From the sequence record PV357172.2: a DNA stretch of 64,000 nucleotides. The stretch is one strand, 5' to 3'. A model generated the notes under the pieces. That model was not told the origin of the DNA and ran no database searches. It saw nothing but the letters and a program-made list of their open reading frames with translations. How positions within the stretch are numbered: the stretch's first letter is position 1; every line of letters starts with the position of its first letter. Position numbers and translations under genes: made by a program. This DNA comes from a phage. Shown one piece after another: positions 1-64,000 of the stretch.

Positions 1-627
1 TATTTCTAGGAAGTTAGTGAAAGTTGTAGCCACACAATGGTGAACTTCATCAACTATAACAGTACCGAATACTTTAGAAAGATTATTCGCATGTTTATTC
101 ACTGTTTGAATATTACTGACCACAATTGGTGGATCAATATTGTATTTCCCAGAACCTATGATACCCGGTTCAAACCCAAACCATTTACGAACTTCTGCCG
201 CCCACATTTCACGAATAGATGTGTTAGTACAAATTACTAAAGTTTTCTGGCCAAATTTATACGCAAGTGCAAGGGCTAGGATAGTTTTACCAAATCCAGG
301 TTTACCATTAATAATACAGGTATCATCGCATTCTTCGTATATTGGAAGCTGATCTTCTTCACGCAGTTTGAACTTAGGTTTTGGTATATCTACCGGAGCT
401 AGTGTGCGTTTATCAACTAATTCGTATTTTACTCCTTTAGCATCTAGTAAGTCTAGACGTGTAATAGGAATCCACTTAATCTCTTTGGCAACAACACCAC
501 TATTCTTATACATAATAGGGTATTTACTAGTCATTGTCTCAATGTGATAAGTAGTTTGCTTACTACAATAATCCCAAAGTTCATCATCGGGCTTGAAATA
601 GGCTTTATTAGATATAACAACCTTCAT
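1..627 (-). CDS. SF2 DNA helicase, N-terminal part (gene continues beyond window start)
   Basis: Minus-strand ATG at 627, open to position 1; translation has Walker A GKPGFGKT and DEVHH box; ATGA overlap with upstream ORF stop. Confidence 0.6.
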   Translation of the reverse strand, partial: MKVVISNKAYFKPDDELWDYCSKQTTYHIETMTSKYPIMYKNSGVVAKEIKWIPITRLDLLDAKGVKYELVDKRTLAPVDIPKPKFKLREEDQLPIYEECDDTCIINGKPGFGKTILALALAYKFGQKTLVICTNTSIREMWAAEVRKWFGFEPGIIGSGKYNIDPPIVVSNIQTVNKHANNLSKVFGTVIVDEVHHCVATTFTNFLEI

Positions 628-1121
628 AATTTTATTCTAAGTCTAGGAATTTCAGGCTCCTCTTGATGGACTTGATAAATAACAGGGCTATTATTTACCA
701 GAATATAGCTTATATAAGCTGGAACATAGGATAATACAAATGGATAAGGGACTTTAGCCACATAGCATTGGTATTTTCCGTTATAAATTCTAGCTGAATG
801 CAAAACTTTAGAGGTGACAACATCATAGAACGTAGTTTTCTTCCAGTTAATAAGATTTCCATCAGAATCTATAAATTGGCTACGCTTTGACCCAACTAAT
901 TGAGACAACATTGATATTCTGCCCCTAATAGGATAGAGCTTGTAGGGTAATTCCTTCCGTTTCTCAAATAGAATAAGCCTACGTTGAGAAAACGTGCCAG
1001 GCAACTTCCTGTTATCTAGCACATATTTATTATACCTTGTTGTAATTACGGAATAATCACCTTCTTGCTCAATTGATACAAACGCCCGTAAAGCATATAC
1101 GGGCAATTTGAAATCAAGCAC
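624..1121 (-). CDS. hypothetical protein (165 aa)
   Basis: ORF track; 8-nt overlap with polymerase gene end suggests translational coupling. Confidence 0.45.
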   Translation of the reverse strand: MLDFKLPVYALRAFVSIEQEGDYSVITTRYNKYVLDNRKLPGTFSQRRLILFEKRKELPYKLYPIRGRISMLSQLVGSKRSQFIDSDGNLINWKKTTFYDVVTSKVLHSARIYNGKYQCYVAKVPYPFVLSYVPAYISYILVNNSPVIYQVHQEEPEIPRLRIKL

Positions 1122-3681
1122 CGAGAATCCTTCTCACGTTATCCAAATCTTTACATACAGCAATAAACTTATCATCCTTGTATTTGCTATGATCTGGATG
1201 CTCTTTATCCATTGCAGCTAGTTTCTTATACTCGAATTCTGCATCAAGTAATACACCCTTGACATAACGAGTATATTCATCATCATCAATACAAGCGATT
1301 GATGGATGCTGCTTCTTCATCTTACCACAGGAGTAGTCACGAGAACCTCCAGCCTCAGAATCAGAATCAATACCAATCGGACAGCCAGGAATACTGATAC
1401 CACGGTCTTTCTGAATATTACGAATCAGGATTTCATTGTATTGGTCGATCAAATCCTCACGAACAATAGCAACTACGGAGTCATGAACCAGCATAACAAT
1501 CTTCATCTCGTGTTCTAAGCCAAGAGAAATGATCTCATTATCTGCATCTACAGCACCTAAAAGGAGACTATCAGAAGAAGCAGACTGAATGATTGCGTTA
1601 AATCCAGAACGAATTTCTTCACCCTGAACGCCACGGTCTTCGGAGTGGATATTATGCAGACGACGTTTACGACCAAAGTGACTATAGATAAATCCATGAT
1701 TCTTGATCTGATCGTGGCACTTATCAATCCAACGCTTAAGCTGTGGGAATTGACCAAAGTAAGTCTCAATGTACTCTTTAGCATCTGCAACAGTACATTC
1801 AACAAACGGTTCCCCCGTTTTGGCTGCTTGTTCGAGCAATGCTTCGTTAACAGAATGTGCTACTTTAGCCGGGCCAGAACCGTACAAAATACCAAAGGTA
1901 ATTGCCTTAGCTGCCTGACGCAGAGCTGGGAACAGCTTCTTAACATCACGAGGTTCACATTGCAATTTAAATACCATGTGGGCGATGTTAGAGTGGAAGT
2001 CAGGGTATTTATCAGGTTCATTTCTCATGTTGATAAATACTTGTTGCATATTTCTATCACCAGATAGAACAGCAGCATAATAAACTTCCGCAGTTGTTAA
2101 GTCCCATGCGATTACACGGTATCCAGGTGGTGCAACTACACAACCCTTAATGATAGATTCATCACGAGGTAACTGTTGCAGGTTCAGTTTACCAGAAGAA
2201 CTCAGACGACCAGAAGTAGTCATATGCTCATGGAAGCCAGTACGAATGCAACCATCAGCATCAATGCTCAGAAGAATCTTCTCAACGTAAGTAGAGATCA
2301 GCTTAGTCAGCTTACGAATCTCTAGTAGGGTCTTAGCAATTGGATGCTGCGTAGACAATTCGTTCAGAGCTTCTGCATCTGTAGAGTCCGCTCCAGTATC
2401 TGTCAATTTACCTGTTGGAGTTAACCCAACATAATCAAACAGAAGAACACGTAGCTGCTTAACAGAGTTTGGGTTAAACGCTTCGTTCTGGTCTTTCTCT
2501 AGCTGAACGACTTCTGGATAAGTATACAGTTTCTCACGAGCTTTATTCAGATTATGGGTTAACTGGTACTGAGCTTCTTTTAAACGATCAATAGAAATAG
2601 GTACACCACGATCCTCAACACGTTGCAGGAACACGCAACCAGGCATTAGAACATCATAATACAGACTGCAAAGTTTTTCATTCTTCTCAATTTTTGGTAA
2701 GAAGAAGTTGTGCAAACGTATGGTGGCATCGGTATCTTTTGCAGCGTAAGGCCACATAATATCAAACGGAATTAAATCATAGGTGAAATCTTCTTTCTTG
2801 ATTTTATGTGCTTTGCAATAATCCTCCTTGAACTTATCTAGTTCAAAATCATAGTCACCCATATCGGTATACTTCATTGCTAGAGATTTCAAGCCATGAG
2901 TACCACGACGCTCATCTAGAACATAATGCTGCAACATTGTATCATGGAGCCTGCGTTCTTTATGTGCTTTATCAAAAGTAAGTCCCAGATGGTACTTATA
3001 AAAGTGCATATCAAACTTCAGGTTGTGAAAAACAATAGTGTGGTTTTCACTATCCAGAATTTTCTGGAGATAATATACTGCAACCTCTGTGAGACAATCA
3101 GAATCGATATATACACCCTGATATTCTTGGTGAGACATAGAAACACCAAGCAGATAACCATCTCGACAGTATAGTGCTGAGGTTTCGGAGTCAAATGCTA
3201 CAGGTCCGATAACCATATTATACACCATCTTGATATATTCTTCCGCCTCGTCAGGGTCAGTAATAGGACGGTAATCACCAGCTTTTGCAATCTTCTCACG
3301 ACCATTGATAATATCGTGGATATTCTCTACTGTTGCATCGAAAACTGGTTTCATTTCAGGTTTAAAGTGTAACTGGGCTGGGCTGATGCTCGCAATCCAG
3401 TTAGCATATCCATTATGCTCTACACGTTTACCAGTATAGTCACCAATGCCTTTCTTACCAGCAAAGTACAGGAAAGGTTCGGCACCTACCAGTATAACAA
3501 AATCATAATCATTCGGATCAAATGGGTTTTCCGGAGTCCCGATAGTAATATGCTTTTTGAGCAAACGACCGGATAACTTCTCATTACACATATGGAATAC
3601 ATCAACTTCCTCGCCGTATAGCTGGAAATGTTTATCGTAACGAGTGTTATTTAGAGCTTTATCAACTACTGCGATTTTCAA
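1114..3681 (-). CDS. DNA polymerase, family A (PolI-like)
   Basis: 855-aa ORF; motif B-like RQAAKAITFGILYG and motif C-like LVHDS; apparent TTG start 8 nt after GAGGAG. Confidence 0.8.
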   Translation of the reverse strand: MKIAVVDKALNNTRYDKHFQLYGEEVDVFHMCNEKLSGRLLKKHITIGTPENPFDPNDYDFVILVGAEPFLYFAGKKGIGDYTGKRVEHNGYANWIASISPAQLHFKPEMKPVFDATVENIHDIINGREKIAKAGDYRPITDPDEAEEYIKMVYNMVIGPVAFDSETSALYCRDGYLLGVSMSHQEYQGVYIDSDCLTEVAVYYLQKILDSENHTIVFHNLKFDMHFYKYHLGLTFDKAHKERRLHDTMLQHYVLDERRGTHGLKSLAMKYTDMGDYDFELDKFKEDYCKAHKIKKEDFTYDLIPFDIMWPYAAKDTDATIRLHNFFLPKIEKNEKLCSLYYDVLMPGCVFLQRVEDRGVPISIDRLKEAQYQLTHNLNKAREKLYTYPEVVQLEKDQNEAFNPNSVKQLRVLLFDYVGLTPTGKLTDTGADSTDAEALNELSTQHPIAKTLLEIRKLTKLISTYVEKILLSIDADGCIRTGFHEHMTTSGRLSSSGKLNLQQLPRDESIIKGCVVAPPGYRVIAWDLTTAEVYYAAVLSGDRNMQQVFINMRNEPDKYPDFHSNIAHMVFKLQCEPRDVKKLFPALRQAAKAITFGILYGSGPAKVAHSVNEALLEQAAKTGEPFVECTVADAKEYIETYFGQFPQLKRWIDKCHDQIKNHGFIYSHFGRKRRLHNIHSEDRGVQGEEIRSGFNAIIQSASSDSLLLGAVDADNEIISLGLEHEMKIVMLVHDSVVAIVREDLIDQYNEILIRNIQKDRGISIPGCPIGIDSDSEAGGSRDYSCGKMKKQHPSIACIDDDEYTRYVKGVLLDAEFEYKKLAAMDKEHPDHSKYKDDKFIAVCKDLDNVRRILGA

Positions 3682-3743
3682 ATTTAATCTCCTCTTGGTA
3701 AGTAAGTATAACTTCAGTGTTTCTTCTCTAACTTACCAATATA

Positions 3744-4634
3744 TTATACCAAATCTTTAAGCGATTCAGCAACTAAAATTTCAATACGTTTTGCTAACAT
3801 ATCAATTTCATCTTTGTTTAAATCACCCGGATCTTTGCCTTCGGGCAGAAGAAAGTTAGCAACTACAGGTGTTAAACGCGTTTTTGTACGAATTAACTTG
3901 GCCAATGCTTGTGCAGCTTTATTACCAGAAGCATCATTATCTAGTAAGATAACAACAACTTTTACACCGGCAATAATATAAGGACTGAACTTATCTGCAA
4001 TGTTATCCGAAGTAAACTGATGTGTACCAAAGCAGCAAGAAGCATAGTCTATACCATTATCCTCTAGGTTCAGCATATCAAAGATACCTTCAACTAGAAT
4101 AAGAACTGGAGTATTATATCGTACAGGGAAAATCGGTGGTGAAACTTGTTTTGGTTTTACTAAGTATTTAGGAGGGGCAGAACTGTTTATAGAACGACCC
4201 AAAAATAGGATATTGCGTCCAACAGCATCTGTGATTGGGAATACAATTCTGCCTTCCCAGTCTGCTTGATGTTGGAAAGCAAAATATTTCTTCAAGGTCT
4301 TAGAACTTATACCTCGGAAATCACCTTCGAAAAGGCAAGCAGATTCAGGAATTGCAAGATTCGTTGATCCATTCCTAATCTCTGAAATCTTTTTACGTAC
4401 TTGCGATAGTCTTGGGGACTGTCGGTACTGAGTCTCATTAAAATAATGGTAAATGCTCGGTATACCTTTACCGAAGCCACAACTCAAGCAGTGCATAATA
4501 CCTGTTTCAGGATCAATACGCAAACTTGGGTGTTTATCGTCATGATCTGGATTGAGACAACAGATGAGGATGTCCCCACCTGTGTCTTTATATTCAATGC
4601 CTTTCAGATCAAGTAGTTCTGTTATTCTACTCAT
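3744..4634 (-). CDS. DNA primase (zinc-binding domain plus TOPRIM)
   Basis: N-terminal Cys/His cluster (CCLNPDHDDKHPS...HCLSCG); TOPRIM-like LVEGIFDMLNLEDNG. Confidence 0.65.
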   Translation of the reverse strand: MSRITELLDLKGIEYKDTGGDILICCLNPDHDDKHPSLRIDPETGIMHCLSCGFGKGIPSIYHYFNETQYRQSPRLSQVRKKISEIRNGSTNLAIPESACLFEGDFRGISSKTLKKYFAFQHQADWEGRIVFPITDAVGRNILFLGRSINSSAPPKYLVKPKQVSPPIFPVRYNTPVLILVEGIFDMLNLEDNGIDYASCCFGTHQFTSDNIADKFSPYIIAGVKVVVILLDNDASGNKAAQALAKLIRTKTRLTPVVANFLLPEGKDPGDLNKDEIDMLAKRIEILVAESLKDLV

Positions 4635-6103
4635 ATATCGCTGGCCTGTTCACCTGTTGAATTTTCAGCTTTGTCTTTCTTAGCACGTTTAGGTTGAGCC
4701 GGCTTATCCTTCTCAATAGGGATAACGAACTCAGCTTCCATTTGAGATATATCTTCCATTGCTAGGTTGGTAGTGTTATCCATCTGCAGGGTTTCCCAGT
4801 TCATCTTAGGCATAAACTTCACGCTATCAGAAGAACGGGTCTTAACGAAGTCAAACATAATAGCACCTTGACCATTATCAGCTTTTGCAGCATTAAGATT
4901 AGCAGCCATGTCTGCGGAATCAAGAATCCCCTTTGACATACGTGTTCTACCATCTTGATCGATCTGGTAAGGAGCTACTCCAGCCACGTTATGTTTCTGG
5001 CAGATGGATTTGAAAGATGAACTAACAACCATCTGTTCTTTCCAGTCATACATATCAATGGTCTTTGAATCTGGAAGTCTTGTTTGGTTAATATAGTCTA
5101 GAAGAGCTACAGTAACCTTATCACCATATTTAGCAACTAGTTTATTTAATTCTACGTCAACCGTCGTAATAGACAGTTCAGGATCGTAAACGATGATCAT
5201 AGGAGTGTGAAGCTCATAGCCTTCAAGGAGTTTACTTTCCATATCATAGAAGTCACTCATTTTAGCCATAGTGTATTGCTTAACGAAGTTATCGAAAAGC
5301 TCTTCACCACCATTAAACATTCTAGCCCTAGTTCTGGCTAATCTCAACAGAGCAGCACCTTCAAGAGTGTTATTACGCATTGCTAATGCAGATACTCCAG
5401 CTAACATAGCCAGATTACGTCTAAACACTTCGTGCTCTTTCATCTCAATTGAGAAATATGGAGCAATGTCTCCATTCAAATATTGCTGAACCTGTATGTT
5501 TGAACAGATAATGGATTTACCAGTACCACGCCAACCACCAAGCAGTAACGTTTCTGTGCGAGCTAAACCAATTTGAGCGTCGAACTCATTACAAATACCA
5601 AGAGCGATTAAGTTCAGTTTGGTATCTTCTTCTCTCTGGAAAATACGCATTGTGTCTGCGTTGAATACCTTTCCAGTATTCGTTACTTTCTCTTCTAATT
5701 TTAAGTGAAGGGAGGCAACTCGGTTGAGAATTTCTCCCTGATCCAGCATTGTTAAATCTTGAAGCACGTCTGTTTCTAGAAGCTTCAGGAATAAATCCTG
5801 TGTATATTCGGCCTCTAGGACTTCAAGTGCCTGTTCCATGCTAACTTCTGGAATTTGAGTGTTAGCTAAAACGACTAGAGCTTGAGAAAGGCGGGCGTTC
5901 CTATTAGCCTCAAGCATCAGTGCGTCAATGGATGGCATTGTGTTATATTTTTTATAATAATTCTGGACGGCTTGGTAAATTGAGGAGAAAGCGTCATTAA
6001 AATGATCTTTATGCAGTTTTGAGAATGTTTCCAATGCTATTTGCTTCTGTTCGGAAGCTAGAAGCATCTTCAACACTACAGCTTGCACGTTAAACAAGGT
6101 CAT
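4631..6103 (-). CDS. replicative helicase-like P-loop ATPase (DnaB/RecA fold)
   Basis: Walker A GGWRGTGKS; start moved to ATG at 6103 preceded by AAAGGAGA. Confidence 0.55.
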   Translation of the reverse strand: MTLFNVQAVVLKMLLASEQKQIALETFSKLHKDHFNDAFSSIYQAVQNYYKKYNTMPSIDALMLEANRNARLSQALVVLANTQIPEVSMEQALEVLEAEYTQDLFLKLLETDVLQDLTMLDQGEILNRVASLHLKLEEKVTNTGKVFNADTMRIFQREEDTKLNLIALGICNEFDAQIGLARTETLLLGGWRGTGKSIICSNIQVQQYLNGDIAPYFSIEMKEHEVFRRNLAMLAGVSALAMRNNTLEGAALLRLARTRARMFNGGEELFDNFVKQYTMAKMSDFYDMESKLLEGYELHTPMIIVYDPELSITTVDVELNKLVAKYGDKVTVALLDYINQTRLPDSKTIDMYDWKEQMVVSSSFKSICQKHNVAGVAPYQIDQDGRTRMSKGILDSADMAANLNAAKADNGQGAIMFDFVKTRSSDSVKFMPKMNWETLQMDNTTNLAMEDISQMEAEFVIPIEKDKPAQPKRAKKDKAENSTGEQASDI

Positions 6104-6134
6104 TCTCCTTTGCACGCTTTCGTGCCTTCTAAAT

Positions 6135-6168
6135 GCAAAAAGGGGAAGGAGCATAGCCCCCTCCCCTT
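6135..6168 (-). terminator. rho-independent terminator (minus strand)
   Basis: GC-rich hairpin GGGGAGGGGG...CCTTCCCC followed by TTTTTGCATTT on minus strand, just downstream of gene ending at 6186. Confidence 0.55.
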
Positions 6169-6185
6169 AGGTTTAATTTACCAGA

Positions 6186-6953
6186 TTATTCAGCAGCCGC
6201 AGCTTTTGCATCCAGTTTAGCACGCTTAGCGGCACCATCATAGTCCTTAGCAACCAGACCACGACGAGACAGCATAGATTTAACACCGCGCTCAGATTTA
6301 CCAGTTTTCTCAGCGATCTCAGCAACAGTCATGTTAACCAGATCCAGACCTTCTAACAGATCTTCACGAGTTTTAGCACTCGAGGTTTCCTGTACCGGCA
6401 TAGCGGCGATACGACCTTCACGAAGCAGACTCAGAGCTTTACCACGGATCTGCTTGATATTACGACCGAAGTGAGCAGCGATAGCTTCAATAGTAGCACC
6501 AGCAACAACCTGATTAACAAAATCAGTTTCTTCATCCGGAGTGAAGGAACGAACAGCAGCAGCTTTTTCAGTTGGTTTAACAGAAGCGGTCATTTCCAGA
6601 CTCAGGATCTTACCCTGTACCTGCTTAGCACCGAACTGACCACCAGCTACAGCAGCAGCGATTTCAGCATAGGTATACTGACCAGCATGAGCGTTCAGGA
6701 AATCAACCAGTTCAGCTTCCTGCTCAGGAGTCCACGGAGATTTCTGCACTTCGTTAGCTTTCTGTACTTCAAAACCTTCTTTACGCAGTTTAGAGCCAAC
6801 AGAGCGGGCAGTAACATCTTTGCCAGTTTCAGCAGCCAGTTCAGCAGCAATAGCAGCTACTTGTTCTTGAGAGATTACAGCAACACCCAGAGCAGTGGCT
6901 TTTGCTTTCAGAGACTCGGTTACACCTTCTACGTTCCAGTTCAGTTTAGACAT
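6186..6953 (-). CDS. DNA-binding protein with three HTH-like repeats
   Basis: Three internal repeats (TYAEIAAAVAGG, TIEAIAAHFGRN, TVAEIAEKTGKS); GC-rich, strongly E. coli-like codon bias suggesting high expression. Confidence 0.5.
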   Translation of the reverse strand: MSKLNWNVEGVTESLKAKATALGVAVISQEQVAAIAAELAAETGKDVTARSVGSKLRKEGFEVQKANEVQKSPWTPEQEAELVDFLNAHAGQYTYAEIAAAVAGGQFGAKQVQGKILSLEMTASVKPTEKAAAVRSFTPDEETDFVNQVVAGATIEAIAAHFGRNIKQIRGKALSLLREGRIAAMPVQETSSAKTREDLLEGLDLVNMTVAEIAEKTGKSERGVKSMLSRRGLVAKDYDGAAKRAKLDAKAAAAE

Positions 6954-7728
6954 TATTATTTTTCTCCAATAGTTCTTTAATCGACAGGATTTCTATCCCA
7001 TTCGTTTCGGCTTTCTTATAAGATGAGGAAGAACGTTTTGATTCATCCTCACAGATCAGGTATTTGACGTCTTTGGTAACGGATTTCTTAACCGTATATC
7101 CTAGACCTTCTAAATAGTTTGTTGCATCCGTTCTATTTGCAAAATCTTGCAAAGATCCGGTAATACATACCGTTATTCCGTTTGGTTGGGCTACTAGACC
7201 ATCAGTGATGATGACCTCAGCTTTAGCACCTTTAATACCAGTTGTGAATTTCCACGGTAATTCGATAACATCCTTGCCTTGTGGGGAATTTAGCCAGGCT
7301 TTATAATTTTCTCCAGCCTTGCCGTCAGCCTTCACATCATGGAAGCTAGTGCAATTTTGGGATAATTTCTTTGCTGCAACCTCTCCGATTAGAGGGATTC
7401 CTAAAGAACCGAGAACTGAACCAAAGTCAATGTCTCCGCGAACTTTAGTATTTAATTCGCTAATTAACTTAGCGGCAACCTTGCTACCCACGGCTCTAAC
7501 CAAATCTTCTTCGGTTAGGTAAAATAGTTCTGAAATCTTCGTCAGCTCCAGCTTCTCAATAGTTTTTGGACCAAAGCCCTTTAACTTCATTTTTGAACAG
7601 AAGTTCTCAATTAACTTACTTGATTGCGCTGGACAGTTGGACTTATTCCGACAAAATAATTGTCCGTTGACAAGATCTAGCTTAGAACCACAAGAGGGAC
7701 ATTGTGTTGGAATTTCGATTTTCATCAA
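6946..7728 (-). CDS. NAD-dependent DNA ligase, C-terminal subunit (Zn finger, HhH, BRCT)
   Basis: N-terminal CPSCGSKL...CRNKSNC zinc finger, HhH-like GFGPKTIEKL, BRCT-like C-terminus. Confidence 0.75.
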   Translation of the reverse strand: MMKIEIPTQCPSCGSKLDLVNGQLFCRNKSNCPAQSSKLIENFCSKMKLKGFGPKTIEKLELTKISELFYLTEEDLVRAVGSKVAAKLISELNTKVRGDIDFGSVLGSLGIPLIGEVAAKKLSQNCTSFHDVKADGKAGENYKAWLNSPQGKDVIELPWKFTTGIKGAKAEVIITDGLVAQPNGITVCITGSLQDFANRTDATNYLEGLGYTVKKSVTKDVKYLICEDESKRSSSSYKKAETNGIEILSIKELLEKNNNV

Positions 7729-7929
7729 ATTTCTTCCTTATCAATTTATATAAATATTATAGCAAGTATTTAAGCATTTAGCAACTACAATTTTAACTAA
7801 CTTTGCTTACCCTCGCCATAACTTTCTATCCCTCAACTGAATGATAATAGTATATACCTAAGCGGCGAAAATGTCAATAACCACTTTATAATTCCGATAT
7901 GGTAGATGGGTAGCAAAGGGTTACATATA

Positions 7930-8904
7930 TTAATCGTATACTCGCTCTACTATGCACGGGATTACACCACCAGCACGAATCACTCGAATCTGGCAACCGA
8001 TCTCTAGATCAAGAGAGTTAATATAATCAACGTTATTAAGAGTCGCTTTAACAATTGTAGCGTCATCAATAATTACCGGTTCGAAATATCCAACAGGAGT
8101 TACTTTACCAGAAGCCCCTACCTGCCACTCAACTTTGAGAAGAGTTGTAATTTCGCCTTCTTCATCTTGTTTAATTGCATAAGCACCGCGAGGATGTTTA
8201 TTCGTCCAACCTTCACGGAAGAATTTATTGTTGTCATTAATACGAACAACTTTACCATCCGTTGGATACCAGTTGAAGTAGTTTTTAATGTTCATTACAG
8301 TGATGAAATCTTCGTTAGCCAACCAAGACATATCATCTAAATAAGAACCTGTAATACCTACAGAATCTTCTGAACACTGAATACCATAAGCTACAAAGAT
8401 TAATCCACCTTCCGCAATACGTTCGATGAAATCATCTTCTTCTTTTAAGTTAATAGCACCTGAAGCGTAGTTACGTTTGTTTTCTACTTCTTTAGTGATA
8501 AGAACTTCACCCGTGATTTGAGTTGGTACTTTTTGGGAAATCTTTTTCGGGATGTTCAGCAATCTAACGTTGCTTGTGACATCATTCCCTAGAATACCAT
8601 TACCACGAGTTAACGCTTGAACAAACGTTCCGTCGATGTACAACAGAGAAATTGCGCAACCGTCTAGCTTATCAGTTTCTACGTCTTCAAGAGTAGTGAA
8701 GGGGGCTTTATCACCACGATCGAAGTAAACTTTTTGTAAAGAATACATACGATACAGATGTGGGATATCACCTTTCGGGCCGATAGCATCTTCCGCCGTT
8801 GGGAAACGTTTTAACAGACGGTCATATTCTTCATCAGATATTAAAGACATACCCTGATAATATGCTTCTTGACAGCGTTTAATAAAGTCTTTTACATTAG
8901 TCAT
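7930..8904 (-). CDS. NAD-dependent DNA ligase, N-terminal adenylation/OB subunit
   Basis: KxDG adenylation motif TDKLDGCAISLLY; 324-aa ORF directly upstream of the Zn-finger/BRCT subunit. Confidence 0.75.
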   Translation of the reverse strand: MTNVKDFIKRCQEAYYQGMSLISDEEYDRLLKRFPTAEDAIGPKGDIPHLYRMYSLQKVYFDRGDKAPFTTLEDVETDKLDGCAISLLYIDGTFVQALTRGNGILGNDVTSNVRLLNIPKKISQKVPTQITGEVLITKEVENKRNYASGAINLKEEDDFIERIAEGGLIFVAYGIQCSEDSVGITGSYLDDMSWLANEDFITVMNIKNYFNWYPTDGKVVRINDNNKFFREGWTNKHPRGAYAIKQDEEGEITTLLKVEWQVGASGKVTPVGYFEPVIIDDATIVKATLNNVDYINSLDLEIGCQIRVIRAGGVIPCIVERVYD

Positions 8905-9177
8905 TTATTCTGCCTCATAGTACGTGGGCTGTCTAGTGGACCCGTGCCATGTATAATTTTTGCAAAGATGCAAATATGTAGTTTTTACTAGCCTATCTGA
9001 CAACGGAGAGTATATTTCAGCTGTTAATACTTCTTTTTCGTAATGAAGTGAAATCAGCTTATACCCACTTCTAGTTTTAGTATACTTTTCTCCATTAATC
9101 TTCTCCTCCCACATAAGTATAAGAGGCTGTCCGATACATGGGAAAGGTTTAAGTGTACTTATATTTATCTTTTTCAC
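8905..9177 (-). CDS. hypothetical protein (90 aa)
   Basis: ORF track; abuts ligase subunit start; promoter-like module upstream on minus strand. Confidence 0.45.
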   Translation of the reverse strand: MKKINISTLKPFPCIGQPLILMWEEKINGEKYTKTRSGYKLISLHYEKEVLTAEIYSPLSDRLVKTTYLHLCKNYTWHGSTRQPTYYEAE

Positions 9178-9263
9178 TTTGCAACCCTCTCATTAATTTA
9201 TATAAATATTATATAACAAAACTGAGTTGAAAGCAAATACATTTATAAAGAAAAAGCCAAGAA

Positions 9264-9572
9264 CTAGGCATTCTTGGCTTTGAGTTCTTCAGCTCGTTTC
9301 TGTACTTCATGTAAAACCTCAGATTCGCTAAGAATCTGTGTAAACGCATAGAAAAGCTGTGATGTTGTTTCTAGAGTGTAAGGAAAAGAGAAGCCAGATT
9401 TCGTTGGAAACCATTCATCATTAATATCAAGAAGCCAGTAACGAATACCCATGTATAGATTCCCACGAAATTCAGATACTGTTAATCTTACTTGTTCTCC
9501 CTCCTTCTCCCAAAGTATGATGGACTGGTCATCAACGTGTCCTTCATAGTTTTGATTTACCTGTTCGCTCAT
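9264..9572 (-). CDS. hypothetical protein (102 aa)
   Basis: ORF track; compact operon context. Confidence 0.45.
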   Translation of the reverse strand: MSEQVNQNYEGHVDDQSIILWEKEGEQVRLTVSEFRGNLYMGIRYWLLDINDEWFPTKSGFSFPYTLETTSQLFYAFTQILSESEVLHEVQKRAEELKAKNA

Positions 9573-9622
9573 TTACATATCCCAAATACACAAAAAGCCC
9601 CATATAGGGGCTAATTGGTTTC

Positions 9623-9919
9623 TTATCGGCCTACTGGAGAAGCACGATCTAACTCTGATTGGAGGCTAGTCACACGACGGACTTTCTCGACAGGAATAAA
9701 ACGGAAGCTATCATTAGTGCGAGAGAAGACAAGGATTTCATCATCTTTCGCTTTACGAATACGTTCACGTTTAATACGCTCAGCTAGATATTTATCTTGG
9801 GCTGGGTCAAATTCCATCGTACCCTGAAGGTACGTGGTTCCTTTCTGACGAAGTTTCTCGTAATGAAGATAAAACTCACCAAATTTTTCACATTGTGCGA
9901 TAATTTCAGCTTTGGTCAT
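9623..9919 (-). CDS. hypothetical protein (98 aa)
   Basis: ORF track; antisense ORF 9615-9827 judged spurious. Confidence 0.45.
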   Translation of the reverse strand: MTKAEIIAQCEKFGEFYLHYEKLRQKGTTYLQGTMEFDPAQDKYLAERIKRERIRKAKDDEILVFSRTNDSFRFIPVEKVRRVTSLQSELDRASPVGR

Positions 9920-9955
9920 AACTGTGTTCCTTTTGTTGGTGGATTTATCTAAAAA

Positions 9956-10366
9956 TTACTTAGTGATAGCTCGGATTGCTTCTGCCAGATGAGCAGCCGC
10001 TTTACCGGTCAGTTTGTCGATAATTGCATCATCCAGAAAATCTGGTGCTAAGCCAGCGTCAGAGAATGCTGCGCGAAGGTCGGCATGGGCTTGAGCTTTG
10101 GAGGTACGAGAACCACCGGAAGCTTTTTCTCCAGTAGATGCGCTAGATTTAGAAGTAGAACCAGCAGCTTTCTTGATATACAAACCTGCTTTAGTCAGCT
10201 TCATACGAAAACCGTTCGGAGTTACACCATTTTCCTGGGCAATTTCGCTAACAATTTCCATGCTAACACCCGGACGTTCATCCTCTGGGAATTGCTCCAT
10301 ACGAGCAACATATTCGGAAGACATTTTTTCAAACAGTTCATCAGTCCACTGAGTTGGAGTAGTCAT
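9956..10366 (-). CDS. hypothetical protein (136 aa)
   Basis: ORF track; Ser/Ala/Lys-rich low-complexity middle. Confidence 0.45.
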   Translation of the reverse strand: MTTPTQWTDELFEKMSSEYVARMEQFPEDERPGVSMEIVSEIAQENGVTPNGFRMKLTKAGLYIKKAAGSTSKSSASTGEKASGGSRTSKAQAHADLRAAFSDAGLAPDFLDDAIIDKLTGKAAAHLAEAIRAITK

Positions 10367-10472
10367 ATTTTATATTTCCTTAATTAAGAATTAAACAGAA
10401 TAGTTCTTTCAAACTATGAGAATATTATATCAAGAATTATAGGATTAAGCAACTGAAATTTTTCGGTAACTG

Positions 10473-10709
10473 CTACACATCTAGCTCAACAATCTCCCAA
10501 TCATCCGCTAGAGCTTCGTCTAGAGTTAATTCAACCTCTTCATCACTAGGCAGCAGCGTAGTATCTGAAGGCATCCACACATATTGGCGTACAGTATTGC
10601 TGTCTACATCAAATTTCAATAGTACAGTATACTCTTTATTATTTTCCCAGCTATCCCGCTGGAGATACTTTACATCTCCATCTTTAAGCAAGTCTGTTAG
10701 CTTACTCAC
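10473..10709 (-). CDS. small acidic protein
   Basis: Probable GTG start at 10709 after AAGGAAA, overlapping upstream stop; acidic C-terminus DEEVELTLDEALADDWEIVELDV. Confidence 0.4.
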   Translation of the reverse strand: MSKLTDLLKDGDVKYLQRDSWENNKEYTVLLKFDVDSNTVRQYVWMPSDTTLLPSDEEVELTLDEALADDWEIVELDV

Positions 10710-11406
10710 GGCGTTTTCCTTTTTCTTTATCAAGTTTCAGGGCAGCCTTAACAGCTTCGTTAATCAACGAAATTACTTCTTCCCGGGTCCATTTATACCC
10801 TAGAGATTTTACATCAACCCCCAGCTTTTCCAGATGTTTAACAGAGGCCAACTCGTAATTCATATAATGGACGTTCTGTTGTTTGCCTTCTGATAGGAGC
10901 CATACACGGTAACAACCAACAGGATTATCCATTGCTTTTTTGATTTCACCGATACACTGGTATCCAGGAACCCAAACAAGTTCACCAACTGCAAATTCTT
11001 CTGCTACAGCATCATCAGGAATAATTGGAGGATTCAATGGATCTACAATATCGTTCAAACGAAGCAGAGCACCATATCGTTCCAGAACAGATTTAACCAT
11101 TGCTACAGAGCGGTAATTACGATCGGCAATTTCTTCAAAAGAATCACCAGATAAATACTGCTCAATAACGTTAGCTAACTCAATACCTTCAATGAGTGTG
11201 CCACGTTTCTTTTTCTTCATTTCGGCAACTTGAATCTGGCGGTCTTGCCATTCTTCAATCATCCTTTCCATAGTTGGATTGGATGATACGCCGAGCATTT
11301 CACATGCTGCTTTCTTAGTACCACCGTTCTCCAGATGCTCTATAACTTTTTTAAAGACTTCATCCGGGATTTCATGGATATGTTTCTTTCTGCGAGAACC
11401 AGCCAT
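10702..11406 (-). CDS. putative HTH DNA-binding protein (234 aa)
   Basis: N-terminal GGTKKAACEMLGVSSNPTMERMI resembles an HTH. Confidence 0.45.
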   Translation of the reverse strand: MAGSRRKKHIHEIPDEVFKKVIEHLENGGTKKAACEMLGVSSNPTMERMIEEWQDRQIQVAEMKKKKRGTLIEGIELANVIEQYLSGDSFEEIADRNYRSVAMVKSVLERYGALLRLNDIVDPLNPPIIPDDAVAEEFAVGELVWVPGYQCIGEIKKAMDNPVGCYRVWLLSEGKQQNVHYMNYELASVKHLEKLGVDVKSLGYKWTREEVISLINEAVKAALKLDKEKGKRRE

Positions 11407-11474
11407 ATTTAAACTCCTCTCTCAAATTTATGAATCTATTATACAGAAAAATTTTCCTGAAAGCAAATAAATTT

Positions 11475-11933
11475 TTAATTTGGATAGAGTTCGGACTTAA
11501 AATTAGCCCTAACTTTTTTAGCCTCTTCTATAGTATTGCACTGCTGGTACTTACGAATAGATCCTTTCTGCATTAGCACACAATATTTATCGCCCCTCAT
11601 GTAGATATTAGGCTCGCCCAACTTATTGTCTTTACGCACATTAATATTGTGCATTTGCTTAGATCTATTGGAGTCTTCTAAATTCTCTATAAAGTTGCAA
11701 TCTTTAATCCTGTTTTTGTGGTCTATCTCTTCTGGTATGTACCCCTTATGATATAAGAATACCAGCTGATGCTCTCCCCAGTGCCTACGCTTAAACCCTA
11801 TTCTTATATACCCTTTATGTTTACCCCCGGCAAACTTACCTACTAGACTCTTCTGTCTTGTTTTCTTCCATTTAAGATGGCCTGTTTCAGGATCATACTC
11901 AAAAGCCTCTCTAACCTCTTCCTGTGTTATCAT
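11475..11933 (-). CDS. HNH homing endonuclease
   Basis: HNH motif region HKGYIPEEIDHKNRIKDCNFIENL; paralog of five other HNH genes in window. Confidence 0.7.
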   Translation of the reverse strand: MITQEEVREAFEYDPETGHLKWKKTRQKSLVGKFAGGKHKGYIRIGFKRRHWGEHQLVFLYHKGYIPEEIDHKNRIKDCNFIENLEDSNRSKQMHNINVRKDNKLGEPNIYMRGDKYCVLMQKGSIRKYQQCNTIEEAKKVRANFKSELYPN

Positions 11934-12171
11934 TTTCTTTAATCAATTCTCCTAATTCTCTATAGATTTGATCTAACTCAAAAGATATACGTAGTGATAT
12001 GCTTTGCTTTCTCTGCTTTAGCAACCATGCGCCTATGCCATTTATGGATGCTAGTCTAGCAGGAACCACCCTACATAGCTTCTCCGAAGTATCATAAACA
12101 GGAACTTTGCGTTCTTTTACTGGAAACTTCCTTGTTTCCCATTTTTTATTCTTCACTGTCATTTCTAGCAC
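11911..12171 (-). CDS. hypothetical protein (86 aa)
   Basis: ORF track; overlaps neighbours by a few codons. Confidence 0.4.
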   Translation of the reverse strand: MLEMTVKNKKWETRKFPVKERKVPVYDTSEKLCRVVPARLASINGIGAWLLKQRKQSISLRISFELDQIYRELGELIKENDNTGRG

Positions 12172-15013
12172 CTAGCTCTGACATTGCTTCCTCGTGCATC
12201 TGACGTTCTTCCTCTGTCATGAATTTGAAAGGAATTGGCATACACTCGATTTTACAATAGGTTCTGTACCAGTCTACGATATTCTCCGTGTTCATATCTT
12301 TACCAATACCCATCATACCAAGATACATTCTAGCATATTTTGGGTTAGCACTCTGACCTGTTTTAAGGAAGAAATCTTTCTTCTTACCTTTCAGAGCTTC
12401 TATGAAAGGTTTGATAGTGACATTTGAACACTTCTTAATATCTTCCCAGAACATCTCATGCATCTTATGGAAGAATGCAGCTCGATCATTCGGCTTATCT
12501 TTGATATATTGTTCAACATGCTCAACGGTTACATCTTTAATAGACTCCAGATGATAATAGCGAACAAGAAGTAGTTTAGCTTCATACGCATCCGCATGAC
12601 GTGGAGCACAATAATCAGGAGTTGAGTGCAGAATAGCTTTGATTCGCTCTTCTGTATACTCTTTACCAGCACCTTCAATAGTTCCCCAGCTTTCACTGAA
12701 AATATCAATAGTTGCACCCTGATCAAGTAAGTAATAACGTAAAGTACTAGTATAGTTCCTAGATTCCAGCTCCCTGCGACGTGCGTATAATTGCTGTGCT
12801 AACTCCAGCCAACCCTCATCAATATTATATTGTTCAGAACCTGCGGAGAATCCACTAGTGGATTTATCAATAAAATAATAGATATTCTGAGCACCACGGT
12901 CGCGCCTGATTGCTTGGAAACGCATGTTTGGCGCTTGATTACTGGTTCTAGTAATAACAAATACGTTATCAAAATAGTTGAAGTCAACTCCACTCGTTAC
13001 GGATGGACTACATAATAAGCAATCAATTTGTTGATCAATTAGCTCATTAGTTGTATAATCCAGAATACGTCGAATATCCACATCTGAGGTAGAGTTTGAA
13101 TGGATTTCCTTAACTAACGCACCCGTATTACGACGCAGTGCCATACCCTTCTCATTCAGTTCATCCGGTCCACAGTCAGATACTAGGATAGATTTTTCAC
13201 CCATCTCTAGAGATGTCTGAAGTGCAACCCAAATACTGGATTCATCCGGGAACTCATAAGCATGAGCTTTTGATAGCATTTTACGGTGATGATTATAGAA
13301 TGCAACTGGTTTATCGAACTCAATCAAAGAACCATATGCTTCAATTGTTTCAGCACTAATATCACCATCTGATAGTATAATGATTTTTGCAGTTGCAAGA
13401 ATATCACGAAGAACCTGAATACACTCACGACGTTGTTTAACAACCGGGGCGAATAATAGGTCATTCATTACTGCATCACATTCATCGATAAAGATTGCAT
13501 CAATTTGACCAATAAAACTCTTGAACTTATGCAAAGAGTGAATAGTTGTGGACATACGGTCAATAGCACCACGCTTAAAATTAAGCATATCTACAGACTT
13601 ATCATATTGTCCTGCACTAAATTTCTTGGCATTTGAAGACACCAGTGCTCTAGTATTGGTAATTGCTAAGAAATTACCTTTAATAACTCCTGAATCCAGC
13701 CAACGAACAACAGCCGTTGTTTTACCTGTGCCTAGACTTGCTTTTACAAAAGTCATATAGCCTTCTGGTGGTACAGTATTTAATTTCAAGAAGTTGTCGG
13801 TCTCTAGTGAATTAGTTTCTAGCTTTTTAAGTGGAATACCTTTTAAAATATCCGGTATATCACGTTTAGAATTATTAACAAACGCTTTCAGAGCCTGCTT
13901 ACGACCGTTGTTAAAGTAATCTTGAATATTACGACTATTATCTTTAGTTGCAATATATTCTGATAAGGCTGGACGGATTTCTTTTTCTAGCCATGCGAAG
14001 TCAACACCATCCTCTAAAGCTCTGTGATAGAGTTTAGGTATGATACGTAGGTACACTCCATCCTCAGCTTCTTCTAGTTCGCTGATAGTTTCCTCTACTT
14101 TATCAGAGGCAGCTTTTTTACCTTTAATTTGATCGAGTAAAGAGTAAAACTCCTCTTTAAACTCACCTCTAGTTGTTTCATAATCAACTAGATTATTGGG
14201 TAAGTTTACCTTAGAACCCTTAACAAATACCAGACGTGAAGCACCCTCCGCTTTAAACGGATCTACTATACCATCATTAAATAACGGATCTGCAAAATAA
14301 TGGAGCTGTACGGAAGAGTAATAAGCTAAGTCGGCAATATCAAAGCCATACTTTTGTCTACTACTTTCGTTGATAGATGTAAATAAGAATTTGATTTGAC
14401 CCTGAGTCACTTTAATATTAGATTCTAGTATTAAGTGCATTCGGATACCTGGTTTTAGCCCGGCCGAAGACGATGCATGAGCGATAAACCCTGCATCAAG
14501 AGGAAACATATCCTCACTAATACTATTTAACATTCTAATAATATGTCGAGCCATGCCAACAAGATCAAACTTGTTACAACCACCTGTATCTACAATACCA
14601 TCCACGTCCATTGCGATTATATGACTTGGGTTAGATACATTAAAGTTGCCCTTCTTACGTCGCACATTATTTTTAGGTGCAAGACATCGACCTCGTACCG
14701 CAACGATATGAGGGTCAGACGTTAAACGTCTCATAAGAGGAAGCATTTCTACTAGGGTTTGAGGATCAACTTCATCAATTACATCAAACTTGAAGGGCAT
14801 TGAAGCTGGTTTACCTTCAGGATGCTTTGAGGAAAATCTTTTAGCAAAAAGATAATCTTCTGCTTTAACTTCTCGCCAATTACCTGTGGCTAAATCGCGA
14901 TGAAATCCTGCATGACCTTGTAGGATTGAGAACACAACAATACTCCTGTGTTGGAAATGAAATAAGTTTTCTTTAGGACTATTCAGAAAGAATAGAACAA
15001 CTGTTACTGTCAA
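12146..15013 (-). CDS. large helicase-like ATPase, candidate replication initiator (start uncertain)
   Basis: 955-aa ORF (track start is TTG); Walker A SLGTGKTT and Walker B-like FIDECD; adjacent to TCAC-repeat noncoding region. Confidence 0.55.
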   Translation of the reverse strand: MTVTVVLFFLNSPKENLFHFQHRSIVVFSILQGHAGFHRDLATGNWREVKAEDYLFAKRFSSKHPEGKPASMPFKFDVIDEVDPQTLVEMLPLMRRLTSDPHIVAVRGRCLAPKNNVRRKKGNFNVSNPSHIIAMDVDGIVDTGGCNKFDLVGMARHIIRMLNSISEDMFPLDAGFIAHASSSAGLKPGIRMHLILESNIKVTQGQIKFLFTSINESSRQKYGFDIADLAYYSSVQLHYFADPLFNDGIVDPFKAEGASRLVFVKGSKVNLPNNLVDYETTRGEFKEEFYSLLDQIKGKKAASDKVEETISELEEAEDGVYLRIIPKLYHRALEDGVDFAWLEKEIRPALSEYIATKDNSRNIQDYFNNGRKQALKAFVNNSKRDIPDILKGIPLKKLETNSLETDNFLKLNTVPPEGYMTFVKASLGTGKTTAVVRWLDSGVIKGNFLAITNTRALVSSNAKKFSAGQYDKSVDMLNFKRGAIDRMSTTIHSLHKFKSFIGQIDAIFIDECDAVMNDLLFAPVVKQRRECIQVLRDILATAKIIILSDGDISAETIEAYGSLIEFDKPVAFYNHHRKMLSKAHAYEFPDESSIWVALQTSLEMGEKSILVSDCGPDELNEKGMALRRNTGALVKEIHSNSTSDVDIRRILDYTTNELIDQQIDCLLCSPSVTSGVDFNYFDNVFVITRTSNQAPNMRFQAIRRDRGAQNIYYFIDKSTSGFSAGSEQYNIDEGWLELAQQLYARRRELESRNYTSTLRYYLLDQGATIDIFSESWGTIEGAGKEYTEERIKAILHSTPDYCAPRHADAYEAKLLLVRYYHLESIKDVTVEHVEQYIKDKPNDRAAFFHKMHEMFWEDIKKCSNVTIKPFIEALKGKKKDFFLKTGQSANPKYARMYLGMMGIGKDMNTENIVDWYRTYCKIECMPIPFKFMTEEERQMHEEAMSELGARNDSEE

Positions 15014-15029
15014 TTTCTCAACAAATTAA

Positions 15030-15250
15030 TCGCAAATACTGAAGTGGGGTGGCAACTTCCACTTTCACGCTACACTGCCGCTTCACTATACCGCACAAAT
15101 CCTTGAGGATGGCCGCTAAGCCAGATTTGCTCACCTAATGCTTCATGTACTAGCTCATACTAGATGCAGTATACCTTACGTCATCACTTCTCAGAGTTTT
15201 TCACTCTTCCCGTCTCACTTCACAACCACCTCACACTAGGTTGCTTCGAG
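15030..15250. promoter_or_regulatory. candidate replication origin or regulatory region with iteron-like TCAC/TTCAC repeats
   Basis: ORF-free, GC-richer than surroundings; at least 8 copies of TTCAC/TCACTTCAC-like motifs read in sequence. Confidence 0.35.
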
Positions 15251-15470
15251 GCCTTACCAGGGTTCCTACGGGGTGTAGATCGCTAAGTATTCTATTAACT
15301 ATTTGTTTAAAAACTAACACGTAACAGTTAAAACAACCCTTAATGGGGCAGCCTAACTGTTCCGTATCGCGGATTGTAAACAAGAAAAATTAGCAAAATC
15401 AGTTTTTACTAATGTCTCTCAATTATGGGAATATTATACTATAAAATAATACTCCCTTGCAAATGAAATT

Positions 15471-15923
15471 TTACTGGATTGATTCCCTACCGTATAATTG
15501 ACCTCTAAACATCTTGGCCATAGAACATGCAACCTCATAGTTATCATATGTTCCTTTAACTATACGTTTACGGTTAATAGTAAATACTACTTGCCAGTTC
15601 TTACTACCAGAAGGGTAAACATGCATTCCTTTCTTATACTTGATATTTCTTAGATTACCGGATACTGTCTGCTCTCTAAGATTTTCAATACGATCATCAC
15701 CTTTTACAGTATTCACATGATCTACTAAATCAGGTAAGTATCCGTGATGCATTAAGAAGATAGCTCTGTGTCGGAGCATAGTTCTACTCCCTAGAGAAAT
15801 ACGGTAATAACCATTTCCCGTTGAAACACAACATTCCTTGCCTGCATTTCTTCCTGTAGTTCTAAATAATTTTCCATCTTCATATCGGAAATTATCTAAA
15901 AGTTCCTGTTGTGTGAGCGACAT
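15471..15923 (-). CDS. HNH homing endonuclease
   Basis: HNH motif HHGYLPDLVDHVNTVKGDDRIENL; start set at ATG 15923 preceded by GGAGG. Confidence 0.7.
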   Translation of the reverse strand: MSLTQQELLDNFRYEDGKLFRTTGRNAGKECCVSTGNGYYRISLGSRTMLRHRAIFLMHHGYLPDLVDHVNTVKGDDRIENLREQTVSGNLRNIKYKKGMHVYPSGSKNWQVVFTINRKRIVKGTYDNYEVACSMAKMFRGQLYGRESIQ

Positions 15924-16062
15924 CTTTACCTCCAATACATATATTATTACATAATCCACCCAATTTGTCAATGACAATTTATTCATACTGTCAATTAACT
16001 GGAAAGATTATATAATAATCCGAGCCAAAATGACTCGGTAGTCAGAGTTCAGCTAATAAAAA

Positions 16063-16455
16063 TCATTCATCATTCAGACCTGGAACATAGATCCCAACAT
16101 GGTTTAACTGTTCTTTAGCTTCTTTGAGAATATCTGGAGTGTACTCCCAAATATCATCTTCCACCTGTAAAAGATGGGGCGAACAACCATCATCAGGCAT
16201 ACGACATATAGCCAAACCACGTGGATGGAACAAAGAGAAATTTAGGGCAACAATTAAACCCATAGCAGACAACTCATTCCAATCCAATTCCCATTCCCTA
16301 GCGTAGCCTGATAGGAAAACACCAATACAGGGATCGTCTATTTGCTGCTCCGGAAAAGTGAAGGAGGCTTGTCTTACCCCCAACCAACGTTGTAGCAGCT
16401 TCTCCGCACGCTTCACCAAACTAGGATCAATCTGACGCCAATATACTTGTTCCAT
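16063..16455 (-). CDS. hypothetical protein, tandem paralog A (130 aa)
   Basis: Shares PCIG...ELD...MGL..ALN..LF.P motifs with adjacent ORF. Confidence 0.5.
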   Translation of the reverse strand: MEQVYWRQIDPSLVKRAEKLLQRWLGVRQASFTFPEQQIDDPCIGVFLSGYAREWELDWNELSAMGLIVALNFSLFHPRGLAICRMPDDGCSPHLLQVEDDIWEYTPDILKEAKEQLNHVGIYVPGLNDE

Positions 16456-16464
16456 TCTGCCTCC

Positions 16465-16893
16465 TTAAGCAGTTAAATCTGGGATCATATACCCGAAACG
16501 TCGAAGTTTCTGAATCCCCTCATTTACTTCTTCCGGTGAATAAGACCAACCATAACGTTCATTAACCTGAAAACCAGGAGATTCACTAGTTTTATAGTTA
16601 ACAACTAGGCGATGCTTAGCAGGCATAAACAGCTTATAATTTAACGCAAAAACTAAGCCCATTTCATCTAACTCTTTCCAGCCTACAATCTCTTCAAGAC
16701 CCTCCTCTACCTGAACAATTAAACCAATACAGGGGGCCTCATCAATATCATCTTTAAAAGCAAAGGAGATTTCATTATTCTCACACCATATTTTCAAGGA
16801 GTTAATAGCCTCATTATACAGGCTAGCTGGGAGAGTACGCCAAAAGTTAATCAAAATTGGATTAGCTTCTTTAGAGAATACATTATTGAACAT
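16465..16893 (-). CDS. hypothetical protein, tandem paralog B (142 aa)
   Basis: Paralog of 16063-16455. Confidence 0.5.
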   Translation of the reverse strand: MFNNVFSKEANPILINFWRTLPASLYNEAINSLKIWCENNEISFAFKDDIDEAPCIGLIVQVEEGLEEIVGWKELDEMGLVFALNYKLFMPAKHRLVVNYKTSESPGFQVNERYGWSYSPEEVNEGIQKLRRFGYMIPDLTA

Positions 16894-16895
16894 AT

Positions 16896-17402
16896 TTACA
16901 CCTTAAATTGTTGTAAGGATTTACACATTTCAAGATCTGGGCTAAATTCTAGCATATAGCTAACAGCTTTTAAATCTTGAAGATTTATCCCAGTCCTACC
17001 GTTGACTATAACCGTTGGATACTGATACATCATAGCACCCGCATCATCAAGCACACACCAATGTTTGAGCTTATGCTTTTCAACGAAACGAAGAACAGAA
17101 TTACCCCTAGATAATCCACCCCCCGTAAAATCCGTTGTACCAAGAAAACGATCGATAAGACCTAATCCGGTCATAATCTGAACGTTCTCCATCTCATTTC
17201 TAACAGAGAACCAAGATGATACCCCAACAATCATTATCGGAGAAGGACGAATAAAATCCTGAAAAGCCTTGAGAAGCGGTTTGAAAACCCAGTCACTTCC
17301 AAAGAAAATCTTTTCATTATCAGGTGCATGATGGTGGGAGATGCTCGAATTGAGCACCCCATCAATATCTAGAAAAATAATTGGAGTATTACTTATTTCC
17401 AT
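16896..17402 (-). CDS. HAD-superfamily hydrolase-like protein (putative phosphatase/nucleotidase)
   Basis: HAD motif I IIFLDIDGVL near N-terminus. Confidence 0.5.
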   Translation of the reverse strand: MEISNTPIIFLDIDGVLNSSISHHHAPDNEKIFFGSDWVFKPLLKAFQDFIRPSPIMIVGVSSWFSVRNEMENVQIMTGLGLIDRFLGTTDFTGGGLSRGNSVLRFVEKHKLKHWCVLDDAGAMMYQYPTVIVNGRTGINLQDLKAVSYMLEFSPDLEMCKSLQQFKV

Positions 17403-17571
17403 TTTTGTTCCTTTCTAAGAACGTATCATACTCAACCGTATCAACATATATGACGCCATAGTCATCGGATTTATAGTCCATTTCCCATAACTCACATCGA
17501 TAGCACCAACTACCATCTGCCCATACAAATATATCATCGGGATGTGTATATACAGATTTAACTATGGACAT
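17389..17571 (-). CDS. hypothetical protein (60 aa)
   Basis: ORF track; overlaps flanking genes by 14 nt. Confidence 0.35.
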   Translation of the reverse strand: MSIVKSVYTHPDDIFVWADGSWCYRCELWEMDYKSDDYGVIYVDTVEYDTFLERNKNGNK

Positions 17572-18394
17572 ATCTGTTTACCTTGCTTCTCGACACATAA
17601 GGTCTACCCTCTAAATGAGCTTCTACACGAGCAATAAAATCAGGATCACTGAAAGCATCTACCGCACCTTTACTCCAGTAAGGGATACCACGTTCTTCCA
17701 GCTGGTACATCTCACTACGAGTCATACCTTGATAGCCCGGTTCTGCCGCTAGGCCACTATCATAGTAGTTAACAACCATAAGTTTCGCAGCAGTCAAATT
17801 AAGAACAGGAAATAATTCCCAGTAGAAGTTAATTACTTGGTTAGAGCAACCAACCACAATGATCATATCTTGACTGGTAATACCATCAAAAACATTATAC
17901 ATTTCTGCGTATGCAGGAGCATGTTCTCCAAAGAAGATTACATTAGGTTTAACCCATTTATAATCATCTGGATCAATAGAATTATACCCTACATCAATAA
18001 TCCGTTTATTGCTACTATTGTAGCTATCAGCTACAACAACCTCTTTTAAATATCCGTGAATGTGCAGAATGTCACTATGTGGAACACCAGCACGCTCAAT
18101 AAGGTCATCAACGTTGGTAGTCAAGTTTACTACTTGACCTGGGTATTGTTTATACCATTCACCAATACGCAAATGCGCAAGATTGGGTTCAACAGTTTTT
18201 AGCTCTTCACGACGCTTGTTGTAAAACATATGGGTTTTATGATAAAAATTACCACGAAAGGCATGAATATTACATACTTCTTCTAGATCATAATCATCCC
18301 ACAATGCTTTACCACTAGCAGTATCAGTACGGAAGGCTCGTACACCACTTTCAACGCTCAAACCTGCACCGCTAATAATAATTAATCTACGCAC
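17558..18394 (-). CDS. Sir2-family (sirtuin-like) NAD-binding protein
   Basis: Sirtuin motifs ISGAGLSVESGVRAFR, TTNVDDLIERAG, HIHGYL, FFGE, VVGCS; no obvious Cys4 zinc ribbon. Confidence 0.65.
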   Translation of the reverse strand: MRRLIIISGAGLSVESGVRAFRTDTASGKALWDDYDLEEVCNIHAFRGNFYHKTHMFYNKRREELKTVEPNLAHLRIGEWYKQYPGQVVNLTTNVDDLIERAGVPHSDILHIHGYLKEVVVADSYNSSNKRIIDVGYNSIDPDDYKWVKPNVIFFGEHAPAYAEMYNVFDGITSQDMIIVVGCSNQVINFYWELFPVLNLTAAKLMVVNYYDSGLAAEPGYQGMTRSEMYQLEERGIPYWSKGAVDAFSDPDFIARVEAHLEGRPYVSRSKVNRYVHS

Positions 18395-18588
18395 TATACG
18401 ATTCCTCGCTTAAATCCTTCGATAATATTTCGGAGTAAAATTGCTTCCTCCGGGCGTACCTTTTCTTGCTTAATAAGCATATCCAATCCAGCAATACAAC
18501 TAGTTACACCAGCATTATAACCAGAGTTCCATTGCTCAATGAGCATGTTTTCTAGATTACTTTTTAGATTCTGATTCAAGAAGTCCAT
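18394..18588 (-). CDS. hypothetical protein (64 aa)
   Basis: ORF track. Confidence 0.35.
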   Translation of the reverse strand: MDFLNQNLKSNLENMLIEQWNSGYNAGVTSCIAGLDMLIKQEKVRPEEAILLRNIIEGFKRGIV

Positions 18589-18760
18589 AAAGTCTCTCCT
18601 CTAATTCCATAATACGATTTTCATAAGAGGCACGCAACTTTTCAATTGCCAGCGCACGCACTGTAACCTCATTAGAGTTAATAGCTAATTGGGCCAGATC
18701 TTCTGTTTCCATACGTCCGTTGTAAATTAAGCGATATTTAAGATGTTTTACGTTTTTCAT
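18557..18760 (-). CDS. hypothetical protein (67 aa)
   Basis: ORF track. Confidence 0.35.
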   Translation of the reverse strand: MKNVKHLKYRLIYNGRMETEDLAQLAINSNEVTVRALAIEKLRASYENRIMELEERLYGLLESESKK

Positions 18761-18769
18761 TCTTGTTCC

Positions 18770-19051
18770 TTAGTTCTGTACTGTAAATTCATTCTTATCA
18801 CAGTGAGCGTAATAATACCCATACATGCGATAAATTTTCACAGCCTTAGTAGACCCCTTCGATTCTTCATAATCAATCCAGAGCCACTTGTCTTTACCTA
18901 CATAATGTACCCGAAACTTCTTAACTTTCTTATCATTCCATGTTGCAACAACACGACGATAATCAAATCCACCCAACCAATCTAGAGCCTTACGTTCTTC
19001 ACTAGGCCCTCCAAGATGGGAGACATCTACTTTAGGAAGCAACTCGCTCAT
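18770..19051 (-). CDS. hypothetical protein (93 aa)
   Basis: ORF track; promoter-like module upstream at 19052-19150 on minus strand. Confidence 0.45.
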   Translation of the reverse strand: MSELLPKVDVSHLGGPSEERKALDWLGGFDYRRVVATWNDKKVKKFRVHYVGKDKWLWIDYEESKGSTKAVKIYRMYGYYYAHCDKNEFTVQN

Positions 19052-19150
19052 AGCTTTCTCCTCTCAAATTTATAAATCAATTATACATAAATTTTTGGCT
19101 GAAAGCAAATAAAATAAAAGCCAGGTCGACTAGCAACCTGGCTGATTAGC

Positions 19151-20977
19151 TTACTTAAGATTTAAGTGTTTTACTCTACCAAGTACTTCTTTTTGTTTCC
19201 CAGAATTGAAAGGCCTACTGCCCGGGGATCCCAGGTACCCGCAAACCCTACGTGTAACCTCTATTTCTTCAGATCCACAACTCGGACATACAAACCCACG
19301 TTCAGAGGCAACAGATTCACCCATATACCCACAGTTGAAGCACTCATCAATTGGTATATTAACACCAATATAATGACTACATTCTAGTCCCTTATCTACT
19401 ACGTATTCAAGAGCTTTATGGAACTTTTTCATTTGTGGTAGTTCCACAAACGATATATTACCACCATTAGCTATTTTGGTGAAATGAGCTTCATACTCAA
19501 ATTTAGTATCCGGAGCTACCTTCTCCCTTACGTCCAAATGATGACTATTAGTGAGATAGCCTTTATCTGTTAGCCAAGAATACTCAGGGAACCTACGTTC
19601 CAGTAGTTTATTAAAGCGATTACATAGAGACTCACTAGGAGTAGCATACAAGCTAAACCCAAGATTAGTCTCATTAGCTTTAACTTCGCAACGATTTTTT
19701 AGGTGAGTAAGAACTTCCTCTGTAAATTCAATACAGTCCCTATGAGTCTGCGGTAAACTAAACATTATTTGGCACATCTCATAGACCCCAATATACCCAA
19801 GAGATACAGAAGATCTACCCTCAAAAATTGGCCATACATACTCTTCCCTATCTAAACGCACACCAAAACCACCGTGCATATAAAGAATAGGGGCTTGTTT
19901 AGCCTTCACTTTCTTAAGTCTATCCAAGAAAAAATCATGAGCTTCAAAAGCCTCATCCACATATTTGTCCAGAATATCCCAGAAATCTTCAAAAACCCCA
20001 TCTGCCTCAGCAGCAACCATAGGTAGATTAATAGACACTACACCTAAATTATTGCGCCCTGCAATTTCTCCGGAGGGGATAGCAGATAAAAAGCTACGAC
20101 AACCCATAGGGGCTTTAAAATCACCAGTAACAGCTATAACTTTCTCATAGCTTAAATAGTCTGGGTACATACGGGTAGCAGAACACTCAAGTGCTAGCTG
20201 TTTTATATCATAGTTAGGATCGCCTGGATTTTTATTTAACCCTTCTTTAACTGAGAATACTAGTTTAGGGAAGATAGGGGTTGACTCGGCAGCACCTAAA
20301 CCTTTAATACGATTTTGGAGGATGGCTTTCTGAATCATCCTTTCCTCCCACTCCTGACCTAATCCAAAGCCAAGCGTAACAAAAGGGGTCTGCCCGTTAG
20401 AGTTAAATAATGAATTAGTTTCATACTCTAGAGCTTGGAATGCATCATAACACTCTTTTTCAGTAAGCTCAGTAGCATACACAGCAGCTTTTCTTTCATC
20501 CTTGAGCCAACGTAGCCCACGACCCAGATGTTTATTGTAAGACTTTCTGACATACGGGGCTAGAACCTCGTCGATACGATCAATAGAGGTACCACCATAC
20601 TGAGCACCAGATACTTGGGCAATAATCTGAGCAGTGATTGCACATGCAGTAGTTATGGATTTAGGAGTTTCAATATTTGCATTACCGATTTTAGTACCAT
20701 TCTTCAGCATGCCCCCCAGATCTACTAAACAACAGTTGGTGTACCCTTGTGCTCTGTAGTCCATGTCATGAATGTGTATTTTACCTAGATTATGCGCGTC
20801 TAACAGGTGTTTAGGTAATTCTTGCGATACTAAATACTTGTTAATTTCCCCAGCTAATAAGTCCCTTTGAGTATGGAACATCTCACTAGGCTTATTAGCA
20901 TTATTATGTTGTAAGTCTTTATCCGCAGTTAGAGTGAGCAGACCTTTGCAATTTTCAATTAATTCATTCTCTGTCAT
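19151..20977 (-). CDS. nrdD: anaerobic ribonucleoside-triphosphate reductase (class III)
   Basis: 608-aa ORF; C-terminal glycyl radical motif RVCGYLGS; Cys cluster CFNCGY...CPSCG. Confidence 0.85.
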   Translation of the reverse strand: MTENELIENCKGLLTLTADKDLQHNNANKPSEMFHTQRDLLAGEINKYLVSQELPKHLLDAHNLGKIHIHDMDYRAQGYTNCCLVDLGGMLKNGTKIGNANIETPKSITTACAITAQIIAQVSGAQYGGTSIDRIDEVLAPYVRKSYNKHLGRGLRWLKDERKAAVYATELTEKECYDAFQALEYETNSLFNSNGQTPFVTLGFGLGQEWEERMIQKAILQNRIKGLGAAESTPIFPKLVFSVKEGLNKNPGDPNYDIKQLALECSATRMYPDYLSYEKVIAVTGDFKAPMGCRSFLSAIPSGEIAGRNNLGVVSINLPMVAAEADGVFEDFWDILDKYVDEAFEAHDFFLDRLKKVKAKQAPILYMHGGFGVRLDREEYVWPIFEGRSSVSLGYIGVYEMCQIMFSLPQTHRDCIEFTEEVLTHLKNRCEVKANETNLGFSLYATPSESLCNRFNKLLERRFPEYSWLTDKGYLTNSHHLDVREKVAPDTKFEYEAHFTKIANGGNISFVELPQMKKFHKALEYVVDKGLECSHYIGVNIPIDECFNCGYMGESVASERGFVCPSCGSEEIEVTRRVCGYLGSPGSRPFNSGKQKEVLGRVKHLNLK

Positions 20978-21635
20978 TGATTATTTCCTCGATAAACCTT
21001 GCTACTATTTCTGGCTCAATACTAAAAAATTCTGTAGCACCATCAAAATCTTTGTACTGACAATTATATTCCTTAAACTGTAAATGGGCCTCTCTTTCAA
21101 TACGCATAGCTTTTGATCTATCTGAAAAGCTATATTCCTTAAATATTTTTAAATCATGTATGTTAGAAGAAGTTTTAATATCTCTGAGTCTATCTTTAGT
21201 TCTGCTAGACACCCCTATTTTGGTTCCCACACTACTTATTAAAATATATACGTTAGTAGGATAATTATCCTTCTCTAATAAACATATAGGACAACCAGAA
21301 TTATGATTTCTAACACTATCAAGTGTAGACTCCCATCTATGATTATTCTCACAGCTGAACATAATTTTACTCTTAGAATTGATGTATTTACCTTCCATCT
21401 TTATTCCACGAGCAGCTAAGGATTCATTTACCTCTTTAAGATCTAAAGTACGACTAGCACAATAAGGGCAACCTCTCCCACCTTTTACATTATCTACTCT
21501 AGCCTCCCAGATATGTCCATTAGAGCACTTAAATACAGCATTGGATTTAGCTGATATATACGTGCTTAGCATAATTATTCCTCTGGGAGCAAGTGTTAAG
21601 TTCACATCTTCTGTAGTTATTTTCTTTCTTACCAT
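20964..21635 (-). CDS. T5orf172/GIY-YIG-like domain protein with tandem zinc-ribbon repeats
   Basis: Two N-terminal repeats (FKCSNGHIWEARVDNVKGGRGCPYC / FSCENNHRWESTLDSVRNHNSGCPIC); C-terminal VYILISSVGTKIGVS...R...E GIY-YIG-like core. Confidence 0.5.
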   Translation of the reverse strand: MVRKKITTEDVNLTLAPRGIIMLSTYISAKSNAVFKCSNGHIWEARVDNVKGGRGCPYCASRTLDLKEVNESLAARGIKMEGKYINSKSKIMFSCENNHRWESTLDSVRNHNSGCPICLLEKDNYPTNVYILISSVGTKIGVSSRTKDRLRDIKTSSNIHDLKIFKEYSFSDRSKAMRIEREAHLQFKEYNCQYKDFDGATEFFSIEPEIVARFIEEIINDRE

Positions 21636-21953
21636 TAAATTCTCCTTAATTCACATATTATACACAATTCCACCCCATAAGTCAACTACATTTTTCTAAT
21701 ACTATTTGACTTTTGATTTTTATCAATTTTTATTGATGCTATACAGCATAATATCTTTACATATAAATAAATGATTATCTAGTATCATATTTTTACCTTT
21801 ATAAGCAAGTAAATTTTTTACTTAAAAGCAATATCATAGGTTTATTTAAAATTATACTTGCTTTTTGCTGTAAACCTTGTTATAATATATTTGTAAGTTG
21901 ATAAACAAGATCTCTTTGTTGATCCTCTGTTAGAAGCGAAGTACACTATAGGA
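21636..21953. promoter_or_regulatory. divergent promoter region between leftward and rightward gene blocks
   Basis: AT-rich 318 bp; plus-strand TTGCTT...TGTTATAAT upstream of 21963 and reverse-complement TTGCT/TATAAT elements for the minus strand. Confidence 0.55.
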
Positions 21954-21962
21954 GTGTTATTT

Positions 21963-22715
21963 ATGGGAAAAGCACGTCAAAAAAGAGAGAACCGCAATGG
22001 TTCAAGAAAGCGTGGCAACAAATATGAGAATAACGTAATTCAGGCTGATTTTTCTAATGATTACGCTAACCCAGTTGCTAAATCCCTAGTAGGTAAAAAC
22101 CGCGAGCAAAAATCATATATCAATATGATCAAGAACAACACAGTGACTGTGGGTATCGGTGAGCCAGGTACTGGTAAAACCTTTATTCCGTCCGTTCTTG
22201 CAGCTCAGGAACTCGTAGACATTCACTCAGATATTGAGCAAGTGATTCTCGTACGTCCTAATGAACCTCTAGGTAAGTCTCTTGGTATGCTTCCTGGTGA
22301 TCTGGCGGAAAAGCTAGAGCCTTGGTTAGAGCCAATAGCTGATGGTATGAAATGGGCCATCGGCGATCATGCCTATAAGGGATATGTCGAACGTCAGAAA
22401 ATTAAATTTTTGGCTGTCGAACATGCTCGTGGCAGAACTTTCAACAACTCCTATGTAATTGTCGATGAAGCTCAGAATATTTCCGTTGAGGCAATGATTT
22501 GTCTCCTAACTCGTGTAGGGCAAGACTGCCGTTTAATTATCTGCGGAGATATAGCTCAGAAAGACATTAAAGGTGACTCAGGTCTAGCACTCCTTATGGA
22601 AGTCTATGAGAAATATGAAAATGCCCCATTCTCAATGATCGAATTGATTGATAACGTTCGTTCTGTTGAGTCTAAAGCATTCTATGATATTTTTAAAGAT
22701 ATGGGAAAGGTGTAA
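21963..22715 (+). CDS. phoH: PhoH-like ATPase
   Basis: Walker A GEPGTGKTF; ATG at 21963 after GGAGTG. Confidence 0.7.
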   Translation: MGKARQKRENRNGSRKRGNKYENNVIQADFSNDYANPVAKSLVGKNREQKSYINMIKNNTVTVGIGEPGTGKTFIPSVLAAQELVDIHSDIEQVILVRPNEPLGKSLGMLPGDLAEKLEPWLEPIADGMKWAIGDHAYKGYVERQKIKFLAVEHARGRTFNNSYVIVDEAQNISVEAMICLLTRVGQDCRLIICGDIAQKDIKGDSGLALLMEVYEKYENAPFSMIELIDNVRSVESKAFYDIFKDMGKV

Positions 22716-22716
22716 T

Positions 22717-22959
22717 ATGGGAAACGTCGTTCATCTGAGCCGTAAAACTAAAATACATCGTACTTCACTGAGTGCTGCTAATATGATTACACGTAAGGAA
22801 GGGGAAGAAAGTCCTAAGACAGCCCTAGCGTGGAAAATTGTAACCTCAAATCCAAATAAACCATTCAATTATAACGAGCTGAGCACCTCTATAGATATTC
22901 TATTAAAAGAAGTAGCTAGAGCTAAAGTAATTGAACAAGCTAAAAAGCTAGACTGGTAA
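22717..22959 (+). CDS. hypothetical protein (about 81 aa)
   Basis: ATG at 22717 after GGGAAAGGTG; track ORF begins at upstream TTG. Confidence 0.45.
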   Translation: MGNVVHLSRKTKIHRTSLSAANMITRKEGEESPKTALAWKIVTSNPNKPFNYNELSTSIDILLKEVARAKVIEQAKKLDW

Positions 22960-23080
22960 TATACAGGGCCTGGGTATGAAAATACTCGGGCCTTTTCTAT
23001 CAGAAAATTTTATTTGCCTAATGACAGATAATAAAGTAGAATATTCCTTAAATCCTGATAACTATAAAAAGGAAAGCCAA

Positions 23081-25411
23081 ATGAGCCATCGCATTGAAAA
23101 AGTAATTAAACGTGACGGTACTGTAGAAGACTTTGCTCCTGAAAAACTCAATGGTTGGGCAGAGTATGGTTGCAAAACAGTTGATGTAAGTTGGTCAGCC
23201 ATTACTATGGCTGCTCAAAAAACTCTGCCTAAGGGGGTTGTAGATTCCGACACTCTGATGGACGCATTAATTAAAGCTGCTGAAAGTCTTATCAAAGATA
23301 ACCCAGCATACGATGTGCCAGCAAAGGAATTACGTCTTGCGCAAATGCGTAAACGCCTTTACGACTCTTTCGAACCACCTTCTCTACGCTTCTTCCATGA
23401 CCATATGGTTAGCGTAGGTGCATGGGAAGACATGAGTGCATGGATTACCGATGAGCAGTTCGAAGCTCTGAATCAGGTTATCGACCATGATCGTGACCGT
23501 CTTTTTACTAGTGGTGGACTGAAACAGTTCTTTGATAAGTATTCCCGTCGTAACATAGCCACTGGTGAAATTTATGAAACTCCGCAGTTTGCCTACATGG
23601 GTATGGCAATGGCGATGTTATCTCAACCTAACTGGACAATTCTAGATGCAATCGACCTCTACAACGCAATGTCACTCCACAAAATCAACGTTCCTACGCC
23701 GCCACTGGTTGGTCTGCGCTCTAGTGACCGTGGATTTGCTAGTTGCTGCCTCGTGGATTCCACTGACACGTTGGATTCAATCGACACCGCCGAGCACATC
23801 GTCTTCAAAATGGTCGCAGCCAGAGCGGGAATCGGGTATCATCTTGAAAGCCGATCAATTGCTGATCCGGTGCGAAATGGGGCATTCCCGCATTCCGGAA
23901 AACTGCCATATTATCGACACATTGACCGCTCAGTAAAGGCCAATACTCAGCAAACTCGTGGTGGTTCTGCCACAGTGTCTTATCCGTACTTCGACCCTGA
24001 AATCATTCAATTGATGCAGGTTAAGCAACAACGTGCTACAGATGAGAATAAAATCGATAAGATGGATTATTCTCTGAGCTTCAACAATCTTTTGTTAAAA
24101 CGTTATCTGAAAAATGAAGATATTACGCTAATGTCATACTTCTATGCTCCAGAAGTTCATGAAGCGTTTTATAGTGATGACGAGGCTAAATTTGAAGAAA
24201 TCTATGTGGCAGCGGAGAAACGTGTGGCATCTCTTACAAAGATCGACCATGAAGGAAAAACAGTTCCAGCAGCTCCTAAAGTCTCTGCAAAAGAAATCCT
24301 AGATACTTGGCTACGTATCCGAATGGAAACAGGACGTATGTATGCCCACCACATCGGGGAATCTAATCGTCACGGTAACTTCCTTGATCCGATCCGTATG
24401 ACAAACCTTTGTGTTGAAATTACTCAGCCTACGCGCCCGTTCCACCACATTACAGAGTTGTATAAGACAAAAGAACAACTTGATCAAATGAAGCCGGAGG
24501 ATATTGGTGAAGTATCTCTGTGTAACTTAGGTGGTGTTGTACTTGGACGCATGGAATCTCTGGCTGAGTGGGAAAAAACTTGCTACATCCTCCTGAAATT
24601 CGTTGATACAATTATTGAAATTCAGGATTACCCATTCCCAACTATGGAATATACGGCTAAGAAACGTCGTAATGTTGGTATTGGTCTGATGAACGCAGCA
24701 GGTGCAATGGCAGCAGAAGGTCTGGCTTACGAAGGTATTGAAGCACGTAACTGGATTCATCGTGAAGCTGAAAAATTGTCCTACTTCCTGCATAAAGCCT
24801 CTGTACGTCTAGCCAAAGAGCAAGGTGCATGTGAGTGGTTTGATCGTACTAAACCATCTAAAGGAATTCTGGTAATCGACACGTACAAGAAAACTGTTGA
24901 TGAACTGGTATCCGTAGGTCTAGAAATGGATTGGGAGTCTCTGCGTGCAGATATTCTGAAATACGGTATGCGTAACTCTGTTCTGACTGCGCAGATGCCG
25001 GGAGAAAGTTCTTCCGTTCTATTAGGGGTTACTAACTCTATTGAACCACCTCGTAAGATTGTATCTATCAAGGGTAGTGCAGTGAATAAAGTAATTGCAA
25101 TTGCTCCAGGTGCAACCGACTGGGAAACGTTAATGAGCTATAAACTGGCTTATGATATTGATCGCACTGAGTGGATCAAGTGGAATGCCGTTTACCAAAA
25201 ATTCTTGAGTCAGTCATCAAGTTTCCAGATGTATTATGATTACTCTAAATTCGAGAATGAAATCATCCCTGGCCCAGTAGTAATTCGTGATTTTATGACT
25301 GCGGTTAAGTATGGCATAAAAACCTGGTATTATGCTAACTTTAACACTGCGAATGGTGGAGGAGCTGGTGAGGAAGCAGCGGGTTGTGCTTCTGGTGGTT
25401 GCCAGTTATAA
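23081..25411 (+). CDS. nrdA: ribonucleotide reductase class Ia large subunit
   Basis: ATP-cone-like N-terminus; catalytic region NLCVEIT; ATG at 23081 after AAAAGGAAAG. Confidence 0.85.
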   Translation: MSHRIEKVIKRDGTVEDFAPEKLNGWAEYGCKTVDVSWSAITMAAQKTLPKGVVDSDTLMDALIKAAESLIKDNPAYDVPAKELRLAQMRKRLYDSFEPPSLRFFHDHMVSVGAWEDMSAWITDEQFEALNQVIDHDRDRLFTSGGLKQFFDKYSRRNIATGEIYETPQFAYMGMAMAMLSQPNWTILDAIDLYNAMSLHKINVPTPPLVGLRSSDRGFASCCLVDSTDTLDSIDTAEHIVFKMVAARAGIGYHLESRSIADPVRNGAFPHSGKLPYYRHIDRSVKANTQQTRGGSATVSYPYFDPEIIQLMQVKQQRATDENKIDKMDYSLSFNNLLLKRYLKNEDITLMSYFYAPEVHEAFYSDDEAKFEEIYVAAEKRVASLTKIDHEGKTVPAAPKVSAKEILDTWLRIRMETGRMYAHHIGESNRHGNFLDPIRMTNLCVEITQPTRPFHHITELYKTKEQLDQMKPEDIGEVSLCNLGGVVLGRMESLAEWEKTCYILLKFVDTIIEIQDYPFPTMEYTAKKRRNVGIGLMNAAGAMAAEGLAYEGIEARNWIHREAEKLSYFLHKASVRLAKEQGACEWFDRTKPSKGILVIDTYKKTVDELVSVGLEMDWESLRADILKYGMRNSVLTAQMPGESSSVLLGVTNSIEPPRKIVSIKGSAVNKVIAIAPGATDWETLMSYKLAYDIDRTEWIKWNAVYQKFLSQSSSFQMYYDYSKFENEIIPGPVVIRDFMTAVKYGIKTWYYANFNTANGGGAGEEAAGCASGGCQL

Positions 25412-25492
25412 TAAAAACAAGGAGATCTTCGGGTCTCCTTTTTCTTTGAAATTTTACTTGCTAATCGCTACCTGATTTGCTATAATATCTAT

Positions 25493-25990
25493 ATGAAATT
25501 AACACAGAGTAGATTAAAAGAGCTAATCTCCTATGACCCTGAAACTGGCGAATTTACCTGGCTCCCAAGAAAAACTTTAGCAAAGCATTTATGGAATGCT
25601 AAAGCAGGAACCTACGATAAATTAGGGTATCTTCGTATAAAAGTTGAAGGAGTTCAATATTTAGCTCATCGCCTAGCCTTCTTGTATATGACTGGAGAAA
25701 TACCGGAAGGAAAAATCGACCATAAAGATACTAATCCGTCTAATTGTGCCTGGGATAATCTCCGTGAAGCCACGAGTTCTCAAAATTCTATGAACTCGTG
25801 TGCAAGATCGGATAACCAGCTTGGAATGAAAAATATTCGTGTAAAAGGCACTTCATTTCAGGTTAGGATAGGCAAAGACGGCAAATCTTATACAAAAACT
25901 TTTAAAACCCTAGAAGAAGCTATAGAATGGAGAGACACCAAACTACTAGAACTTCATGGGGACTTTGCAAACAACGGAGAAGCTAAATGA
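25493..25990 (+). CDS. HNH homing endonuclease (between nrdA and nrdB)
   Basis: HNH motif GEIPEGKIDHKDTNPSNCAWDNL; own promoter-like element upstream. Confidence 0.7.
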   Translation: MKLTQSRLKELISYDPETGEFTWLPRKTLAKHLWNAKAGTYDKLGYLRIKVEGVQYLAHRLAFLYMTGEIPEGKIDHKDTNPSNCAWDNLREATSSQNSMNSCARSDNQLGMKNIRVKGTSFQVRIGKDGKSYTKTFKTLEEAIEWRDTKLLELHGDFANNGEAK

Positions 25991-27132
25991 CTACTTTACT
26001 TAACTTAGAATGGGATCATACTAACGCTGACCTTTTCCTGGGAGATTCTCTTGGTATCGCAGACTATGTTCGTGTTGCTCATCCCGAGCTAGAACGACTC
26101 GCCCTACTGCAGAGGAGCCAGTTTTGGACTGAGACAGAAATCAGTTTAGAAGCTGATAAAAAGCAGTGGGGTAATCTCCCGCGTGAAATTCAGGAAATTA
26201 CACTCCTGAACTTAGCATGGCAAACTCAAACTGATTCCTTTATCAGTCGTGCTCCTGAAGCAGCTATTATGCCACTTGTAAGTCGCCCAGAATTGGAAGG
26301 TATGCTCAAGCAGTGGAGCTACTTCGAAGATCTGCATAGCCGTGCATATAGTAATATTATTCGTAATGTGCTGACTGATCCAGCAGAATTTATTGATTCT
26401 GTAACCAAAAACCAGGAAGCATTCGCACGCATCGCTGATTCTGTTGAGCTATTTGATGAGCTATATCAGTTAGGTCAGTATTTCCTAGCAGTACGTGATC
26501 ATCGTGGCGATAATACTTACCCAGAAACCGAGTTTCCTGAAGTTAAACGTGAAACTCAGGCTAAGCTATTAGACGCTTACTTTGCAATCTACGGTCTGGA
26601 AGCAATGCAGTTTTACGCATCCTTTGCATGTACCTTTGCATTAGCGGAGAACGATATTCTGCAAGGTATTGCTAAAAACCTGCAATTAATCGCTAAAGAT
26701 GAAGCTCTGCACACTCAGATGTCCAAAGCAATCATCCAGATTATGTTTCAGCAATTTGACAAAGATCTGGTAGATGAAGCAGTGGCTAAAGCACCAGCAC
26801 AGCTCCTGAAAACTCTGAAAACTGAAATTGAATGGGGTCATTTCATTTTCAAAGGTCGTAGTCTGATTGGTTTAAATGCAGAACTTCTAGAAGAATATCT
26901 GTATTTTGTGGGACGTAATGCATTTATGCACATCGGTGTAGAATGGCCTAGTCATTTACCAGTAATCACCAAAAACCCTATTCCGTGGATCATGAACTGG
27001 TTGGATACCACTTCTTTACAGCCTGCTCCACAAGAAATCCAGATTGGTGCAGCATATCGTGTAGGTCAAGTCACCGAAACCTCTACTGATACTCTGAAAG
27101 ATCTGGGTAATGAATTTGGAGATTTCTTATGA
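25987..27132 (+). CDS. nrdB: ribonucleotide reductase class Ia small subunit
   Basis: 381-aa ORF following nrdA; helical ferritin-like sequence with conserved E/H positions. Confidence 0.75.
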   Translation: MTTLLNLEWDHTNADLFLGDSLGIADYVRVAHPELERLALLQRSQFWTETEISLEADKKQWGNLPREIQEITLLNLAWQTQTDSFISRAPEAAIMPLVSRPELEGMLKQWSYFEDLHSRAYSNIIRNVLTDPAEFIDSVTKNQEAFARIADSVELFDELYQLGQYFLAVRDHRGDNTYPETEFPEVKRETQAKLLDAYFAIYGLEAMQFYASFACTFALAENDILQGIAKNLQLIAKDEALHTQMSKAIIQIMFQQFDKDLVDEAVAKAPAQLLKTLKTEIEWGHFIFKGRSLIGLNAELLEEYLYFVGRNAFMHIGVEWPSHLPVITKNPIPWIMNWLDTTSLQPAPQEIQIGAAYRVGQVTETSTDTLKDLGNEFGDFL

Positions 27133-27662
27133 TTACAGCAATGTATGCAGTTGGGCCGAATGGGGAGTTCGGCCTCCGCGGTAAACTTCCATGGGGTTCC
27201 TTCAAAGAAGAACTAGATGCTTTCTATTCTCAACTGGACGTGTTGAATCCAGATAACATCATCATTGGTGCGGGTACTTATTTAGCACTTCCAGAAGTTG
27301 TTCGGCAACGTATGATTGGAGAATCAGACCTCTTTATTCGTGCGGATCGTCCTCTGCCTGATGATATTAAACAGGGTATCTATACCCCAATTTCAAAGAT
27401 TGGGGATACATTACCTACATTCTTAAAAGATCAGCAAACAGTAGTTCTAGGCGGTGCAACATTACTGTACGAAATGTATATTCATGGGCATATTGAAAGC
27501 GCTTTTGTATCCACAATCTTTAGTAATCAAAAACTAGAGGCAGATGTACATCTGGATAATACGATTCTAGATTACAACTATGAATCTACTCGTTTAGTTT
27601 ACGCAACTGGCGCAAACAGTGATAACAGCCTGCGATTTGTACAGGAATTGGTTACTTATTAA
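27129..27662 (+). CDS. frd: dihydrofolate reductase
   Basis: N-terminal [22 protein letters not shown] motif. Confidence 0.75.
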
Positions 27663-28516
27663 TGGATCAGTATATCGAAGTTGGAAAACGTATTCTATCA
27701 GAGGGTCAGTGGGTAACGAATCCCAGAACAGGGGTTCGTTGCCTCACCATTATTAACGCAGATTTTACTTTTAATGTAGGTGCAGGTGAATTTCCACTTA
27801 TTACTACCCGTAAGGCGTTTGCAAAACAAGCAATAATGGAAATGATTGGGTATCTACGTGGGTATGATTCAGCAGCACAATTCCGCGCTATTGGTGTTAA
27901 CACATGGAATGCTAATGCAAATGAAAACTTAGCTTGGCTAGACAATCCATACCGTAAAGGTGAGGATGATATGGGACGAGTCTATGGTGTTCAAGGACGT
28001 CAGTGGACTAATTCCGATGGTCTTATGTTTGACCAACTAGCCAAGATTTATCATAACCTGAAGAAGGGCATTGATGATCGTGGGGAAATTCTAACGTTCT
28101 GGAATCCTGGAGAGTTCTCGAAAGGTTGCTTACGTCCATGTATGCACACTCATCAGTTCTCTATTTTGGGGGATACATTATACCTGAACTCTTTCCAGAG
28201 ATCTAATGACTTCCTGTTAGGCCAAGTATTTAACATGGTTCAGTGCTACACGCTTCTAGCATTAATGGCACAGATTACAGGCCTTAAACCAGGGATTGCA
28301 CGCCAGAAGATTATCAATCTTCATATCTATGAGGATCAGTATAATGTTTTGATGGAGCATAAGCAATTCGATCGTGAACCTTTTGCACCTCCTACTCTAG
28401 AAATCAACCCAAATATCCGAACTCTAGAGGATGTATTGACCTGGGTAAGCAAGGATGACTTTACTGTTCGTGGTTACGAGCACCACCCTGCTATTGCATA
28501 TCCATTCACTGTGTAA
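27662..28516 (+). CDS. thyA: thymidylate synthase
   Basis: Catalytic region [10 protein letters not shown] and QRSNDF motifs. Confidence 0.85.
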
Positions 28517-28595
28517 TTCAAATAAAATATTACTTGCTTGATGTCTAAATTTATAATATAATATTTCCTATATGTATATTATAGGGGATTTACTT

Positions 28596-29150
28596 ATGAT
28601 TATAAAAGAAGGATGGACAAAAGAGTCCGCACGAGCTAGATTTATATACAACCCTGATACAGGGGAGATTTTTAACAGAGTAAATAGCGGACGTGCTAGA
28701 AAAGGAGAATTAGCCGGGTATATTGATAAATCTACGGGGTATGTTAGACTAGTATTATCTGGTAAAAGGATTAAAGGACATCAGCTAGCCTTCTTATATA
28801 TGGAAGGCTATATACCTGATACCATAGACCATATTAATAGAATAAAATCAGATAATAAATGGACTAATCTAAGGGAATCATCGGCTCAAGAAAATGCTAG
28901 AAATATTAGGGCAAGAAGTAAATCGGGCTATTTAGGTGTTGGTTGGTATAAGCCAACCCAAAACTGGTGTGTTTATACTAAGGATAAAGATGGAGTCCAA
29001 GTTAACGGAGGCTACTTTGCATACAAAGAACTAGAGTTAGCAGTTCAAAAGGCTAATGAACTTCGCTTACAGTTACATGGAGAAAACGCTGTTATAGAAG
29101 CTTTTGATTCCACAAAACCACTTCCCACATTAGAGGATCTTAATAAATGA
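28596..29150 (+). CDS. HNH homing endonuclease (between thyA and RNase H)
   Basis: HNH motif EGYIPDTIDHINRIKSDNKWTNL; start at ATG 28596 after AGGGGA. Confidence 0.7.
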   Translation: MIIKEGWTKESARARFIYNPDTGEIFNRVNSGRARKGELAGYIDKSTGYVRLVLSGKRIKGHQLAFLYMEGYIPDTIDHINRIKSDNKWTNLRESSAQENARNIRARSKSGYLGVGWYKPTQNWCVYTKDKDGVQVNGGYFAYKELELAVQKANELRLQLHGENAVIEAFDSTKPLPTLEDLNK

Positions 29151-29626
29151 GTACATTCCACGTTTACACAGATGGTGCTTGTAAGTCTAATCCGGGTTTA
29201 GGTGCTTGGGGATTTATTGTCTATGATGATAATGATGATCGTTTAGGTTCTAAATCTGGCTATAACCCTAAAACCACAAATAACGAGATGGAACTCACGG
29301 CTATTGTAGAGGCTCTTCGCTGGTCTGTTAAAAAAGATAATAGACCAATTGCTATCTATACTGATTCTGCTTATTGCAAAAATGGTATGGAAAGTTGGAT
29401 GTTTTCTTGGCAAAGGAAAGGCTGGAAGAAAGCAGATGGTGAAGTTCCTCTTAATCTAGAACTTTGGCAGGAAGCATTTAAATTAACACAGCAGTATATC
29501 AACTTTCATAATACTAATCCTACCTTTATTAAGGTTAAAGGACATTCTGGTATTAGTGGTAATGAAGCTGTAGACGCCTTATGTAATACAGTTATTACTG
29601 AAGCTGAAATGGCTGAGATGTTATAA
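29147..29626 (+). CDS. rnh: ribonuclease H
   Basis: RNase HI signature VYTDGACKSNPGLGAWGF...ELTAIVEAL...IYTDSAYC. Confidence 0.8.
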   Translation: MSTFHVYTDGACKSNPGLGAWGFIVYDDNDDRLGSKSGYNPKTTNNEMELTAIVEALRWSVKKDNRPIAIYTDSAYCKNGMESWMFSWQRKGWKKADGEVPLNLELWQEAFKLTQQYINFHNTNPTFIKVKGHSGISGNEAVDALCNTVITEAEMAEML

Positions 29627-29699
29627 ATAAATTAAAAATTTTCTTGCTTAAAGCCCTCTAATTTAGTATAATATTCGTATTGAAAGTGAGGAGGGCTTT

Positions 29700-29978
29700 A
29701 TGCGAATTTATAACTCAAATTCATTAGGATTTAAACCATTGAGAAAACGTGCACAATCACCTCGTCAAATAAGAAAGGCTAATATTGGTGAGCCAGAGAC
29801 ACGCCTTCCACCTCCTCCAGAACAACGTTTAGTTTATCTGGACGAAGAATTAGCTGAACGCGAAAGAAAAGCTCAAGAAGAGATTGAGCGTAAGAAAATG
29901 TGTACTGCTCCAGCGTATAATAAAGGGGCGTATCAATACGTCTCAGATGCCGAACAAGCTAAGATGGTTGGTAGATAA
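29700..29978 (+). CDS. hypothetical protein (92 aa)
   Basis: ORF track; GAGGAGGG RBS; promoter module upstream. Confidence 0.5.
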   Translation: MRIYNSNSLGFKPLRKRAQSPRQIRKANIGEPETRLPPPPEQRLVYLDEELAERERKAQEEIERKKMCTAPAYNKGAYQYVSDAEQAKMVGR

Positions 29979-29984
29979 TTTTTA

Positions 29985-30030
29985 AAAAATTCATTTGCTA
30001 AACGCTTCAAATTCTTGTATAATATACTTC
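29985..30030 (+). promoter_or_regulatory. sigma70-like strong early promoter
   Basis: TTGCTA at 29995-30000, 17-nt spacer, TGTATAAT at 30016-30023, A/T-rich upstream. Confidence 0.6.
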
Positions 30031-30061
30031 ATAAATTGATAAACAAAAAGGAAAACAAATA

Positions 30062-30577
30062 ATGGCTAAGCAGAAAAACGCAAAAACTCAAGCAGCTCCG
30101 GCAGTTAAAACTTTCCCGAAGACTGAGGCTAATCGCAAAGCTCGGCTGGAACGTCACCTGCGTAAGCATCCTACCGATGCTCAGGCTGCGCAAGCACTGA
30201 ATAATCCGGCTCCGATTCGTAAGAAGCCTAAAGCTAAAAATGCCACCCGTAAATCCTACAAAATGGTTATGTATGTAGAAAATTACGGCCACAAATCTGT
30301 CCCAGTTTCCCTGAGCTTCAACGCTGGAGCTGAATTGTTCTCTCGTAATGGTATGTCTATGAAAGACTATGAGAAGGCAGTTAACCAGAAGCGTAAACCA
30401 ACAGCAGATGTATTGCGTGATACTCGTGGACAGTTTGGTTCTGTTAAGCCAAATATCTTTGGCGTAGAGTATAGTAAAGATAATGTTCGTGCTCTGTGTT
30501 ACGGTGTAGGCATTAAGTTCACGGGTGATTCTGCTCGTAAATCTGCTAAACCAGCTCGTAAACGTAAAGCGAAGTAA
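30062..30577 (+). CDS. basic Lys/Arg/Ala-rich protein, possibly nucleic-acid binding
   Basis: 171-aa ORF; strong codon bias; basic termini. Confidence 0.5.
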   Translation: MAKQKNAKTQAAPAVKTFPKTEANRKARLERHLRKHPTDAQAAQALNNPAPIRKKPKAKNATRKSYKMVMYVENYGHKSVPVSLSFNAGAELFSRNGMSMKDYEKAVNQKRKPTADVLRDTRGQFGSVKPNIFGVEYSKDNVRALCYGVGIKFTGDSARKSAKPARKRKAK

Positions 30578-30641
30578 TAGATAAATAGGGGCAGAAGCCC
30601 CTACAATCTACTAATTCTCTAACTAATCAAGGATATTTTTT

Positions 30642-30857
30642 ATGTTCTCTAAGAAACCACGTTCCGTTACTGAAATCGTTGCTTCCTTTACCACTATCAC
30701 TGATGAGCTTCAAGCTCGTATTGAGGCTGATCAAAAAATTGCGGCGGATATTCAGAAACAGCAGGAAGAACTCGCTTTAAAGTTGGCTGAAACCAACAAG
30801 AGTGAAAAATCTGCCCAAACTATTATGGAAAATATTCTTAAACTGCTGGGCGAGTAA
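30642..30857 (+). CDS. hypothetical protein (71 aa)
   Basis: ORF track; flanked by GC hairpins. Confidence 0.45.
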   Translation: MFSKKPRSVTEIVASFTTITDELQARIEADQKIAADIQKQQEELALKLAETNKSEKSAQTIMENILKLLGE

Positions 30858-30899
30858 TTTAAGTTAGGGGGCGAAAGCCCCTCTTAGTTTGGAGAAACT

Positions 30900-31136
30900 A
30901 TGCGTAATTTTGTAGCAAAGAATGATTTTAACCGTGCTAGCACTCATAAGTCCGCTAGAGATTATACACGACTTTCTAGTCACGAGGTAATGGATACCTG
31001 TTATGAAGAGCTGGAAGGTAGCTGGGATGAATGGCCCGACTTCTCTATGGAAGAGAACTGGGATGTCAGTGAGGATATGCTTCCTGGTTTTAAAGACCCC
31101 AAGAAGTGGGAGTCTATTAAAGAGACAGCTCTTTAA
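30900..31136 (+). CDS. hypothetical protein (78 aa)
   Basis: ORF track; GGAGAAACT RBS. Confidence 0.45.
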   Translation: MRNFVAKNDFNRASTHKSARDYTRLSSHEVMDTCYEELEGSWDEWPDFSMEENWDVSEDMLPGFKDPKKWESIKETAL

Positions 31137-31164
31137 TAGTTTTCTACACAGTAAAGGATAAGTT

Positions 31165-31866
31165 ATGAAAGTAAAACCATTTGGTATGCTAGATATTGAA
31201 TCTCTAGGAACTCCAGGAGATTGTGGTACTACTCATATCGTAATGCCTTCTTTCGCTTTTGTGGCTATGCATGGGGTTGATAAAGACCCTGATCTAGTAT
31301 TTGTTACTTTGGATGTGCAGGATCAGCTTAATTCTGGTGCCAAAGTTACAGCATCTACTCTAGCATTCTGGATGGATCAAGCTAAAAATAGCCCGTCTGC
31401 TATCCACATTATGGAAGCTATGAAGGAACGTAATCCAAAACTGATTGCCTTCCAAAATGGTAAACATCATTGCACTAATAAATTAGGCTCAAACTATGCT
31501 GCCTTCTCTATGGCTCAAAATATTATGGAGTTGGCTCTAGGCGAAAATGCTTTGTATTATGGCAATGGCCCAGAGTTTGATATGACTATCTACTCTGCAA
31601 ATACGTTCCATGCTGGAACCAATGAAGAGGTAGTTCCGTGGAAATTCTGGAATTTGGGCAATGTTCGATCTCTTCGTAATCTCTGGATGCAAGCTGGATA
31701 CAGTTATAAGGCTCTAGAGACCGAAGGTATTAGCTGGGCAATAGCTAAAATGGAGAAGATGGACACTATTCGTTATGGGATATATCCGGTTAAGCACGAC
31801 CCAGCATTCGATGCCTTAGTTGAGAGCTATTGTGTTGCGGCTATGATCGAAAAAATGAAAATTTGA
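31165..31866 (+). CDS. putative DEDDh-family 3'-5' exonuclease
   Basis: Exo I-like MLDIESLG and Exo III-like HDPAFDALVESY motifs. Confidence 0.5.
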   Translation: MKVKPFGMLDIESLGTPGDCGTTHIVMPSFAFVAMHGVDKDPDLVFVTLDVQDQLNSGAKVTASTLAFWMDQAKNSPSAIHIMEAMKERNPKLIAFQNGKHHCTNKLGSNYAAFSMAQNIMELALGENALYYGNGPEFDMTIYSANTFHAGTNEEVVPWKFWNLGNVRSLRNLWMQAGYSYKALETEGISWAIAKMEKMDTIRYGIYPVKHDPAFDALVESYCVAAMIEKMKI

Positions 31867-31936
31867 TTTGCTTCCGGCTCCAAAATTCTGTATAATATAT
31901 TCATAAATTTGAGAAAACAATAAAAGGAAAACAAAT

Positions 31937-32119
31937 ATGCCAGTATCTAAAAATGTTCGTAAAAATGGTAAGAAAGCTACTCGTAATCTGGGTATCCGTC
32001 GTATGGCTGAACGTCAATCAGGTATCCAGAAAATCTTTGATCTGTTAAATCGTGCTAATCCTAAAATTGATAACAGTAAAGATACTGTTCTGCGTACCTT
32101 ACTGGCAATGGGTCTGTAA
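31937..32119 (+). CDS. small basic protein (60 aa)
   Basis: ORF track; promoter module and AAAAGGAAAACAAAT leader upstream. Confidence 0.45.
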   Translation: MPVSKNVRKNGKKATRNLGIRRMAERQSGIQKIFDLLNRANPKIDNSKDTVLRTLLAMGL

Positions 32120-32171
32120 TAGACCAACTTTAAACAAATTCAAATCTTAAACTTCATATAAGGAAGAAACA

Positions 32172-32810
32172 ATGACTACTCGTATTTCTAAAACTCGCGA
32201 TCTGGCAACTATCAAATCTCTGGAAGCTAAAATCCGTAAAGCTACTGAACAACAGCTTCTGATCGCTGTTGGTGAAGGTAAGGATAAAAATAAGGTTGTA
32301 GTTGGCGCTGCAATCGAAGTAGACGATCTGTCTGCTCGTATTAAGGCAGATTTCCAATCTCTCCTAGATATGATGTCCCAGCGTGATCGTATCAAAGCTG
32401 CTCTGATTAAGAGCAATGCGGAAACAGTAGTTGAGATTGGTTCTCGTAAAATGACTGTTGCAGAAGCAATTGAAGCTAAGCGTTCTATGGAGCTTAAAGC
32501 TCAGTTGCTGGCTAATATGCGTAAGCAGTTCCATGCCGCTACGGTTAAGTTTAATACGCAGAAAGCACAGTTTGATGCTAAATATGAGCGTTTGCAGGAT
32601 AGCATGGCTACCCGCGATAAGAAAACTTCCGAAGATGAAGTTAAAATGCAGCTCAACCTGCTGGAACTCAAGAATACTCCATTCTTGATTGATCCGCTGG
32701 AGCTGGAGAAGCTGATCAAGCAGCACGACGAAGAATATCAGGACTTTGCAACTAATGTTGACTTTGTTCTGTCTGAGTCTAATGCCTCTACTTTCATTGA
32801 AGTAGAGTAA
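32172..32810 (+). CDS. coiled-coil protein of unknown function (212 aa)
   Basis: ORF track; strong codon bias; heptad-like sequence. Confidence 0.5.
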   Translation: MTTRISKTRDLATIKSLEAKIRKATEQQLLIAVGEGKDKNKVVVGAAIEVDDLSARIKADFQSLLDMMSQRDRIKAALIKSNAETVVEIGSRKMTVAEAIEAKRSMELKAQLLANMRKQFHAATVKFNTQKAQFDAKYERLQDSMATRDKKTSEDEVKMQLNLLELKNTPFLIDPLELEKLIKQHDEEYQDFATNVDFVLSESNASTFIEVE

Positions 32811-33252
32811 TAATTTAAAAGCTAGTAAATCGGTAGACGAAAGCCCAAGCATCTTACCTCGCAGCAGCGGTTGAAATACGAGGTTAAATAAGACCGCTGA
32901 CCATACTATAAAGTATAATCTATTGGAGATTATGTTTATTACATCAGACATTTAATCTGACACGTAAAAACAAAGAGTCGTTGATATTACCGACACAACT
33001 TCAAAGATCAACATTTAAGTATGAAAGCTGAAAAGTTTAAAGAACTCAAACTTCTAAACTTCTAAAGCTAAAAGATGCAAAGTATTCGTTGATGATTCAA
33101 ACCCTAGATCAAAGGTACATGGCTCATAAGATATGGCCTGTGGCGCCTCTAGGCTGTTTATCGGTTTACTAGTTTCACAATTTAAAAATGTATTTGCTAA
33201 TCTACTAAATTATATGTATAATATATTTTTAAATTGATGAAACGAGGCTATT

Positions 33253-34074
33253 ATGGGTAAATTACAAAAACAAATACTACCACATATAGATTATATTCGA
33301 GAAATTATAGAGTATAATCCTTATACTGGTAAATTATTTTATAAGCCTAATAAATACAAGAATAAAACTTGGCACACCCTATATGCTGGGAGAGAAATAT
33401 GTAGTAAGAACTCTGATGGGTATATCAGAGTTAGTTTGCTCTTAGATAATAAACCCACAATTATTTATGGACACCGAATAGCGTGGTTGCTCCATTATGG
33501 TGAAGAGCCTCCTTATATGATCGACCATATAAATACCATACCGTGGGATAACAGAATTGTTAATCTAAGAGAGACAAATTTTAAGTTAAATAGGATTAAT
33601 ACTAATAAAACCGTAGGTGTAGAACTCCTCCCCGAGGGTTTTGTGTATAGCATTACATTAGGTGGAAAGTTTTTCGTATCTCCTGGCTTCACCACTTTCG
33701 AACAAGCTAAAGGGGAAAGAGAAAAACTAGTAAATGGTTTATGTAATGCAGAAATTGGGAAGCAGACCAATATTCTAATAGACGATGTTAGAGATCTACC
33801 TGAAATGTCCATTATTTGTCGTACAGTTATAGGTGCGCTGGAACTATCAGATATGTTTAGTTTTACTGGTTCCTACCTATTTATGGACTCAGATCTAGGA
33901 GACCCAGAAGTACAAGGAAAAGACTTATTAGATTATATACTCTTTTTAGGTCAAAGACCTTTGAAAGTAGTTCTAGTAACATCCAACCCTGTTGACGCAG
34001 AGTACATGAGAGGTACTCTTACGTCTTATGGTTATCGAGAAAATCCCAATAGGTTAGAATATGACCTATTTTAA
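33253..34074 (+). CDS. HNH endonuclease with C-terminal extension
   Basis: HNH motif YGHRIAWLLHYGEEPPYMIDHINTIPWDNRIVNL in N-terminal half. Confidence 0.65.
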   Translation: MGKLQKQILPHIDYIREIIEYNPYTGKLFYKPNKYKNKTWHTLYAGREICSKNSDGYIRVSLLLDNKPTIIYGHRIAWLLHYGEEPPYMIDHINTIPWDNRIVNLRETNFKLNRINTNKTVGVELLPEGFVYSITLGGKFFVSPGFTTFEQAKGEREKLVNGLCNAEIGKQTNILIDDVRDLPEMSIICRTVIGALELSDMFSFTGSYLFMDSDLGDPEVQGKDLLDYILFLGQRPLKVVLVTSNPVDAEYMRGTLTSYGYRENPNRLEYDLF

Positions 34075-34086
34075 GGAGTAAAAAGA

Positions 34087-34536
34087 ATGAAGGCAGCTTT
34101 GCTTTTAGTAGCTGCCCTTACCTTCAGCTTTAGTAGTCAGGCATCGCACGATGCAAAAGAAATAGATTGCATTGCTAAAAATATCTATTTTGAAAGTCGT
34201 GGTGAGGGCATAAATGGAATGATGGCGATTGCACATGTTACTAAAAACCGTGTAAACTCCGGTAAATTCCCAGATTCCTACTGTAAAGTAGTATATCAGT
34301 CTACCCAGTTCTCTTGGGTATCTAAGAGACCAAAAGTTGATAAAACGGATGAGGCTTGGCAAACCGCTAAGAATTTAGCTAGAGTGATATACTACGTTGA
34401 TTTACCACAAGATCCAACACATGGAGCACTATACTTCCATAGTGGTAAAGATAAACCTTACTGGACAAAGAAGTTTAAGAAAACAACGAAGATTCAAGGC
34501 CATACGTTCTACAAGCCTGCGGTCACTAAAACTTAA
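34087..34536 (+). CDS. secreted SleB-like cell wall hydrolase
   Basis: Signal peptide MKAALLLVAALTFSFSSQA; motif NIYFESRGEG...AIAHVTKNR typical of the SleB/Hydrolase_2 family. Confidence 0.55.
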   Translation: MKAALLLVAALTFSFSSQASHDAKEIDCIAKNIYFESRGEGINGMMAIAHVTKNRVNSGKFPDSYCKVVYQSTQFSWVSKRPKVDKTDEAWQTAKNLARVIYYVDLPQDPTHGALYFHSGKDKPYWTKKFKKTTKIQGHTFYKPAVTKT

Positions 34537-34605
34537 AAATTTATTTGCTTAAATACTTAAACTTCTGTATAATACTTTCATAAATTAATGAGAGGAAGCG
34601 AAATA

Positions 34606-34776
34606 TGAAGAACTTGATCGTCATTGGTGTTAACACTCGCGGTATTCGTACTACGAAAACTATTAAAACTTCTAACGTTGCTGAAATCACTACGAACCCT
34701 AAAAAGTTTGATTTCGCCAAAGTCTCAGCAGTTATGACGGAGCAATCTTTTAACCAAGCGTTAGGACTGAAATAAT
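34606..34776 (+). CDS. small protein (about 56 aa)
   Basis: Below track threshold; ATG at 34606 directly after promoter module and GAGAGGAAG RBS. Confidence 0.4.
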
Positions 34777-35218
34777 GGAAGAGAATATTTTAGATGTTTT
34801 GCGTAGAGCTTTGCAGGATTCTAAGTTTAATGGTTCTGATAAAGAAGTCGCTAAAAGCTATCAGACCATAATCGGGGATCTTCAGCGTATTGATAAAGAT
34901 TTCATCACTTCTGAACAATTTGTGTCTTATCTCAAAGCTCAACTAAAAAGCATTAACCAGATGAAAGCTAAACTTCATGGTCAAGATCTTGATAGTTATA
35001 GCTTGCAGTCCGCTCAGTATGAATACATTCTAAATAAGTGGTTGCAGGAGTATCTGCCTCCTCAGTTATCTGATACTGAGATTCGTAAATACTTTGCAGA
35101 ATTAGTTAAGCTAAACCCTGGAATTACAAAAGGTATGCTGATGAAAGCGATTAAGGAAGAATTTCCTGGGCGTTATGATGGTGGTACTGCTGCTCAGATT
35201 GCTGGCGAATTTAATTAA
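34775..35218 (+). CDS. hypothetical protein (147 aa)
   Basis: ORF track; ATGA start-stop overlap with preceding small ORF. Confidence 0.5.
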   Translation: MEENILDVLRRALQDSKFNGSDKEVAKSYQTIIGDLQRIDKDFITSEQFVSYLKAQLKSINQMKAKLHGQDLDSYSLQSAQYEYILNKWLQEYLPPQLSDTEIRKYFAELVKLNPGITKGMLMKAIKEEFPGRYDGGTAAQIAGEFN

Positions 35219-35478
35219 AAATTTACTTGCTAAATGCTTATAAATTCTGTATAATATATTCATAAATTAGGGAACAGCGAGCCGATTACGCTGAGTGCAG
35301 AATCCCAACCGGAGCGCATTGAATAGAGTCGGTGGGTTAGTTGTAAAACTAGTACACAGGGGGCGGCAATCCCGGTTAGTGGCTAGAACGTGTAAAATGA
35401 GGCGTCTGAAACCTCTCCCCTAAACTCTTCTCTAATTTATAAATAGTGGGGTGTGGAAATCACTTATGTAGTAACACT

Positions 35479-35550
35479 GCCGTCCTAGTATAATTGGTAT
35501 TATCAAGCCGTAACTGGTGGAAGATGTAGGTTCGAATCCTACGGTCGGTA
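35479..35550 (+). tRNA. tRNA-like element (possibly degenerate; anticodon not resolved)
   Basis: T-arm GTAGG-TTCGAAT-CCTAC and a 7-bp acceptor with one mismatch; anticodon stem does not fold cleanly. Confidence 0.3.
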
Positions 35551-36052
35551 AGAACTGGATAACTGATGCTTTTAACGTAAAAGCTTCCGAGGTTAGTTGC
35601 GCACTGCCTAAACCACGCGGTAGTTGGTTCCAGACTAACCAACCAGTCTGCTGAATAGTTTTATTACGATTTAACTATGCCCAGGCTAAAGAAGAACTTT
35701 AGAAGGTATTCTAGGATAGTGAAGTTCTTTCTCCATATCGGAGTAGTTTTTCAAGCTATCCACAAAGTGGGAAATGCTGACATGAGAGATGTCACTAATG
35801 GTGCACAATAGCACAGGTAATTCGCGATAACCCCTGTTGAGTAGCAGCAAAAGGCGGGAAGTCATGACCCCAAGCCTAACCGAGTCCTCAATATACCGCA
35901 GGACATAACCACTAAGTCCCCCTGACTTAAACTGGAAAATAATAGACGTTACTGTATTTTGTCTTGAAATACTTAATGAGTGAGACTTATGACTCTCCCG
36001 GTATCGTCTGTATTTTTAAGAGTTTTTACGAGAGTTCTTAAAAATACTTAAA

Positions 36053-36127
36053 CGGGGTGTAGTCTAAGGGAGAGGCAGGAGTCTTCTAAATTCCTTTATG
36101 CAGGTTCGAATCCTGTCACCTCGGCCA
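36053..36127 (+). tRNA. tRNA-Arg (anticodon TCT)
   Basis: Hand-folded cloverleaf: acceptor CGGGGTG/CACCTCG, anticodon loop CTTCTAA, T-arm GCAGG-TTCGAAT-CCTGT, encoded CCA. Confidence 0.65.
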
Positions 36128-36161
36128 ATTTTATTAACTGTAGCTAAAACAAAGGAAATAT

Positions 36162-37109
36162 ATGTTTAATACTAAAAATATGAAAGAACTGACTTCTGAG
36201 CAGAAAGTAATTCGTACTATTAAACGTTGGGGTATTGGTGCTGTAGTTGGTTTAGCAGGTTTAATCCTAGCTTTTAATTCATATACTGTTGTTCAAGACG
36301 GTACTGTTAAAACCCAGACTTTCCTGGGTAAAGTTGACCCTAGCCCAGTATTACCCGGCTTTCATATTGTAAATCCTTTTGCTTCTTTCGATACTTTTAG
36401 TACTAAAGATATTGCCCTAAAATTAGATAAACTTCAGGTTCCTAGCCAGGATAAGTTTAAATCCACTGTTGACCTGACTGTTATGTTGCAGTTTGATGGT
36501 TCTAAGGCACCAATTAACCGTATTAACGCAGGTACTCAGGATCAGGCGTTAGACAAGTATGTAACTGAAAAATTACTGTCTACTATTCGTGAGTTTGGTA
36601 AGTCTGTACCTAAAGCACAAGATTTGTTTGATGCTAAAATTCAGGCTCAATTGCAAACTGCAATTCAACAGGAAGTTGAAGAGTATGCACGCCCATATGG
36701 TTACACAGTTAAGCAGGTATTCCTTCAGGATATTACTTTGCCACCGGTAATCATGGAACAGGTACAGAATACCAAAGTTCGTGAAGAGCAAGTTAATGCT
36801 GCGAAAGCTGAACTGGCCCGCGTTGAACAAGAAGCGCAGCAAAAGGTTAAACAAGCAGAAGCAGACCGTGAAGCTCGCAACAACCAAGCTATTGCTAATG
36901 AACGTGACGCAGATGCTAAACTGTACGCAGCTAAGAAAGAAGCTGAAGCTAACGCCGCATTGCAACGTACCATTACTCCTGAGATGATTCGCTGGAAGCA
37001 ACTGGAAGTTGAAATGCTTCGTGCTGAAAAATACCAAGGTGGTGTACCGCAAACAGTAGTGGGAACTGGTTACGATGGCCAGATGATCATGGATATGCGT
37101 AATAAGTAA
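36162..37109 (+). CDS. SPFH/band-7 (prohibitin/HflK-like) membrane protein
   Basis: N-terminal TM segment, SPFH-like core, Ala/Glu/Gln-rich coiled-coil tail. Confidence 0.55.
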   Translation: MFNTKNMKELTSEQKVIRTIKRWGIGAVVGLAGLILAFNSYTVVQDGTVKTQTFLGKVDPSPVLPGFHIVNPFASFDTFSTKDIALKLDKLQVPSQDKFKSTVDLTVMLQFDGSKAPINRINAGTQDQALDKYVTEKLLSTIREFGKSVPKAQDLFDAKIQAQLQTAIQQEVEEYARPYGYTVKQVFLQDITLPPVIMEQVQNTKVREEQVNAAKAELARVEQEAQQKVKQAEADREARNNQAIANERDADAKLYAAKKEAEANAALQRTITPEMIRWKQLEVEMLRAEKYQGGVPQTVVGTGYDGQMIMDMRNK

Positions 37110-37145
37110 TATCCGCATGTAATCTCTGAAGTAAGCCCTGTGTTC

Positions 37146-37175
37146 CCTGGAGAGCGCAGGGCTTTTCTGTATTTA
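37146..37175 (+). terminator. rho-independent terminator
   Basis: Hairpin CCCTG-GAGAGCG-CAGGG followed by CTTTTCTGTATTT. Confidence 0.55.
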
Positions 37176-37299
37176 AGGCAAAAGAAAAAGCCCATAAGTT
37201 ATTCAACTAAGGTCTTTAGTATTTAATTCTTTAGAATCATATAATATTATTGCAGCAACAACGTGCTAACCTTAAGTGCCCTGCAATTTTCCTCTAAAA

Positions 37300-37350
37300 A
37301 GTTAAAAAATTCGATTGCTTGAATGCTAAATTCTCTGTATAATATATTTA
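37300..37350 (+). promoter_or_regulatory. sigma70-like strong early promoter
   Basis: TTGCTT at 37315-37320, 17-nt spacer, TGTATAAT ending at 37343. Confidence 0.6.
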
Positions 37351-37373
37351 TAAATTTGAGAGAGGAATCAAAT

Positions 37374-38429
37374 ATGATTAAGACTGGTCTAGTAATTGGT
37401 AAGTTCGCACCATTAACGCGTGGTCATATTAACCTAATAAACACAGCAGCAACTATGTGTGAACGAGTTATTGTTGTAGTTAGTCATGATAATCGTTGGC
37501 TGGATAAGCAGAACACACGTGATCAGGAAGTATTACAGTTAAAGAATCGACTTCGTTGGTTAGAACAAACTTACGCGGATATTGAGCACATTTCGGTAGA
37601 GTACATTATTGAAGATGATATTCCTGAATATCCGAATGGTTGGCCGGAATATGCTAGAATCCTTAATGAAAATTACGGACATTTGCCTGAGATCACCGTT
37701 TTCTCTAGCGAACTAGACTATGATGCAGAATATAAGAAATATCTGCCGAAGTTTGGTCATTATATTGTAGATTCTGATCGGACTCGTGTTCCAATCTCAG
37801 CTACAATGATTCGTAATGATCTTATGAAGTATTGGGAGTTTCTTCCTAGCTTAGTTCGTAAAGATTACGTGCGTAAGGTTGTAATCATTGGGACTGAAAG
37901 CTCGGGAAAGACTACTTTAACAAAATACCTTGCGAAGCTATACAACACTTCGTGGGTAGAAGAATATGGCCGAACGTATTGTGAAGTTGATCTAGTTGGT
38001 AACGAAAATCTACTTACCAGTGAAGATTACAGTAAAATTGCGTTCAGACACAAAGAGCTAGAGTTTGAAGCAGAACGTACTGCAAATAAGATCATGTTTG
38101 TGGATACAAATGCTTTTATTACTGAGTTCTACCACAGACTTTATGAACATAGTAAGAACCCTGTGGTTACAGCAATTGCAAAAGTAGAACATTACGATTT
38201 AGTAATTGTTCTAGCGCCTACTGTCAAGTGGGTAGATGATGATTTACGTATTAACTCCGATCGTTCAATTACTTCTGAACTGTTCGAGCAGATGAAGAAA
38301 GAATTTCCAAATCAGTTCCCTGAAGGGCGTACTGTTTACATCGACTCTCCGGACTACAAAGTTCGTATGGACGAAGCAGTAAACGCAGTAGACTGGCTGA
38401 TTCATCACTTTAACGTTGGAGAGTTTTAA
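37374..38429 (+). CDS. NadR-like bifunctional NMN adenylyltransferase / ribosylnicotinamide kinase
   Basis: N-terminal nucleotidyltransferase motif GKFAPLTRGHINLI; C-terminal P-loop IIGTESSGKTTL. Confidence 0.65.
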   Translation: MIKTGLVIGKFAPLTRGHINLINTAATMCERVIVVVSHDNRWLDKQNTRDQEVLQLKNRLRWLEQTYADIEHISVEYIIEDDIPEYPNGWPEYARILNENYGHLPEITVFSSELDYDAEYKKYLPKFGHYIVDSDRTRVPISATMIRNDLMKYWEFLPSLVRKDYVRKVVIIGTESSGKTTLTKYLAKLYNTSWVEEYGRTYCEVDLVGNENLLTSEDYSKIAFRHKELEFEAERTANKIMFVDTNAFITEFYHRLYEHSKNPVVTAIAKVEHYDLVIVLAPTVKWVDDDLRINSDRSITSELFEQMKKEFPNQFPEGRTVYIDSPDYKVRMDEAVNAVDWLIHHFNVGEF

Positions 38430-38430
38430 T

Positions 38431-39108
38431 ATGACTAACTATCTCGTAAATGACTTTAAAAACTGGAAACCTCTGGAATATCTGTGGCTGCTCATAGCGG
38501 TTGTCTTCATTAGTTTAGCAAACTATAATGGTACAGCTCTAGATTGGGCTACTGCAATAACCAATGTGGTTTGTGTTATTCTGGTTGCAAAAGGACGTGT
38601 TTCCAACTATATTTGGGGCTTAGTGGGTGTTCTTACATATGGTATTACAGCTTTAAACGCAGATCTTTATGGTAACGCTGCACTAAACCTGCTATACTAC
38701 GTTCCTATGCAGTTTTATGGAATGTACTTATGGCATAAAAATAAACCAAGTAATCTGCCAGACGTTCCAACTAAGGTTCTGACTAAAGCTCAGGCTTTAT
38801 TAACTCTTGGGATTCTAGCAGTAGCTACTCTAGGCTATGGCAGCTTCCTCGCTACCACAGCAGATCCGTTCCCAATGCTCGATGCATTTACTGCGGTTGG
38901 TAGTGTAATTGCTATGTGGCTTATGGTCAAGCAGTATGCTGAACAATGGCTAATCTGGATTGCCATTAATATTGGTACTGTATACATTTGGTTTGTAACT
39001 GCTCAGTCTACAGGTGCTTCTTATGCAATCCTAGCAATGTGGCTGGTATTCTTTGGTAACTCTGTACTTGGAGCCTATAAAGGGTACTTTGTACGCGTTA
39101 ACAAATAA
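38431..39108 (+). CDS. PnuC-like nicotinamide riboside transporter
   Basis: Multi-TM protein immediately downstream of NadR-like gene; ATG at 38431 after GGAGAG. Confidence 0.55.
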   Translation: MTNYLVNDFKNWKPLEYLWLLIAVVFISLANYNGTALDWATAITNVVCVILVAKGRVSNYIWGLVGVLTYGITALNADLYGNAALNLLYYVPMQFYGMYLWHKNKPSNLPDVPTKVLTKAQALLTLGILAVATLGYGSFLATTADPFPMLDAFTAVGSVIAMWLMVKQYAEQWLIWIAINIGTVYIWFVTAQSTGASYAILAMWLVFFGNSVLGAYKGYFVRVNK

Positions 39109-39116
39109 AATAGTTA

Positions 39117-39150
39117 TAGCCCTCAAAGCGAGGGCTATTATCCAGAAAAT
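39117..39150 (+). terminator. rho-independent terminator (weak U-tract)
   Basis: Hairpin AGCCCTC-AAAGC-GAGGGCT followed by ATTATCC. Confidence 0.4.
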
Positions 39151-39151
39151 T

Positions 39152-39192
39152 TCACTTGCTAAATGCCGAGATTTTCTGTATAATATATTTAT
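39152..39192 (+). promoter_or_regulatory. sigma70-like promoter driving tRNA transcription
   Basis: TTGCTA at 39156-39161, 17-nt spacer, TGTATAAT ending at 39184; tRNA-Ser begins about 15 nt downstream. Confidence 0.6.
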
Positions 39193-39198
39193 AAATTC

Positions 39199-39290
39199 GG
39201 AAGATTAACCCTAATTGGTAAGGGAGCATCTTGCTAAGTTGCCAGTAGCTGTGGAAACACGGTGTATCGGTTCAAGTCCGATATCTTCCT
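39199..39290 (+). tRNA. tRNA-Ser (anticodon GCT), long variable arm
   Basis: Perfect acceptor GGAAGAT/ATCTTCC, anticodon loop TTGCTAA, variable-arm hairpin, T-arm ATCGG-TTCAAGT-CCGAT, encoded CCA. Confidence 0.7.
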
Positions 39291-39298
39291 CCAAATTT

Positions 39299-39373
39299 GG
39301 TTCTCAAGCTCATTTGGTATGAGCCGTCGCCTCATAAGCGAAAGGTAGGTAGGTTCGAATCCTCCGGGAGCCA
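39299..39373 (+). tRNA. tRNA with CAT anticodon (Met or Ile2)
   Basis: Acceptor GGTTCTC/GGGAGCC with G-U pairs, D-stem GCTC/GAGC, anticodon loop CTCATAA, T-loop TTCGAAT, encoded CCA. Confidence 0.65.
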
Positions 39374-39393
39374 CCAGATAACTAGGAGACTTT

Positions 39394-39582
39394 ATGTCAC
39401 GCTTTCACGAAATTAAGCAAGAACTGGAAGAACTCGCCTGTCCTGAATGCTTTGGGACAGGTGAATGGAATGATGCTGAACCCGGGGATACGCGGTTTAA
39501 CACTTACGTTTGCACTCACTGTGAAGGTACTGGTGTAAACCCTCTTTACACTATTTCTCTTTTTGTAGGGGTTGCTAAATAA
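39394..39582 (+). CDS. small zinc-ribbon protein (62 aa)
   Basis: CPECFGTGEW...CTHCEGTG DnaJ-like Cys motifs. Confidence 0.45.
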   Translation: MSRFHEIKQELEELACPECFGTGEWNDAEPGDTRFNTYVCTHCEGTGVNPLYTISLFVGVAK

Positions 39583-39588
39583 TGCACT

Positions 39589-39936
39589 TTGAAGATGATG
39601 AAAAAAGAAGCGTTCTACACTGTCCCAGCAATTAATCTGCTCGGTACTGTACTATTTCAGATTAAGTTCTACCTGCGAGACGACTACACTGAAGTGGTAA
39701 ACGCTATTGTACCTGAGTTCTTCGTAAATAATTTCCAAAAGGACTTTAAGTTCTTTATTGATGATGTTTACGATGGTGTGGTTGATCCGGCAGTAGCTCC
39801 AGCTATATACAATGTATTTAATTCTCTGCCAGATCTAGATTTTGATCTAGGACTTATTGAGTCTGGTGAGATTATCTGGGCACTTAATGTTCCAGTGACT
39901 GGATTCCCTGGTTGGCTGCAAGGTTACGAACTCTAA
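39589..39936 (+). CDS. hypothetical protein (115 aa)
   Basis: ORF track. Confidence 0.45.
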   Translation: MKMMKKEAFYTVPAINLLGTVLFQIKFYLRDDYTEVVNAIVPEFFVNNFQKDFKFFIDDVYDGVVDPAVAPAIYNVFNSLPDLDFDLGLIESGEIIWALNVPVTGFPGWLQGYEL

Positions 39937-39944
39937 CAAAATTT

Positions 39945-40027
39945 GGATCTGTGGTGGAATTGGCAATACACACCATGCTTAAAACGTGGCGCTTAAATGA
40001 TTGAGGGTTCGAGCCCCTCCAGATCCA
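39945..40027 (+). tRNA. tRNA-Leu (anticodon TAA), long variable arm
   Basis: Perfect acceptor GGATCTG/CAGATCC, anticodon arm CCATG-CTTAAAA-CGTGG, T-arm GAGGG-TTCGAGC-CCCTC, encoded CCA. Confidence 0.7.
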
Positions 40028-40182
40028 CCAAATTAAGGAAGTAAAAATGAAATCTATTAAGAAAGCACTGCGTAAATTTATGTATTGTCGTTTTCATAGC
40101 ATCAAGGCTTCAACTAATGGTACTACTTACGATCGCTATGATCCTAAGTTTGGCTTACATTCTAAATAACTGGAGAAAACAA

Positions 40183-40389
40183 ATGGCTAATCCTGAAATT
40201 ACGGCACAACGCTTTATGCTGAAAGGAATTATTGCTGAAGCAGGCATGACAGAAGAAGTTGCAGATTTTCAAAAGCAATTCCTCAATATTCTCACTCAAG
40301 CCAAAGAGCTAGGAGAGAAAGAACATGGCGCGGCTATTATGGCAATCACATTGGTTGGGCTTGATCTGGCTGAAGAATCAGGAGTTTAA
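40183..40389 (+). CDS. hypothetical protein (about 68 aa)
   Basis: ATG at 40183 after GGAGAAAACAA; track ORF starts upstream. Confidence 0.45.
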   Translation: MANPEITAQRFMLKGIIAEAGMTEEVADFQKQFLNILTQAKELGEKEHGAAIMAITLVGLDLAEESGV

Positions 40390-40478
40390 CTCCTCCAAGC
40401 AGAAATTTTAAAAATGTACTTGCTTTTTACTTAAGATTTCTGCTATAATAGTTATATAAGTTGATGAGAGGAATCAGA

Positions 40479-40754
40479 ATGTTAAAACGTTTTGCAGCAA
40501 CTGGTATTGAAAGCTCAGTATGTAAATCCTGGGGTGGTTGGGAAGGTGAGATCGAGTGGCTTTATTTCTACAATGTAGAACTTCTTCCAGAGATCAAAGC
40601 TCAATGTATTGAGGCTGGTATGGCTCCTGATGCTACGGCTGATGTTGAAATCAGCATGAATAAGCTAGAGGGTCGAGTAGTCACTGTTACTGATGAAGGT
40701 GAAGAGGTATTCGAACTTCCATTCACTTTGAAAGTCACTCCTTCATTTGATTAA
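40479..40754 (+). CDS. hypothetical protein (about 91 aa)
   Basis: ATG at 40479 after promoter module and GAGAGG. Confidence 0.5.
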   Translation: MLKRFAATGIESSVCKSWGGWEGEIEWLYFYNVELLPEIKAQCIEAGMAPDATADVEISMNKLEGRVVTVTDEGEEVFELPFTLKVTPSFD

Positions 40755-40882
40755 CTGATACAGCACTGAGCAAGTTCTTTAAAATTTGACTTGCTCAGTA
40801 CCTTAAAACTTGGTATAATAGTTATCTAATTTGGAAACATATTTAAAAGTATTCAAATACTAGTTTAAACACTTTTAAATGT

Positions 40883-40966
40883 ACATCGTTGGCAGAATGG
40901 CTATTGTAGCGGTCTGTAAATCCGTGCCCTTCGGGATTGGTGGTTCGAATCTTACACGGCCCGCCA
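40883..40966 (+). tRNA. tRNA-Tyr-like element (GTA anticodon loop), possibly degenerate
   Basis: D-arm and anticodon arm (loop CTGTAAA) fold, variable-arm hairpin GCCC-TTC-GGG, TTCGAAT T-loop, CCA present; T-stem and acceptor pair poorly in my reading. Confidence 0.3.
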
Positions 40967-41068
40967 AATTCTGTGTAGAGTTAAGTAAACCGGTAGCCAA
41001 CCAGCTATCATTGCTGACATCGAATTCAGCCACAGATACCATTTTCATTAATAACTGAGGAAATAGAT

Positions 41069-41254
41069 ATGACAACTCGTGCAATTGCTCGACTAGAAGC
41101 TGATCGTGATAATCTGATTAATAATATTAAGGTTCGTGGTAATATTATTAAGGCTCTGAAAGCTGAACTTCTTGAAGAACTTCAAGGTCAAGTAGAGCGT
41201 CGTGAAGCTCTAAAAGAGGTTGAGGAAGCTATCGAAAAACTCAAAGCTGAGTAA
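41069..41254 (+). CDS. small coiled-coil protein (61 aa)
   Basis: ORF track; GAGGAAATAGAT RBS. Confidence 0.45.
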   Translation: MTTRAIARLEADRDNLINNIKVRGNIIKALKAELLEELQGQVERREALKEVEEAIEKLKAE

Positions 41255-41257
41255 ATT

Positions 41258-41839
41258 ATGCACGGAATATCCTTACCAATTCCAGGGTTTGAGGAGTACT
41301 TAGTAAGTTTGGATGGGTTAGTATTTAGTATCAAATCAAACAAAATACTAACCCCAATAACCAGTAATTACGGATACTTATCTATACGTCTCCATAAAAA
41401 TGGTCAACAGAGAAATACCGGTGTACATAGGATTTTAGCATGTGCATTTAAGAAATTACCAAGTCTAGACTCTGAACTAGAAGTTGACCATATTAACACA
41501 GACATTACTTATTGGGGTCTTAATAACTTACAAGTGCTCACAAAAGAGCAGCATCTAGAAAAGACTTTAAAAGATAAAGGATTTAGTAAACTAAACCATG
41601 ATAATTGTTGTAAGGATTGTGGTAAAGCTATTTCTTTAAAAGCTGAAAAATGTCAGGAGTGCTCTTCACATAAACCAAAAGATATCTCTATAACTAAAGA
41701 AATAATCGAGGTTACAGTAAGAGAGCTAGGCTGGTCAGGTGCAGGGAGAAAGTTAAGTTATTCAGATAATGGGTTGCGTAAAAGATACACTTCTTTAGGA
41801 GGCAATCCTAAAGAACTTAAAAAGTTAAAGGTACTATAG
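41258..41839 (+). CDS. HNH endonuclease with zinc finger and C-terminal HTH
   Basis: HNH region ELEVDHINTDITYWGLNNLQVLTKEQH; CKDCG...CQEC zinc finger; paralog of 43929-44513. Confidence 0.65.
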   Translation: MHGISLPIPGFEEYLVSLDGLVFSIKSNKILTPITSNYGYLSIRLHKNGQQRNTGVHRILACAFKKLPSLDSELEVDHINTDITYWGLNNLQVLTKEQHLEKTLKDKGFSKLNHDNCCKDCGKAISLKAEKCQECSSHKPKDISITKEIIEVTVRELGWSGAGRKLSYSDNGLRKRYTSLGGNPKELKKLKVL

Positions 41840-41901
41840 TCTAACGGTTAGGATACTCCCCTGTCACGGGAGAGGTAGGGTTTCGATTACCCTTAGTACC
41901 G
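41830..41901 (+). tRNA. tRNA-Asp (anticodon GTC)
   Basis: Perfect acceptor GGTACTA/TAGTACC, anticodon arm CTCCC-CTGTCAC-GGGAG, T-arm AGGGT-TTCGATT-ACCCT, CCA; 5' end overlaps HNH stop codon. Confidence 0.7.
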
Positions 41902-41910
41902 CCAAATTAT

Positions 41911-41984
41911 ACATCCATAGCTCAATTGGTTAGAGCTACCGCCTCTTAAGCGGTAGGTTCTAGGTTCAAGTCCTAGTGGGTGTA
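41911..41984 (+). tRNA. tRNA-Lys (anticodon CTT)
   Basis: Acceptor ACATCCA/TGGGTGT, D-stem GCTC/GAGC, anticodon arm ACCGC-CTCTTAA-GCGGT, T-arm CTAGG-TTCAAGT-CCTAG, CCA. Confidence 0.7.
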
Positions 41985-41987
41985 CCA

Positions 41988-42200
41988 AACATCAGAGCAG
42001 CGTGATGTACTGCAAAGACCCAAAGTCCGGGGTGGACTTCTTGATTCAAAGGAGCAGGCACTAATTATCATTCTAGCGTGGTGGAGAGGGGACACCAGCT
42101 TGCCGAGGGTAGAAGCTCGTTCGATTCGAGTGAAAGAATGGTTCTCGTAAATCCGCACAAGTGATAGCAGGTTCAAGTCCTGCCTAGATTGACTTATTAT
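41988..42200 (+). ncRNA. structured noncoding segment with two orphan T-arm-like hairpins (pseudo-tRNAs or small RNA)
   Basis: GCTCG-TTCGATT-CGAGT and GCAGG-TTCAAGT-CCTGC T-arm-like elements with no pairing acceptor stems found; no credible ORF. Confidence 0.3.
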
Positions 42201-42271
42201 GCGTTCGTAGTTAAAAGGTATAATTTTTGGTTGCCAACCAGAAGTTGAGGGTTCGATTCCCTCCGACCGCA
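42201..42271 (+). tRNA. tRNA-Gly (anticodon GCC)
   Basis: Acceptor GCGTTCG/CGACCGC (one mismatch), anticodon arm TTTGG-TTGCCAA-CCAGA, T-arm GAGGG-TTCGATT-CCCTC, CCA. Confidence 0.65.
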
Positions 42272-42587
42272 CCAAATTTAGGTTTCTGCTTCCTAGAGAA
42301 CGGACTCCTAGATAAACAAGGCGATGAGTTTCCGGCCGGTTCTAGTCGCTGAAAATCCTCCCGACCAGGTAGGTGTAAGTAAATGAAAGTTTACTTATTG
42401 AGTAGGTTCCGATAGACCGGCGGGTCTATTCTGGCATTTAAGAGAGGTCTCGCAAACTTCTTTGTCAGCCGTGGGGTTGGTAGCCTCCAGGTGGCCTACA
42501 CAATAAGTAAATTTATTAAAAATTCATTTGCTATTCTGCTTAATTCTCTGTATAATATATTTTATAAAGTGAGTTAACAAAAATTAA

Positions 42588-42660
42588 CAGTGCGTAGCGC
42601 AGTTGGTAGCGTGGGAGCCTTGGGTGCTTCGGGTCGCAGGTTCGAGTCCTGCCGCACTGA
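42588..42660 (+). tRNA. tRNA-Pro (anticodon TGG)
   Basis: Perfect acceptor CAGTGCG/CGCACTG, anticodon arm GGAGC-CTTGGGT-GCTTC, T-arm GCAGG-TTCGAGT-CCTGC, CCA; directly after promoter module. Confidence 0.7.
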
Positions 42661-42669
42661 CCAAACAAT

Positions 42670-42744
42670 TGCGGGTTAGATCTCTGGTAGAGATCGCTAG
42701 TCTCATAAGCTAGAAAGAGGTAGGTTCGATTCCTGCACCCGCTT
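42670..42744 (+). tRNA. tRNA with CAT anticodon (Met/fMet or Ile2)
   Basis: Anticodon loop CTCATAA, T-arm GTAGG-TTCGATT-CCTGC, CCA; position 1-72 appears unpaired (U-U) in my fold. Confidence 0.6.
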
Positions 42745-42767
42745 CCATTTTAATAGAGGATTTCGAA

Positions 42768-42931
42768 ATGAAAGTATTTCGATTAGTAGTAAGTGACAAA
42801 CGGTTAGGTAAGAATACATCAAAATCCTTACTTGCTCATTATGGTAAAAATTGGGATGAAGTAATGGCAGAGTTTAATACTAATCACCCTTACTTGAAAG
42901 TTCACTCTATTAAGGAAGTTTATGCTTATTA
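42768..42931 (+). CDS. small protein (about 54 aa)
   Basis: Below track threshold; ATG at 42768 after AGAGGA; overlaps start of next gene. Confidence 0.35.
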
Positions 42932-43395
42932 ACAGGGTGCTTCAAGCTCTAGATCTTCCAGAGCTCTTTACTATTACCGACCCCTTAATACATCGGTATA
43001 TGGAAAAGTATAATGAAATCTCTGGTAAAAAAGGGAAACTAAAATCCTCAGAATTTAAGTTCTGTTATAGAATGGCAGCATTAAACCTCTTAAAGTACAA
43101 GAGGGAGCATAAAATCCCTATAACAGAAGGATTTGTCTATGTAATAGGTAGTCCAGCATGGCCTGGACTATATAAGATAGGTATGACAGTAGATGTGAAT
43201 GAAAGACTGTCTAGTTATCAAACATATTCGCCTTATCGTGATTACAAGTTATACCATTTCAGATTCTCCTCGGACAAGAGAAGAACTGAAAAAGCATTAC
43301 ATAACCTTCTGAAGGACTACAAAGTATCAGGAGAATGGTTTGAAGTACCTCTGTTAGACGCCTTCAAACTATTAGTAGAAAATTTGGATTGCTAA
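42922..43395 (+). CDS. T5orf172/GIY-YIG-like domain protein
   Basis: Motif GFVYVIGSPAWPGLYKIGMT...R...E; AAGGAAG RBS. Confidence 0.5.
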   Translation: MLINRVLQALDLPELFTITDPLIHRYMEKYNEISGKKGKLKSSEFKFCYRMAALNLLKYKREHKIPITEGFVYVIGSPAWPGLYKIGMTVDVNERLSSYQTYSPYRDYKLYHFRFSSDKRRTEKALHNLLKDYKVSGEWFEVPLLDAFKLLVENLDC

Positions 43396-43460
43396 CTCAA
43401 CTGGATAAGAGTACCGGACCTTTAATCCGTCAGTTCTGGGTTCGAATCCCAGGCAATCCA
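43386..43460 (+). tRNA. tRNA-Lys (anticodon TTT)
   Basis: Perfect acceptor GGATTGC/GCAATCC, anticodon loop CCTTTAA, T-arm CTGGG-TTCGAAT-CCCAG, CCA; 5' end overlaps last codons of upstream CDS. Confidence 0.65.
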
Positions 43461-43748
43461 CCAATTTCAAGAAAAACTCAGTTGCTTGATGCTTAATTTC
43501 TTGTTATAATATTTATATAAATTGATGAGGAGAAATCCTCATCATAGTTCACTAAGGTATTAGCTCGACCTAGGACTGGCTGCCAAAAAGCACGATCCCT
43601 ACGATTTGGGAGAAGTTCTAGATTAGTCCACTAGATTCAGCGGCAACTGAATAGTGTATCGGTTTTGCGAGATGACGCGGTTCCTTCCGCTCGAAGCGAA
43701 GGTGCTGTAGTTACGCCGAGCTAATAGCCTTAGTAAACTAAGGAATTT

Positions 43749-43819
43749 GGGGATATAGTTTAATGGTAGAACATCTGCTTTGCACGCAGAAGACGAGGGT
43801 TCAACTCCCTCTTTCTCCA
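43749..43819 (+). tRNA. tRNA-Ala (anticodon TGC)
   Basis: Acceptor GGGGATA/TTTCTCC (one mismatch), anticodon arm TCTGC-TTTGCAC-GCAGA, T-arm GAGGG-TTCAACT-CCCTC, CCA. Confidence 0.65.
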
Positions 43820-43827
43820 CCAAATTT

Positions 43828-43909
43828 GGGGCTATGCTGGAACTGGTAGACAATACGGCCTTAGATTCCGTAGCTTAAATGCGTGGGAGTTCGAGTCTCC
43901 CTAGCCCCA
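43828..43909 (+). tRNA. tRNA-Leu (anticodon TAG), long variable arm
   Basis: Perfect acceptor GGGGCTA/TAGCCCC, anticodon loop CTTAGAT, T-arm GGGAG-TTCGAGT-CTCCC, CCA. Confidence 0.65.
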
Positions 43910-43928
43910 CCAACTTATAGGGTAATGT

Positions 43929-44513
43929 ATGCAGTTTGTACCAATAAAAGATGCACCAGGGTATTTAGTAAATGAAACAGGGGATGTGTTATCTACATTT
44001 ACTAATAAAATCTTATCAAGATATATAGTTGATGGGTACCCTGCTGTAAAATTACAGATAAATGGTAAGCAAACTTCGGTACTTATACACCGAATTATTT
44101 CTCATGTATTTGGGGACTTATATAATCTATTTGACCCTGAATTAGAAGTAGATCACAAGGATAGAGATAGGCTGAATCTATCTAAAGATAATCTTCAAGT
44201 TTTATCAAAAATAGAACATCAGAAGAAAACTAATAAAGATAATGGATGGTCTGATAGTAGAGTACCTTGCCCCTTATGTGGAAATCTAATGCTTCAGAGA
44301 TCAGTAACATGTACAAATTGTAAGCCAAAACCTACAGGAAAGTTAATAAAACCAGAATTGTCCTTAGAAGACATAACTGAAAAGGTTTTATTAATGGGGT
44401 GGGTTAAGGCAGCTAAAGATCTAGAAGTATCAGAGTCCACTTTACGTAGACGATATACTAAACTAACCGGATTAAGCCCGAAAGTATTAACAGAACAACG
44501 GAAAAGCAAATAG
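43929..44513 (+). CDS. HNH endonuclease with zinc finger and C-terminal HTH
   Basis: HNH region ELEVDHKDRDRLNLSKDNLQVL; CPLCG...CTNC zinc finger; paralog of 41258-41839. Confidence 0.65.
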   Translation: MQFVPIKDAPGYLVNETGDVLSTFTNKILSRYIVDGYPAVKLQINGKQTSVLIHRIISHVFGDLYNLFDPELEVDHKDRDRLNLSKDNLQVLSKIEHQKKTNKDNGWSDSRVPCPLCGNLMLQRSVTCTNCKPKPTGKLIKPELSLEDITEKVLLMGWVKAAKDLEVSESTLRRRYTKLTGLSPKVLTEQRKSK

Positions 44514-44590
44514 ACTGGTGACTAAACCCGATTGGAAATCGGTTGAGTGGTAGCAATACCGCCTTATGGGTTCAACTCCCATCTTTTCCG
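44500..44590 (+). tRNA. tRNA-Ser (anticodon GGA), long variable arm
   Basis: Perfect acceptor GGAAAAG/CTTTTCC, anticodon loop TTGGAAA, T-arm ATGGG-TTCAACT-CCCAT, CCA; 5' end lies inside last codons of HNH gene. Confidence 0.6.
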
Positions 44591-44605
44591 CCAAACAATT
44601 TATAT

Positions 44606-44697
44606 GGTAGGTCAATCCAATGGCTGGCGCTGGACTCCGACTTGAAATCGGTTGATCGTAGTGATACGGTGTAAGGGTTCGATCCCCTTACCTACCT
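44606..44697 (+). tRNA. tRNA-Ser (anticodon TGA), long variable arm
   Basis: Perfect acceptor GGTAGGT/ACCTACC, anticodon loop CTTGAAA, T-arm AAGGG-TTCGATC-CCCTT, CCA. Confidence 0.65.
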
Positions 44698-44955
44698 CCA
44701 AATCTTGAAGTATGCCGGAATCGGTAGACGGGGCTGCCTAAAAGGTTTATAGGGAACATCCACTCCCTGCAACATACCTCATAAAGCGGCTGAGATAAAT
44801 GGTCTATCTCGTGAAGGTTCAAGTCCTTCTGCTTCTTGATACATCTATGGCTCAAAGTGTAACGGTGCTATTTGATGCTCTTGGTAAGACTTCCCCGACA
44901 TGCGTTCGGGAGTAAGCTGCTAAGACTAGAGTAGAAGAGTTTCTGAGAGCCGCCA

Positions 44956-45070
44956 CAATTGAAAATTCGTACTCGTCTTGAGCTGCGTGCAATAGGAGAT
45001 AACTTGATTAGTATTCTAGAACATGCTAATTGAGGATGGTTTCGCTAACCCTGCGAGTTTTCAATTGTGG
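44956..45070. repeat. 14-bp perfect inverted repeat GCCACAATTGAAAA / TTTTCAATTGTGGC separated by about 88 nt
   Basis: Read directly; distal arm overlaps the 5' acceptor of tRNA-His. Confidence 0.5.
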
Positions 45071-45140
45071 CTATATCATAATTGGTTAATGATCCTGATT
45101 GTGAATCAGGCCTATGTGGATTCGAATTCCACTAGCCACC
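45067..45140 (+). tRNA. tRNA-His (anticodon GTG)
   Basis: Perfect acceptor GTGGCTA/TAGCCAC, anticodon arm CCTGA-TTGTGAA-TCAGG, T-arm GTGGA-TTCGAAT-TCCAC, C discriminator, CCA. Confidence 0.65.
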
Positions 45141-45168
45141 CCAAATTAACTTAAATAGGAAATAAAAT

Positions 45169-45369
45169 ATGGCTGATTTCTGCAAGCAATGCTCCCTTGA
45201 TATGTGGGGCAGAGATACTGGTGACTTATCTGGTCTGATTACAGAAGCCGAAGTCAAAGAAGGTTATAGTGCAGTTGTGATTTGTGAAGGCTGCGGTGTT
45301 ATCCGTGTAGACCACACCGGTAAGCGTTTGGAAGAACCAGTTCCAATTGCGCAAGTTCCTGTAGAATAA
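45169..45369 (+). CDS. hypothetical protein (66 aa)
   Basis: ORF track; Cys pairs CKQC...CEGC suggest a zinc ribbon. Confidence 0.45.
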   Translation: MADFCKQCSLDMWGRDTGDLSGLITEAEVKEGYSAVVICEGCGVIRVDHTGKRLEEPVPIAQVPVE

Positions 45370-45377
45370 AAAATTAT

Positions 45378-45450
45378 TGGAGTGTAGCTCAACTGGCAGA
45401 GCGACGGTTTCTGACACCGTAGGTTTCTAGTTCGATCCTAGACATTCCAG
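45378..45450 (+). tRNA. tRNA-Gln (anticodon CTG)
   Basis: Acceptor TGGAGTG/CATTCCA, D-stem GCTC/GAGC, anticodon arm ACGGT-TTCTGAC-ACCGT, T-arm TCTAG-TTCGATC-CTAGA, CCA. Confidence 0.65.
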
Positions 45451-45459
45451 CCAAACAAT

Positions 45460-45534
45460 TGGGGATTAGCTTAGCTTGGCCTAAAGCTTCGGCCTTTGAA
45501 GTCGAGATCATTGGTTCAAATCCAATATCCCCTG
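45460..45534 (+). tRNA. tRNA-Gln (anticodon TTG)
   Basis: Anticodon arm TCGGC-CTTTGAA-GTCGA, T-arm ATTGG-TTCAAAT-CCAAT, CCA; first acceptor pair mismatched in my fold. Confidence 0.6.
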
Positions 45535-45545
45535 CCAAACAATAA

Positions 45546-45618
45546 GCGATTAAGCACACGGGTTGTGCCGCAGGCCTTCCAAGCCCCGCTGAGTAGGGTT
45601 CGATTCCCTCTAGCCGCT
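45546..45618 (+). tRNA. tRNA, anticodon uncertain (possibly TCC, Gly)
   Basis: T-arm with TTCGATT loop, acceptor with one mismatch, CCA; anticodon stem weak in my fold. Confidence 0.4.
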
Positions 45619-45638
45619 CCAACTTTAAGGAAACATTT

Positions 45639-45860
45639 ATGCACGTTTTTGAGTTTCGTGATAAAAGTAACAATAAACGAGTTATTGTTATTGGAGAAAC
45701 ATACCTAGCATACGAACAAACTGATGGCTCTGTTATCTTGAATGATGAGAAAGCAAATTTTAGCTTTTATCCAGAAGAACCTTATGAAGAGTTTCGTACT
45801 AAGTTTCTTTTACCAGACTGGCTAGCAGTAGCCGAGCAACGAGAATCCGAAGATGGCTGA
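45639..45860 (+). CDS. hypothetical protein (73 aa)
   Basis: ORF track; AAGGAAACATTT RBS. Confidence 0.45.
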   Translation: MHVFEFRDKSNNKRVIVIGETYLAYEQTDGSVILNDEKANFSFYPEEPYEEFRTKFLLPDWLAVAEQRESEDG

Positions 45861-46014
45861 TAACCTAAAATTAAGGGTTGACAAACAAAAGAAATACGTT
45901 GAGGTTGAATTAGGCGAAGAACGCTTAAAGCTAACTTTCGAGTTTCTTCAGCAGTTGGCTATGACAGTCATGACTGATAAGTCTCCTGTTATTGAAAAAG
46001 AAATCCCGTTGAAA
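45853..46014 (+). CDS. small protein (about 53 aa)
   Basis: Below track threshold; ATG overlaps upstream stop (ATGGCTGA). Confidence 0.35.
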
Positions 46015-46025
46015 TAGGAAGCAAC

Positions 46026-46418
46026 ATGGAGTTTACTTGTTTAAATTGCGGAATCACAAAACCTAAAAGTAGGGGTTCCGCAGGTAAGTATTGTGGTGCT
46101 GCTTGTCAGCAGGAGTACCAGACAAAGCAAAAAGTATTAAAGTGGCTGGCAGGTGAAGAACCTGGTTATACTGGTAAAGCTGCACAATTAAAACCTTTTG
46201 TTAGGAAGTGGCTGTGGGATACTCGTGGTACTGCTTGTGAAGTATGTGGTTGGGATGGGAAACATCCAATTGACGGAGCAGTTTTAACTGAGGTAGATCA
46301 TATAGATGGAGATGCAACTAACTGTTCTCCAGAAAATCTAAAGATTCTCTGCCCTAACTGTCACTCTATGACACCTACGCATAGGGCCAGAAATAGAGTT
46401 TCAACAAGACAACGATAG
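46026..46418 (+). CDS. small HNH endonuclease (130 aa)
   Basis: HNH/zinc motifs TEVDHIDGDATNCSPENLKILCPNCH. Confidence 0.6.
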   Translation: MEFTCLNCGITKPKSRGSAGKYCGAACQQEYQTKQKVLKWLAGEEPGYTGKAAQLKPFVRKWLWDTRGTACEVCGWDGKHPIDGAVLTEVDHIDGDATNCSPENLKILCPNCHSMTPTHRARNRVSTRQR

Positions 46419-46489
46419 CTCTTAAAGCATTGCTGGCGATGCAACGGTCTTGTAAACCGTGGAACCGGGTTCGATTCCTGGTGGGAGCA
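46418..46489 (+). tRNA. tRNA-Thr (anticodon TGT)
   Basis: Acceptor GCTCTTA/TGGGAGC, D-stem GCAT/ATGC, anticodon arm ACGGT-CTTGTAA-ACCGT, T-arm CCGGG-TTCGATT-CCTGG, CCA; first base is last base of HNH stop codon. Confidence 0.7.
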
Positions 46490-46567
46490 CCAAAATTAAA
46501 AAATTCATTTGCCTTCTCTCTTATTTCTTGTTATAATATTTATATAAATTAATGAGAGGGAAACCAA

Positions 46568-46861
46568 ATGAAACGTTATCTTTCTGTCGTGTTCCAAACT
46601 GGTGGTCAACGCTACACTTATGAATTTCCTGAGTCCTGGAAAATTAAAGAAGGTGATCAAGTTGTTGTATTAACACCTCGTGAAGGCTTCAAAGTAGTAA
46701 CGGTTAAACAAGTATTTCCAAAAGATCACGAACCATCTAAGGCTATTCAGTACAAGATGATTCATGGTCTGGTACGAAAAGTACCTAGAACAGAAGTCGA
46801 AGTAGATAAAACTGGGGAAGCTAAATACCAGTATACCTCTTACTTAGATGAAATGATGTAA
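46568..46861 (+). CDS. hypothetical protein (97 aa)
   Basis: ORF track; promoter module and GAGAGGGAAACC RBS upstream. Confidence 0.5.
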   Translation: MKRYLSVVFQTGGQRYTYEFPESWKIKEGDQVVVLTPREGFKVVTVKQVFPKDHEPSKAIQYKMIHGLVRKVPRTEVEVDKTGEAKYQYTSYLDEMM

Positions 46862-46862
46862 T

Positions 46863-46935
46863 GCTCTGATAGTTCAACAGGTTAGAACAGACGACCGATA
46901 ATCGTCAAATCTTGGTTCGATCCCAAGTCGGAGTA
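46863..46935 (+). tRNA. tRNA-Ile (anticodon GAT)
   Basis: Acceptor GCTCTGA/TCGGAGT, D-stem GTTC/GAAC, anticodon arm GACGA-CCGATAA-TCGTC, T-arm CTTGG-TTCGATC-CCAAG, CCA. Confidence 0.7.
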
Positions 46936-46944
46936 CCAAATTAT

Positions 46945-47017
46945 AGTTAGTTGGCAGAGTGGTTATGCACCTCCTTCATACGGAGCGACTACAGTGGTTC
47001 AAATCCACTACTAACTA
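46945..47017 (+). tRNA. tRNA with CAT anticodon (Met or Ile2)
   Basis: Perfect acceptor AGTTAGT/ACTAACT, anticodon loop TTCATAC, T-arm AGTGG-TTCAAAT-CCACT, CCA. Confidence 0.6.
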
Positions 47018-47023
47018 CCAAAC

Positions 47024-47062
47024 AGAGGATCTGGTCATTGTACCAGATCTCTGTGTTTATTA
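47024..47062 (+). terminator. rho-independent terminator closing the tRNA cluster
   Basis: Hairpin GATCTGGT-CATTGT-ACCAGATC followed by TCTGTGTTTATT. Confidence 0.55.
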
Positions 47063-47203
47063 AACTGAATGGGACTATCAATCCACAAGCCGGACTACGA
47101 GCGATTATCGGGTATTCACTTAATAAACAGCCTGCCCCCCAGTTTTTATCTTGCTTCTGGGTTAACAAAAAGCTGAGCCAAATTCTAATATCAGGGAGAT
47201 CTA

Positions 47204-47572
47204 ATGAAAGCATATCAAAATCTTAAATCCGGCGTAATTAACCTTGTTCATGAAAATCAGATCATTCAGCTATACTCTAAAGACGGTGAACTTAAACAGA
47301 AAGTTCTAGTTGAAGATCTAGAAGGTATCACACCTCACTTTGACCCTGAAGCCTTTCGCATTGTAGATGTGGAAGTGGTTCCCCAAGTCGAGGGTGGTCA
47401 GCACCTAAATGTCAATGTGTTAAGCCGTGATCAGCTTTTAGATGCACAGAAACATCCTGAAAAATATCCTCAGTTGACCATCCGTGTCTCTGGCTATGCT
47501 GTTCGATTTAACGCATTGACGCGTGAACAACAGAACGACGTTATTAGTCGTACATTTACTCAGGCGATATAA
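47204..47572 (+). CDS. autonomous glycyl radical cofactor (GrcA/YfiD-like)
   Basis: C-terminal glycyl radical signature [29 protein letters not shown]; size 122 aa. Confidence 0.65.
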
Positions 47573-47653
47573 TGGGGTTTGGATACGATTTCTCCCAGCT
47601 ACGCAAGGTAGTCGAGCAAACTCCGTTTATCTCCCAAGTTTTAGGAGAAATGT

Positions 47654-47968
47654 GTGGATCGAGCATTAAGACGCCATCACCGGCAACGTGTGAAGAACAA
47701 CCGCAAGAAGTATTGGACAGTCTTTCCACATGAAGAAAGCCCTAAGCGATTAGGTATTATCACTACTACTCCTTGCATCTGTTCTTGCTGGATGTGTGGG
47801 AACCCTCGCAAATATTATAAGAATAGTAAAGCAGGTATGAAAACCTCGGAGATCAGGAAAATGGGAGCAATGATTATGGGCATCTCAAATGATGAATTTG
47901 ATGGCTTTGTAGGATTCGGAGAAGGAACTAGCTCAGGCTGTTTCGAATATGAACTCCCCGATCTGTGA
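47654..47968 (+). CDS. Cys-rich hypothetical protein (104 aa)
   Basis: ORF track (GTG start); my reading differs from the track by 2 nt here, so boundaries follow the track. Confidence 0.4.
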   Translation: MDRALRRHHRQRVKNNRKKYWTVFPHEESPKRLGIITTTPCICSCWMCGNPRKYYKNSKAGMKTSEIRKMGAMIMGISNDEFDGFVGFGEGTSSGCFEYELPDL

Positions 47969-48089
47969 TTAACAACAAACCCCAGCTATGGAATAAGTAG
48001 TCTGGGGTTTTTCTATATACAGGTAAATAATTTATGTATAATAAAATTCACCCACATTAGGTTAATTCAAAAGACTTAATGGAGGTAAT

Positions 48090-48437
48090 ATGAGCCGTAC
48101 TTATCGTAGACAAACTGGTGATCAGTGGTGGAAGTCTAAAGCTAATTACACCCAGGGGTATACTTTCCTCAAAGCAAGTGGCTACTGGATTCGTGTTATT
48201 TATGCTAAATCCTGGGATGATGTAGAACAGGAAATGAAGGAAGCAACTGTTCGTAATGAGAAAAAGGATGGTTATAACTGGAATTCTATTAGTAAGAATG
48301 TTAAGTGGCATTCTAATAAAATGGTTCGTCAAGGGAATCGTCAAGAACTCCACCGCGTGATGAAAGATCCAGAAAATTATGATTATAATCGCGATCATGA
48401 CATGCGTAAGCGTGGATTATGGTGGTGCTATGACTAA
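48090..48437 (+). CDS. hypothetical protein (115 aa)
   Basis: ATG at 48090 after GGAGGTAAT. Confidence 0.5.
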   Translation: MSRTYRRQTGDQWWKSKANYTQGYTFLKASGYWIRVIYAKSWDDVEQEMKEATVRNEKKDGYNWNSISKNVKWHSNKMVRQGNRQELHRVMKDPENYDYNRDHDMRKRGLWWCYD

Positions 48438-48513
48438 ATTCTGAAATAATTCATTTGCTAAACCTCTCTTTTCTTGCTATAATATATTTATAAATTGATG
48501 AGAGAGGTTTGAA

Positions 48514-48795
48514 ATGAAAACTCGTCTAGACTGTGCTGTTCATGTTCTTGAACATGATGTTGTGGGAACCTGTATGTCTTACCACGAAGCAGGTCGTTTA
48601 ATTAAAGAACGTGTGGCAGATGTGTGCGGATTGAAGATTACTGCTGAGGAAGCTGATGATCTTTTAGGTCAAGCACTAGAGAAAACCGAAATGTTTCTCT
48701 GCGATTCTTGTTCTTGGTGGTGTGAAGCTCACGAACGTTCTTTCAACGATTATGATGTATGTCGTGATTGTAGTGGGGAGGATGAAGATGAATAA
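48514..48795 (+). CDS. Cys-rich small protein with acidic tail (93 aa)
   Basis: Promoter module upstream; CDSCSWWC...CRDC motifs; tail GEDEDE. Confidence 0.5.
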   Translation: MKTRLDCAVHVLEHDVVGTCMSYHEAGRLIKERVADVCGLKITAEEADDLLGQALEKTEMFLCDSCSWWCEAHERSFNDYDVCRDCSGEDEDE

Positions 48796-49087
48796 GTTTA
48801 TTATTGCACTGATGATCTCCGCAGTTAGTTTCGGTTCTCTGGCATCTACCAAAGTTTCTATGAAAAATGGTAATGTTAAAGTCCAACAGAACGGCATTAT
48901 TACTGAGTATGGTAAAGTTCGTGATGTTAAGGAACGTAACGGCAGAGTAGAAATATATACTAATAAAAACTTCTCTACTCCGGCTGTTACTGTTAGCAAA
49001 CGTGGTGAGATAACTACTCAACGTACTAATAGCTCTAGTTCTTTTACTTGTCGTTATGATTGCGACTTTGAAGGTGAAGATGAATAA
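48782..49087 (+). CDS. secreted small protein (about 101 aa)
   Basis: ATG after GGGGAGG; signal-peptide-like MKMNKFIIALMISAVSFGSLAS; tail FEGEDE. Confidence 0.45.
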   Translation: MKMNKFIIALMISAVSFGSLASTKVSMKNGNVKVQQNGIITEYGKVRDVKERNGRVEIYTNKNFSTPAVTVSKRGEITTQRTNSSSSFTCRYDCDFEGEDE

Positions 49088-49475
49088 TTTAGATCCTAGA
49101 ATTAAATTTGCAATTACAGAAATCCAAGATCAAATTGATGAGGATTTCACTGTTTGGTCAAGGTCTGGTAATGGAGAATATTGCCAGCTTTATAGCATGA
49201 AAATGGGTATCTCAATTGAGCTTAATATCAACTCTGAAGGTAGAGTAGAAGCCCAACCCATGTTCAGTGTTCCAGGCTTCTCTGGGTTTGTTGCGGGTAT
49301 GAAATTATGCCTACCAAATAACCATCTTCATCGAGTTATTTGTCAGCTAGAGACTATTAAGCATTTCTTGCCAGAAGATAATATTAATGACTACTATCAT
49401 GAAGTTGTAGCAGCTCATATGATGAAAGAATGCAAACGTCGGAGAGAAGAGCGTGAAAAAGCTAAACATCAATAG
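49080..49475 (+). CDS. hypothetical protein (about 131 aa)
   Basis: ATG at 49080 after GAAGGTGAAG; overlaps upstream stop. Confidence 0.45.
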   Translation: MNNLDPRIKFAITEIQDQIDEDFTVWSRSGNGEYCQLYSMKMGISIELNINSEGRVEAQPMFSVPGFSGFVAGMKLCLPNNHLHRVICQLETIKHFLPEDNINDYYHEVVAAHMMKECKRRREEREKAKHQ

Positions 49476-49749
49476 CACAGTGCAGATTCCAGCAACTAAG
49501 GACATCTTAACATTCCTGCGTAGTGAGAATGCACAATTTTGGCATGATCATGTTACAAAGAATGGTAGCACTCCAGATGTAGTTGCCTTTGCTAAAAAAC
49601 GTATCGAGGAGTATAAAGATCCAGAGATTAAAGATGGCATGATTACTATGCAGTTGTGGGTAGCTATGCAAACTTTTGGCCCCACCATGTGTTTAGGAAA
49701 TACTCCATTATTTACAAATATTTTAATTAATGAAAAGGATCTGAAATGA
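49453..49749 (+). CDS. hypothetical protein (98 aa)
   Basis: GTG start after GGAGAGAAGAGC. Confidence 0.4.
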   Translation: MKKLNINSTVQIPATKDILTFLRSENAQFWHDHVTKNGSTPDVVAFAKKRIEEYKDPEIKDGMITMQLWVAMQTFGPTMCLGNTPLFTNILINEKDLK

Positions 49750-50030
49750 TTGTTTCTCCATTTGCTCTTTGGTTCGTCATTGGATCTGTGGTTGCTATTT
49801 ACAGTCTAATAGATGATTTATTCATCTCCAAGAATAAAGATGTAATATTATACGTTATACATAAAACTCGACCGTTAGATCTGCCACCTCTTGATGACAA
49901 AACATTACTCAGATGTGCTAGATCTGTGATATTTATTGTGGATATTCTTCTAGGCCCAACATCTGTGTTTTTCTTTTATAGAAAAACTCGTAATATGAAA
50001 AAATTTAAAGCTGAAATGCAGAATACTTAA
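49746..50030 (+). CDS. small membrane protein (94 aa)
   Basis: Hydrophobic N-terminus; ATGA overlap with upstream gene. Confidence 0.45.
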   Translation: MIVSPFALWFVIGSVVAIYSLIDDLFISKNKDVILYVIHKTRPLDLPPLDDKTLLRCARSVIFIVDILLGPTSVFFFYRKTRNMKKFKAEMQNT

Positions 50031-50140
50031 AGAACTCGCGTAGGACCGAGTTGCGTCACCTGCAACTGTTACGGATAAGGGAGTCGTGCCCCTTAGTGCG
50101 GTAAGTGGTGAGGTGGCTGCTAGCCCTAACTGGAGATAAT

Positions 50141-50485
50141 ATGACTATATTACTAATTCTTGTTACAACTTGGTTTTTAATCGGTGCTGGATATGCAATA
50201 GCTATTATTAGACATTTGGATGAACATTCTGCTGAATGGTTTGTTAAATATCTACGCATTGATGATCAAGAACAGAAGTTTAAAGATGAAAAGCAGAAAA
50301 AAGCAGTAAATAATATGACAGCCAAAGAATGCTTGTTCTACATGCGTATTGTAGGGTTCTTTGGACTATTAGTTGCTGGCCCAATTGGTTCTACCATTGC
50401 TCCATATAAAGAAACAGTTGCTGACATCAAGTTGTGGAGAAATGCAGGGGTACTACGCAAAGCTAGAGAAACTAATATTACATAA
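50141..50485 (+). CDS. small membrane protein (about 114 aa)
   Basis: ATG at 50141 after CTGGAGATAAT; predicted TM helices. Confidence 0.45.
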   Translation: MTILLILVTTWFLIGAGYAIAIIRHLDEHSAEWFVKYLRIDDQEQKFKDEKQKKAVNNMTAKECLFYMRIVGFFGLLVAGPIGSTIAPYKETVADIKLWRNAGVLRKARETNIT

Positions 50486-50527
50486 GATTGACACTAAGTC
50501 AGCTTACTAGCAAAAGCAAATAATGAC

Positions 50528-50570
50528 AAAGCCCAGCCTGCACTTTTGCGACTGGGCTATTTTTATAATA
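50528..50570 (+). terminator. rho-independent terminator
   Basis: Hairpin GCCCAGCC...GACTGGGC followed by TATTTTTA. Confidence 0.45.
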
Positions 50571-50639
50571 AAATTTTAGTTGCTTAGATGCCCAAACTTT
50601 TGTATAATATGTTTATAGATTGAGGCAAGAGGATTAAAT

Positions 50640-51338
50640 ATGAGGATTATTTCTAAGTTCGCCGATGTGTATGATTTGCAGAACAGTTTGTTCGACCCAG
50701 ATCGTGTGTGGGAACGTAAAACTGAGGAGTTGCTGGTTAAAGTAACCGATGATGCAGAAAAGAATATTGTGCATACTCGCCAGGTATTTCGTGATGGTTC
50801 GCTATCTTTCCGTGGTGATTTCGAATACTTCGTAAACCCCCTATTTGTTGCAGGTGAAGTTTACTGGTTACATGAGCTGTACTGCTGGCATCCAGCATTT
50901 AGCTTCAAAACGTTCGACCTCGACACTATGTTCGATAAAATGGAAGAGATGGGATTGCATGCTCGCTCTTACTTAATGGATAAGAGTCGTGGAGATGTTC
51001 GTGAAACAATGCGTGATCTGCTCGCTGAAGCAAAACCTAAAGCAGAACGTATCTTATCCGAACTGCGTGTACCGATTGCATATGTGAAAGGTATTAAAAA
51101 GAACGATAACGATGATGTTCGTAACTTCGTAATTCAGACTAACATTCGTTTCCATCAGTCCGGTATTCCGTGGCAGGAAATTGAAAGTAACTTATACCGT
51201 TTACACCAAGTTCTCGAACAGTATATCTTCGGTGTACTAGGAACTGGTGAGCCTGATATGATTAAAGTATCAGATAAAGACAGGTTAGCAGCGCATGGAT
51301 TTGATACAAAAACTTCTTTCAGGAATATGGCACGGTAA
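50640..51338 (+). CDS. hypothetical protein (232 aa)
   Basis: Promoter module and GAGGATTAAAT leader upstream. Confidence 0.5.
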   Translation: MRIISKFADVYDLQNSLFDPDRVWERKTEELLVKVTDDAEKNIVHTRQVFRDGSLSFRGDFEYFVNPLFVAGEVYWLHELYCWHPAFSFKTFDLDTMFDKMEEMGLHARSYLMDKSRGDVRETMRDLLAEAKPKAERILSELRVPIAYVKGIKKNDNDDVRNFVIQTNIRFHQSGIPWQEIESNLYRLHQVLEQYIFGVLGTGEPDMIKVSDKDRLAAHGFDTKTSFRNMAR

Positions 51339-51744
51339 GTGGTATATCCTGGGAGCAGGTCTAGCGATAGGCATCGGGTTCGGTGCTTATCACTTAGTAG
51401 ATAAAGTGGAGACTTTAGCAGGAGATCTTGCGGTAGCTACTAAAAAGATTTCTTCTCTAGAGACTTCCCTCAATAAGGTGAAAGCTGAAAGCGAACTTCG
51501 TGAGACTAGAATGAATCAGTATTTCACAATGAATAATATTTTGCAAGCAGATCTAGACAAAAAGATTAAGCAGTTAGACAAAGCTCTTAGTCGCCAAGAT
51601 ATTATAGCTGCAAAGCCTGGATTGGTAACATTAATTGCTAAAAAGCAGAGTAAAGAGTTCGAGGAAAGATTAGCGTGTTTAACTGGAAACTTGGAATACT
51701 GCTCGCAGCCGCAATCACAATCACAGGCTGTGCAGAAGAAATAA
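51295..51744 (+). CDS. putative i-spanin (inner-membrane spanin component)
   Basis: N-terminal TM WYILGAGLAIGIGFGAYHLV followed by coiled coil; overlaps downstream lipoprotein gene; start uncertain. Confidence 0.45.
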   Translation: MDLIQKLLSGIWHGKWYILGAGLAIGIGFGAYHLVDKVETLAGDLAVATKKISSLETSLNKVKAESELRETRMNQYFTMNNILQADLDKKIKQLDKALSRQDIIAAKPGLVTLIAKKQSKEFEERLACLTGNLEYCSQPQSQSQAVQKK

Positions 51745-52028
51745 AACCAGAGCCATCTCATGAGTTAAAGCAAGCTCATGTAGACTGGCCTAAAGGACTT
51801 CAGCCTTGTAGCTTTGATTTCAAATTCGAAAAGAAATTAGCTACAAATGGCGAAGATGGCGTAGTAGTTGTTGTACCATATAAAGATTGGAATGCAAAAG
51901 CAAAATGTGAGGAAGCAGTTTACTCTTACATTTCACGACTGACTGGTATGGTCTGCTTCTATCGTCAAGATTTACAAGAAAAACGTTGCTTAGTTTACTA
52001 TCCACCCATTACAAATAGGAAAGATTAA
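51675..52028 (+). CDS. putative o-spanin (outer-membrane lipoprotein)
   Basis: Signal peptide with lipobox ITGC (LLAAAITITGCAEE); overlaps 3' end of preceding gene in another frame. Confidence 0.5.
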   Translation: MFNWKLGILLAAAITITGCAEEIKPEPSHELKQAHVDWPKGLQPCSFDFKFEKKLATNGEDGVVVVVPYKDWNAKAKCEEAVYSYISRLTGMVCFYRQDLQEKRCLVYYPPITNRKD

Positions 52029-52699
52029 TGTCAGTATTAGTCGGTTTACATGGTGAAGCTGGTTCGGGAAAAGATACCGTTGCAAAATTAATTATCGATT
52101 GGTGTAATGACACGTATCCAACGTGTTTACCCCGTCGTTACAGTTTTGCTAAGCCCGTTTATGAACTTGCATCCGTAATCCTCGGTGTAACTCCAGAGTT
52201 TCTAGGAGAGCGCAGGGGAAAAGAGATTGATCAATGGTTTACGGTCACACAATCTCAATTGGAGCGAGCCAGAGATGTGTGGTTTAAGTACGGTATCGAT
52301 AAGTTTGAAGACTTCTCGTACGTTTGGCCTATTTTTGAGGAAAAATATCTTAATCCCCAACAACTTATCTCAGAGAGTAAAGAAGACGGACTTTATAGTT
52401 TATTTATTTCTCCGAGAAAAATGTTACAGCTCGTAGGAACAGAGCTAGGAAGGCAGCTGGTGCATGAACGCATTTGGCTCATAATTCTGGAGCAATCCAT
52501 CGCTAAAGACGACCCAGACGTCGCCGTAATAACAGATGTTAGATTCCCCAATGAAGGAAAGCTACTCAGAGAAACAAACCATTTAGATATGGATTCTTTG
52601 ATAGTAAATGTAGTACCGCTGAGCAGAAGTTTACTATTAAATCAGATCATCCATCTGAAAGTGGTATTCCTGCAAATATATTACTCACGAATTAGTTAA
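52028..52699 (+). CDS. deoxynucleoside monophosphate kinase-like P-loop kinase
   Basis: N-terminal P-loop GLHGEAGSGKDTVAKL. Confidence 0.55.
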   Translation: MSVLVGLHGEAGSGKDTVAKLIIDWCNDTYPTCLPRRYSFAKPVYELASVILGVTPEFLGERRGKEIDQWFTVTQSQLERARDVWFKYGIDKFEDFSYVWPIFEEKYLNPQQLISESKEDGLYSLFISPRKMLQLVGTELGRQLVHERIWLIILEQSIAKDDPDVAVITDVRFPNEGKLLRETNHLDMDSLIVNVVPLSRSLLLNQIIHLKVVFLQIYYSRIS

Positions 52700-52790
52700 T
52701 AAATTCGATGGTATCAATAACCTTAAACTAGAAGTTTATAACTTCTGTGACTTAGAGCTAGAACCACTAGTTGGATAATCAAGGATCGCT

Positions 52791-53390
52791 ATGACTAATA
52801 AAAAAGAAGAAAAGACTAACCTGTTTCACTCCATTCGCCAATCTAACGAGTATACCTTTTTCTTTGATGAAGAGTTAGGCCCGCCGGATGAATACCGTGA
52901 TTTATCAATGGTACTTATGCAGGCACATGAGGACGACGAAATTAATCTGATGATTAATGGCCCGGGTGGTTATGTTGATACTGCTGCACAGTTATCTAAC
53001 TTAATTGCTAATTGCCGTGGAACAGTTATAGGACACCTGATTGGTCCTAGTGCTTCTGCTTACTGCACAATTTTCCTATCCTGTCATGGATGGGTAGTAC
53101 ATCCACATGCTACGCTAATGGGACACACGTTCTCTGGCGGATTCTGTGAGAAGGGTCAAGAAATCAAGAAAGCCTATGAATCTTACAACAAGTTCGTAGA
53201 AGATATGATGCTAGATGTCTACTATCCGTTCTTCTCAATAGACGAAATCGACGAGATGGTAAAAGACAACAAAAATATCTATCTAGATAGCAAAGAAATC
53301 CATAAGCGTATTGAAATCTTGGCAAAATATCGATCTGAGCAATATAATAAAGCCCAGTTACCTCAATCAGAGGAGCATAACGAAGAGTAA
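52791..53390 (+). CDS. ClpP-like (S14 family) serine peptidase
   Basis: ClpP-like core INGPGGYVDTA...IGPSASAYCTIF...HPHATLMGH. Confidence 0.45.
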   Translation: MTNKKEEKTNLFHSIRQSNEYTFFFDEELGPPDEYRDLSMVLMQAHEDDEINLMINGPGGYVDTAAQLSNLIANCRGTVIGHLIGPSASAYCTIFLSCHGWVVHPHATLMGHTFSGGFCEKGQEIKKAYESYNKFVEDMMLDVYYPFFSIDEIDEMVKDNKNIYLDSKEIHKRIEILAKYRSEQYNKAQLPQSEEHNEE

Positions 53391-53401
53391 GTAATTTTAA
53401 G

Positions 53402-53436
53402 CCAGGGTTTAACGACCCTGGCTTTTCTTTTATCTA
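53402..53436 (+). terminator. rho-independent terminator
   Basis: Hairpin GCCAGGGTT-TAACGA-CCCTGGC followed by TTTTCTTTT. Confidence 0.6.
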
Positions 53437-53546
53437 AAATTCTTCTTGACAACGACAAAATTTTATGCTCCAGAAGTGATCTTTAAAAACACATTGTAAT
53501 TTTCCTCCAAAATTAGTATAATGGTACTGGTTAGAGGAGGTTACAA

Positions 53547-54203
53547 TTGGAAAAGTTCTTACAATTATTAACGGTACTGCTCCAAGAAGCGAAAGATCCA
53601 GCATCGCTTCTTAAACGTCTGCTAACTATCTTAGTTGCTGTCATTATTTTCTTATTTGTTAGTAATACTAGCGAGGTGATGTCATTCTTAAAGACTTTCT
53701 CCACGTCTGCGGTTCTACAGGATGTTCAAACTCAAAGGATAGATAACTTTCCTAATGTAGCTAGAGAAAAGAGCATGGTACTTTTTTCTCAAACGGGTGC
53801 GGATGCTGTTTTTGTCGTCAAGTATAAACCAGATGCTATTAATGATTATTCTAACATTATTGCATGGGAAAGCAATGCGCAATTAGATAGGGCTGACTTG
53901 GCCGATAAAGCGGTAAATAAAACGTCTGAGCTATATAGACGTCACTTGGAGGGCTTTAACTACGCATCGGATTTAAGTGTAAAAGTAAATAAATACATGG
54001 GGTTAAATATACCTGCGTTTAAGAACGTTACTTTTAATTACATATACACTTGTCCGTATTTCAATCTAAACAATATCTATGCTGGATATATTGGTATTGC
54101 TTGGAAAGATAACCCTGTAGATGCAGCCGATTCTGAGAAATTTAAGGAATATTTAACAAAGCTCTGTTCACCACAACAGAGATCTTTAGGTAGATCAATA
54201 TGA
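53547..54203 (+). CDS. putative T-type holin (single N-terminal TM, large periplasmic domain)
   Basis: 218 aa, one TM (LLTILVAVIIFLFV); TTG start after GAGGAGGT; immediately precedes endolysin with ATGA overlap. Confidence 0.5.
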   Translation: MEKFLQLLTVLLQEAKDPASLLKRLLTILVAVIIFLFVSNTSEVMSFLKTFSTSAVLQDVQTQRIDNFPNVAREKSMVLFSQTGADAVFVVKYKPDAINDYSNIIAWESNAQLDRADLADKAVNKTSELYRRHLEGFNYASDLSVKVNKYMGLNIPAFKNVTFNYIYTCPYFNLNNIYAGYIGIAWKDNPVDAADSEKFKEYLTKLCSPQQRSLGRSI

Positions 54204-54613
54204 GTTTTAAATTTGGTAAAAATAGCGAAAAACAATTAGCTACCGTTAAGCCAGAGCTACAAAAAGTAGCTCGTAGAGCTTTAGAATTATCTCCATATGA
54301 TTTCACGATCGTACAAGGTATTCGTACAGTAGCACAAAGTGCCCAGAATATTGCTAATGGTACTTCATTTTTAAAAGATCCTAGTAAAAGTAAGCATATT
54401 ACTGGGGATGCCCTTGATTTTGCTCCATACATTAATGGCAAAATTGATTGGAATGACTTAGAAGCATTTTGGGCAGTTAAAAAGGCTTTTGAACAGGCCG
54501 GTAAAGAACTAGGCGTTAAACTTCGTTTTGGTGCTGATTGGAATGCTTCGGGAGATTATCACGATGAAATAAAACGTGGTACCTATGATGGCGGTCATGT
54601 CGAACTAGTTTAA
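54200..54613 (+). CDS. endolysin, zinc L-alanyl-D-glutamate peptidase (M15 family)
   Basis: 137 aa; metal-binding motifs SKHITGDALDF and DGGHVE. Confidence 0.7.
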   Translation: MSFKFGKNSEKQLATVKPELQKVARRALELSPYDFTIVQGIRTVAQSAQNIANGTSFLKDPSKSKHITGDALDFAPYINGKIDWNDLEAFWAVKKAFEQAGKELGVKLRFGADWNASGDYHDEIKRGTYDGGHVELV

Positions 54614-54623
54614 TTAATAACTG

Positions 54624-54648
54624 AGGCGGGAATACTCCCGCCTTTTTA
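54624..54648 (+). terminator. rho-independent terminator
   Basis: Hairpin GGCGGGA-ATAC-TCCCGCC followed by TTTTT. Confidence 0.65.
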
Positions 54649-54690
54649 GGCAAAGGGGGCTTTAATAATTTTTAAAGATAGGAGAAAGCC

Positions 54691-55107
54691 ATGTTTGCAG
54701 AACTATTCACTATGATGCTGCTAGGTATCTGGAAAATAAGTCTAGTAGTATTCGTTTTAATGATAGTCTTTACTATCCTTGCATTAACTACCCGAAATAG
54801 CTTATTAATAAAGGTTATTCACGGACTAGAGTATATAATTATGGGTTCATTCGGCGTTTGTAAATGCAATTGCCATAGAGATACGAAATATTGTTGGTTA
54901 TGGATGGAACTAGAGAATCCTATATCCATAGCTTTGGCTGTTTCATTCGGTATGATTCTTATGGCCCTTACTCTAGCATTAATACCTTTGATGTTAGCTG
55001 GGGGAGTTACAGCGTATTTCACCCTTTTCTCCCCGATACTTATGTACTCAATTTACCCAATAACTATGTATCTAGTTAGGAAAAGATTTATACATGCAGT
55101 AGATTAA
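54691..55107 (+). CDS. multi-pass membrane protein (138 aa)
   Basis: ATG after AGGAGAAAGCC; three to four hydrophobic segments. Confidence 0.45.
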   Translation: MFAELFTMMLLGIWKISLVVFVLMIVFTILALTTRNSLLIKVIHGLEYIIMGSFGVCKCNCHRDTKYCWLWMELENPISIALAVSFGMILMALTLALIPLMLAGGVTAYFTLFSPILMYSIYPITMYLVRKRFIHAVD

Positions 55108-55182
55108 GATAAAAAAGTAGTTGACTTTTAGCCCTAGTTATTATATAATATATACATAAATTAGTTAAGAGAGGTATATATT

Positions 55183-55614
55183 ATGTCTGATCGTTTCTAT
55201 ACTCAAATGGCGGAACATTTTCGTATACCACATTACGAGCTAAACATTGCACTCCGTGATCATGACTCTCCTGAGTACAAAAAGCTCGAAAAGAAAGCGG
55301 AAAAATCTATTGATACAAAGGTAGGTGCATCTATGTCTAAGGGCAAAAAGTTAACTCGTCTTGATCTTAATAAAATTTTAACTGAACTTTTGGGTACTGA
55401 TATTGAAGGTGCTAAATTACCGCTTCTTGTACTAGAGACTATGATTAAAAAGGTCAAAAATAAAGAGTATAAAAAGGTAGAAGTCCCAGAAGGCAGATTG
55501 AAAGCTCCTTATCAGGAGGCATTAACCGAGTGTTTGGGTGTAAATCTTGATCTAAGCACCGCAACCGTAAAAACTATGAGAAACTTCTTAGAGGCCATTA
55601 ATAACTATGAGTAA
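55183..55614 (+). CDS. hypothetical protein (143 aa)
   Basis: TTGACT/TATAAT promoter upstream; GAGAGG RBS. Confidence 0.5.
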   Translation: MSDRFYTQMAEHFRIPHYELNIALRDHDSPEYKKLEKKAEKSIDTKVGASMSKGKKLTRLDLNKILTELLGTDIEGAKLPLLVLETMIKKVKNKEYKKVEVPEGRLKAPYQEALTECLGVNLDLSTATVKTMRNFLEAINNYE

Positions 55615-55897
55615 ATTAGTATATCTATTAAAAGGTTCCACCTGTAACCCGTGTAAACTTTTCGAGCCAGTATTTGATAAAGTAGTCAATGAATATAATT
55701 TGGAAGTCCATAAAGAGACTGATAATACAGAATTAATGCAGAAATTTGGCGTACGCCAAGTTCCTGTAGTAGTTCTGGCGGATCGCTTACCTAATGGTCG
55801 AGTAGAAGCTAATCATATTTTGATTGGACGTCAGCTTCGTAAAGAAACTATGCACGAAGCTATTAAAAATTTCCTGGATGATAATCCAGAGGATTAA
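55607..55897 (+). CDS. thioredoxin/glutaredoxin-like redoxin
   Basis: CxxC active-site-like CNPC near N-terminus; 96 aa. Confidence 0.5.
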   Translation: MSKLVYLLKGSTCNPCKLFEPVFDKVVNEYNLEVHKETDNTELMQKFGVRQVPVVVLADRLPNGRVEANHILIGRQLRKETMHEAIKNFLDDNPED

Positions 55898-55928
55898 TAA
55901 ACCAAGCCTGATCTTAGCGGATCAGGCT
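55894..55928 (+). terminator. rho-independent terminator
   Basis: Hairpin AAGCCTGATC-TTAGCG-GATCAGGCTT followed by TTATTTT. Confidence 0.6.
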
Positions 55929-55994
55929 TTTATTTTACTTGCTTTCAGCTAAAAATTTTGGTATAATACTTATATAAATTGATAGGAGGATTAA

Positions 55995-56240
55995 ATGTTA
56001 GCGGAACAAGCAAAACGTTTAGCTAGGATAAATAGAGCCGCGTCCCTCAAGAGCCGAAAGAAAACGTATAGATGGGTTAAGCGGAGGATAGTATCTTCTG
56101 TCGAGATTGGAGGTTCTTTTGTACAGCTTAATCGTGACGAAATTAGTTATGAAGCTATAAAAGCCCTCAATAAAGAGGGTTATACTCTCAAACTATCAAA
56201 TAATTATGGTACAACTATTTTAAATGTTATTTGGGAATAA
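55995..56240 (+). CDS. hypothetical protein (81 aa)
   Basis: Promoter module upstream; GGAGGATTAA RBS. Confidence 0.45.
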   Translation: MLAEQAKRLARINRAASLKSRKKTYRWVKRRIVSSVEIGGSFVQLNRDEISYEAIKALNKEGYTLKLSNNYGTTILNVIWE

Positions 56241-56242
56241 TT

Positions 56243-57106
56243 ATGAAAAAAGAATTTAATGTGCATAAAACACTAGTAGTACCTGATGATGTTAACTTAT
56301 TCTTTGTTGGTGATATTCATGGATGCAACGATTTACTAGAAGATGCACTACAATTAGCTGGCTATAACGGCAAGAAAGATTGCGTTGTATGCGTGGGAGA
56401 TTTAATTGATCGAGGCACGCAGAACCTACAAGTTTTAGCCAAATTCCTGTATAATCCACGCTTTATCAGTGTACGTGGTAATCATGACCAATTTATGATT
56501 GTGGGAGATTGGGCTAACTGGATGTATAACGGTGGTATGTGGGCCATGAATGAACTAGATGCAGATACCATTAAAAATATTGCTGAAGACATGGCTGAAA
56601 AAATGCCAGTATTTCTGACTGTATTGCATCGTGGTAAAAAGTATGGTGTTGTTCATGGTGGTGTACCTTTTACGTACAAAGAATGCGGTAACGAAGTAGA
56701 AACCCCAGTATGGGATAGCCTTATTGCACAAGTAGAAGCAGCTAAGGAAGACCCACATGACCATCCTGGATACCATGTTGAGCCATACTTATGGGATCGA
56801 GATGTAATCCAAGAAATAGGTTTTCACTTAGCTAAAAATGGTGAAGAACACTCACATTTCCAGCGTTATGCAGGGTTTAAAGAGAAATACATGGTAGAAG
56901 TACCTCCGGTTAATGGAGTAGACTTTGTATTTCATGGGCATACCGGAGTACCTTACCCGATTTTATACCAGAACCGTGTTTACCTAGATACTGGCGGTGT
57001 TTTCAACGGGCAGTTGACGGTTGCGCAGGTTAACGATGAAACTGGCAAAATCACCACATTTACCACAGACAAAAATGATAGCTGCGGTGTACAGAGGATC
57101 CTTTAA
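56243..57106 (+). CDS. Ser/Thr protein phosphatase (calcineurin-like metallophosphoesterase)
   Basis: Motifs GDIHG, GDLIDRG, GNHD; ATG at 56243. Confidence 0.7.
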   Translation: MKKEFNVHKTLVVPDDVNLFFVGDIHGCNDLLEDALQLAGYNGKKDCVVCVGDLIDRGTQNLQVLAKFLYNPRFISVRGNHDQFMIVGDWANWMYNGGMWAMNELDADTIKNIAEDMAEKMPVFLTVLHRGKKYGVVHGGVPFTYKECGNEVETPVWDSLIAQVEAAKEDPHDHPGYHVEPYLWDRDVIQEIGFHLAKNGEEHSHFQRYAGFKEKYMVEVPPVNGVDFVFHGHTGVPYPILYQNRVYLDTGGVFNGQLTVAQVNDETGKITTFTTDKNDSCGVQRIL

Positions 57107-57393
57107 TGAATGATAGAATGAAAGAAGTACAAGAAGAATTACGAGCAATGCGTATTGATGCCCTTCGTTGGAGGGCATTAGTTAATGCTTTCGTCAAAGG
57201 AGATACCGGAGTAATATATTCTGGAATAGCAGTCAATTTTTGTTTTAATTCTCCTGCTGAAATAGAGATAGAAACAAGGCTTACTACCTACCTTAATGAG
57301 GTAGACCTTAAGGAAGGAGAGACTCCCGAGGAGTTTAAAACTAGAGTATTAACTACCTGGGTTGATAATTTAATACAAAAAAGGAGTAAGTGA
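57106..57393 (+). CDS. hypothetical protein (95 aa)
   Basis: ORF track; start and stop overlaps with neighbours. Confidence 0.4.
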   Translation: MNDRMKEVQEELRAMRIDALRWRALVNAFVKGDTGVIYSGIAVNFCFNSPAEIEIETRLTTYLNEVDLKEGETPEEFKTRVLTTWVDNLIQKRSK

Positions 57394-57983
57394 TGAAGGT
57401 TAAATTCTGGTCAGACTTGCACTTAGACCACCCTGGAGCACTACGTTTCCGTCCGTGGTTTAAGAACATGAAAGAGCACGATGAGTATATTCTAGATACT
57501 TTGTCCAAGCATATTGGTAAACGAACAAAACTTATTTTGCTAGGAGATATTGCAGTAGGTCGTGAAGGTCTGGCCAAATTAAAGTCGGTTATCCACAATG
57601 TCCCTAATCAACTCATTATGGGTAATCATGATGCGGAGCGTCAAGGACTGAGTATTAGGGACTTAGCGGAAGTTTATGATGATATTCAGGCTCTAGGTAA
57701 ACAGACTGGAGGTGGCAAAAAGTTTTGGCTATCTCACTGCCCTTTGCATCCCAATGAACTTCGTGGCAAACTAAATATTCATGGACACGTACATACTACT
57801 TCTCTACGTGATCCACGTTATATCAATGTTTCATTTGAAATGAGTAAAACTCCAATTCCTCTAGAGGATATTGTGTCTGGTAAGTTTACTAGCTATGATA
57901 AAGTAGTTAATTGTACTACCGGCGAGGTATTACAAATAGGGGAAGACGTAGCTGCTGTATTACGTGGGGATATAAATGTCTGA
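57393..57983 (+). CDS. calcineurin-like metallophosphoesterase (second copy)
   Basis: Motifs DLHLDHP, GDIAVG, GNHD, GHVH; ATG at 57393 after AAGGAG. Confidence 0.6.
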   Translation: MKVKFWSDLHLDHPGALRFRPWFKNMKEHDEYILDTLSKHIGKRTKLILLGDIAVGREGLAKLKSVIHNVPNQLIMGNHDAERQGLSIRDLAEVYDDIQALGKQTGGGKKFWLSHCPLHPNELRGKLNIHGHVHTTSLRDPRYINVSFEMSKTPIPLEDIVSGKFTSYDKVVNCTTGEVLQIGEDVAAVLRGDINV

Positions 57984-58150
57984 GTATATAGCTGAGGCTA
58001 TTATTAAACGAATCATACAAGCGATAGCAATACTTATAATCATTTGTATTGCTATTGGTACAGGATTAGGCATTTTAATTAAAAGTTTTATTTGCTAAAA
58101 TGCTTAAGTTTCTGTATAATTACTTTATAAATTGATGAGAAGGAATCAAA

Positions 58151-58582
58151 ATGAACAAAGTTGATAAAGCTCTAGTTTTCGCAGCAGCAGATAAGTTTGA
58201 ACAAGTTAAGGCAACTTTCCGAACCTTGTTCCAGTCTTACGTTCAGGATAAGTCTAATCCTATCTCTGAACGTTTGATGGTCTGGGAATGTCATGCTTGC
58301 AATGCCCTATTAATTGCGGATTATCGTAGCGATATAGATAAAGATCTGTGCGAAATTCTTATCGCTGAGGAGGCAGAACGTTATCAGTTAATCTCTTTCC
58401 AAGATTTGGCGGAGCATATCATTCCTGATGATCTTTGGGATAAATACTACGGTGATCCTGAGGACGAAGGATTGACTCCAGAAGCCTGTATTGAGCTAAT
58501 CTGCAAAGATCATCCTGAAATTGCAGAGAAATTTGAAAAAGTTTTTGCTTCTGAGTTCTCCGGCGTTGTTAACGATTGGTAA
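58151..58582 (+). CDS. hypothetical acidic protein (143 aa)
   Basis: Promoter module and GAGAAGGAATC leader upstream. Confidence 0.5.
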   Translation: MNKVDKALVFAAADKFEQVKATFRTLFQSYVQDKSNPISERLMVWECHACNALLIADYRSDIDKDLCEILIAEEAERYQLISFQDLAEHIIPDDLWDKYYGDPEDEGLTPEACIELICKDHPEIAEKFEKVFASEFSGVVNDW

Positions 58583-58660
58583 GTAATTAAAAAATTCAGT
58601 TGCTTTAAGCCTTAAAATTCTGTATAATAAGTTCATAAATTAATGAGAGAGGAAATTCTA

Positions 58661-58939
58661 ATGGAAAACATGACTAAAGACTTCGACGCCTCTAACCTTA
58701 CCAAGACTGAAATGGCCAATGTATTAGCAATTCTCCTCGACATGCAAGGATTTGAGGGGCAACTGATGAAAATGTCTATTCCGGCGATGAAGAAGATGTA
58801 TGATTCTCTTAACAAGAACGCTATGGCCTTTAACTTAGCAAAACAAGAGGCACGCTTTGCTAAGGAGCATCAAGCAGTGGCAGAACGCCGAGCAGCTAGC
58901 TTTGAGCGTGAAGTCAAGCAATTAAAGAAAAAATGCTAA
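58661..58939 (+). CDS. hypothetical protein (about 92 aa)
   Basis: ATG at 58661 after GAGAGAGGAAATTCT. Confidence 0.45.
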   Translation: MENMTKDFDASNLTKTEMANVLAILLDMQGFEGQLMKMSIPAMKKMYDSLNKNAMAFNLAKQEARFAKEHQAVAERRAASFEREVKQLKKKC

Positions 58940-59466
58940 CACAAGAAAGATTAAAAGAGTTATTTGAATACCGCCCGGAAACGGGCGAGTTTATAAGGAA
59001 AGTCAGTAGAGGACGAGGTAAAGCAGGTAGTATTGCTGGTAGTCCTGATAGGGATGGTTATATATTTATTGGGATAAATAGAAAAAGATATGCAGCCCAT
59101 AGGTTAGCCTTTTTGTACATGGAGGGGTATATTCCAAATCTAGTACACCACTTAAATAATATAAGAAAAGATAATAGATGGTGTAATTTAAAAGATTGTA
59201 CGTCCCAAGAAAATAATCGTAGCAAAATCGCTCAATCTAATTCGGGGTACTTAGGAGTTACCTGGAAAAAGATCGACAACAATGGAGAGTCCAGGCCAGA
59301 AGCGCCGAAAGCATTACAGTACACGGAGGCTATTTTAGGTATCTAGATTTAGAGTTGGCAGTTCAAAGAGCTAATGAACTACGTTTAGAACTACATGGGC
59401 CTAATGCTGTTATAGAAACTTTTGATCATACAAAACCCTTACCTACTTTAGAGGACTTAAATAAAT
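58933..59466 (+). pseudogene. HNH homing endonuclease, frameshifted
   Basis: Residues 1-113 match the HNH paralogs in one frame; the conserved C-terminus GGYF..LELAVQ.ANELRL.LHG.NAVIE.F..TKPLPTLEDLNK continues in a different frame from about 59290 to 59463. Confidence 0.55.
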
Positions 59467-59746
59467 GATTACAGAAATTCTCATTGGATTGCTAGTTCTT
59501 ACTACACTAGTAGCGATTGGCGGAGTTATTGGGATTGTGAATGCACGAAAAAGCATGGAAAATATGCTTATTACTAATGATGGACTACACCACCGTTTGC
59601 TAGAGCAAGAGCAGGATATTGAATTAGCACAAAGACGCTCGGATATTCTTAAGGAAAAATTAAATAATATAGAAGCAATAGTTGGGAATAATAAATTACC
59701 TGCTAAAGTAATGCGTACCCAGATAATCACGGAGATTAAAAAATGA
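59465..59746 (+). CDS. small membrane protein (93 aa)
   Basis: N-terminal TM; coiled-coil C-terminus. Confidence 0.4.
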   Translation: MITEILIGLLVLTTLVAIGGVIGIVNARKSMENMLITNDGLHHRLLEQEQDIELAQRRSDILKEKLNNIEAIVGNNKLPAKVMRTQIITEIKK

Positions 59747-59988
59747 TGATGTTTATTCTAGCACTTTACCTAATCGTGGTGGGAGTTCTAGTTACTAAGT
59801 ATCACACATGGACACCAAAGAATATAGCTAAGGTAGCATTATTTGTTATTCCAGTACCACTTATTATCTTTTCTATGTTACTGGTGATGTTAATTGGTAG
59901 AGTAACAAAGACCGATGTTAAGCGCATTGCTGACGAATTGCAACAGTCCTGTGATATGATTGAGGATATTATTAAAGATGAAACTTAA
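59743..59988 (+). CDS. small membrane protein (81 aa)
   Basis: Two hydrophobic segments; ATGA overlap. Confidence 0.4.
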   Translation: MMMFILALYLIVVGVLVTKYHTWTPKNIAKVALFVIPVPLIIFSMLLVMLIGRVTKTDVKRIADELQQSCDMIEDIIKDET

Positions 59989-60304
59989 TTTCAATGAGTT
60001 AAATACTTTGCATGAGCTGTTACAGTTTGTAAATAATAATATTAGTATTCCAGATGATACACTAGAAGTTCTCATGTTAATCGAGAAAAAGGTAGGGGTT
60101 GAAATTGAGGATTCTTGGAAACCACTTTCTACATTAACACCTCTTAATATGAAAGTGATTGTTAAAAATATTCATACTGGTGAAGAGTATGAAATGACTC
60201 GTAAAGAATTAGCTAACAGCTATTCACCAGAGTCTGTAGTGATGCACCATAGTGATACCCCTACGGTTCTACAGACAGCTAATTACGTATGGCGTCTCCC
60301 ATGA
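59978..60304 (+). CDS. hypothetical protein (about 108 aa)
   Basis: ATG at 59978 overlapping upstream stop. Confidence 0.4.
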   Translation: MKLNFNELNTLHELLQFVNNNISIPDDTLEVLMLIEKKVGVEIEDSWKPLSTLTPLNMKVIVKNIHTGEEYEMTRKELANSYSPESVVMHHSDTPTVLQTANYVWRLP

Positions 60305-60403
60305 TTGATTTAGTACCAATTACTGCGGGGCTAATAGCACTATTAGTGCTCACAGTTTTCATTATTGTGGAGCAGGCCAAAGTAATAAGGAGACTTAAAA
60401 ACA

Positions 60404-60604
60404 ATGATAAAACGTCTTGTTTATCAGGCACCAAAGATTGTAACTGAGTATTTTGTATTACTGCCTCAGATTGTATTTCTAACAGCGTTATTTAACATAC
60501 TTTTTCGACATCTAGGAATAACGGAAAATATATTCTATACTTCTGGGTTACTTCCTTTTATGTATGAAGGCATTATCATGGCAATTAACGGGGTTCGTAA
60601 ATGA
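60404..60604 (+). CDS. small membrane protein (66 aa)
   Basis: ORF track; AAGGAGACTTAAAAACA RBS. Confidence 0.4.
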   Translation: MIKRLVYQAPKIVTEYFVLLPQIVFLTALFNILFRHLGITENIFYTSGLLPFMYEGIIMAINGVRK

Positions 60605-61062
60605 CAGCACTACAACAACTACAGAATTACTGGTTTGATAACCAATTTAACGATCTTTTCATCCAGTTGTTTGTCGAAACGAACGGACGCTTCAACTACC
60701 GATTCTTTAATAAGTTTCATGAAACAAAATTCTCACATACGGAAATTAACGCAGCGATCCAAGACCTAACTGGTTCTAAAGTAGTTCAATATCGCGAAGT
60801 AGACTTTACTCCAGATTGTTTTGGATTTGAATTGTTTAAGAAAGCATATAAATTTGGTAAGTTTGAAGATGCTCGTCAATGGGTTCACGATTTTTGGTAT
60901 AACACCGATATTGTTCCTAGTCGCGTGCTGATTCTTAACTGGATTGCTAAGCAACATCCACCTAAAACGCAATCATCCTTCTTACCGACTGACACAGGAA
61001 ACCTCTACCATGACAGAAAAGAAAAATCCATTATTGGAGCAGATGAAGGAGTGGGAGAGTAA
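60601..61062 (+). CDS. hypothetical protein (153 aa)
   Basis: ATGA overlap with upstream gene. Confidence 0.45.
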   Translation: MTALQQLQNYWFDNQFNDLFIQLFVETNGRFNYRFFNKFHETKFSHTEINAAIQDLTGSKVVQYREVDFTPDCFGFELFKKAYKFGKFEDARQWVHDFWYNTDIVPSRVLILNWIAKQHPPKTQSSFLPTDTGNLYHDRKEKSIIGADEGVGE

Positions 61063-61381
61063 TATTGAAACTGGTCTAATAGACGGTGAAGATATTGTCA
61101 ACTCCATGCTAGAAGTAACAGTAGATAATATTAATCCTATTTTGGCCGGAGAAACCTCAGATCTTATAGGACTCTCTAGCACATTTGATTCTTTGGCTAA
61201 ATTAGCTTTAGACGATGAAGAGATAACCAAAGAAGATCTCGCTACAGCTATGAATATGGCTATTAATGCTTACATCAGTAAACGTACTGATGAACTTGGT
61301 AAACAGATCAATAAGCGTGATGCTACGCTAGGTCTTATGGAAACGGCCACTATGTTAAGAAGTGGTAAACAACTTCATTAA
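61010..61381 (+). CDS. hypothetical protein (about 123 aa)
   Basis: ATG at 61010 after AGGAAACC; overlaps previous gene in another frame. Confidence 0.4.
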   Translation: MTEKKNPLLEQMKEWESNIETGLIDGEDIVNSMLEVTVDNINPILAGETSDLIGLSSTFDSLAKLALDDEEITKEDLATAMNMAINAYISKRTDELGKQINKRDATLGLMETATMLRSGKQLH

Positions 61382-61388
61382 TTTTAGG

Positions 61389-61425
61389 AGGCCAGGACTT
61401 ATTTGTTCTGGCCTTTTATGTTTTC
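61389..61425 (+). terminator. rho-independent terminator
   Basis: Hairpin GGCCAGGAC-TTATTTGTT-CTGGCC followed by TTTTATGTTTT. Confidence 0.55.
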
Positions 61426-61437
61426 AAGGAACTTCAA

Positions 61438-61641
61438 ATGCAAGTATATGTCCTTACCAGAGATATAAATGAGTATAATCAGGATGGTGAGTATTTTGTA
61501 AAAGTATTCGCTGAAAAGCCAAGTAAACAACAGTTATTAGATGCTGGAGTACCGGAAGACCAAGCTAAGTGTTTACTACAAGATAAAGAGTTTACTGGAG
61601 ATGCTTACGAATGCTTCTACCTTAACTGTGAGACTATTTAA
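61438..61641 (+). CDS. hypothetical protein (67 aa)
   Basis: ORF track; AAGGAACTTCAA RBS. Confidence 0.45.
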   Translation: MQVYVLTRDINEYNQDGEYFVKVFAEKPSKQQLLDAGVPEDQAKCLLQDKEFTGDAYECFYLNCETI

Positions 61642-61642
61642 T

Positions 61643-62089
61643 ATGAGAGAGAAAGTAAATGAATTATTAATCGAGGAAGCTAACAACTTTCCAATAAATA
61701 GGTTCATTAAATCGGATGGTTCTATTAATAGAACTAAGATTAAGCAGCTACATCCCGACTTTCAACAAGAAGCGCTAAACCTTATATTTATCAAGAAAGC
61801 TGTTGCAGCTCATGGGGCTTTCTTCGGGTATGAGCGTGTAAATTATAAGACAATGCAACAGCAAGTCGAGATCTATTGTCCAGACCATGATGGCTATTAC
61901 TGGCAAACTGCTAGATCTCATTTAGAAGGGCATGGTTGTCGACTGTGTGCACACAAGGTTGTGCAGCGTGTCACGGATTATGGAACTTATACCGTACCAG
62001 CATGTTACCATAAATTTGTAATTGACGATAATCACATAGTTTGGTATAATAAGTTTTCAAAGCTAAGAATGGAGATAAGTAGTGAGTAG
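61643..62089 (+). CDS. zinc-finger protein (about 148 aa)
   Basis: ATG at 61643; Cys/His cluster CPDHDGYYWQTARSHLEGHGCRLCAHK. Confidence 0.45.
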   Translation: MREKVNELLIEEANNFPINRFIKSDGSINRTKIKQLHPDFQQEALNLIFIKKAVAAHGAFFGYERVNYKTMQQQVEIYCPDHDGYYWQTARSHLEGHGCRLCAHKVVQRVTDYGTYTVPACYHKFVIDDNHIVWYNKFSKLRMEISSE

Positions 62090-62372
62090 CTATATTATAT
62101 GGTCAAATCCATTAGCAGCACTTAGTAACAAACTATTTAAAACAACGTGGGGGTATAATGAAATAGACTTAGGTAGTCGCCCAATACCAAACAAACACCC
62201 CTTAGTTCCAGAGCTGTATAGGGTAGTAATAAATGACACAGAGTATTTGGTTGATAAATTTGACAGAAAACGTTTACTAGAGGGTATCTACGATAATTCT
62301 ATATCGATAAATGAATTAGTAGAACATGCCCAAATATACGATAAGAGCTGGATGTTAATATGGAGATCATAG
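62082..62372 (+). CDS. hypothetical protein (96 aa)
   Basis: ORF track. Confidence 0.4.
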   Translation: MSSYIIWSNPLAALSNKLFKTTWGYNEIDLGSRPIPNKHPLVPELYRVVINDTEYLVDKFDRKRLLEGIYDNSISINELVEHAQIYDKSWMLIWRS

Positions 62373-62593
62373 TAATTATTTTAGCAGTTATGTTATTTAT
62401 TGTAACATTAGTATCGTTTGCTATTATGCGCAGAGCTAAAGAACTAGCGGAAGATCTAACAAAATTACGCGGTGAGTTAGCTGCTCTTAAATTACAGCGT
62501 GAGGCTTTAAAGTTGTTTGTGGTTCAGGGTAGCGTAGAACATACAACGGAAGACTTCATCACGTATCTCAAACGTTACATGGGAATTAAATAA
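62360..62593 (+). CDS. small membrane protein (77 aa)
   Basis: N-terminal TM IVIILAVMLFIVTLVSFAIM. Confidence 0.4.
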   Translation: MEIIVIILAVMLFIVTLVSFAIMRRAKELAEDLTKLRGELAALKLQREALKLFVVQGSVEHTTEDFITYLKRYMGIK

Positions 62594-62778
62594 TGGAAAC
62601 TCTTTTTCTTTTAATGCTAGTAGGTTCCTTGCTAGTTATATTAGCACTTCTACTGATCTGCAATATTCTTAATAATAAGAATCTAGAGCTAAAGTGTGAA
62701 AACCAAATCCTTAATCGTGAACTTAAACAATATAACATAGCAGCGCACAAGCTACTAGACAAATTGGAGAATAAGTAA
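62593..62778 (+). CDS. small membrane protein (61 aa)
   Basis: N-terminal TM LFLLMLVGSLLVILALLLI; ATGA overlap. Confidence 0.4.
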   Translation: METLFLLMLVGSLLVILALLLICNILNNKNLELKCENQILNRELKQYNIAAHKLLDKLENK

Positions 62779-63383
62779 TGACTTTATATGCACAACAACC
62801 TGTTCAAGTAGTACCAGACCATGAATTAAATACATGGGATTATGATTTTAAAGACTTAACTGCCACTGTACAGTTCAAATCTATGAAATTAACCTTTGCG
62901 CACACTGATATTAAAGCCTGTAAAGATCTTGAGCATAAATTAAAAGAAGCTCGTAAGATCTTTGGCAAGGCTCGGATTCCAGCTGATAACCTTATTAACG
63001 CATTAATAGATGCTGGTTATAAACTCGTAAAGACTGAGGTGAACCGCCCTAGTACTCCTGTGACTGTTGGAGGTTCCTGGACCAAAAGTGGTATCGCATT
63101 TAATCCTAAAATAACGTCGGATTTGCACAATGTTCCATGTGGTGGCGTTATAGAAAATAATTCCTCATATCGAGTTGGTGAAGATTACGGCCCTTCTGTA
63201 CAGTTGCAACATACTCAAGAAGCTTTTGAATCTGATATGCGAAGCGTAGCACCTGTGGATACTGAAGGTTTTAGAAGTCCCAGCTATGTTACTCACTTTA
63301 ATAATCTTAGGCCTGGGAGTATAAATGATACTATCCTTGAGGCGTTGGGAGCTGCTCTTAACGAAGATAAGAGAGGTAGTTAA
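62778..63383 (+). CDS. hypothetical protein (201 aa)
   Basis: ORF track; ATGA overlap with previous gene. Confidence 0.45.
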   Translation: MTLYAQQPVQVVPDHELNTWDYDFKDLTATVQFKSMKLTFAHTDIKACKDLEHKLKEARKIFGKARIPADNLINALIDAGYKLVKTEVNRPSTPVTVGGSWTKSGIAFNPKITSDLHNVPCGGVIENNSSYRVGEDYGPSVQLQHTQEAFESDMRSVAPVDTEGFRSPSYVTHFNNLRPGSINDTILEALGAALNEDKRGS

Positions 63384-63460
63384 TCCTCTAATACATGAGC
63401 CTCTACAGAGGCTCTAAAATAAAAAGAAGGTCGTCCAGACCTTAAAAACGGGAGATAATA

Positions 63461-64000
63461 ATGTATAACTTTAAAGATAAACTAAGACAAAATGCTGGTA
63501 AAACAAAACCTAAAGAGAACAATAATGTTCCTAATGCCAAAGTATTACCATTTCCAGAACTATCCCAAGAAGAAAAAGATAAGTTAGCATTTATGTTTGA
63601 TGCACTTATAGGGCTAAATGGACGTTTATATTCCTCTCTCAATATTAATGAGAAACGTTTAGTAGAGATGTTTTGTAAACGTTACCAAGTTACTTCAAAG
63701 GGCAATTCTTATAAAGAAGGTGAGAAAGCATTTACAGTCTTAAAGATTAGCGCATATGCACATCGTTTCTTAGTTTATGGGTTGCAAATGGAATACTTTA
63801 CTATCCCATCATTTAGCTCTTTCCATATCTTTGAAGATGAACGAATGAATATTGATGATCTCTACGGGGATACATACAAATACTCAGGAAGTCCATTCCA
63901 CGATGCATTAAGGAGTTACCCATCTAACTATTTACCCATTAGAGCATCTCAAGGTAAAGCTAGCATCTTTGCTGTATACTCAGGATCTAAAGCATCGGAT
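63461..64000 (+). CDS. hypothetical protein, 5' part (continues beyond window end)
   Basis: ATG at 63461 after GGGAGATAAT; open frame with no stop to position 64000. Confidence 0.45.
   Translation, partial: MYNFKDKLRQNAGKTKPKENNNVPNAKVLPFPELSQEEKDKLAFMFDALIGLNGRLYSSLNINEKRLVEMFCKRYQVTSKGNSYKEGEKAFTVLKISAYAHRFLVYGLQMEYFTIPSFSSFHIFEDERMNIDDLYGDTYKYSGSPFHDALRSYPSNYLPIRASQGKASIFAVYSGSKASD

What the first reader, a model, noticed from the sequence alone, without database searches (positions are those of the whole stretch)
6946..8904. NAD-dependent DNA ligase split into two genes with a 200-bp promoter-containing spacer
The adenylation/OB half and the Zn-finger/HhH/BRCT half are separate ORFs, separated by an AT-rich spacer (7729-7929) that carries a minus-strand promoter module. 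This implies a two-subunit ligase; the split may be a scar of a past endonuclease or intron insertion. Being NAD-dependent, the ligase ties into the NAD salvage genes.
Basis: partly seen in the sequence, partly recalled or inferred. Interest (0 to 1): 0.5.

Follow-up and report, generated by a model that had tools for sequence, protein, structure and literature searches.

The report
Split NAD ligase of T5-like phage

Summary
On the minus strand, ligA (7930-8904; domain Ia, adenylation and OB domains) and ligB (6946-7725; Zn finger, HhH, BRCT) are separate genes. A 204-nt spacer of 31% G+C lies between them. It carries two sigma-70 promoters and a Shine-Dalgarno sequence for ligB.

The window is a T5-like phage (Tequintavirus). 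The T5 RefSeq record annotates the same two genes as ligA and ligB, and the same spacer as promoters P-K28b and P-K28a. The window spacer is 100% identical to T5 over 198 nt.

The split has been credited to the 2005 T5 genome paper. PDB entries 9hu3 and 9i5i hold both subunits of a Providencia-phage homologue.

The break falls in the OB/Zn linker, at E. coli LigA residues ~393/400. All 80 related viral loci examined, down to 39% identity, keep the split. Nearly all have a promoter-like site 29-47 nt before ligB.

No intron, intein or read-through is involved. Origin by endonuclease insertion is unproven, but two Salmonella phages carry a GIY-YIG gene at exactly this junction. NadR and PnuC genes do exist in the window, but T5 has the split ligase without them.

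Verdict: already known, low interest.

The parts
7930..8904 (-). ligA: ligase subunit A (324 aa), comprising domain Ia, the nucleotidyltransferase domain and the OB fold
   Evidence: Domain and family matches: Pfam PF01653 and PF03120; phrog_3359 at 6e-168 over the full length; PDB 9hu3_A at 4.8e-104. Residue mapping to E. coli LigA: K79=K115 (KLDG), R100=R136, E133=E173, D216=D285, R221=K290, K245=K314. Comparison with T5: 87.6% amino-acid identity, dN/dS 0.082/0.656.
7726..7929 (-). ligA-ligB spacer, 204 nt, 30.9% G+C, with no terminator
   Evidence: Sequence; G+C. No terminator-like site and no Rfam family. 100% identical to T5 over 198 nt and to phage MET_P1_179_112 over 204 nt. In the ligA reading frame there are six stops between the last ligA codon and the ligB ATG, counting ligA's own.
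7849..7877 (-). Upstream promoter, equivalent to T5 P-K28b: TTGACA-17-TATACT
   Evidence: Scan score 11 of 12. Maps onto the T5 feature 'promoter P-K 28b' (T5 66366-66440). The hexamers are kept in Providencia phage PSTCR5 (TTGACG-17-TATAAT), although the surrounding sequence has diverged.
7756..7784 (-). ligB-proximal promoter, equivalent to T5 P-K28a: TTGCTA-17-TATAAT with an extended -10 (TGc)
   Evidence: Found in the scan. Maps onto the T5 feature 'promoter P-K 28a' (66459-66533). The same promoter module has about 20 similar copies in the window. In nearly all of 54 distinct relatives' gaps (50 by reading the table), a TTGnnn-17-TATAAT-like site ends 29-47 nt before ligB.
7733..7739 (-). 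Shine-Dalgarno sequence AAGGAAG for ligB, 7 nt before ATG 7725
   Evidence: Read directly from the sequence. The same start is annotated in T5 and MET_P1_179_112.
6946..7725 (-). ligB: ligase subunit B (259 aa), comprising a Cys4 zinc finger, HhH and BRCT
   Evidence: Pfam BRCT, HHH_2; phrog_3498 at 1.3e-136; PDB 9hu3_B 'DNA ligase subunit B' at 4.4e-80; residues 3-122 align to E. coli LigA 402-529. C9, C12, C25 and C31 are invariant in alignment A2. 98.5% amino-acid identity to T5.
6186..6953 (-). D5 DNA-binding protein gene. It overlaps the ligB stop by 8 nt and lies in the same transcription unit.
   Evidence: ORF list; T5 annotation of D5.
6140..6168 (-). Intrinsic terminator after D5, closing the ligB-D5 unit
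   Evidence: 13-pair stem with 8 G-C pairs, followed by a T run.
8905..9177 (-). orf90: a 90-aa gene of unknown function abutting the ligA start (TAA followed directly by ATG). Absent from T5.
   Evidence: ORF list; phrog_35018, unknown function; no Pfam match. Present in MET_P1_179_112 and absent from T5.
9208..9236 (-). T5-type promoter (TTGCTT-17-TATAAT) upstream of orf90-ligA
   Evidence: Sequence. This stretch is 100% identical to T5, where a promoter is annotated just upstream of ligA.

Best explanation
This is the T5-type heterodimeric NAD+-dependent DNA ligase.

Proposed mechanism:
- LigA (Ia-NTase-OB) reacts with NAD+ to form the lysyl-AMP intermediate on K79.
- LigB (Zn-HhH-BRCT) supplies the DNA-clamping and nick-binding half. 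A truncated single-chain NAD+ ligase lacking that half is inactive in ligation.
- The two polypeptides associate non-covalently, through the native OB/Zn-HhH interfaces and/or on nicked DNA. They seal Okazaki fragments and nicks during phage replication.

Gene organisation:
- The gene is broken exactly at the OB/Zn linker. Each half has its own translation start.
- The gap is a transcription-unit boundary. ligA is transcribed with orf90 from an upstream early promoter.
- With no terminator in between, read-through plus the tandem promoters P-K28b and P-K28a drive ligB-D5 up to the terminator at 6168-6140.

Shown here: the gene anatomy, domain content, catalytic residues, identity to the T5 annotation, clade-wide conservation of the split and of a promoter-like site before ligB, and the existence of a solved structure containing both subunits of a homologue.

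Inferred: complex formation and activity for this particular phage, promoter activity, and an excess of LigB over LigA.
For: - Domains and tiling of the full-length profile.
- Split point: ligA 213-321 aligns to E. coli LigA 282-390, and ligB 3-122 to 402-529.
- Catalytic residues are present (alignments A2 and A3).
- Both chains of a homologue are in PDB 9hu3 and 9i5i. Chain B is 100% identical to the Providencia phage PSTCR5 ligB.
- T5 annotates ligA, ligB and promoters P-K28b/a in the spacer. The spacer is 100% identical to T5.
- In 80 of 80 IMG/VR loci, and in one MAG contig, ligA lies directly upstream of ligB. The two are never fused, down to 39% identity.
- A promoter-like site is conserved 29-47 nt before ligB.
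- Purifying selection acts on ligA, dN/dS about 0.13.
- An Ia-NTase-OB fragment of LigN adenylates with NAD+ but cannot ligate (PMC1684257).
Against: - No biochemical data exist for this phage. No paper describing 9hu3/9i5i was found in the library, so I cannot say whether the deposited complex is active or DNA-bound.
- The motif IV lysine (E. coli K290) is arginine (R221) in all five clade members aligned. The effect of this is untested.
- Neither half reaches the curated NCBIfam LigA cut-off on its own.
- The promoter consensus scan is not enriched over shuffles for the region as a whole.
Confidence: 0.88

Rival explanations
1. The split is a sequencing or assembly error, or a decaying pseudogene of a single-chain ligA.
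For: None beyond the bare fact of two ORFs.
Against: - The same arrangement occurs in 473 phage records and in 80 of 80 viral loci.
- ligB has its own SD, ATG and promoters.
- ligA shows dN/dS of about 0.13, and ligB is 98.5% identical in amino acids to T5.
- Both subunits of a homologue have been crystallised.
Confidence: 0.01
2. The halves are rejoined into one chain by an intron, an intein (cis or split), ribosomal bypass or stop-codon read-through.
For: In this window the two ORFs happen to be in the same frame.
Against: - No Rfam family matches in the spacer at E<=10.
- In the ligA frame there are six stops between the last ligA codon and the ligB ATG, counting ligA's own.
- The T5 gap is 202 nt, so the frames differ there. 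Gap lengths run from 70 to 1359 nt.
- LigA ends and LigB begins at native LigA residues, with no extra intein-like residues.
- The PDB entries hold two separate chains.
Confidence: 0.02
3. The fission was caused by, and is a scar of, a mobile element (a homing endonuclease gene or other insert) landing in the OB/Zn linker of an ancestral single-chain gene.
For: - SP3 and vB_Sen_SG_WM_RUS_R2 carry a 213-aa GIY-YIG gene that starts on the ligA stop codon.
- In SP3, the last 216 nt of ligA are 69-77% identical to T5, against 87-98% for the rest of the gene.
- Vibrio-infecting relatives have 1-2 small ORFs in the gap.
- The genome is rich in HNH and GIY-YIG-type genes.
Against: - The endonuclease insert was found in only 2 phages (3 records) and looks secondary.
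- Most lineages, including the most distant ones, have a short gap of 70-124 nt that holds only a promoter.
- No remnant of an endonuclease ORF is present in the 204-nt spacer.
- The ancestral event cannot be dated or reconstructed from these data.
Confidence: 0.2
4. LigB has a second, LigA-independent role, for example as a nick- or DNA-binding BRCT scaffold made in excess with D5. The split exists to uncouple its expression from that of LigA.
For: - ligB has two dedicated strong-consensus promoters in addition to read-through, and it is translationally coupled to D5.
- A promoter-like site before ligB is conserved across the clade.
- ligA and ligB have different histories in this phage: ligA is 84% identical in DNA to relatives, ligB 97-100%.
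Against: - ligA and ligB co-occur strictly.
- T5-type promoters are very dense in these genomes, with about 20 similar modules in the window. A promoter in any intergenic gap is therefore expected.
- There is no direct evidence of a second function.
Confidence: 0.1

Closest known systems
Phage T5 ligA (T5.116) / ligB (T5.117) with promoters P-K28b and P-K28a (NC_005859, 65364-67317)
   Same: Same gene pair, order, strand and split point. The spacer is 100% identical over 198 nt. ligB is 98.5% identical in amino acids. Downstream D5 is the same.
   Different: - ligA is only 87.6% identical in amino acids (84% in DNA), because of a divergent patch at about 8100-8900.
- The gap is 204 nt here against 202 nt in T5.
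- An extra 90-aa gene lies between the upstream promoter and ligA.
Two-subunit NAD+ DNA ligase in PDB 9hu3 / 9i5i (chain A 339 aa, chain B 248 aa; chain B is identical to Providencia phage PSTCR5, genus Priunavirus)
   Same: Same two-chain architecture. The window's LigA matches chain A at E=4.8e-104 and LigB matches chain B at E=4.4e-80. The gene gap is 192 nt and keeps both promoter hexamer pairs.
   Different: About 54-56% amino-acid identity. Different phage genus and host. I could not read the entry's title or any paper for it.
Single-chain bacterial LigA (E. coli, PDB 2owo; TIGR00575)
   Same: Same domain order (Ia-NTase-OB-Zn-HhH-BRCT) and the same catalytic motifs.
   Different: - One polypeptide in bacteria, two here. 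About six linker residues (E. coli ~394-399) are missing.
- The NTase domain is about 30 residues shorter.
- The motif IV lysine is arginine.
- Each half scores below the curated equivalog cut-off.
Free-standing GIY-YIG homing endonuclease genes in phage intergenic regions (T4 seg-type; comparison from my own knowledge)
   Same: The SP3 insert sits between two genes and overlaps the upstream stop. It is flanked by a divergent tract in the adjacent ligA 3' end.
   Different: Not present in this window. Endonuclease activity and target site are untested.

Membership tests
NAD+-dependent DNA ligase (LigA family) | Motif I KxDG with the adenylated lysine | tested here: met
   K79-L-D-G aligns to E. 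coli K115-L-D-G. It is invariant in alignment A3.
NAD+-dependent DNA ligase (LigA family) | N-terminal domain Ia with the NMN-binding residues that confer NAD+ specificity | tested here: met
   AYYQGMSLISDEEYDRL aligns with T. filiformis RYYVLADPEISDAEYDRL. Y15, Y16, Y27 and D28 are invariant in A3. The HMM score for this segment is weak. The role of these residues rests on Sriskanda & Shuman 2002, as cited in PMC9503650.
NAD+-dependent DNA ligase (LigA family) | NTase motifs III, IV and V, plus the OB fold | tested here: met
   E133=E173, D216=D285, K245=K314. The motif IV lysine K290 is replaced by R221, which is invariant in the clade. OB fold: PF03120 at 2.9e-22.
NAD+-dependent DNA ligase (LigA family) | Cys4 zinc finger, HhH and BRCT C-terminal modules | tested here: met
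   C9, C12, C25 and C31 are invariant. BRCT scores above its cut-off, HHH_2 just below (24.4 against 27). LigB residues 3-251 align to T. filiformis LigA 400-653.
NAD+-dependent DNA ligase (LigA family) | All domains on one polypeptide (equivalog models TIGR00575 / NF005932) | tested here: not met
   There are two genes. TIGR00575 scores are 175 and 110 bits against a cut-off of 444.
NAD+-dependent DNA ligase (LigA family) | NAD+-dependent nick sealing | not testable with these tools
   Needs an enzyme assay.
T5-type split ligase LigA/LigB (phrog_3359 + phrog_3498) | Full-length match of each product to the subunit-specific family | tested here: met
   phrog_3359 at 6e-168 (residues 1-324 on profile 1-325). 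phrog_3498 at 1.3e-136 (residues 1-258 on profile 1-255).
T5-type split ligase LigA/LigB (phrog_3359 + phrog_3498) | Adjacent same-strand genes, ligA then ligB, broken at the OB/Zn linker | tested here: met
   The same arrangement is seen in 80 of 80 related loci.
T5-type split ligase LigA/LigB (phrog_3359 + phrog_3498) | The two polypeptides form one enzyme | not testable with these tools
   Inferred from both chains being present in PDB 9hu3 and 9i5i. Not tested for this phage.
T5 early promoters P-K28b / P-K28a | Sequence identity with the annotated T5 promoter features, in the same position | tested here: met
   T5 features at 66366-66440 and 66459-66533. The spacer is 100% identical over 198 nt.
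T5 early promoters P-K28b / P-K28a | Transcription initiation by E. coli RNA polymerase | not testable with these tools
   Needs 5'-end mapping. The names in the T5 record imply earlier experimental mapping. That reading rests on my own knowledge and was not verified here (one search found nothing).
Group I/II intron or intein | Conserved RNA core, or a continuous ORF with intein blocks | tested here: not met
   No Rfam match at E<=10. In the ligA frame, six stops lie between the last ligA codon and the ligB ATG. Gaps are as short as 70 nt. There are no extra residues at the junction.

The most novel reading that the evidence does not exclude
The split is maintained across the whole clade because it places ligB at the head of a separately and strongly promoted unit with D5. 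LigB (Zn-HhH-BRCT) would then be made in excess of LigA and would have a second, ligase-independent role in DNA or nick binding, or in recruitment. One example would be at the site-specific nicks of T5-type genomes.
Probability: 0.1. Interest if true: 0.5.

Novelty: already known. Interest (0 to 1): 0.12.

Why it matters
There is little new here. The split T5 ligase has been in the literature since 2005, is annotated in hundreds of genomes, and has a homologue with both subunits in the PDB.

Three modest points come out of this check:
- The fission, together with a promoter-like site just before ligB, is conserved down to about 40% identity in uncultivated viruses. It is therefore an ancient and stable architecture rather than a recent accident.
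- The junction is occasionally occupied by a GIY-YIG endonuclease gene.
- In this phage the catalytic half (ligA) has a different evolutionary history from ligB and the spacer.

A naturally split LigA could be a useful model for how the NAD+ ligase clamp assembles on DNA.

Tried and rejected
- Rfam search of 6800-9100 at E<=10. It returned only chance-level hits, none of them in the spacer.
- Literature searches for the PDB codes, for PSTCR5, for heterodimeric or split ligase, and for K28a/K28b. None found a paper on the structure or on the promoters. One search was badly specified and wasted.
- Single-sequence AlphaFold2 model of LigB, intended for pulling the PDB entry description through a fold search. 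Mean pLDDT was 34.7, which is unusable, so no fold search was run.
- An 8-codon mini-ORF (MARVSKVS) with an SD-like GAGGGA downstream of P-K28b. It is not conserved in Providencia- or Pectobacterium-phage-type relatives and was dropped.
- The search for homologous proteins and the search of protein representatives were deliberately not used. The viral-contig and genome scans already answered the distribution question.
- Pfam on the small ORFs in the Vibrio-phage gaps. There was one crAss001_48-related hit and no endonuclease.
Full report
**What is there**

On the minus strand, the ORF listing gives two ORFs: 7930..8904 (324 aa) and 6946..7728 (260 aa from a TTG).
- Pfam places the NAD-ligase adenylation domain and the OB domain in the first ORF. 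It places BRCT, plus a sub-threshold HhH match, in the second.
- The minus-strand sequence shows AAGGAAG (7739-7733) 7 nt before ATG 7725. That is the start annotated in T5. The spacer is therefore 7726-7929, 204 nt, with 30.9% G+C against 38.6% and 39.4% in the two genes.
- The consensus scan finds two minus-strand sigma-70 sites in the spacer: TTGACA-17-TATACT (7877..7849) and TTGCTA-17-TATAAT with TGc before the -10 (7784..7756). It finds no terminator-like site after ligA.
- The scan as a whole is not enriched over shuffles (8 sites against 10.2 expected). Consensus matching by itself therefore proves nothing.

**Identity of the locus**

The region matches 473 phage records at 80-93% identity. 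[quoted passage not shown]
- The T5 RefSeq record annotates ligA (T5.116) and ligB (T5.117). Between them it annotates two regulatory features named 'promoter P-K 28b' and 'promoter P-K 28a'.
- The window's spacer is 100% identical to T5 over 198 nt. The two scan hits fall inside those two features.
- The P-K28a-type module has about 20 similar copies across the window. It is the standard T5 early promoter type.
[quoted passage not shown] PMC3632103 lists the ligA and ligB subunits.

**Solved structure of a homologue**

The two window proteins hit two different chains of the same two PDB entries, 9hu3 and 9i5i:
- chain A, 'DNA ligase (NAD(+))', 339 aa, E=4.8e-104
- chain B, 'DNA ligase subunit B', 248 aa, E=4.4e-80

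Chain B is 100% identical to the ligB product of Providencia phage PSTCR5 (Priunavirus). In that phage ligA and ligB are 192 nt apart. I found no paper for these entries in the library.

**Where the break is**

- ligA residues 213-321 align to E. coli LigA (2owo) 282-390. ligB residues 3-122 align to 402-529.
- LigA therefore ends at about E. coli residue 393 and LigB starts at about 400. That is the linker between the OB fold and the zinc finger.
- Against the full-length phage profile phrog_3869, the halves cover positions 9-381 and 388-654 of 656.
- No extra residues are present at either end, so there is no intein.
- The catalytic residues are in place: K79=K115 (KLDG), R100=R136, E133=E173, D216=D285 and K245=K314.
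- The motif IV lysine (K290) is an arginine, R221, in all five clade members aligned.
- The four zinc-finger cysteines are invariant.

**Not rejoined**

- In the ligA frame there are six stops between the last ligA codon and the ligB ATG, counting ligA's own.
- The window's gap is 204 nt, so the two genes are in the same frame. T5's gap is 202 nt, so there they are not.
- Rfam gives nothing in the spacer at E<=10.
- In relatives the gap can be as short as 70 nt.

**How widespread**

A scan of IMG/VR with a LigB alignment returned 257 relatives. In all 80 loci kept, with LigB identity from 100% down to 39%, a ligA homologue lies directly upstream on the same strand. It is never fused.

| Group | Gap length (nt) |
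|---|---|
| T5-likes | 202 |
| Other enterobacterial genera | 189-199 |
| Salmonella phage SP3 | 794 |
| Vibrio-infecting genera | 683-1359 |
| Environmental contigs (most) | 70-124 |

- Annotated Vibrio phages carry one or two small ORFs in the gap. These gave no informative Pfam hits, apart from one crAss001_48-related match.
- In nearly all of 54 distinct gaps (50 by reading the table), the best TTGnnn-17-TATAAT-like site ends 29-47 nt upstream of ligB.
- Each match taken singly is often unremarkable in AT-rich DNA; the median shuffle fraction was 0.07. The constant position across lineages of about 40% identity is a phylogenetic footprint.
- A scan of 185,579 species' genomes found a single hit. 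It is a 3.2-kb MAG contig with the same split and promoter.
- A jumbo phage, N1M2, has an ordinary single-chain gene of 657 aa.

**Transcription layout** (inferred from sequence and the T5 annotation)

Read along the minus strand:
1. terminator-like hairpin, 9281..9253
2. TTGCTT-17-TATAAT, 9236..9208
3. orf90, starting at GTG 9177
4. ligA, with its ATG directly after the orf90 stop
5. P-K28b
6. P-K28a
7. ligB
8. D5, overlapping ligB by 8 nt
9. strong hairpin terminator, 6168..6140

ligB-D5 therefore receives read-through transcription plus two dedicated promoters.

**Mechanism**

PMC1684257 shows that a LigN fragment with only Ia, NTase and OB adenylates normally with NAD+ but cannot ligate. 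The authors could not express the C-terminal half to attempt reconstitution.

Three further lines point the same way: the strict co-occurrence of ligA and ligB, purifying selection on ligA (dN/dS about 0.13), and the two-chain PDB entries. The best reading is a non-covalent heterodimer. LigA would carry the chemistry, and LigB would carry the clamp and nick-binding functions.

**Origin of the split**

- In Salmonella phages SP3 and vB_Sen_SG_WM_RUS_R2, a 213-aa GIY-YIG gene starts on the ligA stop codon and leaves both promoters intact.
- The last 216 nt of SP3 ligA are 69-77% identical to T5, against 87-98% for the rest of the gene. This is the pattern expected beside an active homing endonuclease.
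- The insert was found in only two phages (three records). Most lineages, including the most distant ones sampled, have a short gap with only a promoter. It therefore looks like secondary use of an intergenic site.

**NAD salvage**

- The window does encode a NadR-like protein at 37323-38429. Its NF005988 score is 250 bits against a cut-off of 201, and it has NMN adenylyltransferase and ribosylnicotinamide kinase domains.
- It also encodes a PnuC-like nicotinamide riboside transporter at 38416-39108. TIGR01528 scores 118 bits against a cut-off of 42.
- There is a SIR2-family gene at 17558-18394.
- The nadR-pnuC pair matched 266 phage records, against 473 for the ligase region, and it is not annotated in T5.
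- The ligase therefore exists without the salvage module. A functional link is plausible but remains inference.

**Side observation on ligA**

- ligB and the spacer are 97-100% identical in DNA to T5 and MET_P1_179_112. ligA is only 84% identical.
- The divergence is confined to about 8100-8900, the NTase domain, where identity is 73-86% apart from a conserved island of about 92% at 8500-8599. The OB-encoding end is 94-99% identical.
- No record in the phage collection exceeds about 88% over ligA plus orf90.
- The patch is under purifying selection. It looks like a recombinant allele from an unsampled lineage.

**Verdict**

The main interpretation, a two-subunit ligase with a promoter-bearing spacer, is correct and already known. 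The origin story is unproven. Novelty: already known. Interest: low.

Noticed in passing
window 8100-8900 (ligA, NTase-domain part): This is a mosaic patch. It is 73-86% identical in DNA to T5 and MET_P1_179_112, apart from a conserved island of about 92% at 8500-8599. Flanking DNA (ligB, the spacer, the OB-encoding end of ligA, and the upstream promoter) is 94-100% identical. No phage record exceeds about 88% over ligA plus orf90. dN/dS is about 0.13.
   Followed up: partly
window 37323-39108 (+): A NadR-like gene (NMN adenylyltransferase plus ribosylnicotinamide kinase, without the N-terminal HTH) is followed by a PnuC-like nicotinamide riboside transporter gene. The pair matched 266 T5-like phage records and is not annotated in T5.
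   Followed up: partly
window 8905-9177 (-): A 90-aa gene (phrog_35018, unknown function, no Pfam match) lies between the upstream promoter and ligA. Its stop directly abuts the ligA ATG. It is present in MET_P1_179_112 and many relatives but absent from T5.
   Followed up: partly
L003 (Salmonella phage SP3, NC_048001) 2737-3378; also PQ002169: A 213-aa GIY-YIG gene lies between ligA and the promoter spacer. [quoted passage not shown] The adjacent 216 nt of ligA are 69-77% identical to T5, against 87-98% for the rest of the gene.
   Followed up: partly
window, about 20 sites (e.g. 43480-43536, 21842-21910, 35205-35268, 40408-40468, 10421-10462): These are copies of the T5-type early promoter module, 75-90% similar to the P-K28a region over 25-88 nt. 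They occur on both strands, presumably following the direction of transcription.
   Followed up: no
window 10400-10700: A short stretch is only 46-85% identical to both T5 and MET_P1_179_112, amid flanks of 93-100%. It overlaps the 86-aa ORF at 10473-10733.
   Followed up: no
window 15471-18394 (-): This is a cluster of genes: an HNH endonuclease gene (15471-15986), two DUF7415 genes, a HAD_SAK_2 gene (16896-17402) that related records label 'Sir2', and a true SIR2-family gene (17558-18394).
   Followed up: no
window 33253-34074 (+), 20964-21635 (-), 28572-29150 (+), 43929-44513 (+), 41258-41839 (+): These are further mobile-endonuclease-type genes: HNH fused to a cREC_REC domain, a T5orf172/DUF4379 protein, two more HNH_3 proteins and a NUMOD4 protein.
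   Followed up: no
LigA residue R221 (window about 8242-8244): The motif IV lysine of bacterial LigA (E. coli K290) is arginine in all five aligned members of the split-ligase clade.
   Followed up: no

What the first reader, a model, noticed from the sequence alone, without database searches (positions are those of the whole stretch)
6186..6953. Genes with host-like high-expression codon usage and elevated GC
The HTH-repeat DNA-binding gene (6186-6953), the basic protein (30062-30577), the coiled-coil protein (32172-32810) and the SPFH gene use CTG/CGT/GGT/GCT-rich codons, unlike the AT-rich bulk. This marks them as probably the most abundant early proteins or as recent acquisitions from the host.
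Basis: seen in the sequence. Interest (0 to 1): 0.35.

Follow-up and report, generated by a model that had tools for sequence, protein, structure and literature searches.

The report
Codon-optimised abundant early phage proteins
In this T5-like phage, the known DNA-binding protein D5 and a few other early genes are written in the host's fastest-translated codons because they are made in very large amounts; this is real but ordinary, and the genes were not taken from the host.

Summary
The window is the early region of a T5-like phage (Tequintavirus). The gene at 6186-6953 (- strand) is D5, the classical T5 double-stranded-DNA-binding protein.

The codon observation is confirmed. D5 has an E. 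coli codon adaptation index (CAI) of 0.71. That is rank 1 of 102 ORFs (mean 0.26), z about 10 against synonymous resampling, and within the range of E. coli rpsL, fusA and tufA.

The "elevated GC" is not a codon effect. D5's GC3 (0.32) equals the phage mean; the extra GC sits at codon positions 1 and 2 because the protein is rich in alanine.

"Abundant early protein" is supported:
- Published proteomics finds D5 very abundant.
- In sister phage Bf23, D5's CAI (0.74) exceeds that of the major capsid protein (0.65).
- CAI tracks virion protein intensity (rho 0.85).
- D5 is the most biased or nearly the most biased gene in the Klebsiella, Proteus and Vibrio relatives examined.

"Recent host acquisition" is rejected. 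None of the genes matches any of 5,426 E. coli genomes, and all belong to widespread phage families.

This is a known gene showing a textbook phenomenon, so interest is low.

The parts
6186..6953 (-). D5 gene: a 255-aa double-stranded-DNA-binding protein ('transcription factor D5') built of four HTH modules. It is the most codon-biased gene in the window.
   Evidence: Annotated as D5 in close relatives. PHROG 323 'D5-like', E 1.5e-71. CAI 0.707 and Nc 30.1. AF2 model with pLDDT 92.6 shows four three-helix modules plus a C-terminal helix. Internal repeats R2 and R3 align at z 8.3. Pfam Sigma70_r4_2 at residues 204-230, 28.7 bits against a 25.7 cut-off.
6946..7728 (-). ligB (NAD-dependent DNA ligase subunit B), the upstream cistron of the same transcription unit. 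Its stop overlaps the D5 start by 8 nt. Its CAI is ordinary.
   Evidence: ORF and sequence. Bf23 annotation. CAI 0.235.
7756..7877 (-). Two sigma-70-like promoter matches upstream of ligB-D5: TTGACA-17-TATACT at 7877-7849, and TTGCTA-17-TGnTATAAT at 7784-7756.
   Evidence: Consensus scan. Bf23 has a predicted early promoter at the same place. These are consensus matches only; function was not shown.
6140..6168 (-). Intrinsic-terminator-like hairpin (13 pairs, 8 of them G-C, followed by a T run) 17 nt after the D5 stop. It closes the ligB-D5 unit.
   Evidence: Scan and sequence.
9956..10366 (-). D3 gene (136 aa, PHROG 1725 'DNA binding protein').
   Evidence: CAI 0.554, z about 5. PHROG match. 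Bf23 annotation 'D3 protein'. ORFs at the corresponding position are also top-ranked in the Proteus and Vibrio phages; the Vibrio one is annotated 'DNA binding protein', but orthology was not tested by alignment.
30062..30577 (+). Basic 171-aa protein of unknown function (DUF7022 / PHROG 4516) with high CAI. A promoter-like site (TTGCTA-17-TATAAT) lies at 29995-30023.
   Evidence: CAI 0.481, z 4.5-4.8. Pfam DUF7022, E 1.9e-76. Promoter scan. Found in 530 phage records.
30642..30857 (+). 71-aa ORF (PHROG 2380) with high CAI, in the same cluster.
   Evidence: CAI 0.442, Nc 34.2. PHROG match.
31937..32119 (+). 60-aa ORF (PHROG 5252) with high CAI, immediately upstream of the coiled-coil gene.
   Evidence: CAI 0.474, Nc 28.5. 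PHROG match.
32172..32810 (+). 212-aa coiled-coil protein (PHROG 1491, labelled 'tail fiber protein' by annotation transfer) with high CAI.
   Evidence: CAI 0.507, z about 6, second on PC1. PHROG match. Found in 744 phage records, including Bacillus and Pseudomonas phages.
36162..37109 (+). SPFH/Band-7 membrane protein (315 aa) with moderately high CAI. It is followed by a strong terminator-like hairpin at 37133-37164.
   Evidence: Pfam Band_7, E 2e-17. CAI 0.428, z about 5. Terminator scan. Found in 740 phage records, including T4-like phages.
36053..47020 (+). Cluster of 19 phage tRNA genes. Several are cognate to the A-ending codons (AGA, TTA, CTA, ACA, CCA, GCA, CAA) that the bulk of the phage genes use and the high-CAI genes avoid.
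   Evidence: ARAGORN. These codons make up 2.4% of D5 against a mean of 13.9%. Spearman correlation with CAI is -0.81 over the 63 genes of at least 100 aa.

Best explanation
These are phage genes whose products are needed in bulk, stoichiometric amounts. Selection for translational efficiency has driven their synonymous codons towards those read by the host's most abundant tRNAs (CGT, CTG, GGT, GCT, ACT, TCT, ATC, CAG).

The clearest case is D5. It is a 255-aa early protein made of four helix-turn-helix modules. [quoted passage not shown]

D5 is transcribed with ligB from early promoters, starts 8 nt before the ligB stop, and is followed by a strong terminator. Its neighbour on the same mRNA has ordinary codon usage. 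So the bias is specific to the gene and acts at translation.

What is shown: the bias itself, its independence from amino-acid sequence and from GC3, its conservation in distant relatives, and D5's abundance (from the literature). What is inferred: that codon choice itself raises D5 yield, and that D3, DUF7022, the coiled-coil protein, SPFH and the two small ORFs are likewise abundant.
For: - D5 identity.
- CAI 0.707, rank 1 of 102, comparable to E. coli rpsL 0.66, fusA 0.74 and tufA 0.82. z about 10 against resampling that keeps the protein sequence.
- Nc 30.1 against 53.6 expected from GC3. PC1 of RSCU correlates with log CAI at r 0.91 and picks out the same genes.
- ligB, the co-transcribed neighbour, has CAI 0.235.
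- In Bf23, D5 scores 0.736, above the major capsid protein (0.646), the ssDNA-binding protein D11 (0.540) and the tail tube protein (0.366). CAI against virion MS intensity gives rho 0.85, p 3e-5, n 16 (intensities from PMC10644984).
[quoted passage not shown] It is the only non-virion protein in the >100 spectral-count class of phiR2-01.
- The bias is conserved in orthologues that are 77%, 55% and 48% identical: CAI rank 1 of 46 in the Klebsiella phage, CAI rank 1 of 39 in the Proteus phage, and Nc rank 1 of 35 in the Vibrio phage. The preferred Leu codon differs between them: CTG, TTA and CTA.
- The general rule that abundant phage proteins carry host-preferred codons is established (Lucks 2008, PMC2266997).
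- D5's function is stated in the title of McCorquodale 1979, as cited.
Against: - Abundance is documented only for D5. For the other genes it is inferred from CAI alone.
- Shine-Dalgarno strength does not correlate with CAI (rho -0.12, p 0.24), so there is no independent initiation signal of high expression.
- Asp (GAT 8/9) and Tyr (TAT 3/3) in D5 go against the E. coli optimum.
- Synonymous divergence against Bf23 is not clearly lower in D5 than in some neighbours: pS is 0.074 for D5 and 0.063 for ligB. Mosaic divergence between the genomes blurs this test.
- Host codon preferences for Proteus and Vibrio were not measured here.
Confidence: 0.85

Rival explanations
1. The genes were recently acquired from the bacterial host and still carry host codon usage and GC content.
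For: Codon preferences resemble those of highly expressed E. coli genes. Whole-gene GC of D5 is raised (0.474 against 0.388).
Against: - blastn (word size 11) found no match for any of the five genes in 5,426 complete E. coli genomes.
- GC3 is 0.319, equal to the phage mean and far from the 0.513 of the E. coli reference genes. The GC excess is at codon positions 1+2.
- All five belong to phage families.
- D5 is in 903 phage records with conserved ligB-D5-helicase synteny out to Vibrio and Aeromonas phages. Its 715 homologous protein clusters sit on contigs up to about 114 kb, and none carries a cellular protein name apart from contaminant-like fragments.
- The bias is present in orthologues with only 48-77% identity.
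Confidence: 0.02
2. The apparent bias is a by-product of amino-acid composition, strand-specific mutation bias or Ala-codon repeats, not selection on synonymous codons.
For: D5 is 17.6% Ala and contains runs of GCT. GC1+2 is unusually high (0.555).
Against: - Resampling that keeps the amino-acid sequence exactly still gives z about 10.
- The bias is seen in Arg, Gly, Leu, Ile, Thr, Ser and Gln as well as Ala.
- Neighbouring genes on the same strand and the same transcript have CAI 0.24-0.27.
- The high-CAI genes lie on both strands.
Confidence: 0.03
3. The split reflects tRNA supply rather than protein amount. High-CAI genes are those that must be translated using host tRNAs only, for example before the phage's own tRNAs accumulate. 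The remaining genes rely on phage tRNAs.
For: There is a strong negative correlation between CAI and use of the A-ending codons cognate to the window's own tRNAs (rho -0.81). D5 uses them at 2.4% against a mean of 13.9%. Nineteen tRNA genes lie in the window.
Against: - The whole window is early region, and ligB on the same mRNA as D5 has ordinary codons.
- The late major capsid protein also has high CAI (0.646), so timing does not separate the classes.
- CAI tracks abundance among virion proteins.
- This is better seen as the complementary side of the same selection than as an alternative to it.
Confidence: 0.08
4. For SPFH and the coiled-coil gene only: the codon usage was imported with the gene from another phage lineage (phage-to-phage transfer).
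For: SPFH homologues at 58-78% identity occur in T4-like myoviruses of about 170-178 kb. Coiled-coil homologues occur in Bacillus, Pseudomonas and Lactococcus phages.
Against: Both genes are 90-99% conserved across hundreds of Tequintavirus records. Their GC3 values (0.30 and 0.39) are in the phage's range. Their codon preferences follow the same PC1 axis as D5.
Confidence: 0.07

Closest known systems
Bacteriophage T5 / BF23 protein D5 (T5.118; PHROG 323 'transcriptional regulator, D5-like')
   Same: It is the same gene. Identity is 99-100% over residues 1-240 to D5 of many Tequintavirus phages, in the same ligB-D5-D6 helicase context, and the nucleotide sequence of this region is 98% identical to Bf23. 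Published properties: a DNA-binding protein affecting replication and late gene expression (title cited); very abundant in lysates; an HTH protein that triggers retron-Kva2.
   Different: Nothing substantive. The codon-usage ranking (above the major capsid protein) was not found in the papers searched.
Translational selection on highly expressed phage genes (Sharp & Li CAI; Lucks et al. 2008, PMC2266997)
   Same: Host-preferred codons are enriched in the most abundant phage proteins, independently of amino-acid sequence and GC3.
   Different: Lucks et al. framed the contrast as structural against non-structural genes. Here the top gene is a non-structural early protein, and other early non-virion genes (D3, D11, DUF7022, coiled-coil, SPFH) also score high.
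Phage phi29 protein p6 (histone-like dsDNA-binding protein)
   Same: A functional analogy only. p6 is an early, very abundant double-stranded-DNA-binding protein that acts in both replication and the early-to-late transcription switch (PMC4974454).
   Different: No sequence or fold relationship was tested or is expected. D5 is a 255-aa array of four HTH modules. Genome-wide coating by D5 has not been shown.
Sigma-70 region 4 / LuxR-type / Myb-like HTH domains
   Same: The fourth module of D5 passes the Pfam Sigma70_r4_2 gathering score. The other modules give sub-threshold HTH_23 and Myb hits. The weak Foldseek hits are to TraR, sigma factors and the Tc3 and Mos1 transposase HTH domains.
   Different: There are no sigma region 2 or 3 domains (region 3 is sub-threshold only). 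No whole-chain match to any solved structure (best E 0.095; phmmer best E 0.56). The four-module architecture has no solved counterpart.

Membership tests
T5 D5 protein family (PHROG 323) | Full-length sequence homology to T5/BF23 D5 | tested here: met
   PHROG 323, E 1.5e-71 over residues 1-253. tblastn identity of 99-100% to many Tequintavirus records annotated D5. The nucleotide sequence of this region is 98% identical to Bf23 'transcription factor D5'.
T5 D5 protein family (PHROG 323) | Conserved position between ligase subunit B and the D6 replicative helicase | tested here: met
   Seen in the window and in Bf23, Klebsiella, Proteus, Vibrio and Aeromonas phages.
T5 D5 protein family (PHROG 323) | Binds double-stranded DNA and is required for replication and late gene expression | not testable with these tools
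   Literature only (title of McCorquodale 1979 cited; the HTH-DNA model). HTH modules are predicted here.
Genes under translational selection (highly expressed class) | Codon usage significantly closer to the host's highly expressed reference set than other genes of the same genome, with amino-acid sequence controlled | tested here: met
   CAI 0.707 against a mean of 0.264, z about 10. The other four genes give z 4.5-6.3.
Genes under translational selection (highly expressed class) | Bias not explained by base composition (GC3) | tested here: met
   GC3 is 0.319 against a mean of 0.324. Nc is 30.1 against 53.6 expected from GC3.
Genes under translational selection (highly expressed class) | Product measured as abundant | tested here: inconclusive
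   Met for D5 from published SDS-PAGE and MS. No data were found for D3, DUF7022, the coiled-coil protein or SPFH. The CAI-abundance relation holds for Bf23 virion proteins (rho 0.85).
Genes under translational selection (highly expressed class) | Bias maintained in diverged orthologues | tested here: met
   D5 orthologues rank 1 by CAI in the Klebsiella and Proteus phages and rank 1 by Nc in the Vibrio phage. Not tested for the other genes.
Recently host-acquired (horizontally transferred) gene | Detectable homologue in host chromosomes | tested here: not met
   No blastn match in 5,426 complete E. coli genomes at E <= 1e-3. Salmonella genomes were not searched.
Recently host-acquired (horizontally transferred) gene | Host-like third-position composition and patchy distribution among related phages | tested here: not met
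   GC3 is phage-like. The genes are present in 530-903 phage records across genera.
Sigma-70 family | Regions 2 and 4 both present | tested here: not met
   Only a region-4-type HTH at residues 204-230 passes the threshold. There is no region 2 hit. D5 is not a sigma factor.

The most novel reading that the evidence does not exclude
D5 is more codon-optimised than the capsid protein, which suggests it is made in capsid-like copy numbers. On that reading it would act as a phage 'chromatin' protein that coats a large fraction of intracellular T5 DNA.

This coat, rather than any classical anti-restriction protein, could be what makes T5 and BF23 DNA refractory to restriction in vivo. A protective DNA-binding protein was proposed by Davison 2015, as quoted; the BF23 authors note there that avoidance of methylation cannot be tied directly to such a mechanism. 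The coat could also drive the early-to-late switch.

The other high-CAI early proteins (D3, basic DUF7022, coiled-coil, SPFH) would then be stoichiometric parts of the same non-virion infection scaffold.
Probability: 0.12. Interest if true: 0.6.

Novelty: already known. Interest (0 to 1): 0.15.

Why it matters
The main value is in annotation and prioritisation.

CAI ranks protein abundance well in this phage lineage (rho 0.85 for virion proteins). The high-CAI early genes of unknown function are therefore predicted to be abundant and are sensible first targets for functional work. These are D3, DUF7022 (30062-30577), the PHROG 1491 coiled-coil protein (probably mislabelled 'tail fiber'), SPFH, and two ORFs of 60-71 aa.

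The analysis also corrects the idea that these genes are host-derived. It shows that the GC bump at D5 comes from protein composition.

It does not open a new question. D5's identity and abundance, and the link between codon bias and expression in phages, are already published.

Tried and rejected
- **Synonymous divergence against Bf23** (Nei-Gojobori pS per gene). I expected lower pS in D5. D5 gives 0.074 against a pooled 0.166, but ligB (0.063) and 9264-9572 (0.032) are equally low. pS ranges from 0.03 to 0.41 between genes, and CAI against pS gives rho -0.05. The divergence is mosaic (recombination), so the test is uninformative.
- **Shine-Dalgarno duplex energy against CAI**. No correlation (rho -0.12, p 0.24).
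- **Sequence search of solved structures** for D5, D3, the coiled-coil protein and DUF7022. Nothing significant; the best is E 0.07-0.56.
- **Foldseek of the D5 model against PDB**. No hit with E < 0.09, only generic HTH proteins. The whole-chain search is hampered by the uncertain relative orientation of the four modules (pTM 0.51).
- **Classical D5 papers.** I tried to read McCorquodale 1979 and Davison 2015. Neither is held.
- **phiR2-01 per-protein spectral counts.** I looked for the supplementary tables. They are not held.
- **A 30-gene E. coli ribosomal-protein reference.** This failed because the E. coli locus was not exported to the script machine. I used four pasted genes instead.
- **GcrA-like idea for the 'WTPE...' repeats.** No Pfam support, so dropped.

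Full report
**What the window is.** Nucleotides 5800-7800 are 98-99% identical to many Tequintavirus (T5-like) phages. The features under the match are annotated ligB, D5 and D6. The curated Bf23 record shows the order D10 helicase, DNA polymerase, primase, D6 helicase, 'transcription factor D5', ligB, ligA, a PC4-like protein, D3, D2 and the origin-binding protein. This matches the window's - strand ORFs from 1 to about 15 kb. The window is therefore the early region. Genes lie on the - strand up to about 21.7 kb and on the + strand after that. Nineteen tRNA genes lie at 36-47 kb.

**Checking the observation.** I built a set of 102 non-overlapping ORFs of at least 50 aa on the coding strands.

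- With Sharp & Li E. coli weights (recalled from memory), D5 (6186-6953, - strand) has CAI 0.707, the highest in the window. The mean is 0.264, sd 0.10, and the next best is 0.554.
- I checked the recalled table against weights derived from MG1655 rpsL, rpsG, fusA and tufA. The log weights correlate at r = 0.95. The two gene rankings agree (Spearman 0.99), and D5 scores 0.700.
- On the same scale the E. coli genes score 0.53-0.82, so D5 reads like a ribosomal-protein or elongation-factor gene.
- Resampling synonymous codons from the phage's own pooled usage, with each protein sequence held fixed, gives a null mean of 0.316 and sd 0.025 for D5 (z about 10, maximum of 3000 simulations 0.425). 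The z values are 4.5-6.3 for 9956-10366, 30062-30577, 32172-32810 and 36162-37109.
- D5's effective number of codons (Nc) is 30.1, against 53.6 expected from its GC3.
- An unsupervised PCA of relative synonymous codon usage (RSCU) over the 63 genes of at least 100 aa has a first axis carrying 25% of the variance, which correlates with log CAI at r = 0.91. Its positive extreme is, in order, D5, 32172-32810, 30062-30577, D3, 48722-49087 and SPFH.
- The PC1 loadings are CGT, CTG, TCT, ACT, GGT and CCG against AGA, TTA, ATA, ACA, AGG and GGA.

The SPFH gene is 36162-37109 (Pfam Band_7).

**The GC part of the claim.** D5's GC is 0.474 against a mean of 0.388. Its GC3 is 0.319, indistinguishable from the window mean (0.324) and far from the 0.513 of the E. 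coli reference genes. The excess is in positions 1+2 (0.555), because the protein is 17.6% Ala and rich in Gly, Val and Glu. The preferred codons are mostly T-ending (GCT 38/45, GGT 17/19, CGT 10/12, ACT 11/15, TCT 10/15), plus CTG 17/19, ATC 8/10 and CAG 10/12. Codon optimisation therefore occurs without any shift in GC3. 'Host-like GC' is not what is there.

**Is it host-derived?** No.

- The five genes, concatenated, give no blastn hit in 5,426 complete E. coli genomes.
- All match phage protein families: PHROG 323 'D5-like', 1725, 4516, 1491 and 200.
- D5 homologues occur in 903 phage records. These include Klebsiella (77% identity), Proteus (55%), Vibrio (48-51%) and Aeromonas (54%) phages, always between ligase subunit B and the replicative helicase.
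- The large protein database holds at least 715 homologous clusters of about 240-260 aa, on contigs up to about 114 kb. The listed hits carry no cellular protein names except contaminant-like fragments.
- DUF7022 is in 530 phage records. The coiled-coil protein is in 744, including Bacillus, Pseudomonas and Lactococcus phages. SPFH is in 740, including T4-like myoviruses at 58-78% identity.

**Is it high expression?** Four lines agree for D5.

1. Published proteomics. [quoted passage not shown] In Yersinia phage phiR2-01, D5 is the only non-T5-virion protein in the >100 spectral-count class (PMC8624392).
2. Calibration within the lineage. In Bf23, CAI is 0.736 for D5, 0.646 for the major capsid protein, 0.540 for the ssDNA-binding protein D11 and 0.366 for the tail tube protein. 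All other late and replication genes examined score 0.15-0.40. Across 16 virion proteins, CAI correlates with the published MS intensity at rho 0.85, p 3e-5.
3. Conservation of the bias.
   - The Klebsiella phage D5 has CAI 0.673 (rank 1 of 46, also Nc rank 1).
   - The Proteus PM135 D5 is rank 1 of 39.
   - The Vibrio River4 D5 has the lowest Nc of 35 genes. The next most biased genes there are the gene annotated 'DNA binding protein' at the position corresponding to D3, and the ssDNA-binding protein.
   - The favoured Leu codon changes from CTG to TTA to CTA across these hosts, while GCT, CGT and GGT persist.
   - That pattern fits in-place tuning to each host. I did not measure those hosts' preferences.
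4. The general rule is established for phages (Lucks et al. 2008, PMC2266997).

For D3, DUF7022, the coiled-coil protein, SPFH and the two small ORFs, abundance is a prediction from CAI only.

**Anatomy of the D5 unit.**

- Two promoter-like sites lie in the ligA-ligB gap: TTGACA-17-TATACT at 7877-7849, and TTGCTA-17-TATAAT with an upstream TG at 7784-7756. Bf23 carries a predicted early promoter there.
- The D5 ATG (6953-6951) lies 8 nt inside the end of ligB (stop at 6948-6946). A GGAG and an A-rich 10-nt spacer precede it.
- Seventeen nucleotides after the D5 stop there is a 13-bp, G+C-rich hairpin followed by a T run (6168-6140).
- ligB, on the same predicted transcript, has CAI 0.235. The bias is therefore gene-specific and acts at the level of translation.
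- Shine-Dalgarno strength does not distinguish the high-CAI genes.

**What D5 is.**

- Pfam gives a Sigma70_r4_2 hit above threshold at residues 204-230, and sub-threshold HTH_23, Myb and winged-HTH hits over the other three quarters.
- Four repeat units can be aligned. R2 against R3 gives z 8.3, with 0 of 500 shuffles reaching it. R1-R4, R2-R4 and R3-R4 give z 2.8-3.8.
- An AlphaFold2 model built on 46 homologues has mean pLDDT 92.6 and pTM 0.51. It shows four three-helix modules (residues 11-58, 76-118, 139-178 and 210-231), a non-helical stretch at about 181-209, and a C-terminal helix at 240-254.
- No solved structure matches by sequence or by whole-chain fold (best E 0.095; only generic HTH proteins).
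- A 2026 preprint reports that D5 triggers retron-Kva2 through an HTH-DNA interaction, and that escape mutations fall in D5, D3 and D2.
- D5's role in replication and late gene expression rests on the 1979 paper, whose title is quoted. I could not read that paper.
- The closest functional analogue I can name is phi29 p6, an abundant histone-like dsDNA-binding protein acting in replication and the early-to-late switch. This is an analogy, not homology.

**The complementary side: tRNAs.** The A-ending codons cognate to window-encoded tRNAs (AGA, TTA, CTA, ACA, CCA, GCA, CAA), plus ATA, make up 13.9% of codons on average but 2.4% in D5. Their share correlates with CAI at rho -0.81. A pure 'timing or tRNA supply' explanation is unlikely. 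The whole window is early region, ligB shares D5's transcript, and the late capsid gene is also high-CAI.

**Verdict.** The 'abundant protein' reading is right for D5 and a reasonable prediction for the rest. The 'host acquisition' and 'elevated GC from codons' readings are wrong. The gene, its abundance and the phenomenon are all already known, so interest is low. The useful residue is a short list of uncharacterised early genes predicted to be abundant.

Noticed in passing
ORFs at the corresponding position rank 1-2 in the Vibrio and Proteus relatives; orthology was not tested by alignment. D3 is also a retron-Kva2 escape locus in the 2026 preprint.
   Followed up: partly
window 31937-32119, 30642-30857, 45169-45369 (+): Three small ORFs (60, 71 and 66 aa) have CAI 0.42-0.47 and low Nc (28.5, 34.2 and 40.5). 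The first two match PHROGs 5252 and 2380. The bias argues that they are real, well-expressed genes. Together with 30062-30577 and 32172-32810, the first two form a high-CAI cluster at 30-33 kb.
   Followed up: partly
window 6103-6168 (-): The longest-ORF start of the D6 helicase (ATG 6154; Bf23 also annotates 507 aa) lies inside the loop of the terminator-like hairpin that follows D5. A downstream in-frame GTG (6115) or ATG (6103, just after AAGGAG) is more likely. Orthologues are 466-501 aa.
   Followed up: partly
window 36162-37109 (+): The SPFH/Band-7 gene has homologues at 58-78% protein identity in T4-like myoviruses of about 170-178 kb (Klebsiella PSKm4DII, Cronobacter leB, Aeromonas asfd_1h). 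This suggests exchange between unrelated phage families. It sits directly after tRNA-Arg(tct) at 36053-36127 and before a strong terminator at 37133-37164.
   Followed up: partly
window 32172-32810 (+): The 'tail fiber protein' label (PHROG 1491, copied into many records including Bf23) looks doubtful. The gene lies in the early region, is a 212-aa coiled-coil protein, and has homologues in Bacillus, Pseudomonas and Lactococcus phages.
   Followed up: no
window 7784-7756 (-), 29995-30023, 33194-33222, 35227-35255 (+): The same promoter-like pattern, TTGCTA-17 nt-TATAAT, recurs in front of several early units. This is consistent with a shared T5 early promoter type. These are consensus matches only, and the overall promoter-match count is not above the shuffle expectation.
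   Followed up: no
window 40879-41058 and 41980-42150 (+): These two ORFs have the highest GC3 (0.47-0.48), Nc 61 and low CAI, and lie among the tRNA genes. 41980-42150 overlaps tRNA-Lys(ctt), which ends at 41987. They are probably not real genes.
   Followed up: no
public records matching window 5800-7800 and 30062-30577; proteins P0018, P0038: Short records labelled 'Listeria phage LM 4-11-1' (2-5 kb) and 'Enterococcus faecalis' partial proteins (contigs of 531-669 bp) are 97-100% identical to T5-like D5 or DUF7022 sequence. These are probably contamination or host mislabelling in public data.
   Followed up: no
window 36053-47020 compared with Bf23 28-35 kb (L002): The tRNA repertoire differs from Bf23. 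In this stretch Bf23 lists Val(tac), Asn(gtt), Cys(gca), Phe(gaa), Glu(ttc), Tyr(gta) and Ser(tga), none of which ARAGORN found in the window. The window has Arg(tct), Leu(taa), Lys(ctt), Ser(gct), Ser(gga) and Ile(gat).
   Followed up: no

What the first reader, a model, noticed from the sequence alone, without database searches (positions are those of the whole stretch)
11475..46418. Nine HNH endonuclease genes of three types scattered through replication, nucleotide-metabolism and tRNA regions
There are six members of one family (11475, 15471, 25493, 28596, 33253 and the frameshifted 58933), two zinc-finger/HTH-bearing paralogs (41258, 43929) and one small HNH (46026). Several sit at classic homing positions: between nrdA and nrdB, between thyA and RNase H, and inside the tRNA cluster. 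This density suggests active or recent intergenomic competition, or site-specific nicking roles.
Basis: partly seen in the sequence, partly recalled or inferred. Interest (0 to 1): 0.5.

Follow-up and report, generated by a model that had tools for sequence, protein, structure and literature searches.

The report
Mobile endonuclease genes in T5-like phage
This stretch of a T5-like phage genome carries nine HNH and two GIY-YIG-type homing endonuclease genes, which are selfish mobile genes present in some related phages and absent from others; this is a well-documented feature of phage T5 and its relatives, so the finding is real but ordinary.

Summary
All nine ORFs are HNH endonuclease genes of three types: six HNH_3/phrog_99, two NUMOD4-HNH/phrog_59 and one PF01844 HNH. 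The 58933 copy is frameshifted by a one-base loss in an A-run.

The window is the early region of a T5-like phage (Demerecviridae). Among about 30 related genomes every site is polymorphic. The same allele sits at the same site in a minority of relatives, most relatives have an empty site, and some sites hold unrelated alleles. Inserts are about ORF-sized. The endonuclease gene is often far more conserved than its flanks, and pN/pS is low. These are free-standing homing endonuclease genes.

This is already known. T5 has nine HNH (heg) genes, including one between nrdA and nrdB. The 43929 gene is the ortholog of the named site-specific endonuclease F-TflI. Published work calls these genes the main source of differences between T5-like genomes.

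The nicking idea is not supported for virion nicks. T5's nicking genes map to the late region, and T5-type nick motifs are conserved here regardless of HNH content.

Side observations are an in-frame HNH-cREC fusion and tight linkage of the tRNA-cluster endonuclease genes to particular alleles of the downstream tRNA.

The parts
11475..11933 (-). Type-1 HNH homing endonuclease gene (152 aa), between the D2 homolog and a T5.110-like small ORF next to the origin-binding protein gene
   Evidence: HNH_3 E 2.3e-10; phrog_99 E 1.5e-42. Same allele in 3 of 32 relatives and an empty site (gap about 95 nt against 549) in 26. The gene is 98.9% identical where the flanks are 80-87%. 16 synonymous against 1 non-synonymous difference.
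15471..15986 (-). Type-1 HNH homing endonuclease gene (171 aa), between the T5.107 homolog and the origin-binding protein gene
   Evidence: HNH_3 E 3.3e-11; phrog_99 E 8.8e-42. Present (96% aa) in 4 of 29 relatives; the rest have gaps about 240-510 nt shorter.
20964..21635 (-).
   Evidence: Pfam. Same allele in 1 relative, 45-47% alleles in 8, an HNH instead in 1, and empty in 21. Carriage is linked to a divergent nrdD 5' allele: 7/9 against 1/22, Fisher p 1e-4.
25493..25990 (+). Type-1 HNH homing endonuclease gene (165 aa) between nrdA and nrdB; same site as T5 hegH (P-TflVIII) but a different allele
   Evidence: HNH_3 E 1.2e-16; phrog_99 E 1.9e-61. 98-99% allele in 3 relatives, a 79% allele in 1, 35-44% alleles in about 10, and empty (gap 130 against 599) in 16. 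T5 hegH at this site; AKFV33 paper.
28572..29150 (+). Type-1 HNH homing endonuclease gene (192 aa, or 184 aa from the ATG at 28596) between thyA and RNase H
   Evidence: HNH_3 E 4.1e-12; phrog_99 E 2.4e-52. Absent from all IMG/VR relatives examined. In GenBank phages it is 97.9% (S.Inf 5-2) and 93.8% (EH7), with a 75% allele overlapping 'ribonuclease H' in GEC_vB_N3/N5/N7, vB_Sen_I1 and ESCO30.
33253..34074 (+). Type-1 HNH module (aa 1 to about 168) fused in frame to a complete cREC_REC domain (aa about 172-273), which is a separate conserved gene (T5.084) in most relatives
   Evidence: HNH_3 E 3.9e-12 plus cREC_REC E 8.8e-13. The alignment to T5.084 and the absence of a start codon at the junction are. 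24 of 28 relatives have only the cREC gene, which is 52% identical. The full-length fusion occurs in 38 phage records. The two genes are separate ORFs in phage bastian. pS is 0.04 in the HNH half and 0.30 in the cREC half, with pN/pS 0.03 in cREC.
41258..41839 (+). Type-2 (NUMOD4 + HNH + CxxC...CxxC) homing endonuclease gene (193 aa); its stop codon lies inside tRNA-Asp (41830-41904)
   Evidence: NUMOD4 E 4.1e-5; phrog_59 E 6.4e-22; sequence. 98% aa in CitS1 (where it is unannotated) and one other relative. The gene's 3' end and this tRNA-Asp allele occur together in 58 of 75 phage records.
42922..43395 (+).
   Evidence: MUG113 E 2.8e-19 and T5orf172 E 3e-14. Present in 4 of 23 relatives; the empty site has a gap of 189 against 638. 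The gene and this tRNA-Lys allele occur together in 86 of 87 phage records, including BF23.
43929..44513 (+). Type-2 HNH homing endonuclease gene (194 aa), ortholog of T5 hegC (F-TflI); its 3' end overlaps tRNA-Ser(GGA) (44500-44593)
   Evidence: HNH_3 E 7e-6; phrog_59 E 6.1e-23. 95.9% aa to T5 at the same tRNA-Leu/tRNA-Ser site. Matches I-HmuI (1U3E) at E 2.9e-5 over residues 5-97. Occurs together with this tRNA-Ser allele in 27 of 46 records.
46026..46418 (+). Type-3 small HNH (PF01844) endonuclease gene (130 aa); its last base abuts or overlaps the first base of tRNA-Thr (46418-46492)
   Evidence: PF01844 E 6.1e-5; phrog_1271 E 1.7e-17. Present in 1 of 19 relatives; the empty site has a gap of 167-197 against 557, and the inserted segment is 46022-46411. 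Only 43% identical to T5 hegA/F-TflIV over the core; 70% to jumbo phage EC.P1.
58933..59465 (+). Type-1 HNH gene disrupted by a -1 frameshift (A6 to A5 at about 59261-59265). The ORF 58933-59346 keeps the catalytic core, and the C-terminal third continues in another frame to 59465
   Evidence: HNH_3 E 3.6e-11. Out-of-frame fragment at E 1.6e-4. Alignment with six relatives that have an intact 177-aa ORF. Site occupied in about 13 of 28 relatives by alleles of 60-99% identity. Linked to a particular allele of the upstream DUF7179 gene, p 0.0015.

Best explanation
The nine HNH genes and the two T5orf172/GIY-YIG-type genes are free-standing homing endonuclease genes. These are selfish mobile genes lodged in short intergenic gaps between conserved early genes and tRNA genes of a T5-like phage.

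Inferred mechanism: when this phage co-infects a cell with a relative whose corresponding site is empty, each enzyme nicks or cuts the relative's DNA at a specific sequence near the empty site. Recombinational repair from the endonuclease-carrying genome then copies the gene, and a variable length of flanking DNA, into the recipient. The carrier's own site is protected by the insertion or by sequence differences in the adjacent gene.

Shown here: domain identity, intact catalytic motifs, presence/absence polymorphism at fixed sites, allele replacement at the same site, endonuclease genes more conserved than their flanks, purifying selection, and one-sided linkage to divergent alleles of a neighbouring gene or tRNA.

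Inferred and not shown: cleavage activity and specificity, and that the enzymes themselves, as opposed to ordinary recombination, drive the spread.

In the tRNA cluster each of the four endonuclease ORFs ends in or at the next tRNA. By analogy with what has been proposed for T4 SegB and the T5 F-Tfl genes, tRNA processing would then cut the mRNA near its stop codon and keep expression low.
For: Domain identity and intact motifs:
- Pfam and PHROG assignments for all eleven genes.
- The His, Asn and Leu of the His-Me finger are invariant across the nine (alignment).
- Types 1 and 2 match the homing endonuclease I-HmuI, PDB 1U3E.

Free-standing:
- Rfam finds no group I introns, only tRNAs.

Site polymorphism in about 30 T5-like genomes:
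- The same allele at the same site occurs in 0-8 genomes per site; most sites are empty in the majority.
- Inserts are about ORF-sized: 95 to 549, 130 to 599, 189 to 638 and 167 to 557 nt.
- Unrelated alleles share sites. nrdA/nrdB holds alleles of 99, 79, 42-44 and 35-37% identity. The nrdD site holds GIY alleles of 95 and 45-47%, or an HNH.

Horizontal transfer:
- The endonuclease gene is 97-99% identical where flanks are 78-87% (sites A, G, J).
- Paralogs within the window are only 28-47% identical, so they did not arise by recent duplication.

Selection:
- pN/pS is 0-0.26, for example 16 synonymous against 1 non-synonymous and 27 against 8.

Linkage to a neighbouring allele:
- nrdD 5' end, Fisher p 1e-4; tRNA-Lys, p 9e-4; DUF7179, p 0.0015.
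- Co-occurrence in GenBank phages of 86/87, 58/75, 27/46 and about 8/14 for the four endonuclease-tRNA pairs, with homology in gene-less records resuming within a few bases of the tRNA 5' end.

Precedent:
- 43929 is 96% identical to T5 hegC, annotated 'H-N-H endonuclease TflI'. [quoted passage not shown] 2004, as cited.
- T5 'encodes nine such enzymes'.
Against: - No cleavage, nicking or co-infection data exist for any of these particular alleles, except by orthology for 43929.
- Patchy distribution and endonuclease genes more conserved than their flanks could also arise from ordinary recombination between co-infecting phages without the enzymes being the driver.
- The nrdA/nrdB, 15471 and 33253 sites show no linkage between carriage and flank allele.
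- Carrier counts per site are small (1-8), so the association tests are weak and relatedness among genomes was not controlled.
- The linked tRNA alleles also occur without the endonuclease gene in 1-41% of records.
- One copy (58933) is frameshifted and may be dead.
- The DNA-binding modules of type 1 have no significant Pfam match; AP2 scores only E 0.41.
Confidence: 0.85

Rival explanations
1. One or more of these HNH enzymes is the nickase that makes the characteristic site-specific single-strand interruptions of T5-type virion DNA. On this view they serve the phage and are not selfish elements.
For: Types 1 and 2 are related to I-HmuI, a strand-specific nicking homing endonuclease. T5-like virions carry nicks in one strand. 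The window contains the T5 major-nick consensus at 37153 and 52209, at positions equivalent to the annotated T5 nicks.
Against: The genes responsible for T5 nicking (sciA, sciB) were mapped to the late region (PMC3517423), while this window is the early region. HNH content is not conserved: 0-12 per genome over this region, and Stitch has none. Yet the nick-motif core GAGCGC is kept at both positions in 26-30 relatives. T5 and this phage share only one orthologous HNH here (hegC), but share both nick positions. No HNH gene lies within 3 kb of either motif.
Confidence: 0.04
2. The endonuclease genes, especially those in the tRNA cluster, are partly co-opted. By cutting and triggering recombination they drive exchange or amplification of alternative tRNA alleles that help the phage evade tRNA-targeting host defences, so they are kept because they benefit the phage as well as themselves.
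For: All four tRNA-cluster endonuclease genes are joined to the downstream tRNA and co-occur with a specific divergent allele of it. Same-anticodon tRNAs in T5-like phages fall into forms 60-75% identical to each other. T5-family tRNAs counter PARIS and retron/Septu defences (abstracts). T6 SegB, a homing endonuclease in a tRNA cluster, amplifies an anti-defence tRNA locus (PMC13096335).
Against: No functional data exist for these tRNA alleles. Control tRNAs with no adjacent endonuclease gene are just as bimodal, so mosaicism may not depend on these genes. Linkage is what plain co-conversion by a selfish element predicts. The tRNA alleles also exist without the endonuclease gene.
Confidence: 0.2
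3. The genes are decaying, non-functional relics of past invasions, with no present activity.
For: The 58933 copy carries a frameshift that removes its C-terminal third. One relative keeps only a 33-aa remnant at the nrdD site. The homing cycle predicts degeneration after fixation.
Against: Eight of nine HNH ORFs and both GIY-type ORFs are full length, with catalytic residues intact and low pN/pS. Alleles 97-100% identical occur in diverged backbones, which implies recent spread. The 58933 lesion is a single base in a homopolymer and could be a sequencing error.
Confidence: 0.05

Closest known systems
Phage T5 heg genes (hegA-hegJ; F-TflI, F-TflII, F-TflIV, F-TflV, F-TflVI, P-TflVIII-X)
   Same: Same phage family and same early region. 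T5 has eight HNH genes in the region equivalent to this window, including hegH between nrdA and nrdB and hegC/hegD/hegA within the tRNA cluster. The 43929 gene is the 96% ortholog of hegC (F-TflI) at the same tRNA-Leu/tRNA-Ser junction, with the same overlap onto tRNA-Ser.
   Different: Only one gene is orthologous. The nrdA/nrdB site holds a different allele (about 42% identical). T5's hegI lies on the other side of the T5.110 small ORF from the window's 11475 gene. The hegA, hegD, hegE, hegF and hegJ sites are empty here. The 15471, 28572, 33253, 41258, 46026 and 58933 sites are empty in T5. 46026 is only 43% identical to hegA/F-TflIV over the catalytic core.
I-HmuI / I-BasI (Bacillus phage SPO1 / Bastille nicking HNH homing endonucleases, PDB 1U3E)
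   Same: Types 1 and 2 belong to the same HNH_3 / His-Me finger group. Type 2 aligns collinearly with I-HmuI residues 5-97, covering the N-terminal strands and the HNH core. I-BasI-annotated genes appear among distant tblastn hits.
   Different: [quoted passage not shown] The genes here are free-standing, with no intron. Sequence similarity is marginal (E 3e-5 and 9e-4). Whether the enzymes here nick or make double-strand cuts is unknown.
Phage T4 free-standing homing endonucleases: MobE (HNH, between nrdA and nrdB) and SegB (GIY-YIG, in the tRNA cluster)
   Same: Same lifestyle and strikingly similar insertion niches: an HNH gene between nrdA and nrdB, and a GIY-YIG-type gene among tRNA genes whose ORF end meets a tRNA. 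SegB is required for preferential inheritance of the T4 tRNA region in co-infection, and its expression is thought to be limited by tRNA processing near its stop codon (PMC2330249; PMC2790892 abstract).
   Different: Unrelated phage family. No detectable orthology was tested or claimed. The T5orf172/MUG113 domain genes here are a different branch of the GIY-YIG superfamily from the Seg proteins. That MobE lies between nrdA and nrdB is from my own knowledge, supported indirectly by the Aeh1 reference cited.

Membership tests
Free-standing phage homing endonuclease genes (HNH class), as in T5 heg / T4 mob | HNH / His-Me finger catalytic domain with conserved catalytic residues | tested here: met
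   Pfam HNH_3 or HNH hits for all nine. Invariant His, His, Asn and Leu columns in the alignment. The 58933 lineage has HH in place of DH before the catalytic His, in intact relatives too.
Free-standing phage homing endonuclease genes (HNH class), as in T5 heg / T4 mob | Located between host genes and not inside an intron or intein | tested here: met
   Rfam gathering-threshold scan finds only tRNAs and no group I or II introns. Flanking ORFs are intact, and the inserted segments are about ORF-sized.
Free-standing phage homing endonuclease genes (HNH class), as in T5 heg / T4 mob | Presence/absence polymorphism at a fixed site among otherwise syntenic relatives | tested here: met
   All sites are polymorphic among about 30 T5-like genomes and GenBank phages.
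Free-standing phage homing endonuclease genes (HNH class), as in T5 heg / T4 mob | Evidence of horizontal spread independent of the backbone | tested here: met
   Endonuclease gene identity of 97-99% with flanks at 78-87% at sites 11475, 41258 and 46026. Allele and flank are decoupled at nrdA/nrdB.
Free-standing phage homing endonuclease genes (HNH class), as in T5 heg / T4 mob | Site-specific cleavage of the empty allele and super-Mendelian inheritance in co-infection | not testable with these tools
   Requires biochemistry and phage crosses. The only indirect support is 96% orthology of 43929 to the named endonuclease F-TflI.
Free-standing phage homing endonuclease genes (HNH class), as in T5 heg / T4 mob | Modular DNA-binding domain attached to the nuclease (NUMOD, AP2, HTH, zinc ribbon) | tested here: inconclusive
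   NUMOD4 is significant only for 41258 (E 4e-5). Type-2 zinc ribbon and HTH get only sub-threshold hits (E 0.03), though CxxC...CxxC is visible. The type-1 C-terminal region is conserved among paralogs, but AP2 scores E 0.41.
F-TflI (T5 hegC) orthologs | High sequence identity and the same genomic site (tRNA-Leu(UAG) / tRNA-Ser(GGA) junction, 3' overlap with tRNA-Ser) | tested here: met
   The 43929 gene is 95.9% aa and 93.6-93.9% nt identical to T5 hegC, with the same flanking tRNAs and the same 14-nt overlap.
T5-type virion nickase (sciA/sciB function) | Encoded in the late region of the genome | tested here: not met
   sciA and sciB map to the late region (PMC3517423). All eleven genes here lie in the early replication, nucleotide-metabolism and tRNA region.
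T5-type virion nickase (sciA/sciB function) | Conserved in all phages that keep the nick sites | tested here: not met
   The nick-motif core is kept at both positions in 26-30 relatives. No HNH allele of this window occurs in more than 8 of about 30 relatives, and some relatives have none in this region.
T5-type virion nickase (sciA/sciB function) | Nicks at the R/GCGCRGG consensus | not testable with these tools
   Requires enzyme assays.
GIY-YIG superfamily (T5orf172/MUG113) homing endonucleases | T5orf172/MUG113 nuclease domain plus presence/absence polymorphism at a fixed site | tested here: met
   20964-21635 and 42922-43395: Pfam E 1.8e-10 to 2.8e-19. Polymorphic occupancy. Annotated as 'putative GIY-YIG nuclease family protein' or 'putative homing endonuclease' in JLBYU43, IrmaTschudi and TrudiRoth. 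Nuclease activity was not tested.

The most novel reading that the evidence does not exclude
In the tRNA cluster, the mobile unit is not the endonuclease gene alone but an endonuclease-plus-tRNA cassette. Each of the four genes is joined by its stop codon to its own divergent allele of the downstream tRNA: Asp, Lys(UUU), Ser(GGA) and Thr. The common allele of that tRNA would be the cleavage target, so homing swaps tRNA alleles between T5-like phages. Because T5-family tRNAs are now known to neutralise tRNA-cleaving defences (PARIS, retron/Septu), these selfish genes could be a main engine that generates and spreads defence-evading tRNA variants. A second, smaller possibility is that the conserved in-frame HNH-cREC fusion (33253-34074) is a functional chimera in which a core phage protein now depends on a homing endonuclease gene for its expression.
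Probability: 0.3. Interest if true: 0.55.

Novelty: already known. Interest (0 to 1): 0.2.

Why it matters
As given, the finding restates a documented property of T5-like phages: many free-standing HNH homing endonuclease genes, variable between isolates, at sites such as nrdA/nrdB and the tRNA cluster. Its value is mostly practical. These genes explain most of the gene-content differences between T5-like genomes, they mark recombination hot spots, and many are left unannotated in database records. The more useful leads are the side observations. The tRNA-cluster endonuclease genes are tightly linked to particular tRNA alleles, which connects selfish-gene dynamics to the current interest in phage tRNAs as counter-defence factors. 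The HNH-cREC fusion shows how a homing endonuclease gene can become welded to a conserved phage gene.

Tried and rejected
1. AP2 DNA-binding domain in the type-1 C-termini. I expected this from memory of HNH-AP2 endonucleases, but a permissive Pfam scan gave only E 0.41 on one reconstructed protein, so I dropped the label.

2. 46026 as the ortholog of T5 F-TflIV (hegA). Rejected: 43% identity over the 53-residue catalytic core only, and a different site.

3. 11475 as occupying the T5 hegI site. It is in the same neighbourhood, but T5's hegI lies between the origin-binding gene and T5.110, whereas the window's gene lies between the T5.110-like ORF and D2. The T5 protein is only 26% identical.

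4. 'The tRNA allele is found only with the endonuclease gene.' This looked absolute in the IMG/VR sample (0 of 25, 21, 2 and 25), but the larger GenBank sample shows exceptions: 17/75, 1/87, 19/46 and about 6/14. I downgraded it to strong linkage.

5. Over-representation of the nick consensus. Two matches against 1.8 expected by chance is not significant as a count; only the positional match to T5 is informative.

6. The NadR-like gene as an anchor for fetching tRNA-region loci returned only 4 loci, so I replaced it with the 47204-47572 anchor.

7. MAFFT junction mapping at the 33253, 58933, 15471 and 20964 sites was blurred by replaced or divergent sequence. Exact insertion points are given only for the clean sites.

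8. Two literature queries failed on term length and were rerun.

9. I found no paper in the library that identifies the T5 nickase gene at sequence level.

Full report
**What the window is.** Megablast of 20000-44000 against GenBank phages hits about 650 records of Salmonella, Escherichia, Klebsiella and Citrobacter T5-like phages (Demerecviridae). The best is Citrobacter phage CitS1, genus Epseptimavirus, at 93.6% identity. No record covers more than 78% of the query. Gene order matches the T5 early region:
- DNA polymerase, primase, helicase, split ligase, D2, origin-binding protein;
- Sir2-like genes, nrdD, phoH, nrdA, nrdB, frd, thyA, RNase H;
- a cluster of 19 tRNA genes, then dnk and lysis genes.

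**Checking the observation.**
- Identity is 28-47% among the six type-1 proteins and 37% between the two type-2 proteins.
- The alignment shows the His-Me finger residues invariant in all nine.
- A profile built from the nine finds no tenth copy in six-frame translation. It does pick up an out-of-frame fragment at 59241-59465.
- Aligning 58900-59500 with six close relatives shows a single missing A in an A6 run at about 59261-59265. The relatives encode an intact 177-aa protein. The frameshift is real in this sequence, though a homopolymer sequencing error cannot be excluded.
- The stated positions (nrdA/nrdB, thyA/RNase H, tRNA cluster) are correct.
They carry T5orf172/MUG113 domains (GIY-YIG superfamily) and lie at 20964-21635(-) and 42922-43395(+).
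- Rfam finds no introns, so all eleven genes are free-standing.

**Are the sites variable?** I fetched four sets of loci from about 30 complete T5-like genomes in IMG/VR, plus CitS1 and T5. For each site I located both flanks, measured the gap and classified the intervening DNA.
- Every site is polymorphic. For example, the 11475 site is empty (gap about 95 nt against 549) in 26 genomes, holds the same allele in 3 and an unrelated HNH in 3.
- The nrdA/nrdB site is empty in 16, holds the window's allele in 3, a 79% allele in 1, and alleles only 35-44% identical in about 10.
- The nrdD-proximal site is empty in 21 and holds three different GIY-type alleles, or an HNH, in 10.
- The window-specific segments are about ORF-sized, for example 46022-46411 against the ORF 46026-46418.
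- The 28572 allele was absent from this set. In GenBank it occurs at 94-98% identity in two records, and as a 75% allele at the same junction in a handful.

**Evidence for horizontal spread and function.**
- Where a relative shares the window's allele, the endonuclease gene is often much more similar than the surrounding DNA: 98.9% against 80-87% at 11475, 97.4% against 78-81% at 41258, and 99.0% against 86-94% at 46026.
- At nrdA/nrdB the endonuclease allele and the flanking allele are uncoupled. The genomes whose nrdA 3' ends are closest to the window's carry different HNH alleles.
- Orthologous pairs show mostly synonymous change, with pN/pS 0-0.26, so the genes are maintained as coding sequences.
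- Carriage is linked on one side to a divergent allele of the neighbouring gene at three sites: the nrdD 5' end (7/9 against 1/22, Fisher p 1e-4), tRNA-Lys (p 9e-4) and the DUF7179 gene upstream of 58933 (p 0.0015). No such linkage is seen at nrdA/nrdB, 15471 or 33253.
- One-sided linkage is what co-conversion from a target in the adjacent gene would give. Relatedness among genomes was not controlled and carrier numbers are small.

**Comparison with what is known.**
- The T5 record AY543070 annotates hegF, hegE, hegD (F-TflII), hegC (F-TflI), hegA (F-TflIV), hegH (between nrdA and nrdB), hegI and hegJ in the region equivalent to this window.
- The window's 43929 gene is 96% identical to hegC at the same tRNA-Leu/tRNA-Ser junction.
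- The literature already states that T5 encodes nine HNH enzymes, and that the T5-like phage Stitch has none.
- It also states that the nrdA/nrdB endonuclease gene differs between T5-like phages, and that homing endonuclease genes are the largest contributor to differences between T5-like genomes.
- Counting over the equivalent region in 27 relatives gives a median of 2 HNH genes, a range of 0-12, and 8 for T5. The window's 9 + 2 is therefore high but not exceptional.
- Types 1 and 2 are distant relatives of the nicking homing endonuclease I-HmuI.

**The nicking alternative.** T5-like virions carry site-specific nicks in one strand. The published major-nick consensus R/GCGCRGG occurs twice in the window, at 37153 and 52209, both on the + strand. 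That count is no more than chance. However, the positions correspond to the annotated T5 nicks beside the SPFH-like gene and inside dnk, and both lie in the same 13-mer, GGAGAGCGCAGGG. The core is retained in 26-30 relatives whatever their HNH content. The T5 nicking genes sciA and sciB map to the late region. None of the HNH genes here is therefore a good candidate for the virion nickase. Nicking as the chemistry of homing remains possible.

**Side observations.**

1. The 33253-34074 ORF is an in-frame fusion of a type-1 HNH module with a complete cREC_REC domain.
   - That domain is a separate, conserved 105-aa gene (T5.084) in most relatives. There is no start codon at the junction.
   - Phage bastian has the two as adjacent separate ORFs.
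   - The fusion occurs full-length in 38 GenBank records.
   - Between carriers the HNH half is nearly identical (pS 0.04). The cREC half is much more diverged but strongly constrained (pS 0.30, pN/pS 0.03).

2. All four endonuclease ORFs in the tRNA cluster end inside or at the first base of the next tRNA. This matches the arrangement discussed for T4 SegB and the T5 F-Tfl genes as a way of limiting expression through tRNA processing.
   - Each gene co-occurs with a particular allele of that tRNA. In GenBank phages the figures are 86/87 for GIY 42922 + tRNA-Lys(UUU), 58/75 for HNH 41258 + tRNA-Asp, 27/46 for HNH 43929 + tRNA-Ser(GGA), and about 8/14 for HNH 46026 + tRNA-Thr.
   - In records without the gene, homology resumes within a few bases of the tRNA 5' end. 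Some tRNA-Asp genes are chimeras that share only the 3' half.
   - Same-anticodon tRNAs across T5-like phages fall into forms only 60-75% identical, including tRNAs with no adjacent endonuclease gene. tRNA-His, by contrast, is 100% identical in 27 of 28 genomes.
   - T5-family tRNAs counter PARIS and retron/Septu defences, and T6 SegB amplifies an anti-defence tRNA locus. The possibility that these genes drive exchange of defence-relevant tRNA alleles is therefore worth testing, but nothing here demonstrates it.

**Verdict.** The phenomenon is already described for T5 and its relatives, and every allele has a near-identical counterpart (93-100% at the nucleotide level) in sequenced phage genomes. 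Interest is low for the finding as stated and moderate for the tRNA-cassette and fusion leads.

Noticed in passing
One abuts nrdD and carries a DUF4379 zinc finger and a CapR domain. The other sits in the tRNA cluster and overlaps tRNA-Lys(UUU). Both are presence/absence polymorphic among relatives.
   Followed up: yes
window 33253-34074 (+): In-frame fusion of an HNH endonuclease module to a complete cREC_REC (cyclic-phosphate processing receiver) domain, which is a separate conserved gene (T5.084) in most T5-like phages. There is no start codon at the junction. The fusion is found full-length in 38 GenBank phage records. The cREC half is under strong purifying selection and is much older than the HNH half (pS 0.30 against 0.04).
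   Followed up: partly
window 37153-37160 and 52209-52216 (+): The published T5 major-nick consensus RGCGCRGG occurs twice, both times inside the same 13-mer GGAGAGCGCAGGG. The positions are equivalent to the annotated T5 nicks beside the SPFH-like gene and inside dnk. The core is conserved in 26-30 relatives regardless of HNH content. The shared 13-mer may be a better description of the nick recognition site.
   Followed up: partly
window 41830-46492 (tRNA-Asp, Lys-UUU, Ser-GGA, Thr) and related loci: Each tRNA-cluster endonuclease ORF ends in or at the downstream tRNA and co-occurs with a specific divergent allele of it (86/87, 58/75, 27/46 and about 8/14 GenBank records). Some phages (JLBYU43, smaug, phagemcphageface) have chimeric tRNA-Asp genes that match only the 3' half of the window's allele, which places recombination breakpoints inside the tRNA.
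   Followed up: partly
window 39199-47020 compared with L094-L123: Same-anticodon tRNAs of T5-like phages fall into two or more forms only 60-75% identical (Pro, Gln, Ile, Ala, Leu-UAG and others), whereas tRNA-His is 100% identical in 27 of 28 genomes. The window also lacks the Tyr, Glu, Trp, Phe, Cys, Val, Asn and some other tRNAs present in CitS1 or T5.
   Followed up: partly
window 35479-35550 (+): Rfam tRNA model hit (35.5 bits, gathering score 29) that ARAGORN did not call. It lies just upstream of tRNA-Arg, where CitS1 annotates a tRNA-Sec(tca) and T5 annotates the stable 'RNAX'.
   Followed up: no
L001 (CitS1 PQ818762) about 32886-33462; several other GenBank records: Many deposited T5-like genomes leave these endonuclease genes unannotated or call them 'hypothetical protein'. 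CitS1 has no CDS where it carries a 98%-identical copy of the 41258 HNH.
   Followed up: no
window 46026-46418 (+): The small PF01844 HNH is rare in T5-like phages (9 records at 99% or more) but has 70% and 53% identical relatives in the jumbo phages EC.P1 (356 kb) and Salicola phage SCTP-2 (440 kb). This suggests transfer between unrelated phage groups.
   Followed up: no
window 6946-7728 and 7930-8904 (-): By size and position these ORFs correspond to T5 ligB and ligA, the NAD-dependent DNA ligase split into two genes with about 200 nt between them. This is a 'gene in pieces' arrangement of the kind homing endonuclease insertions can create. I did not run Pfam on these two ORFs individually.
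   Followed up: no
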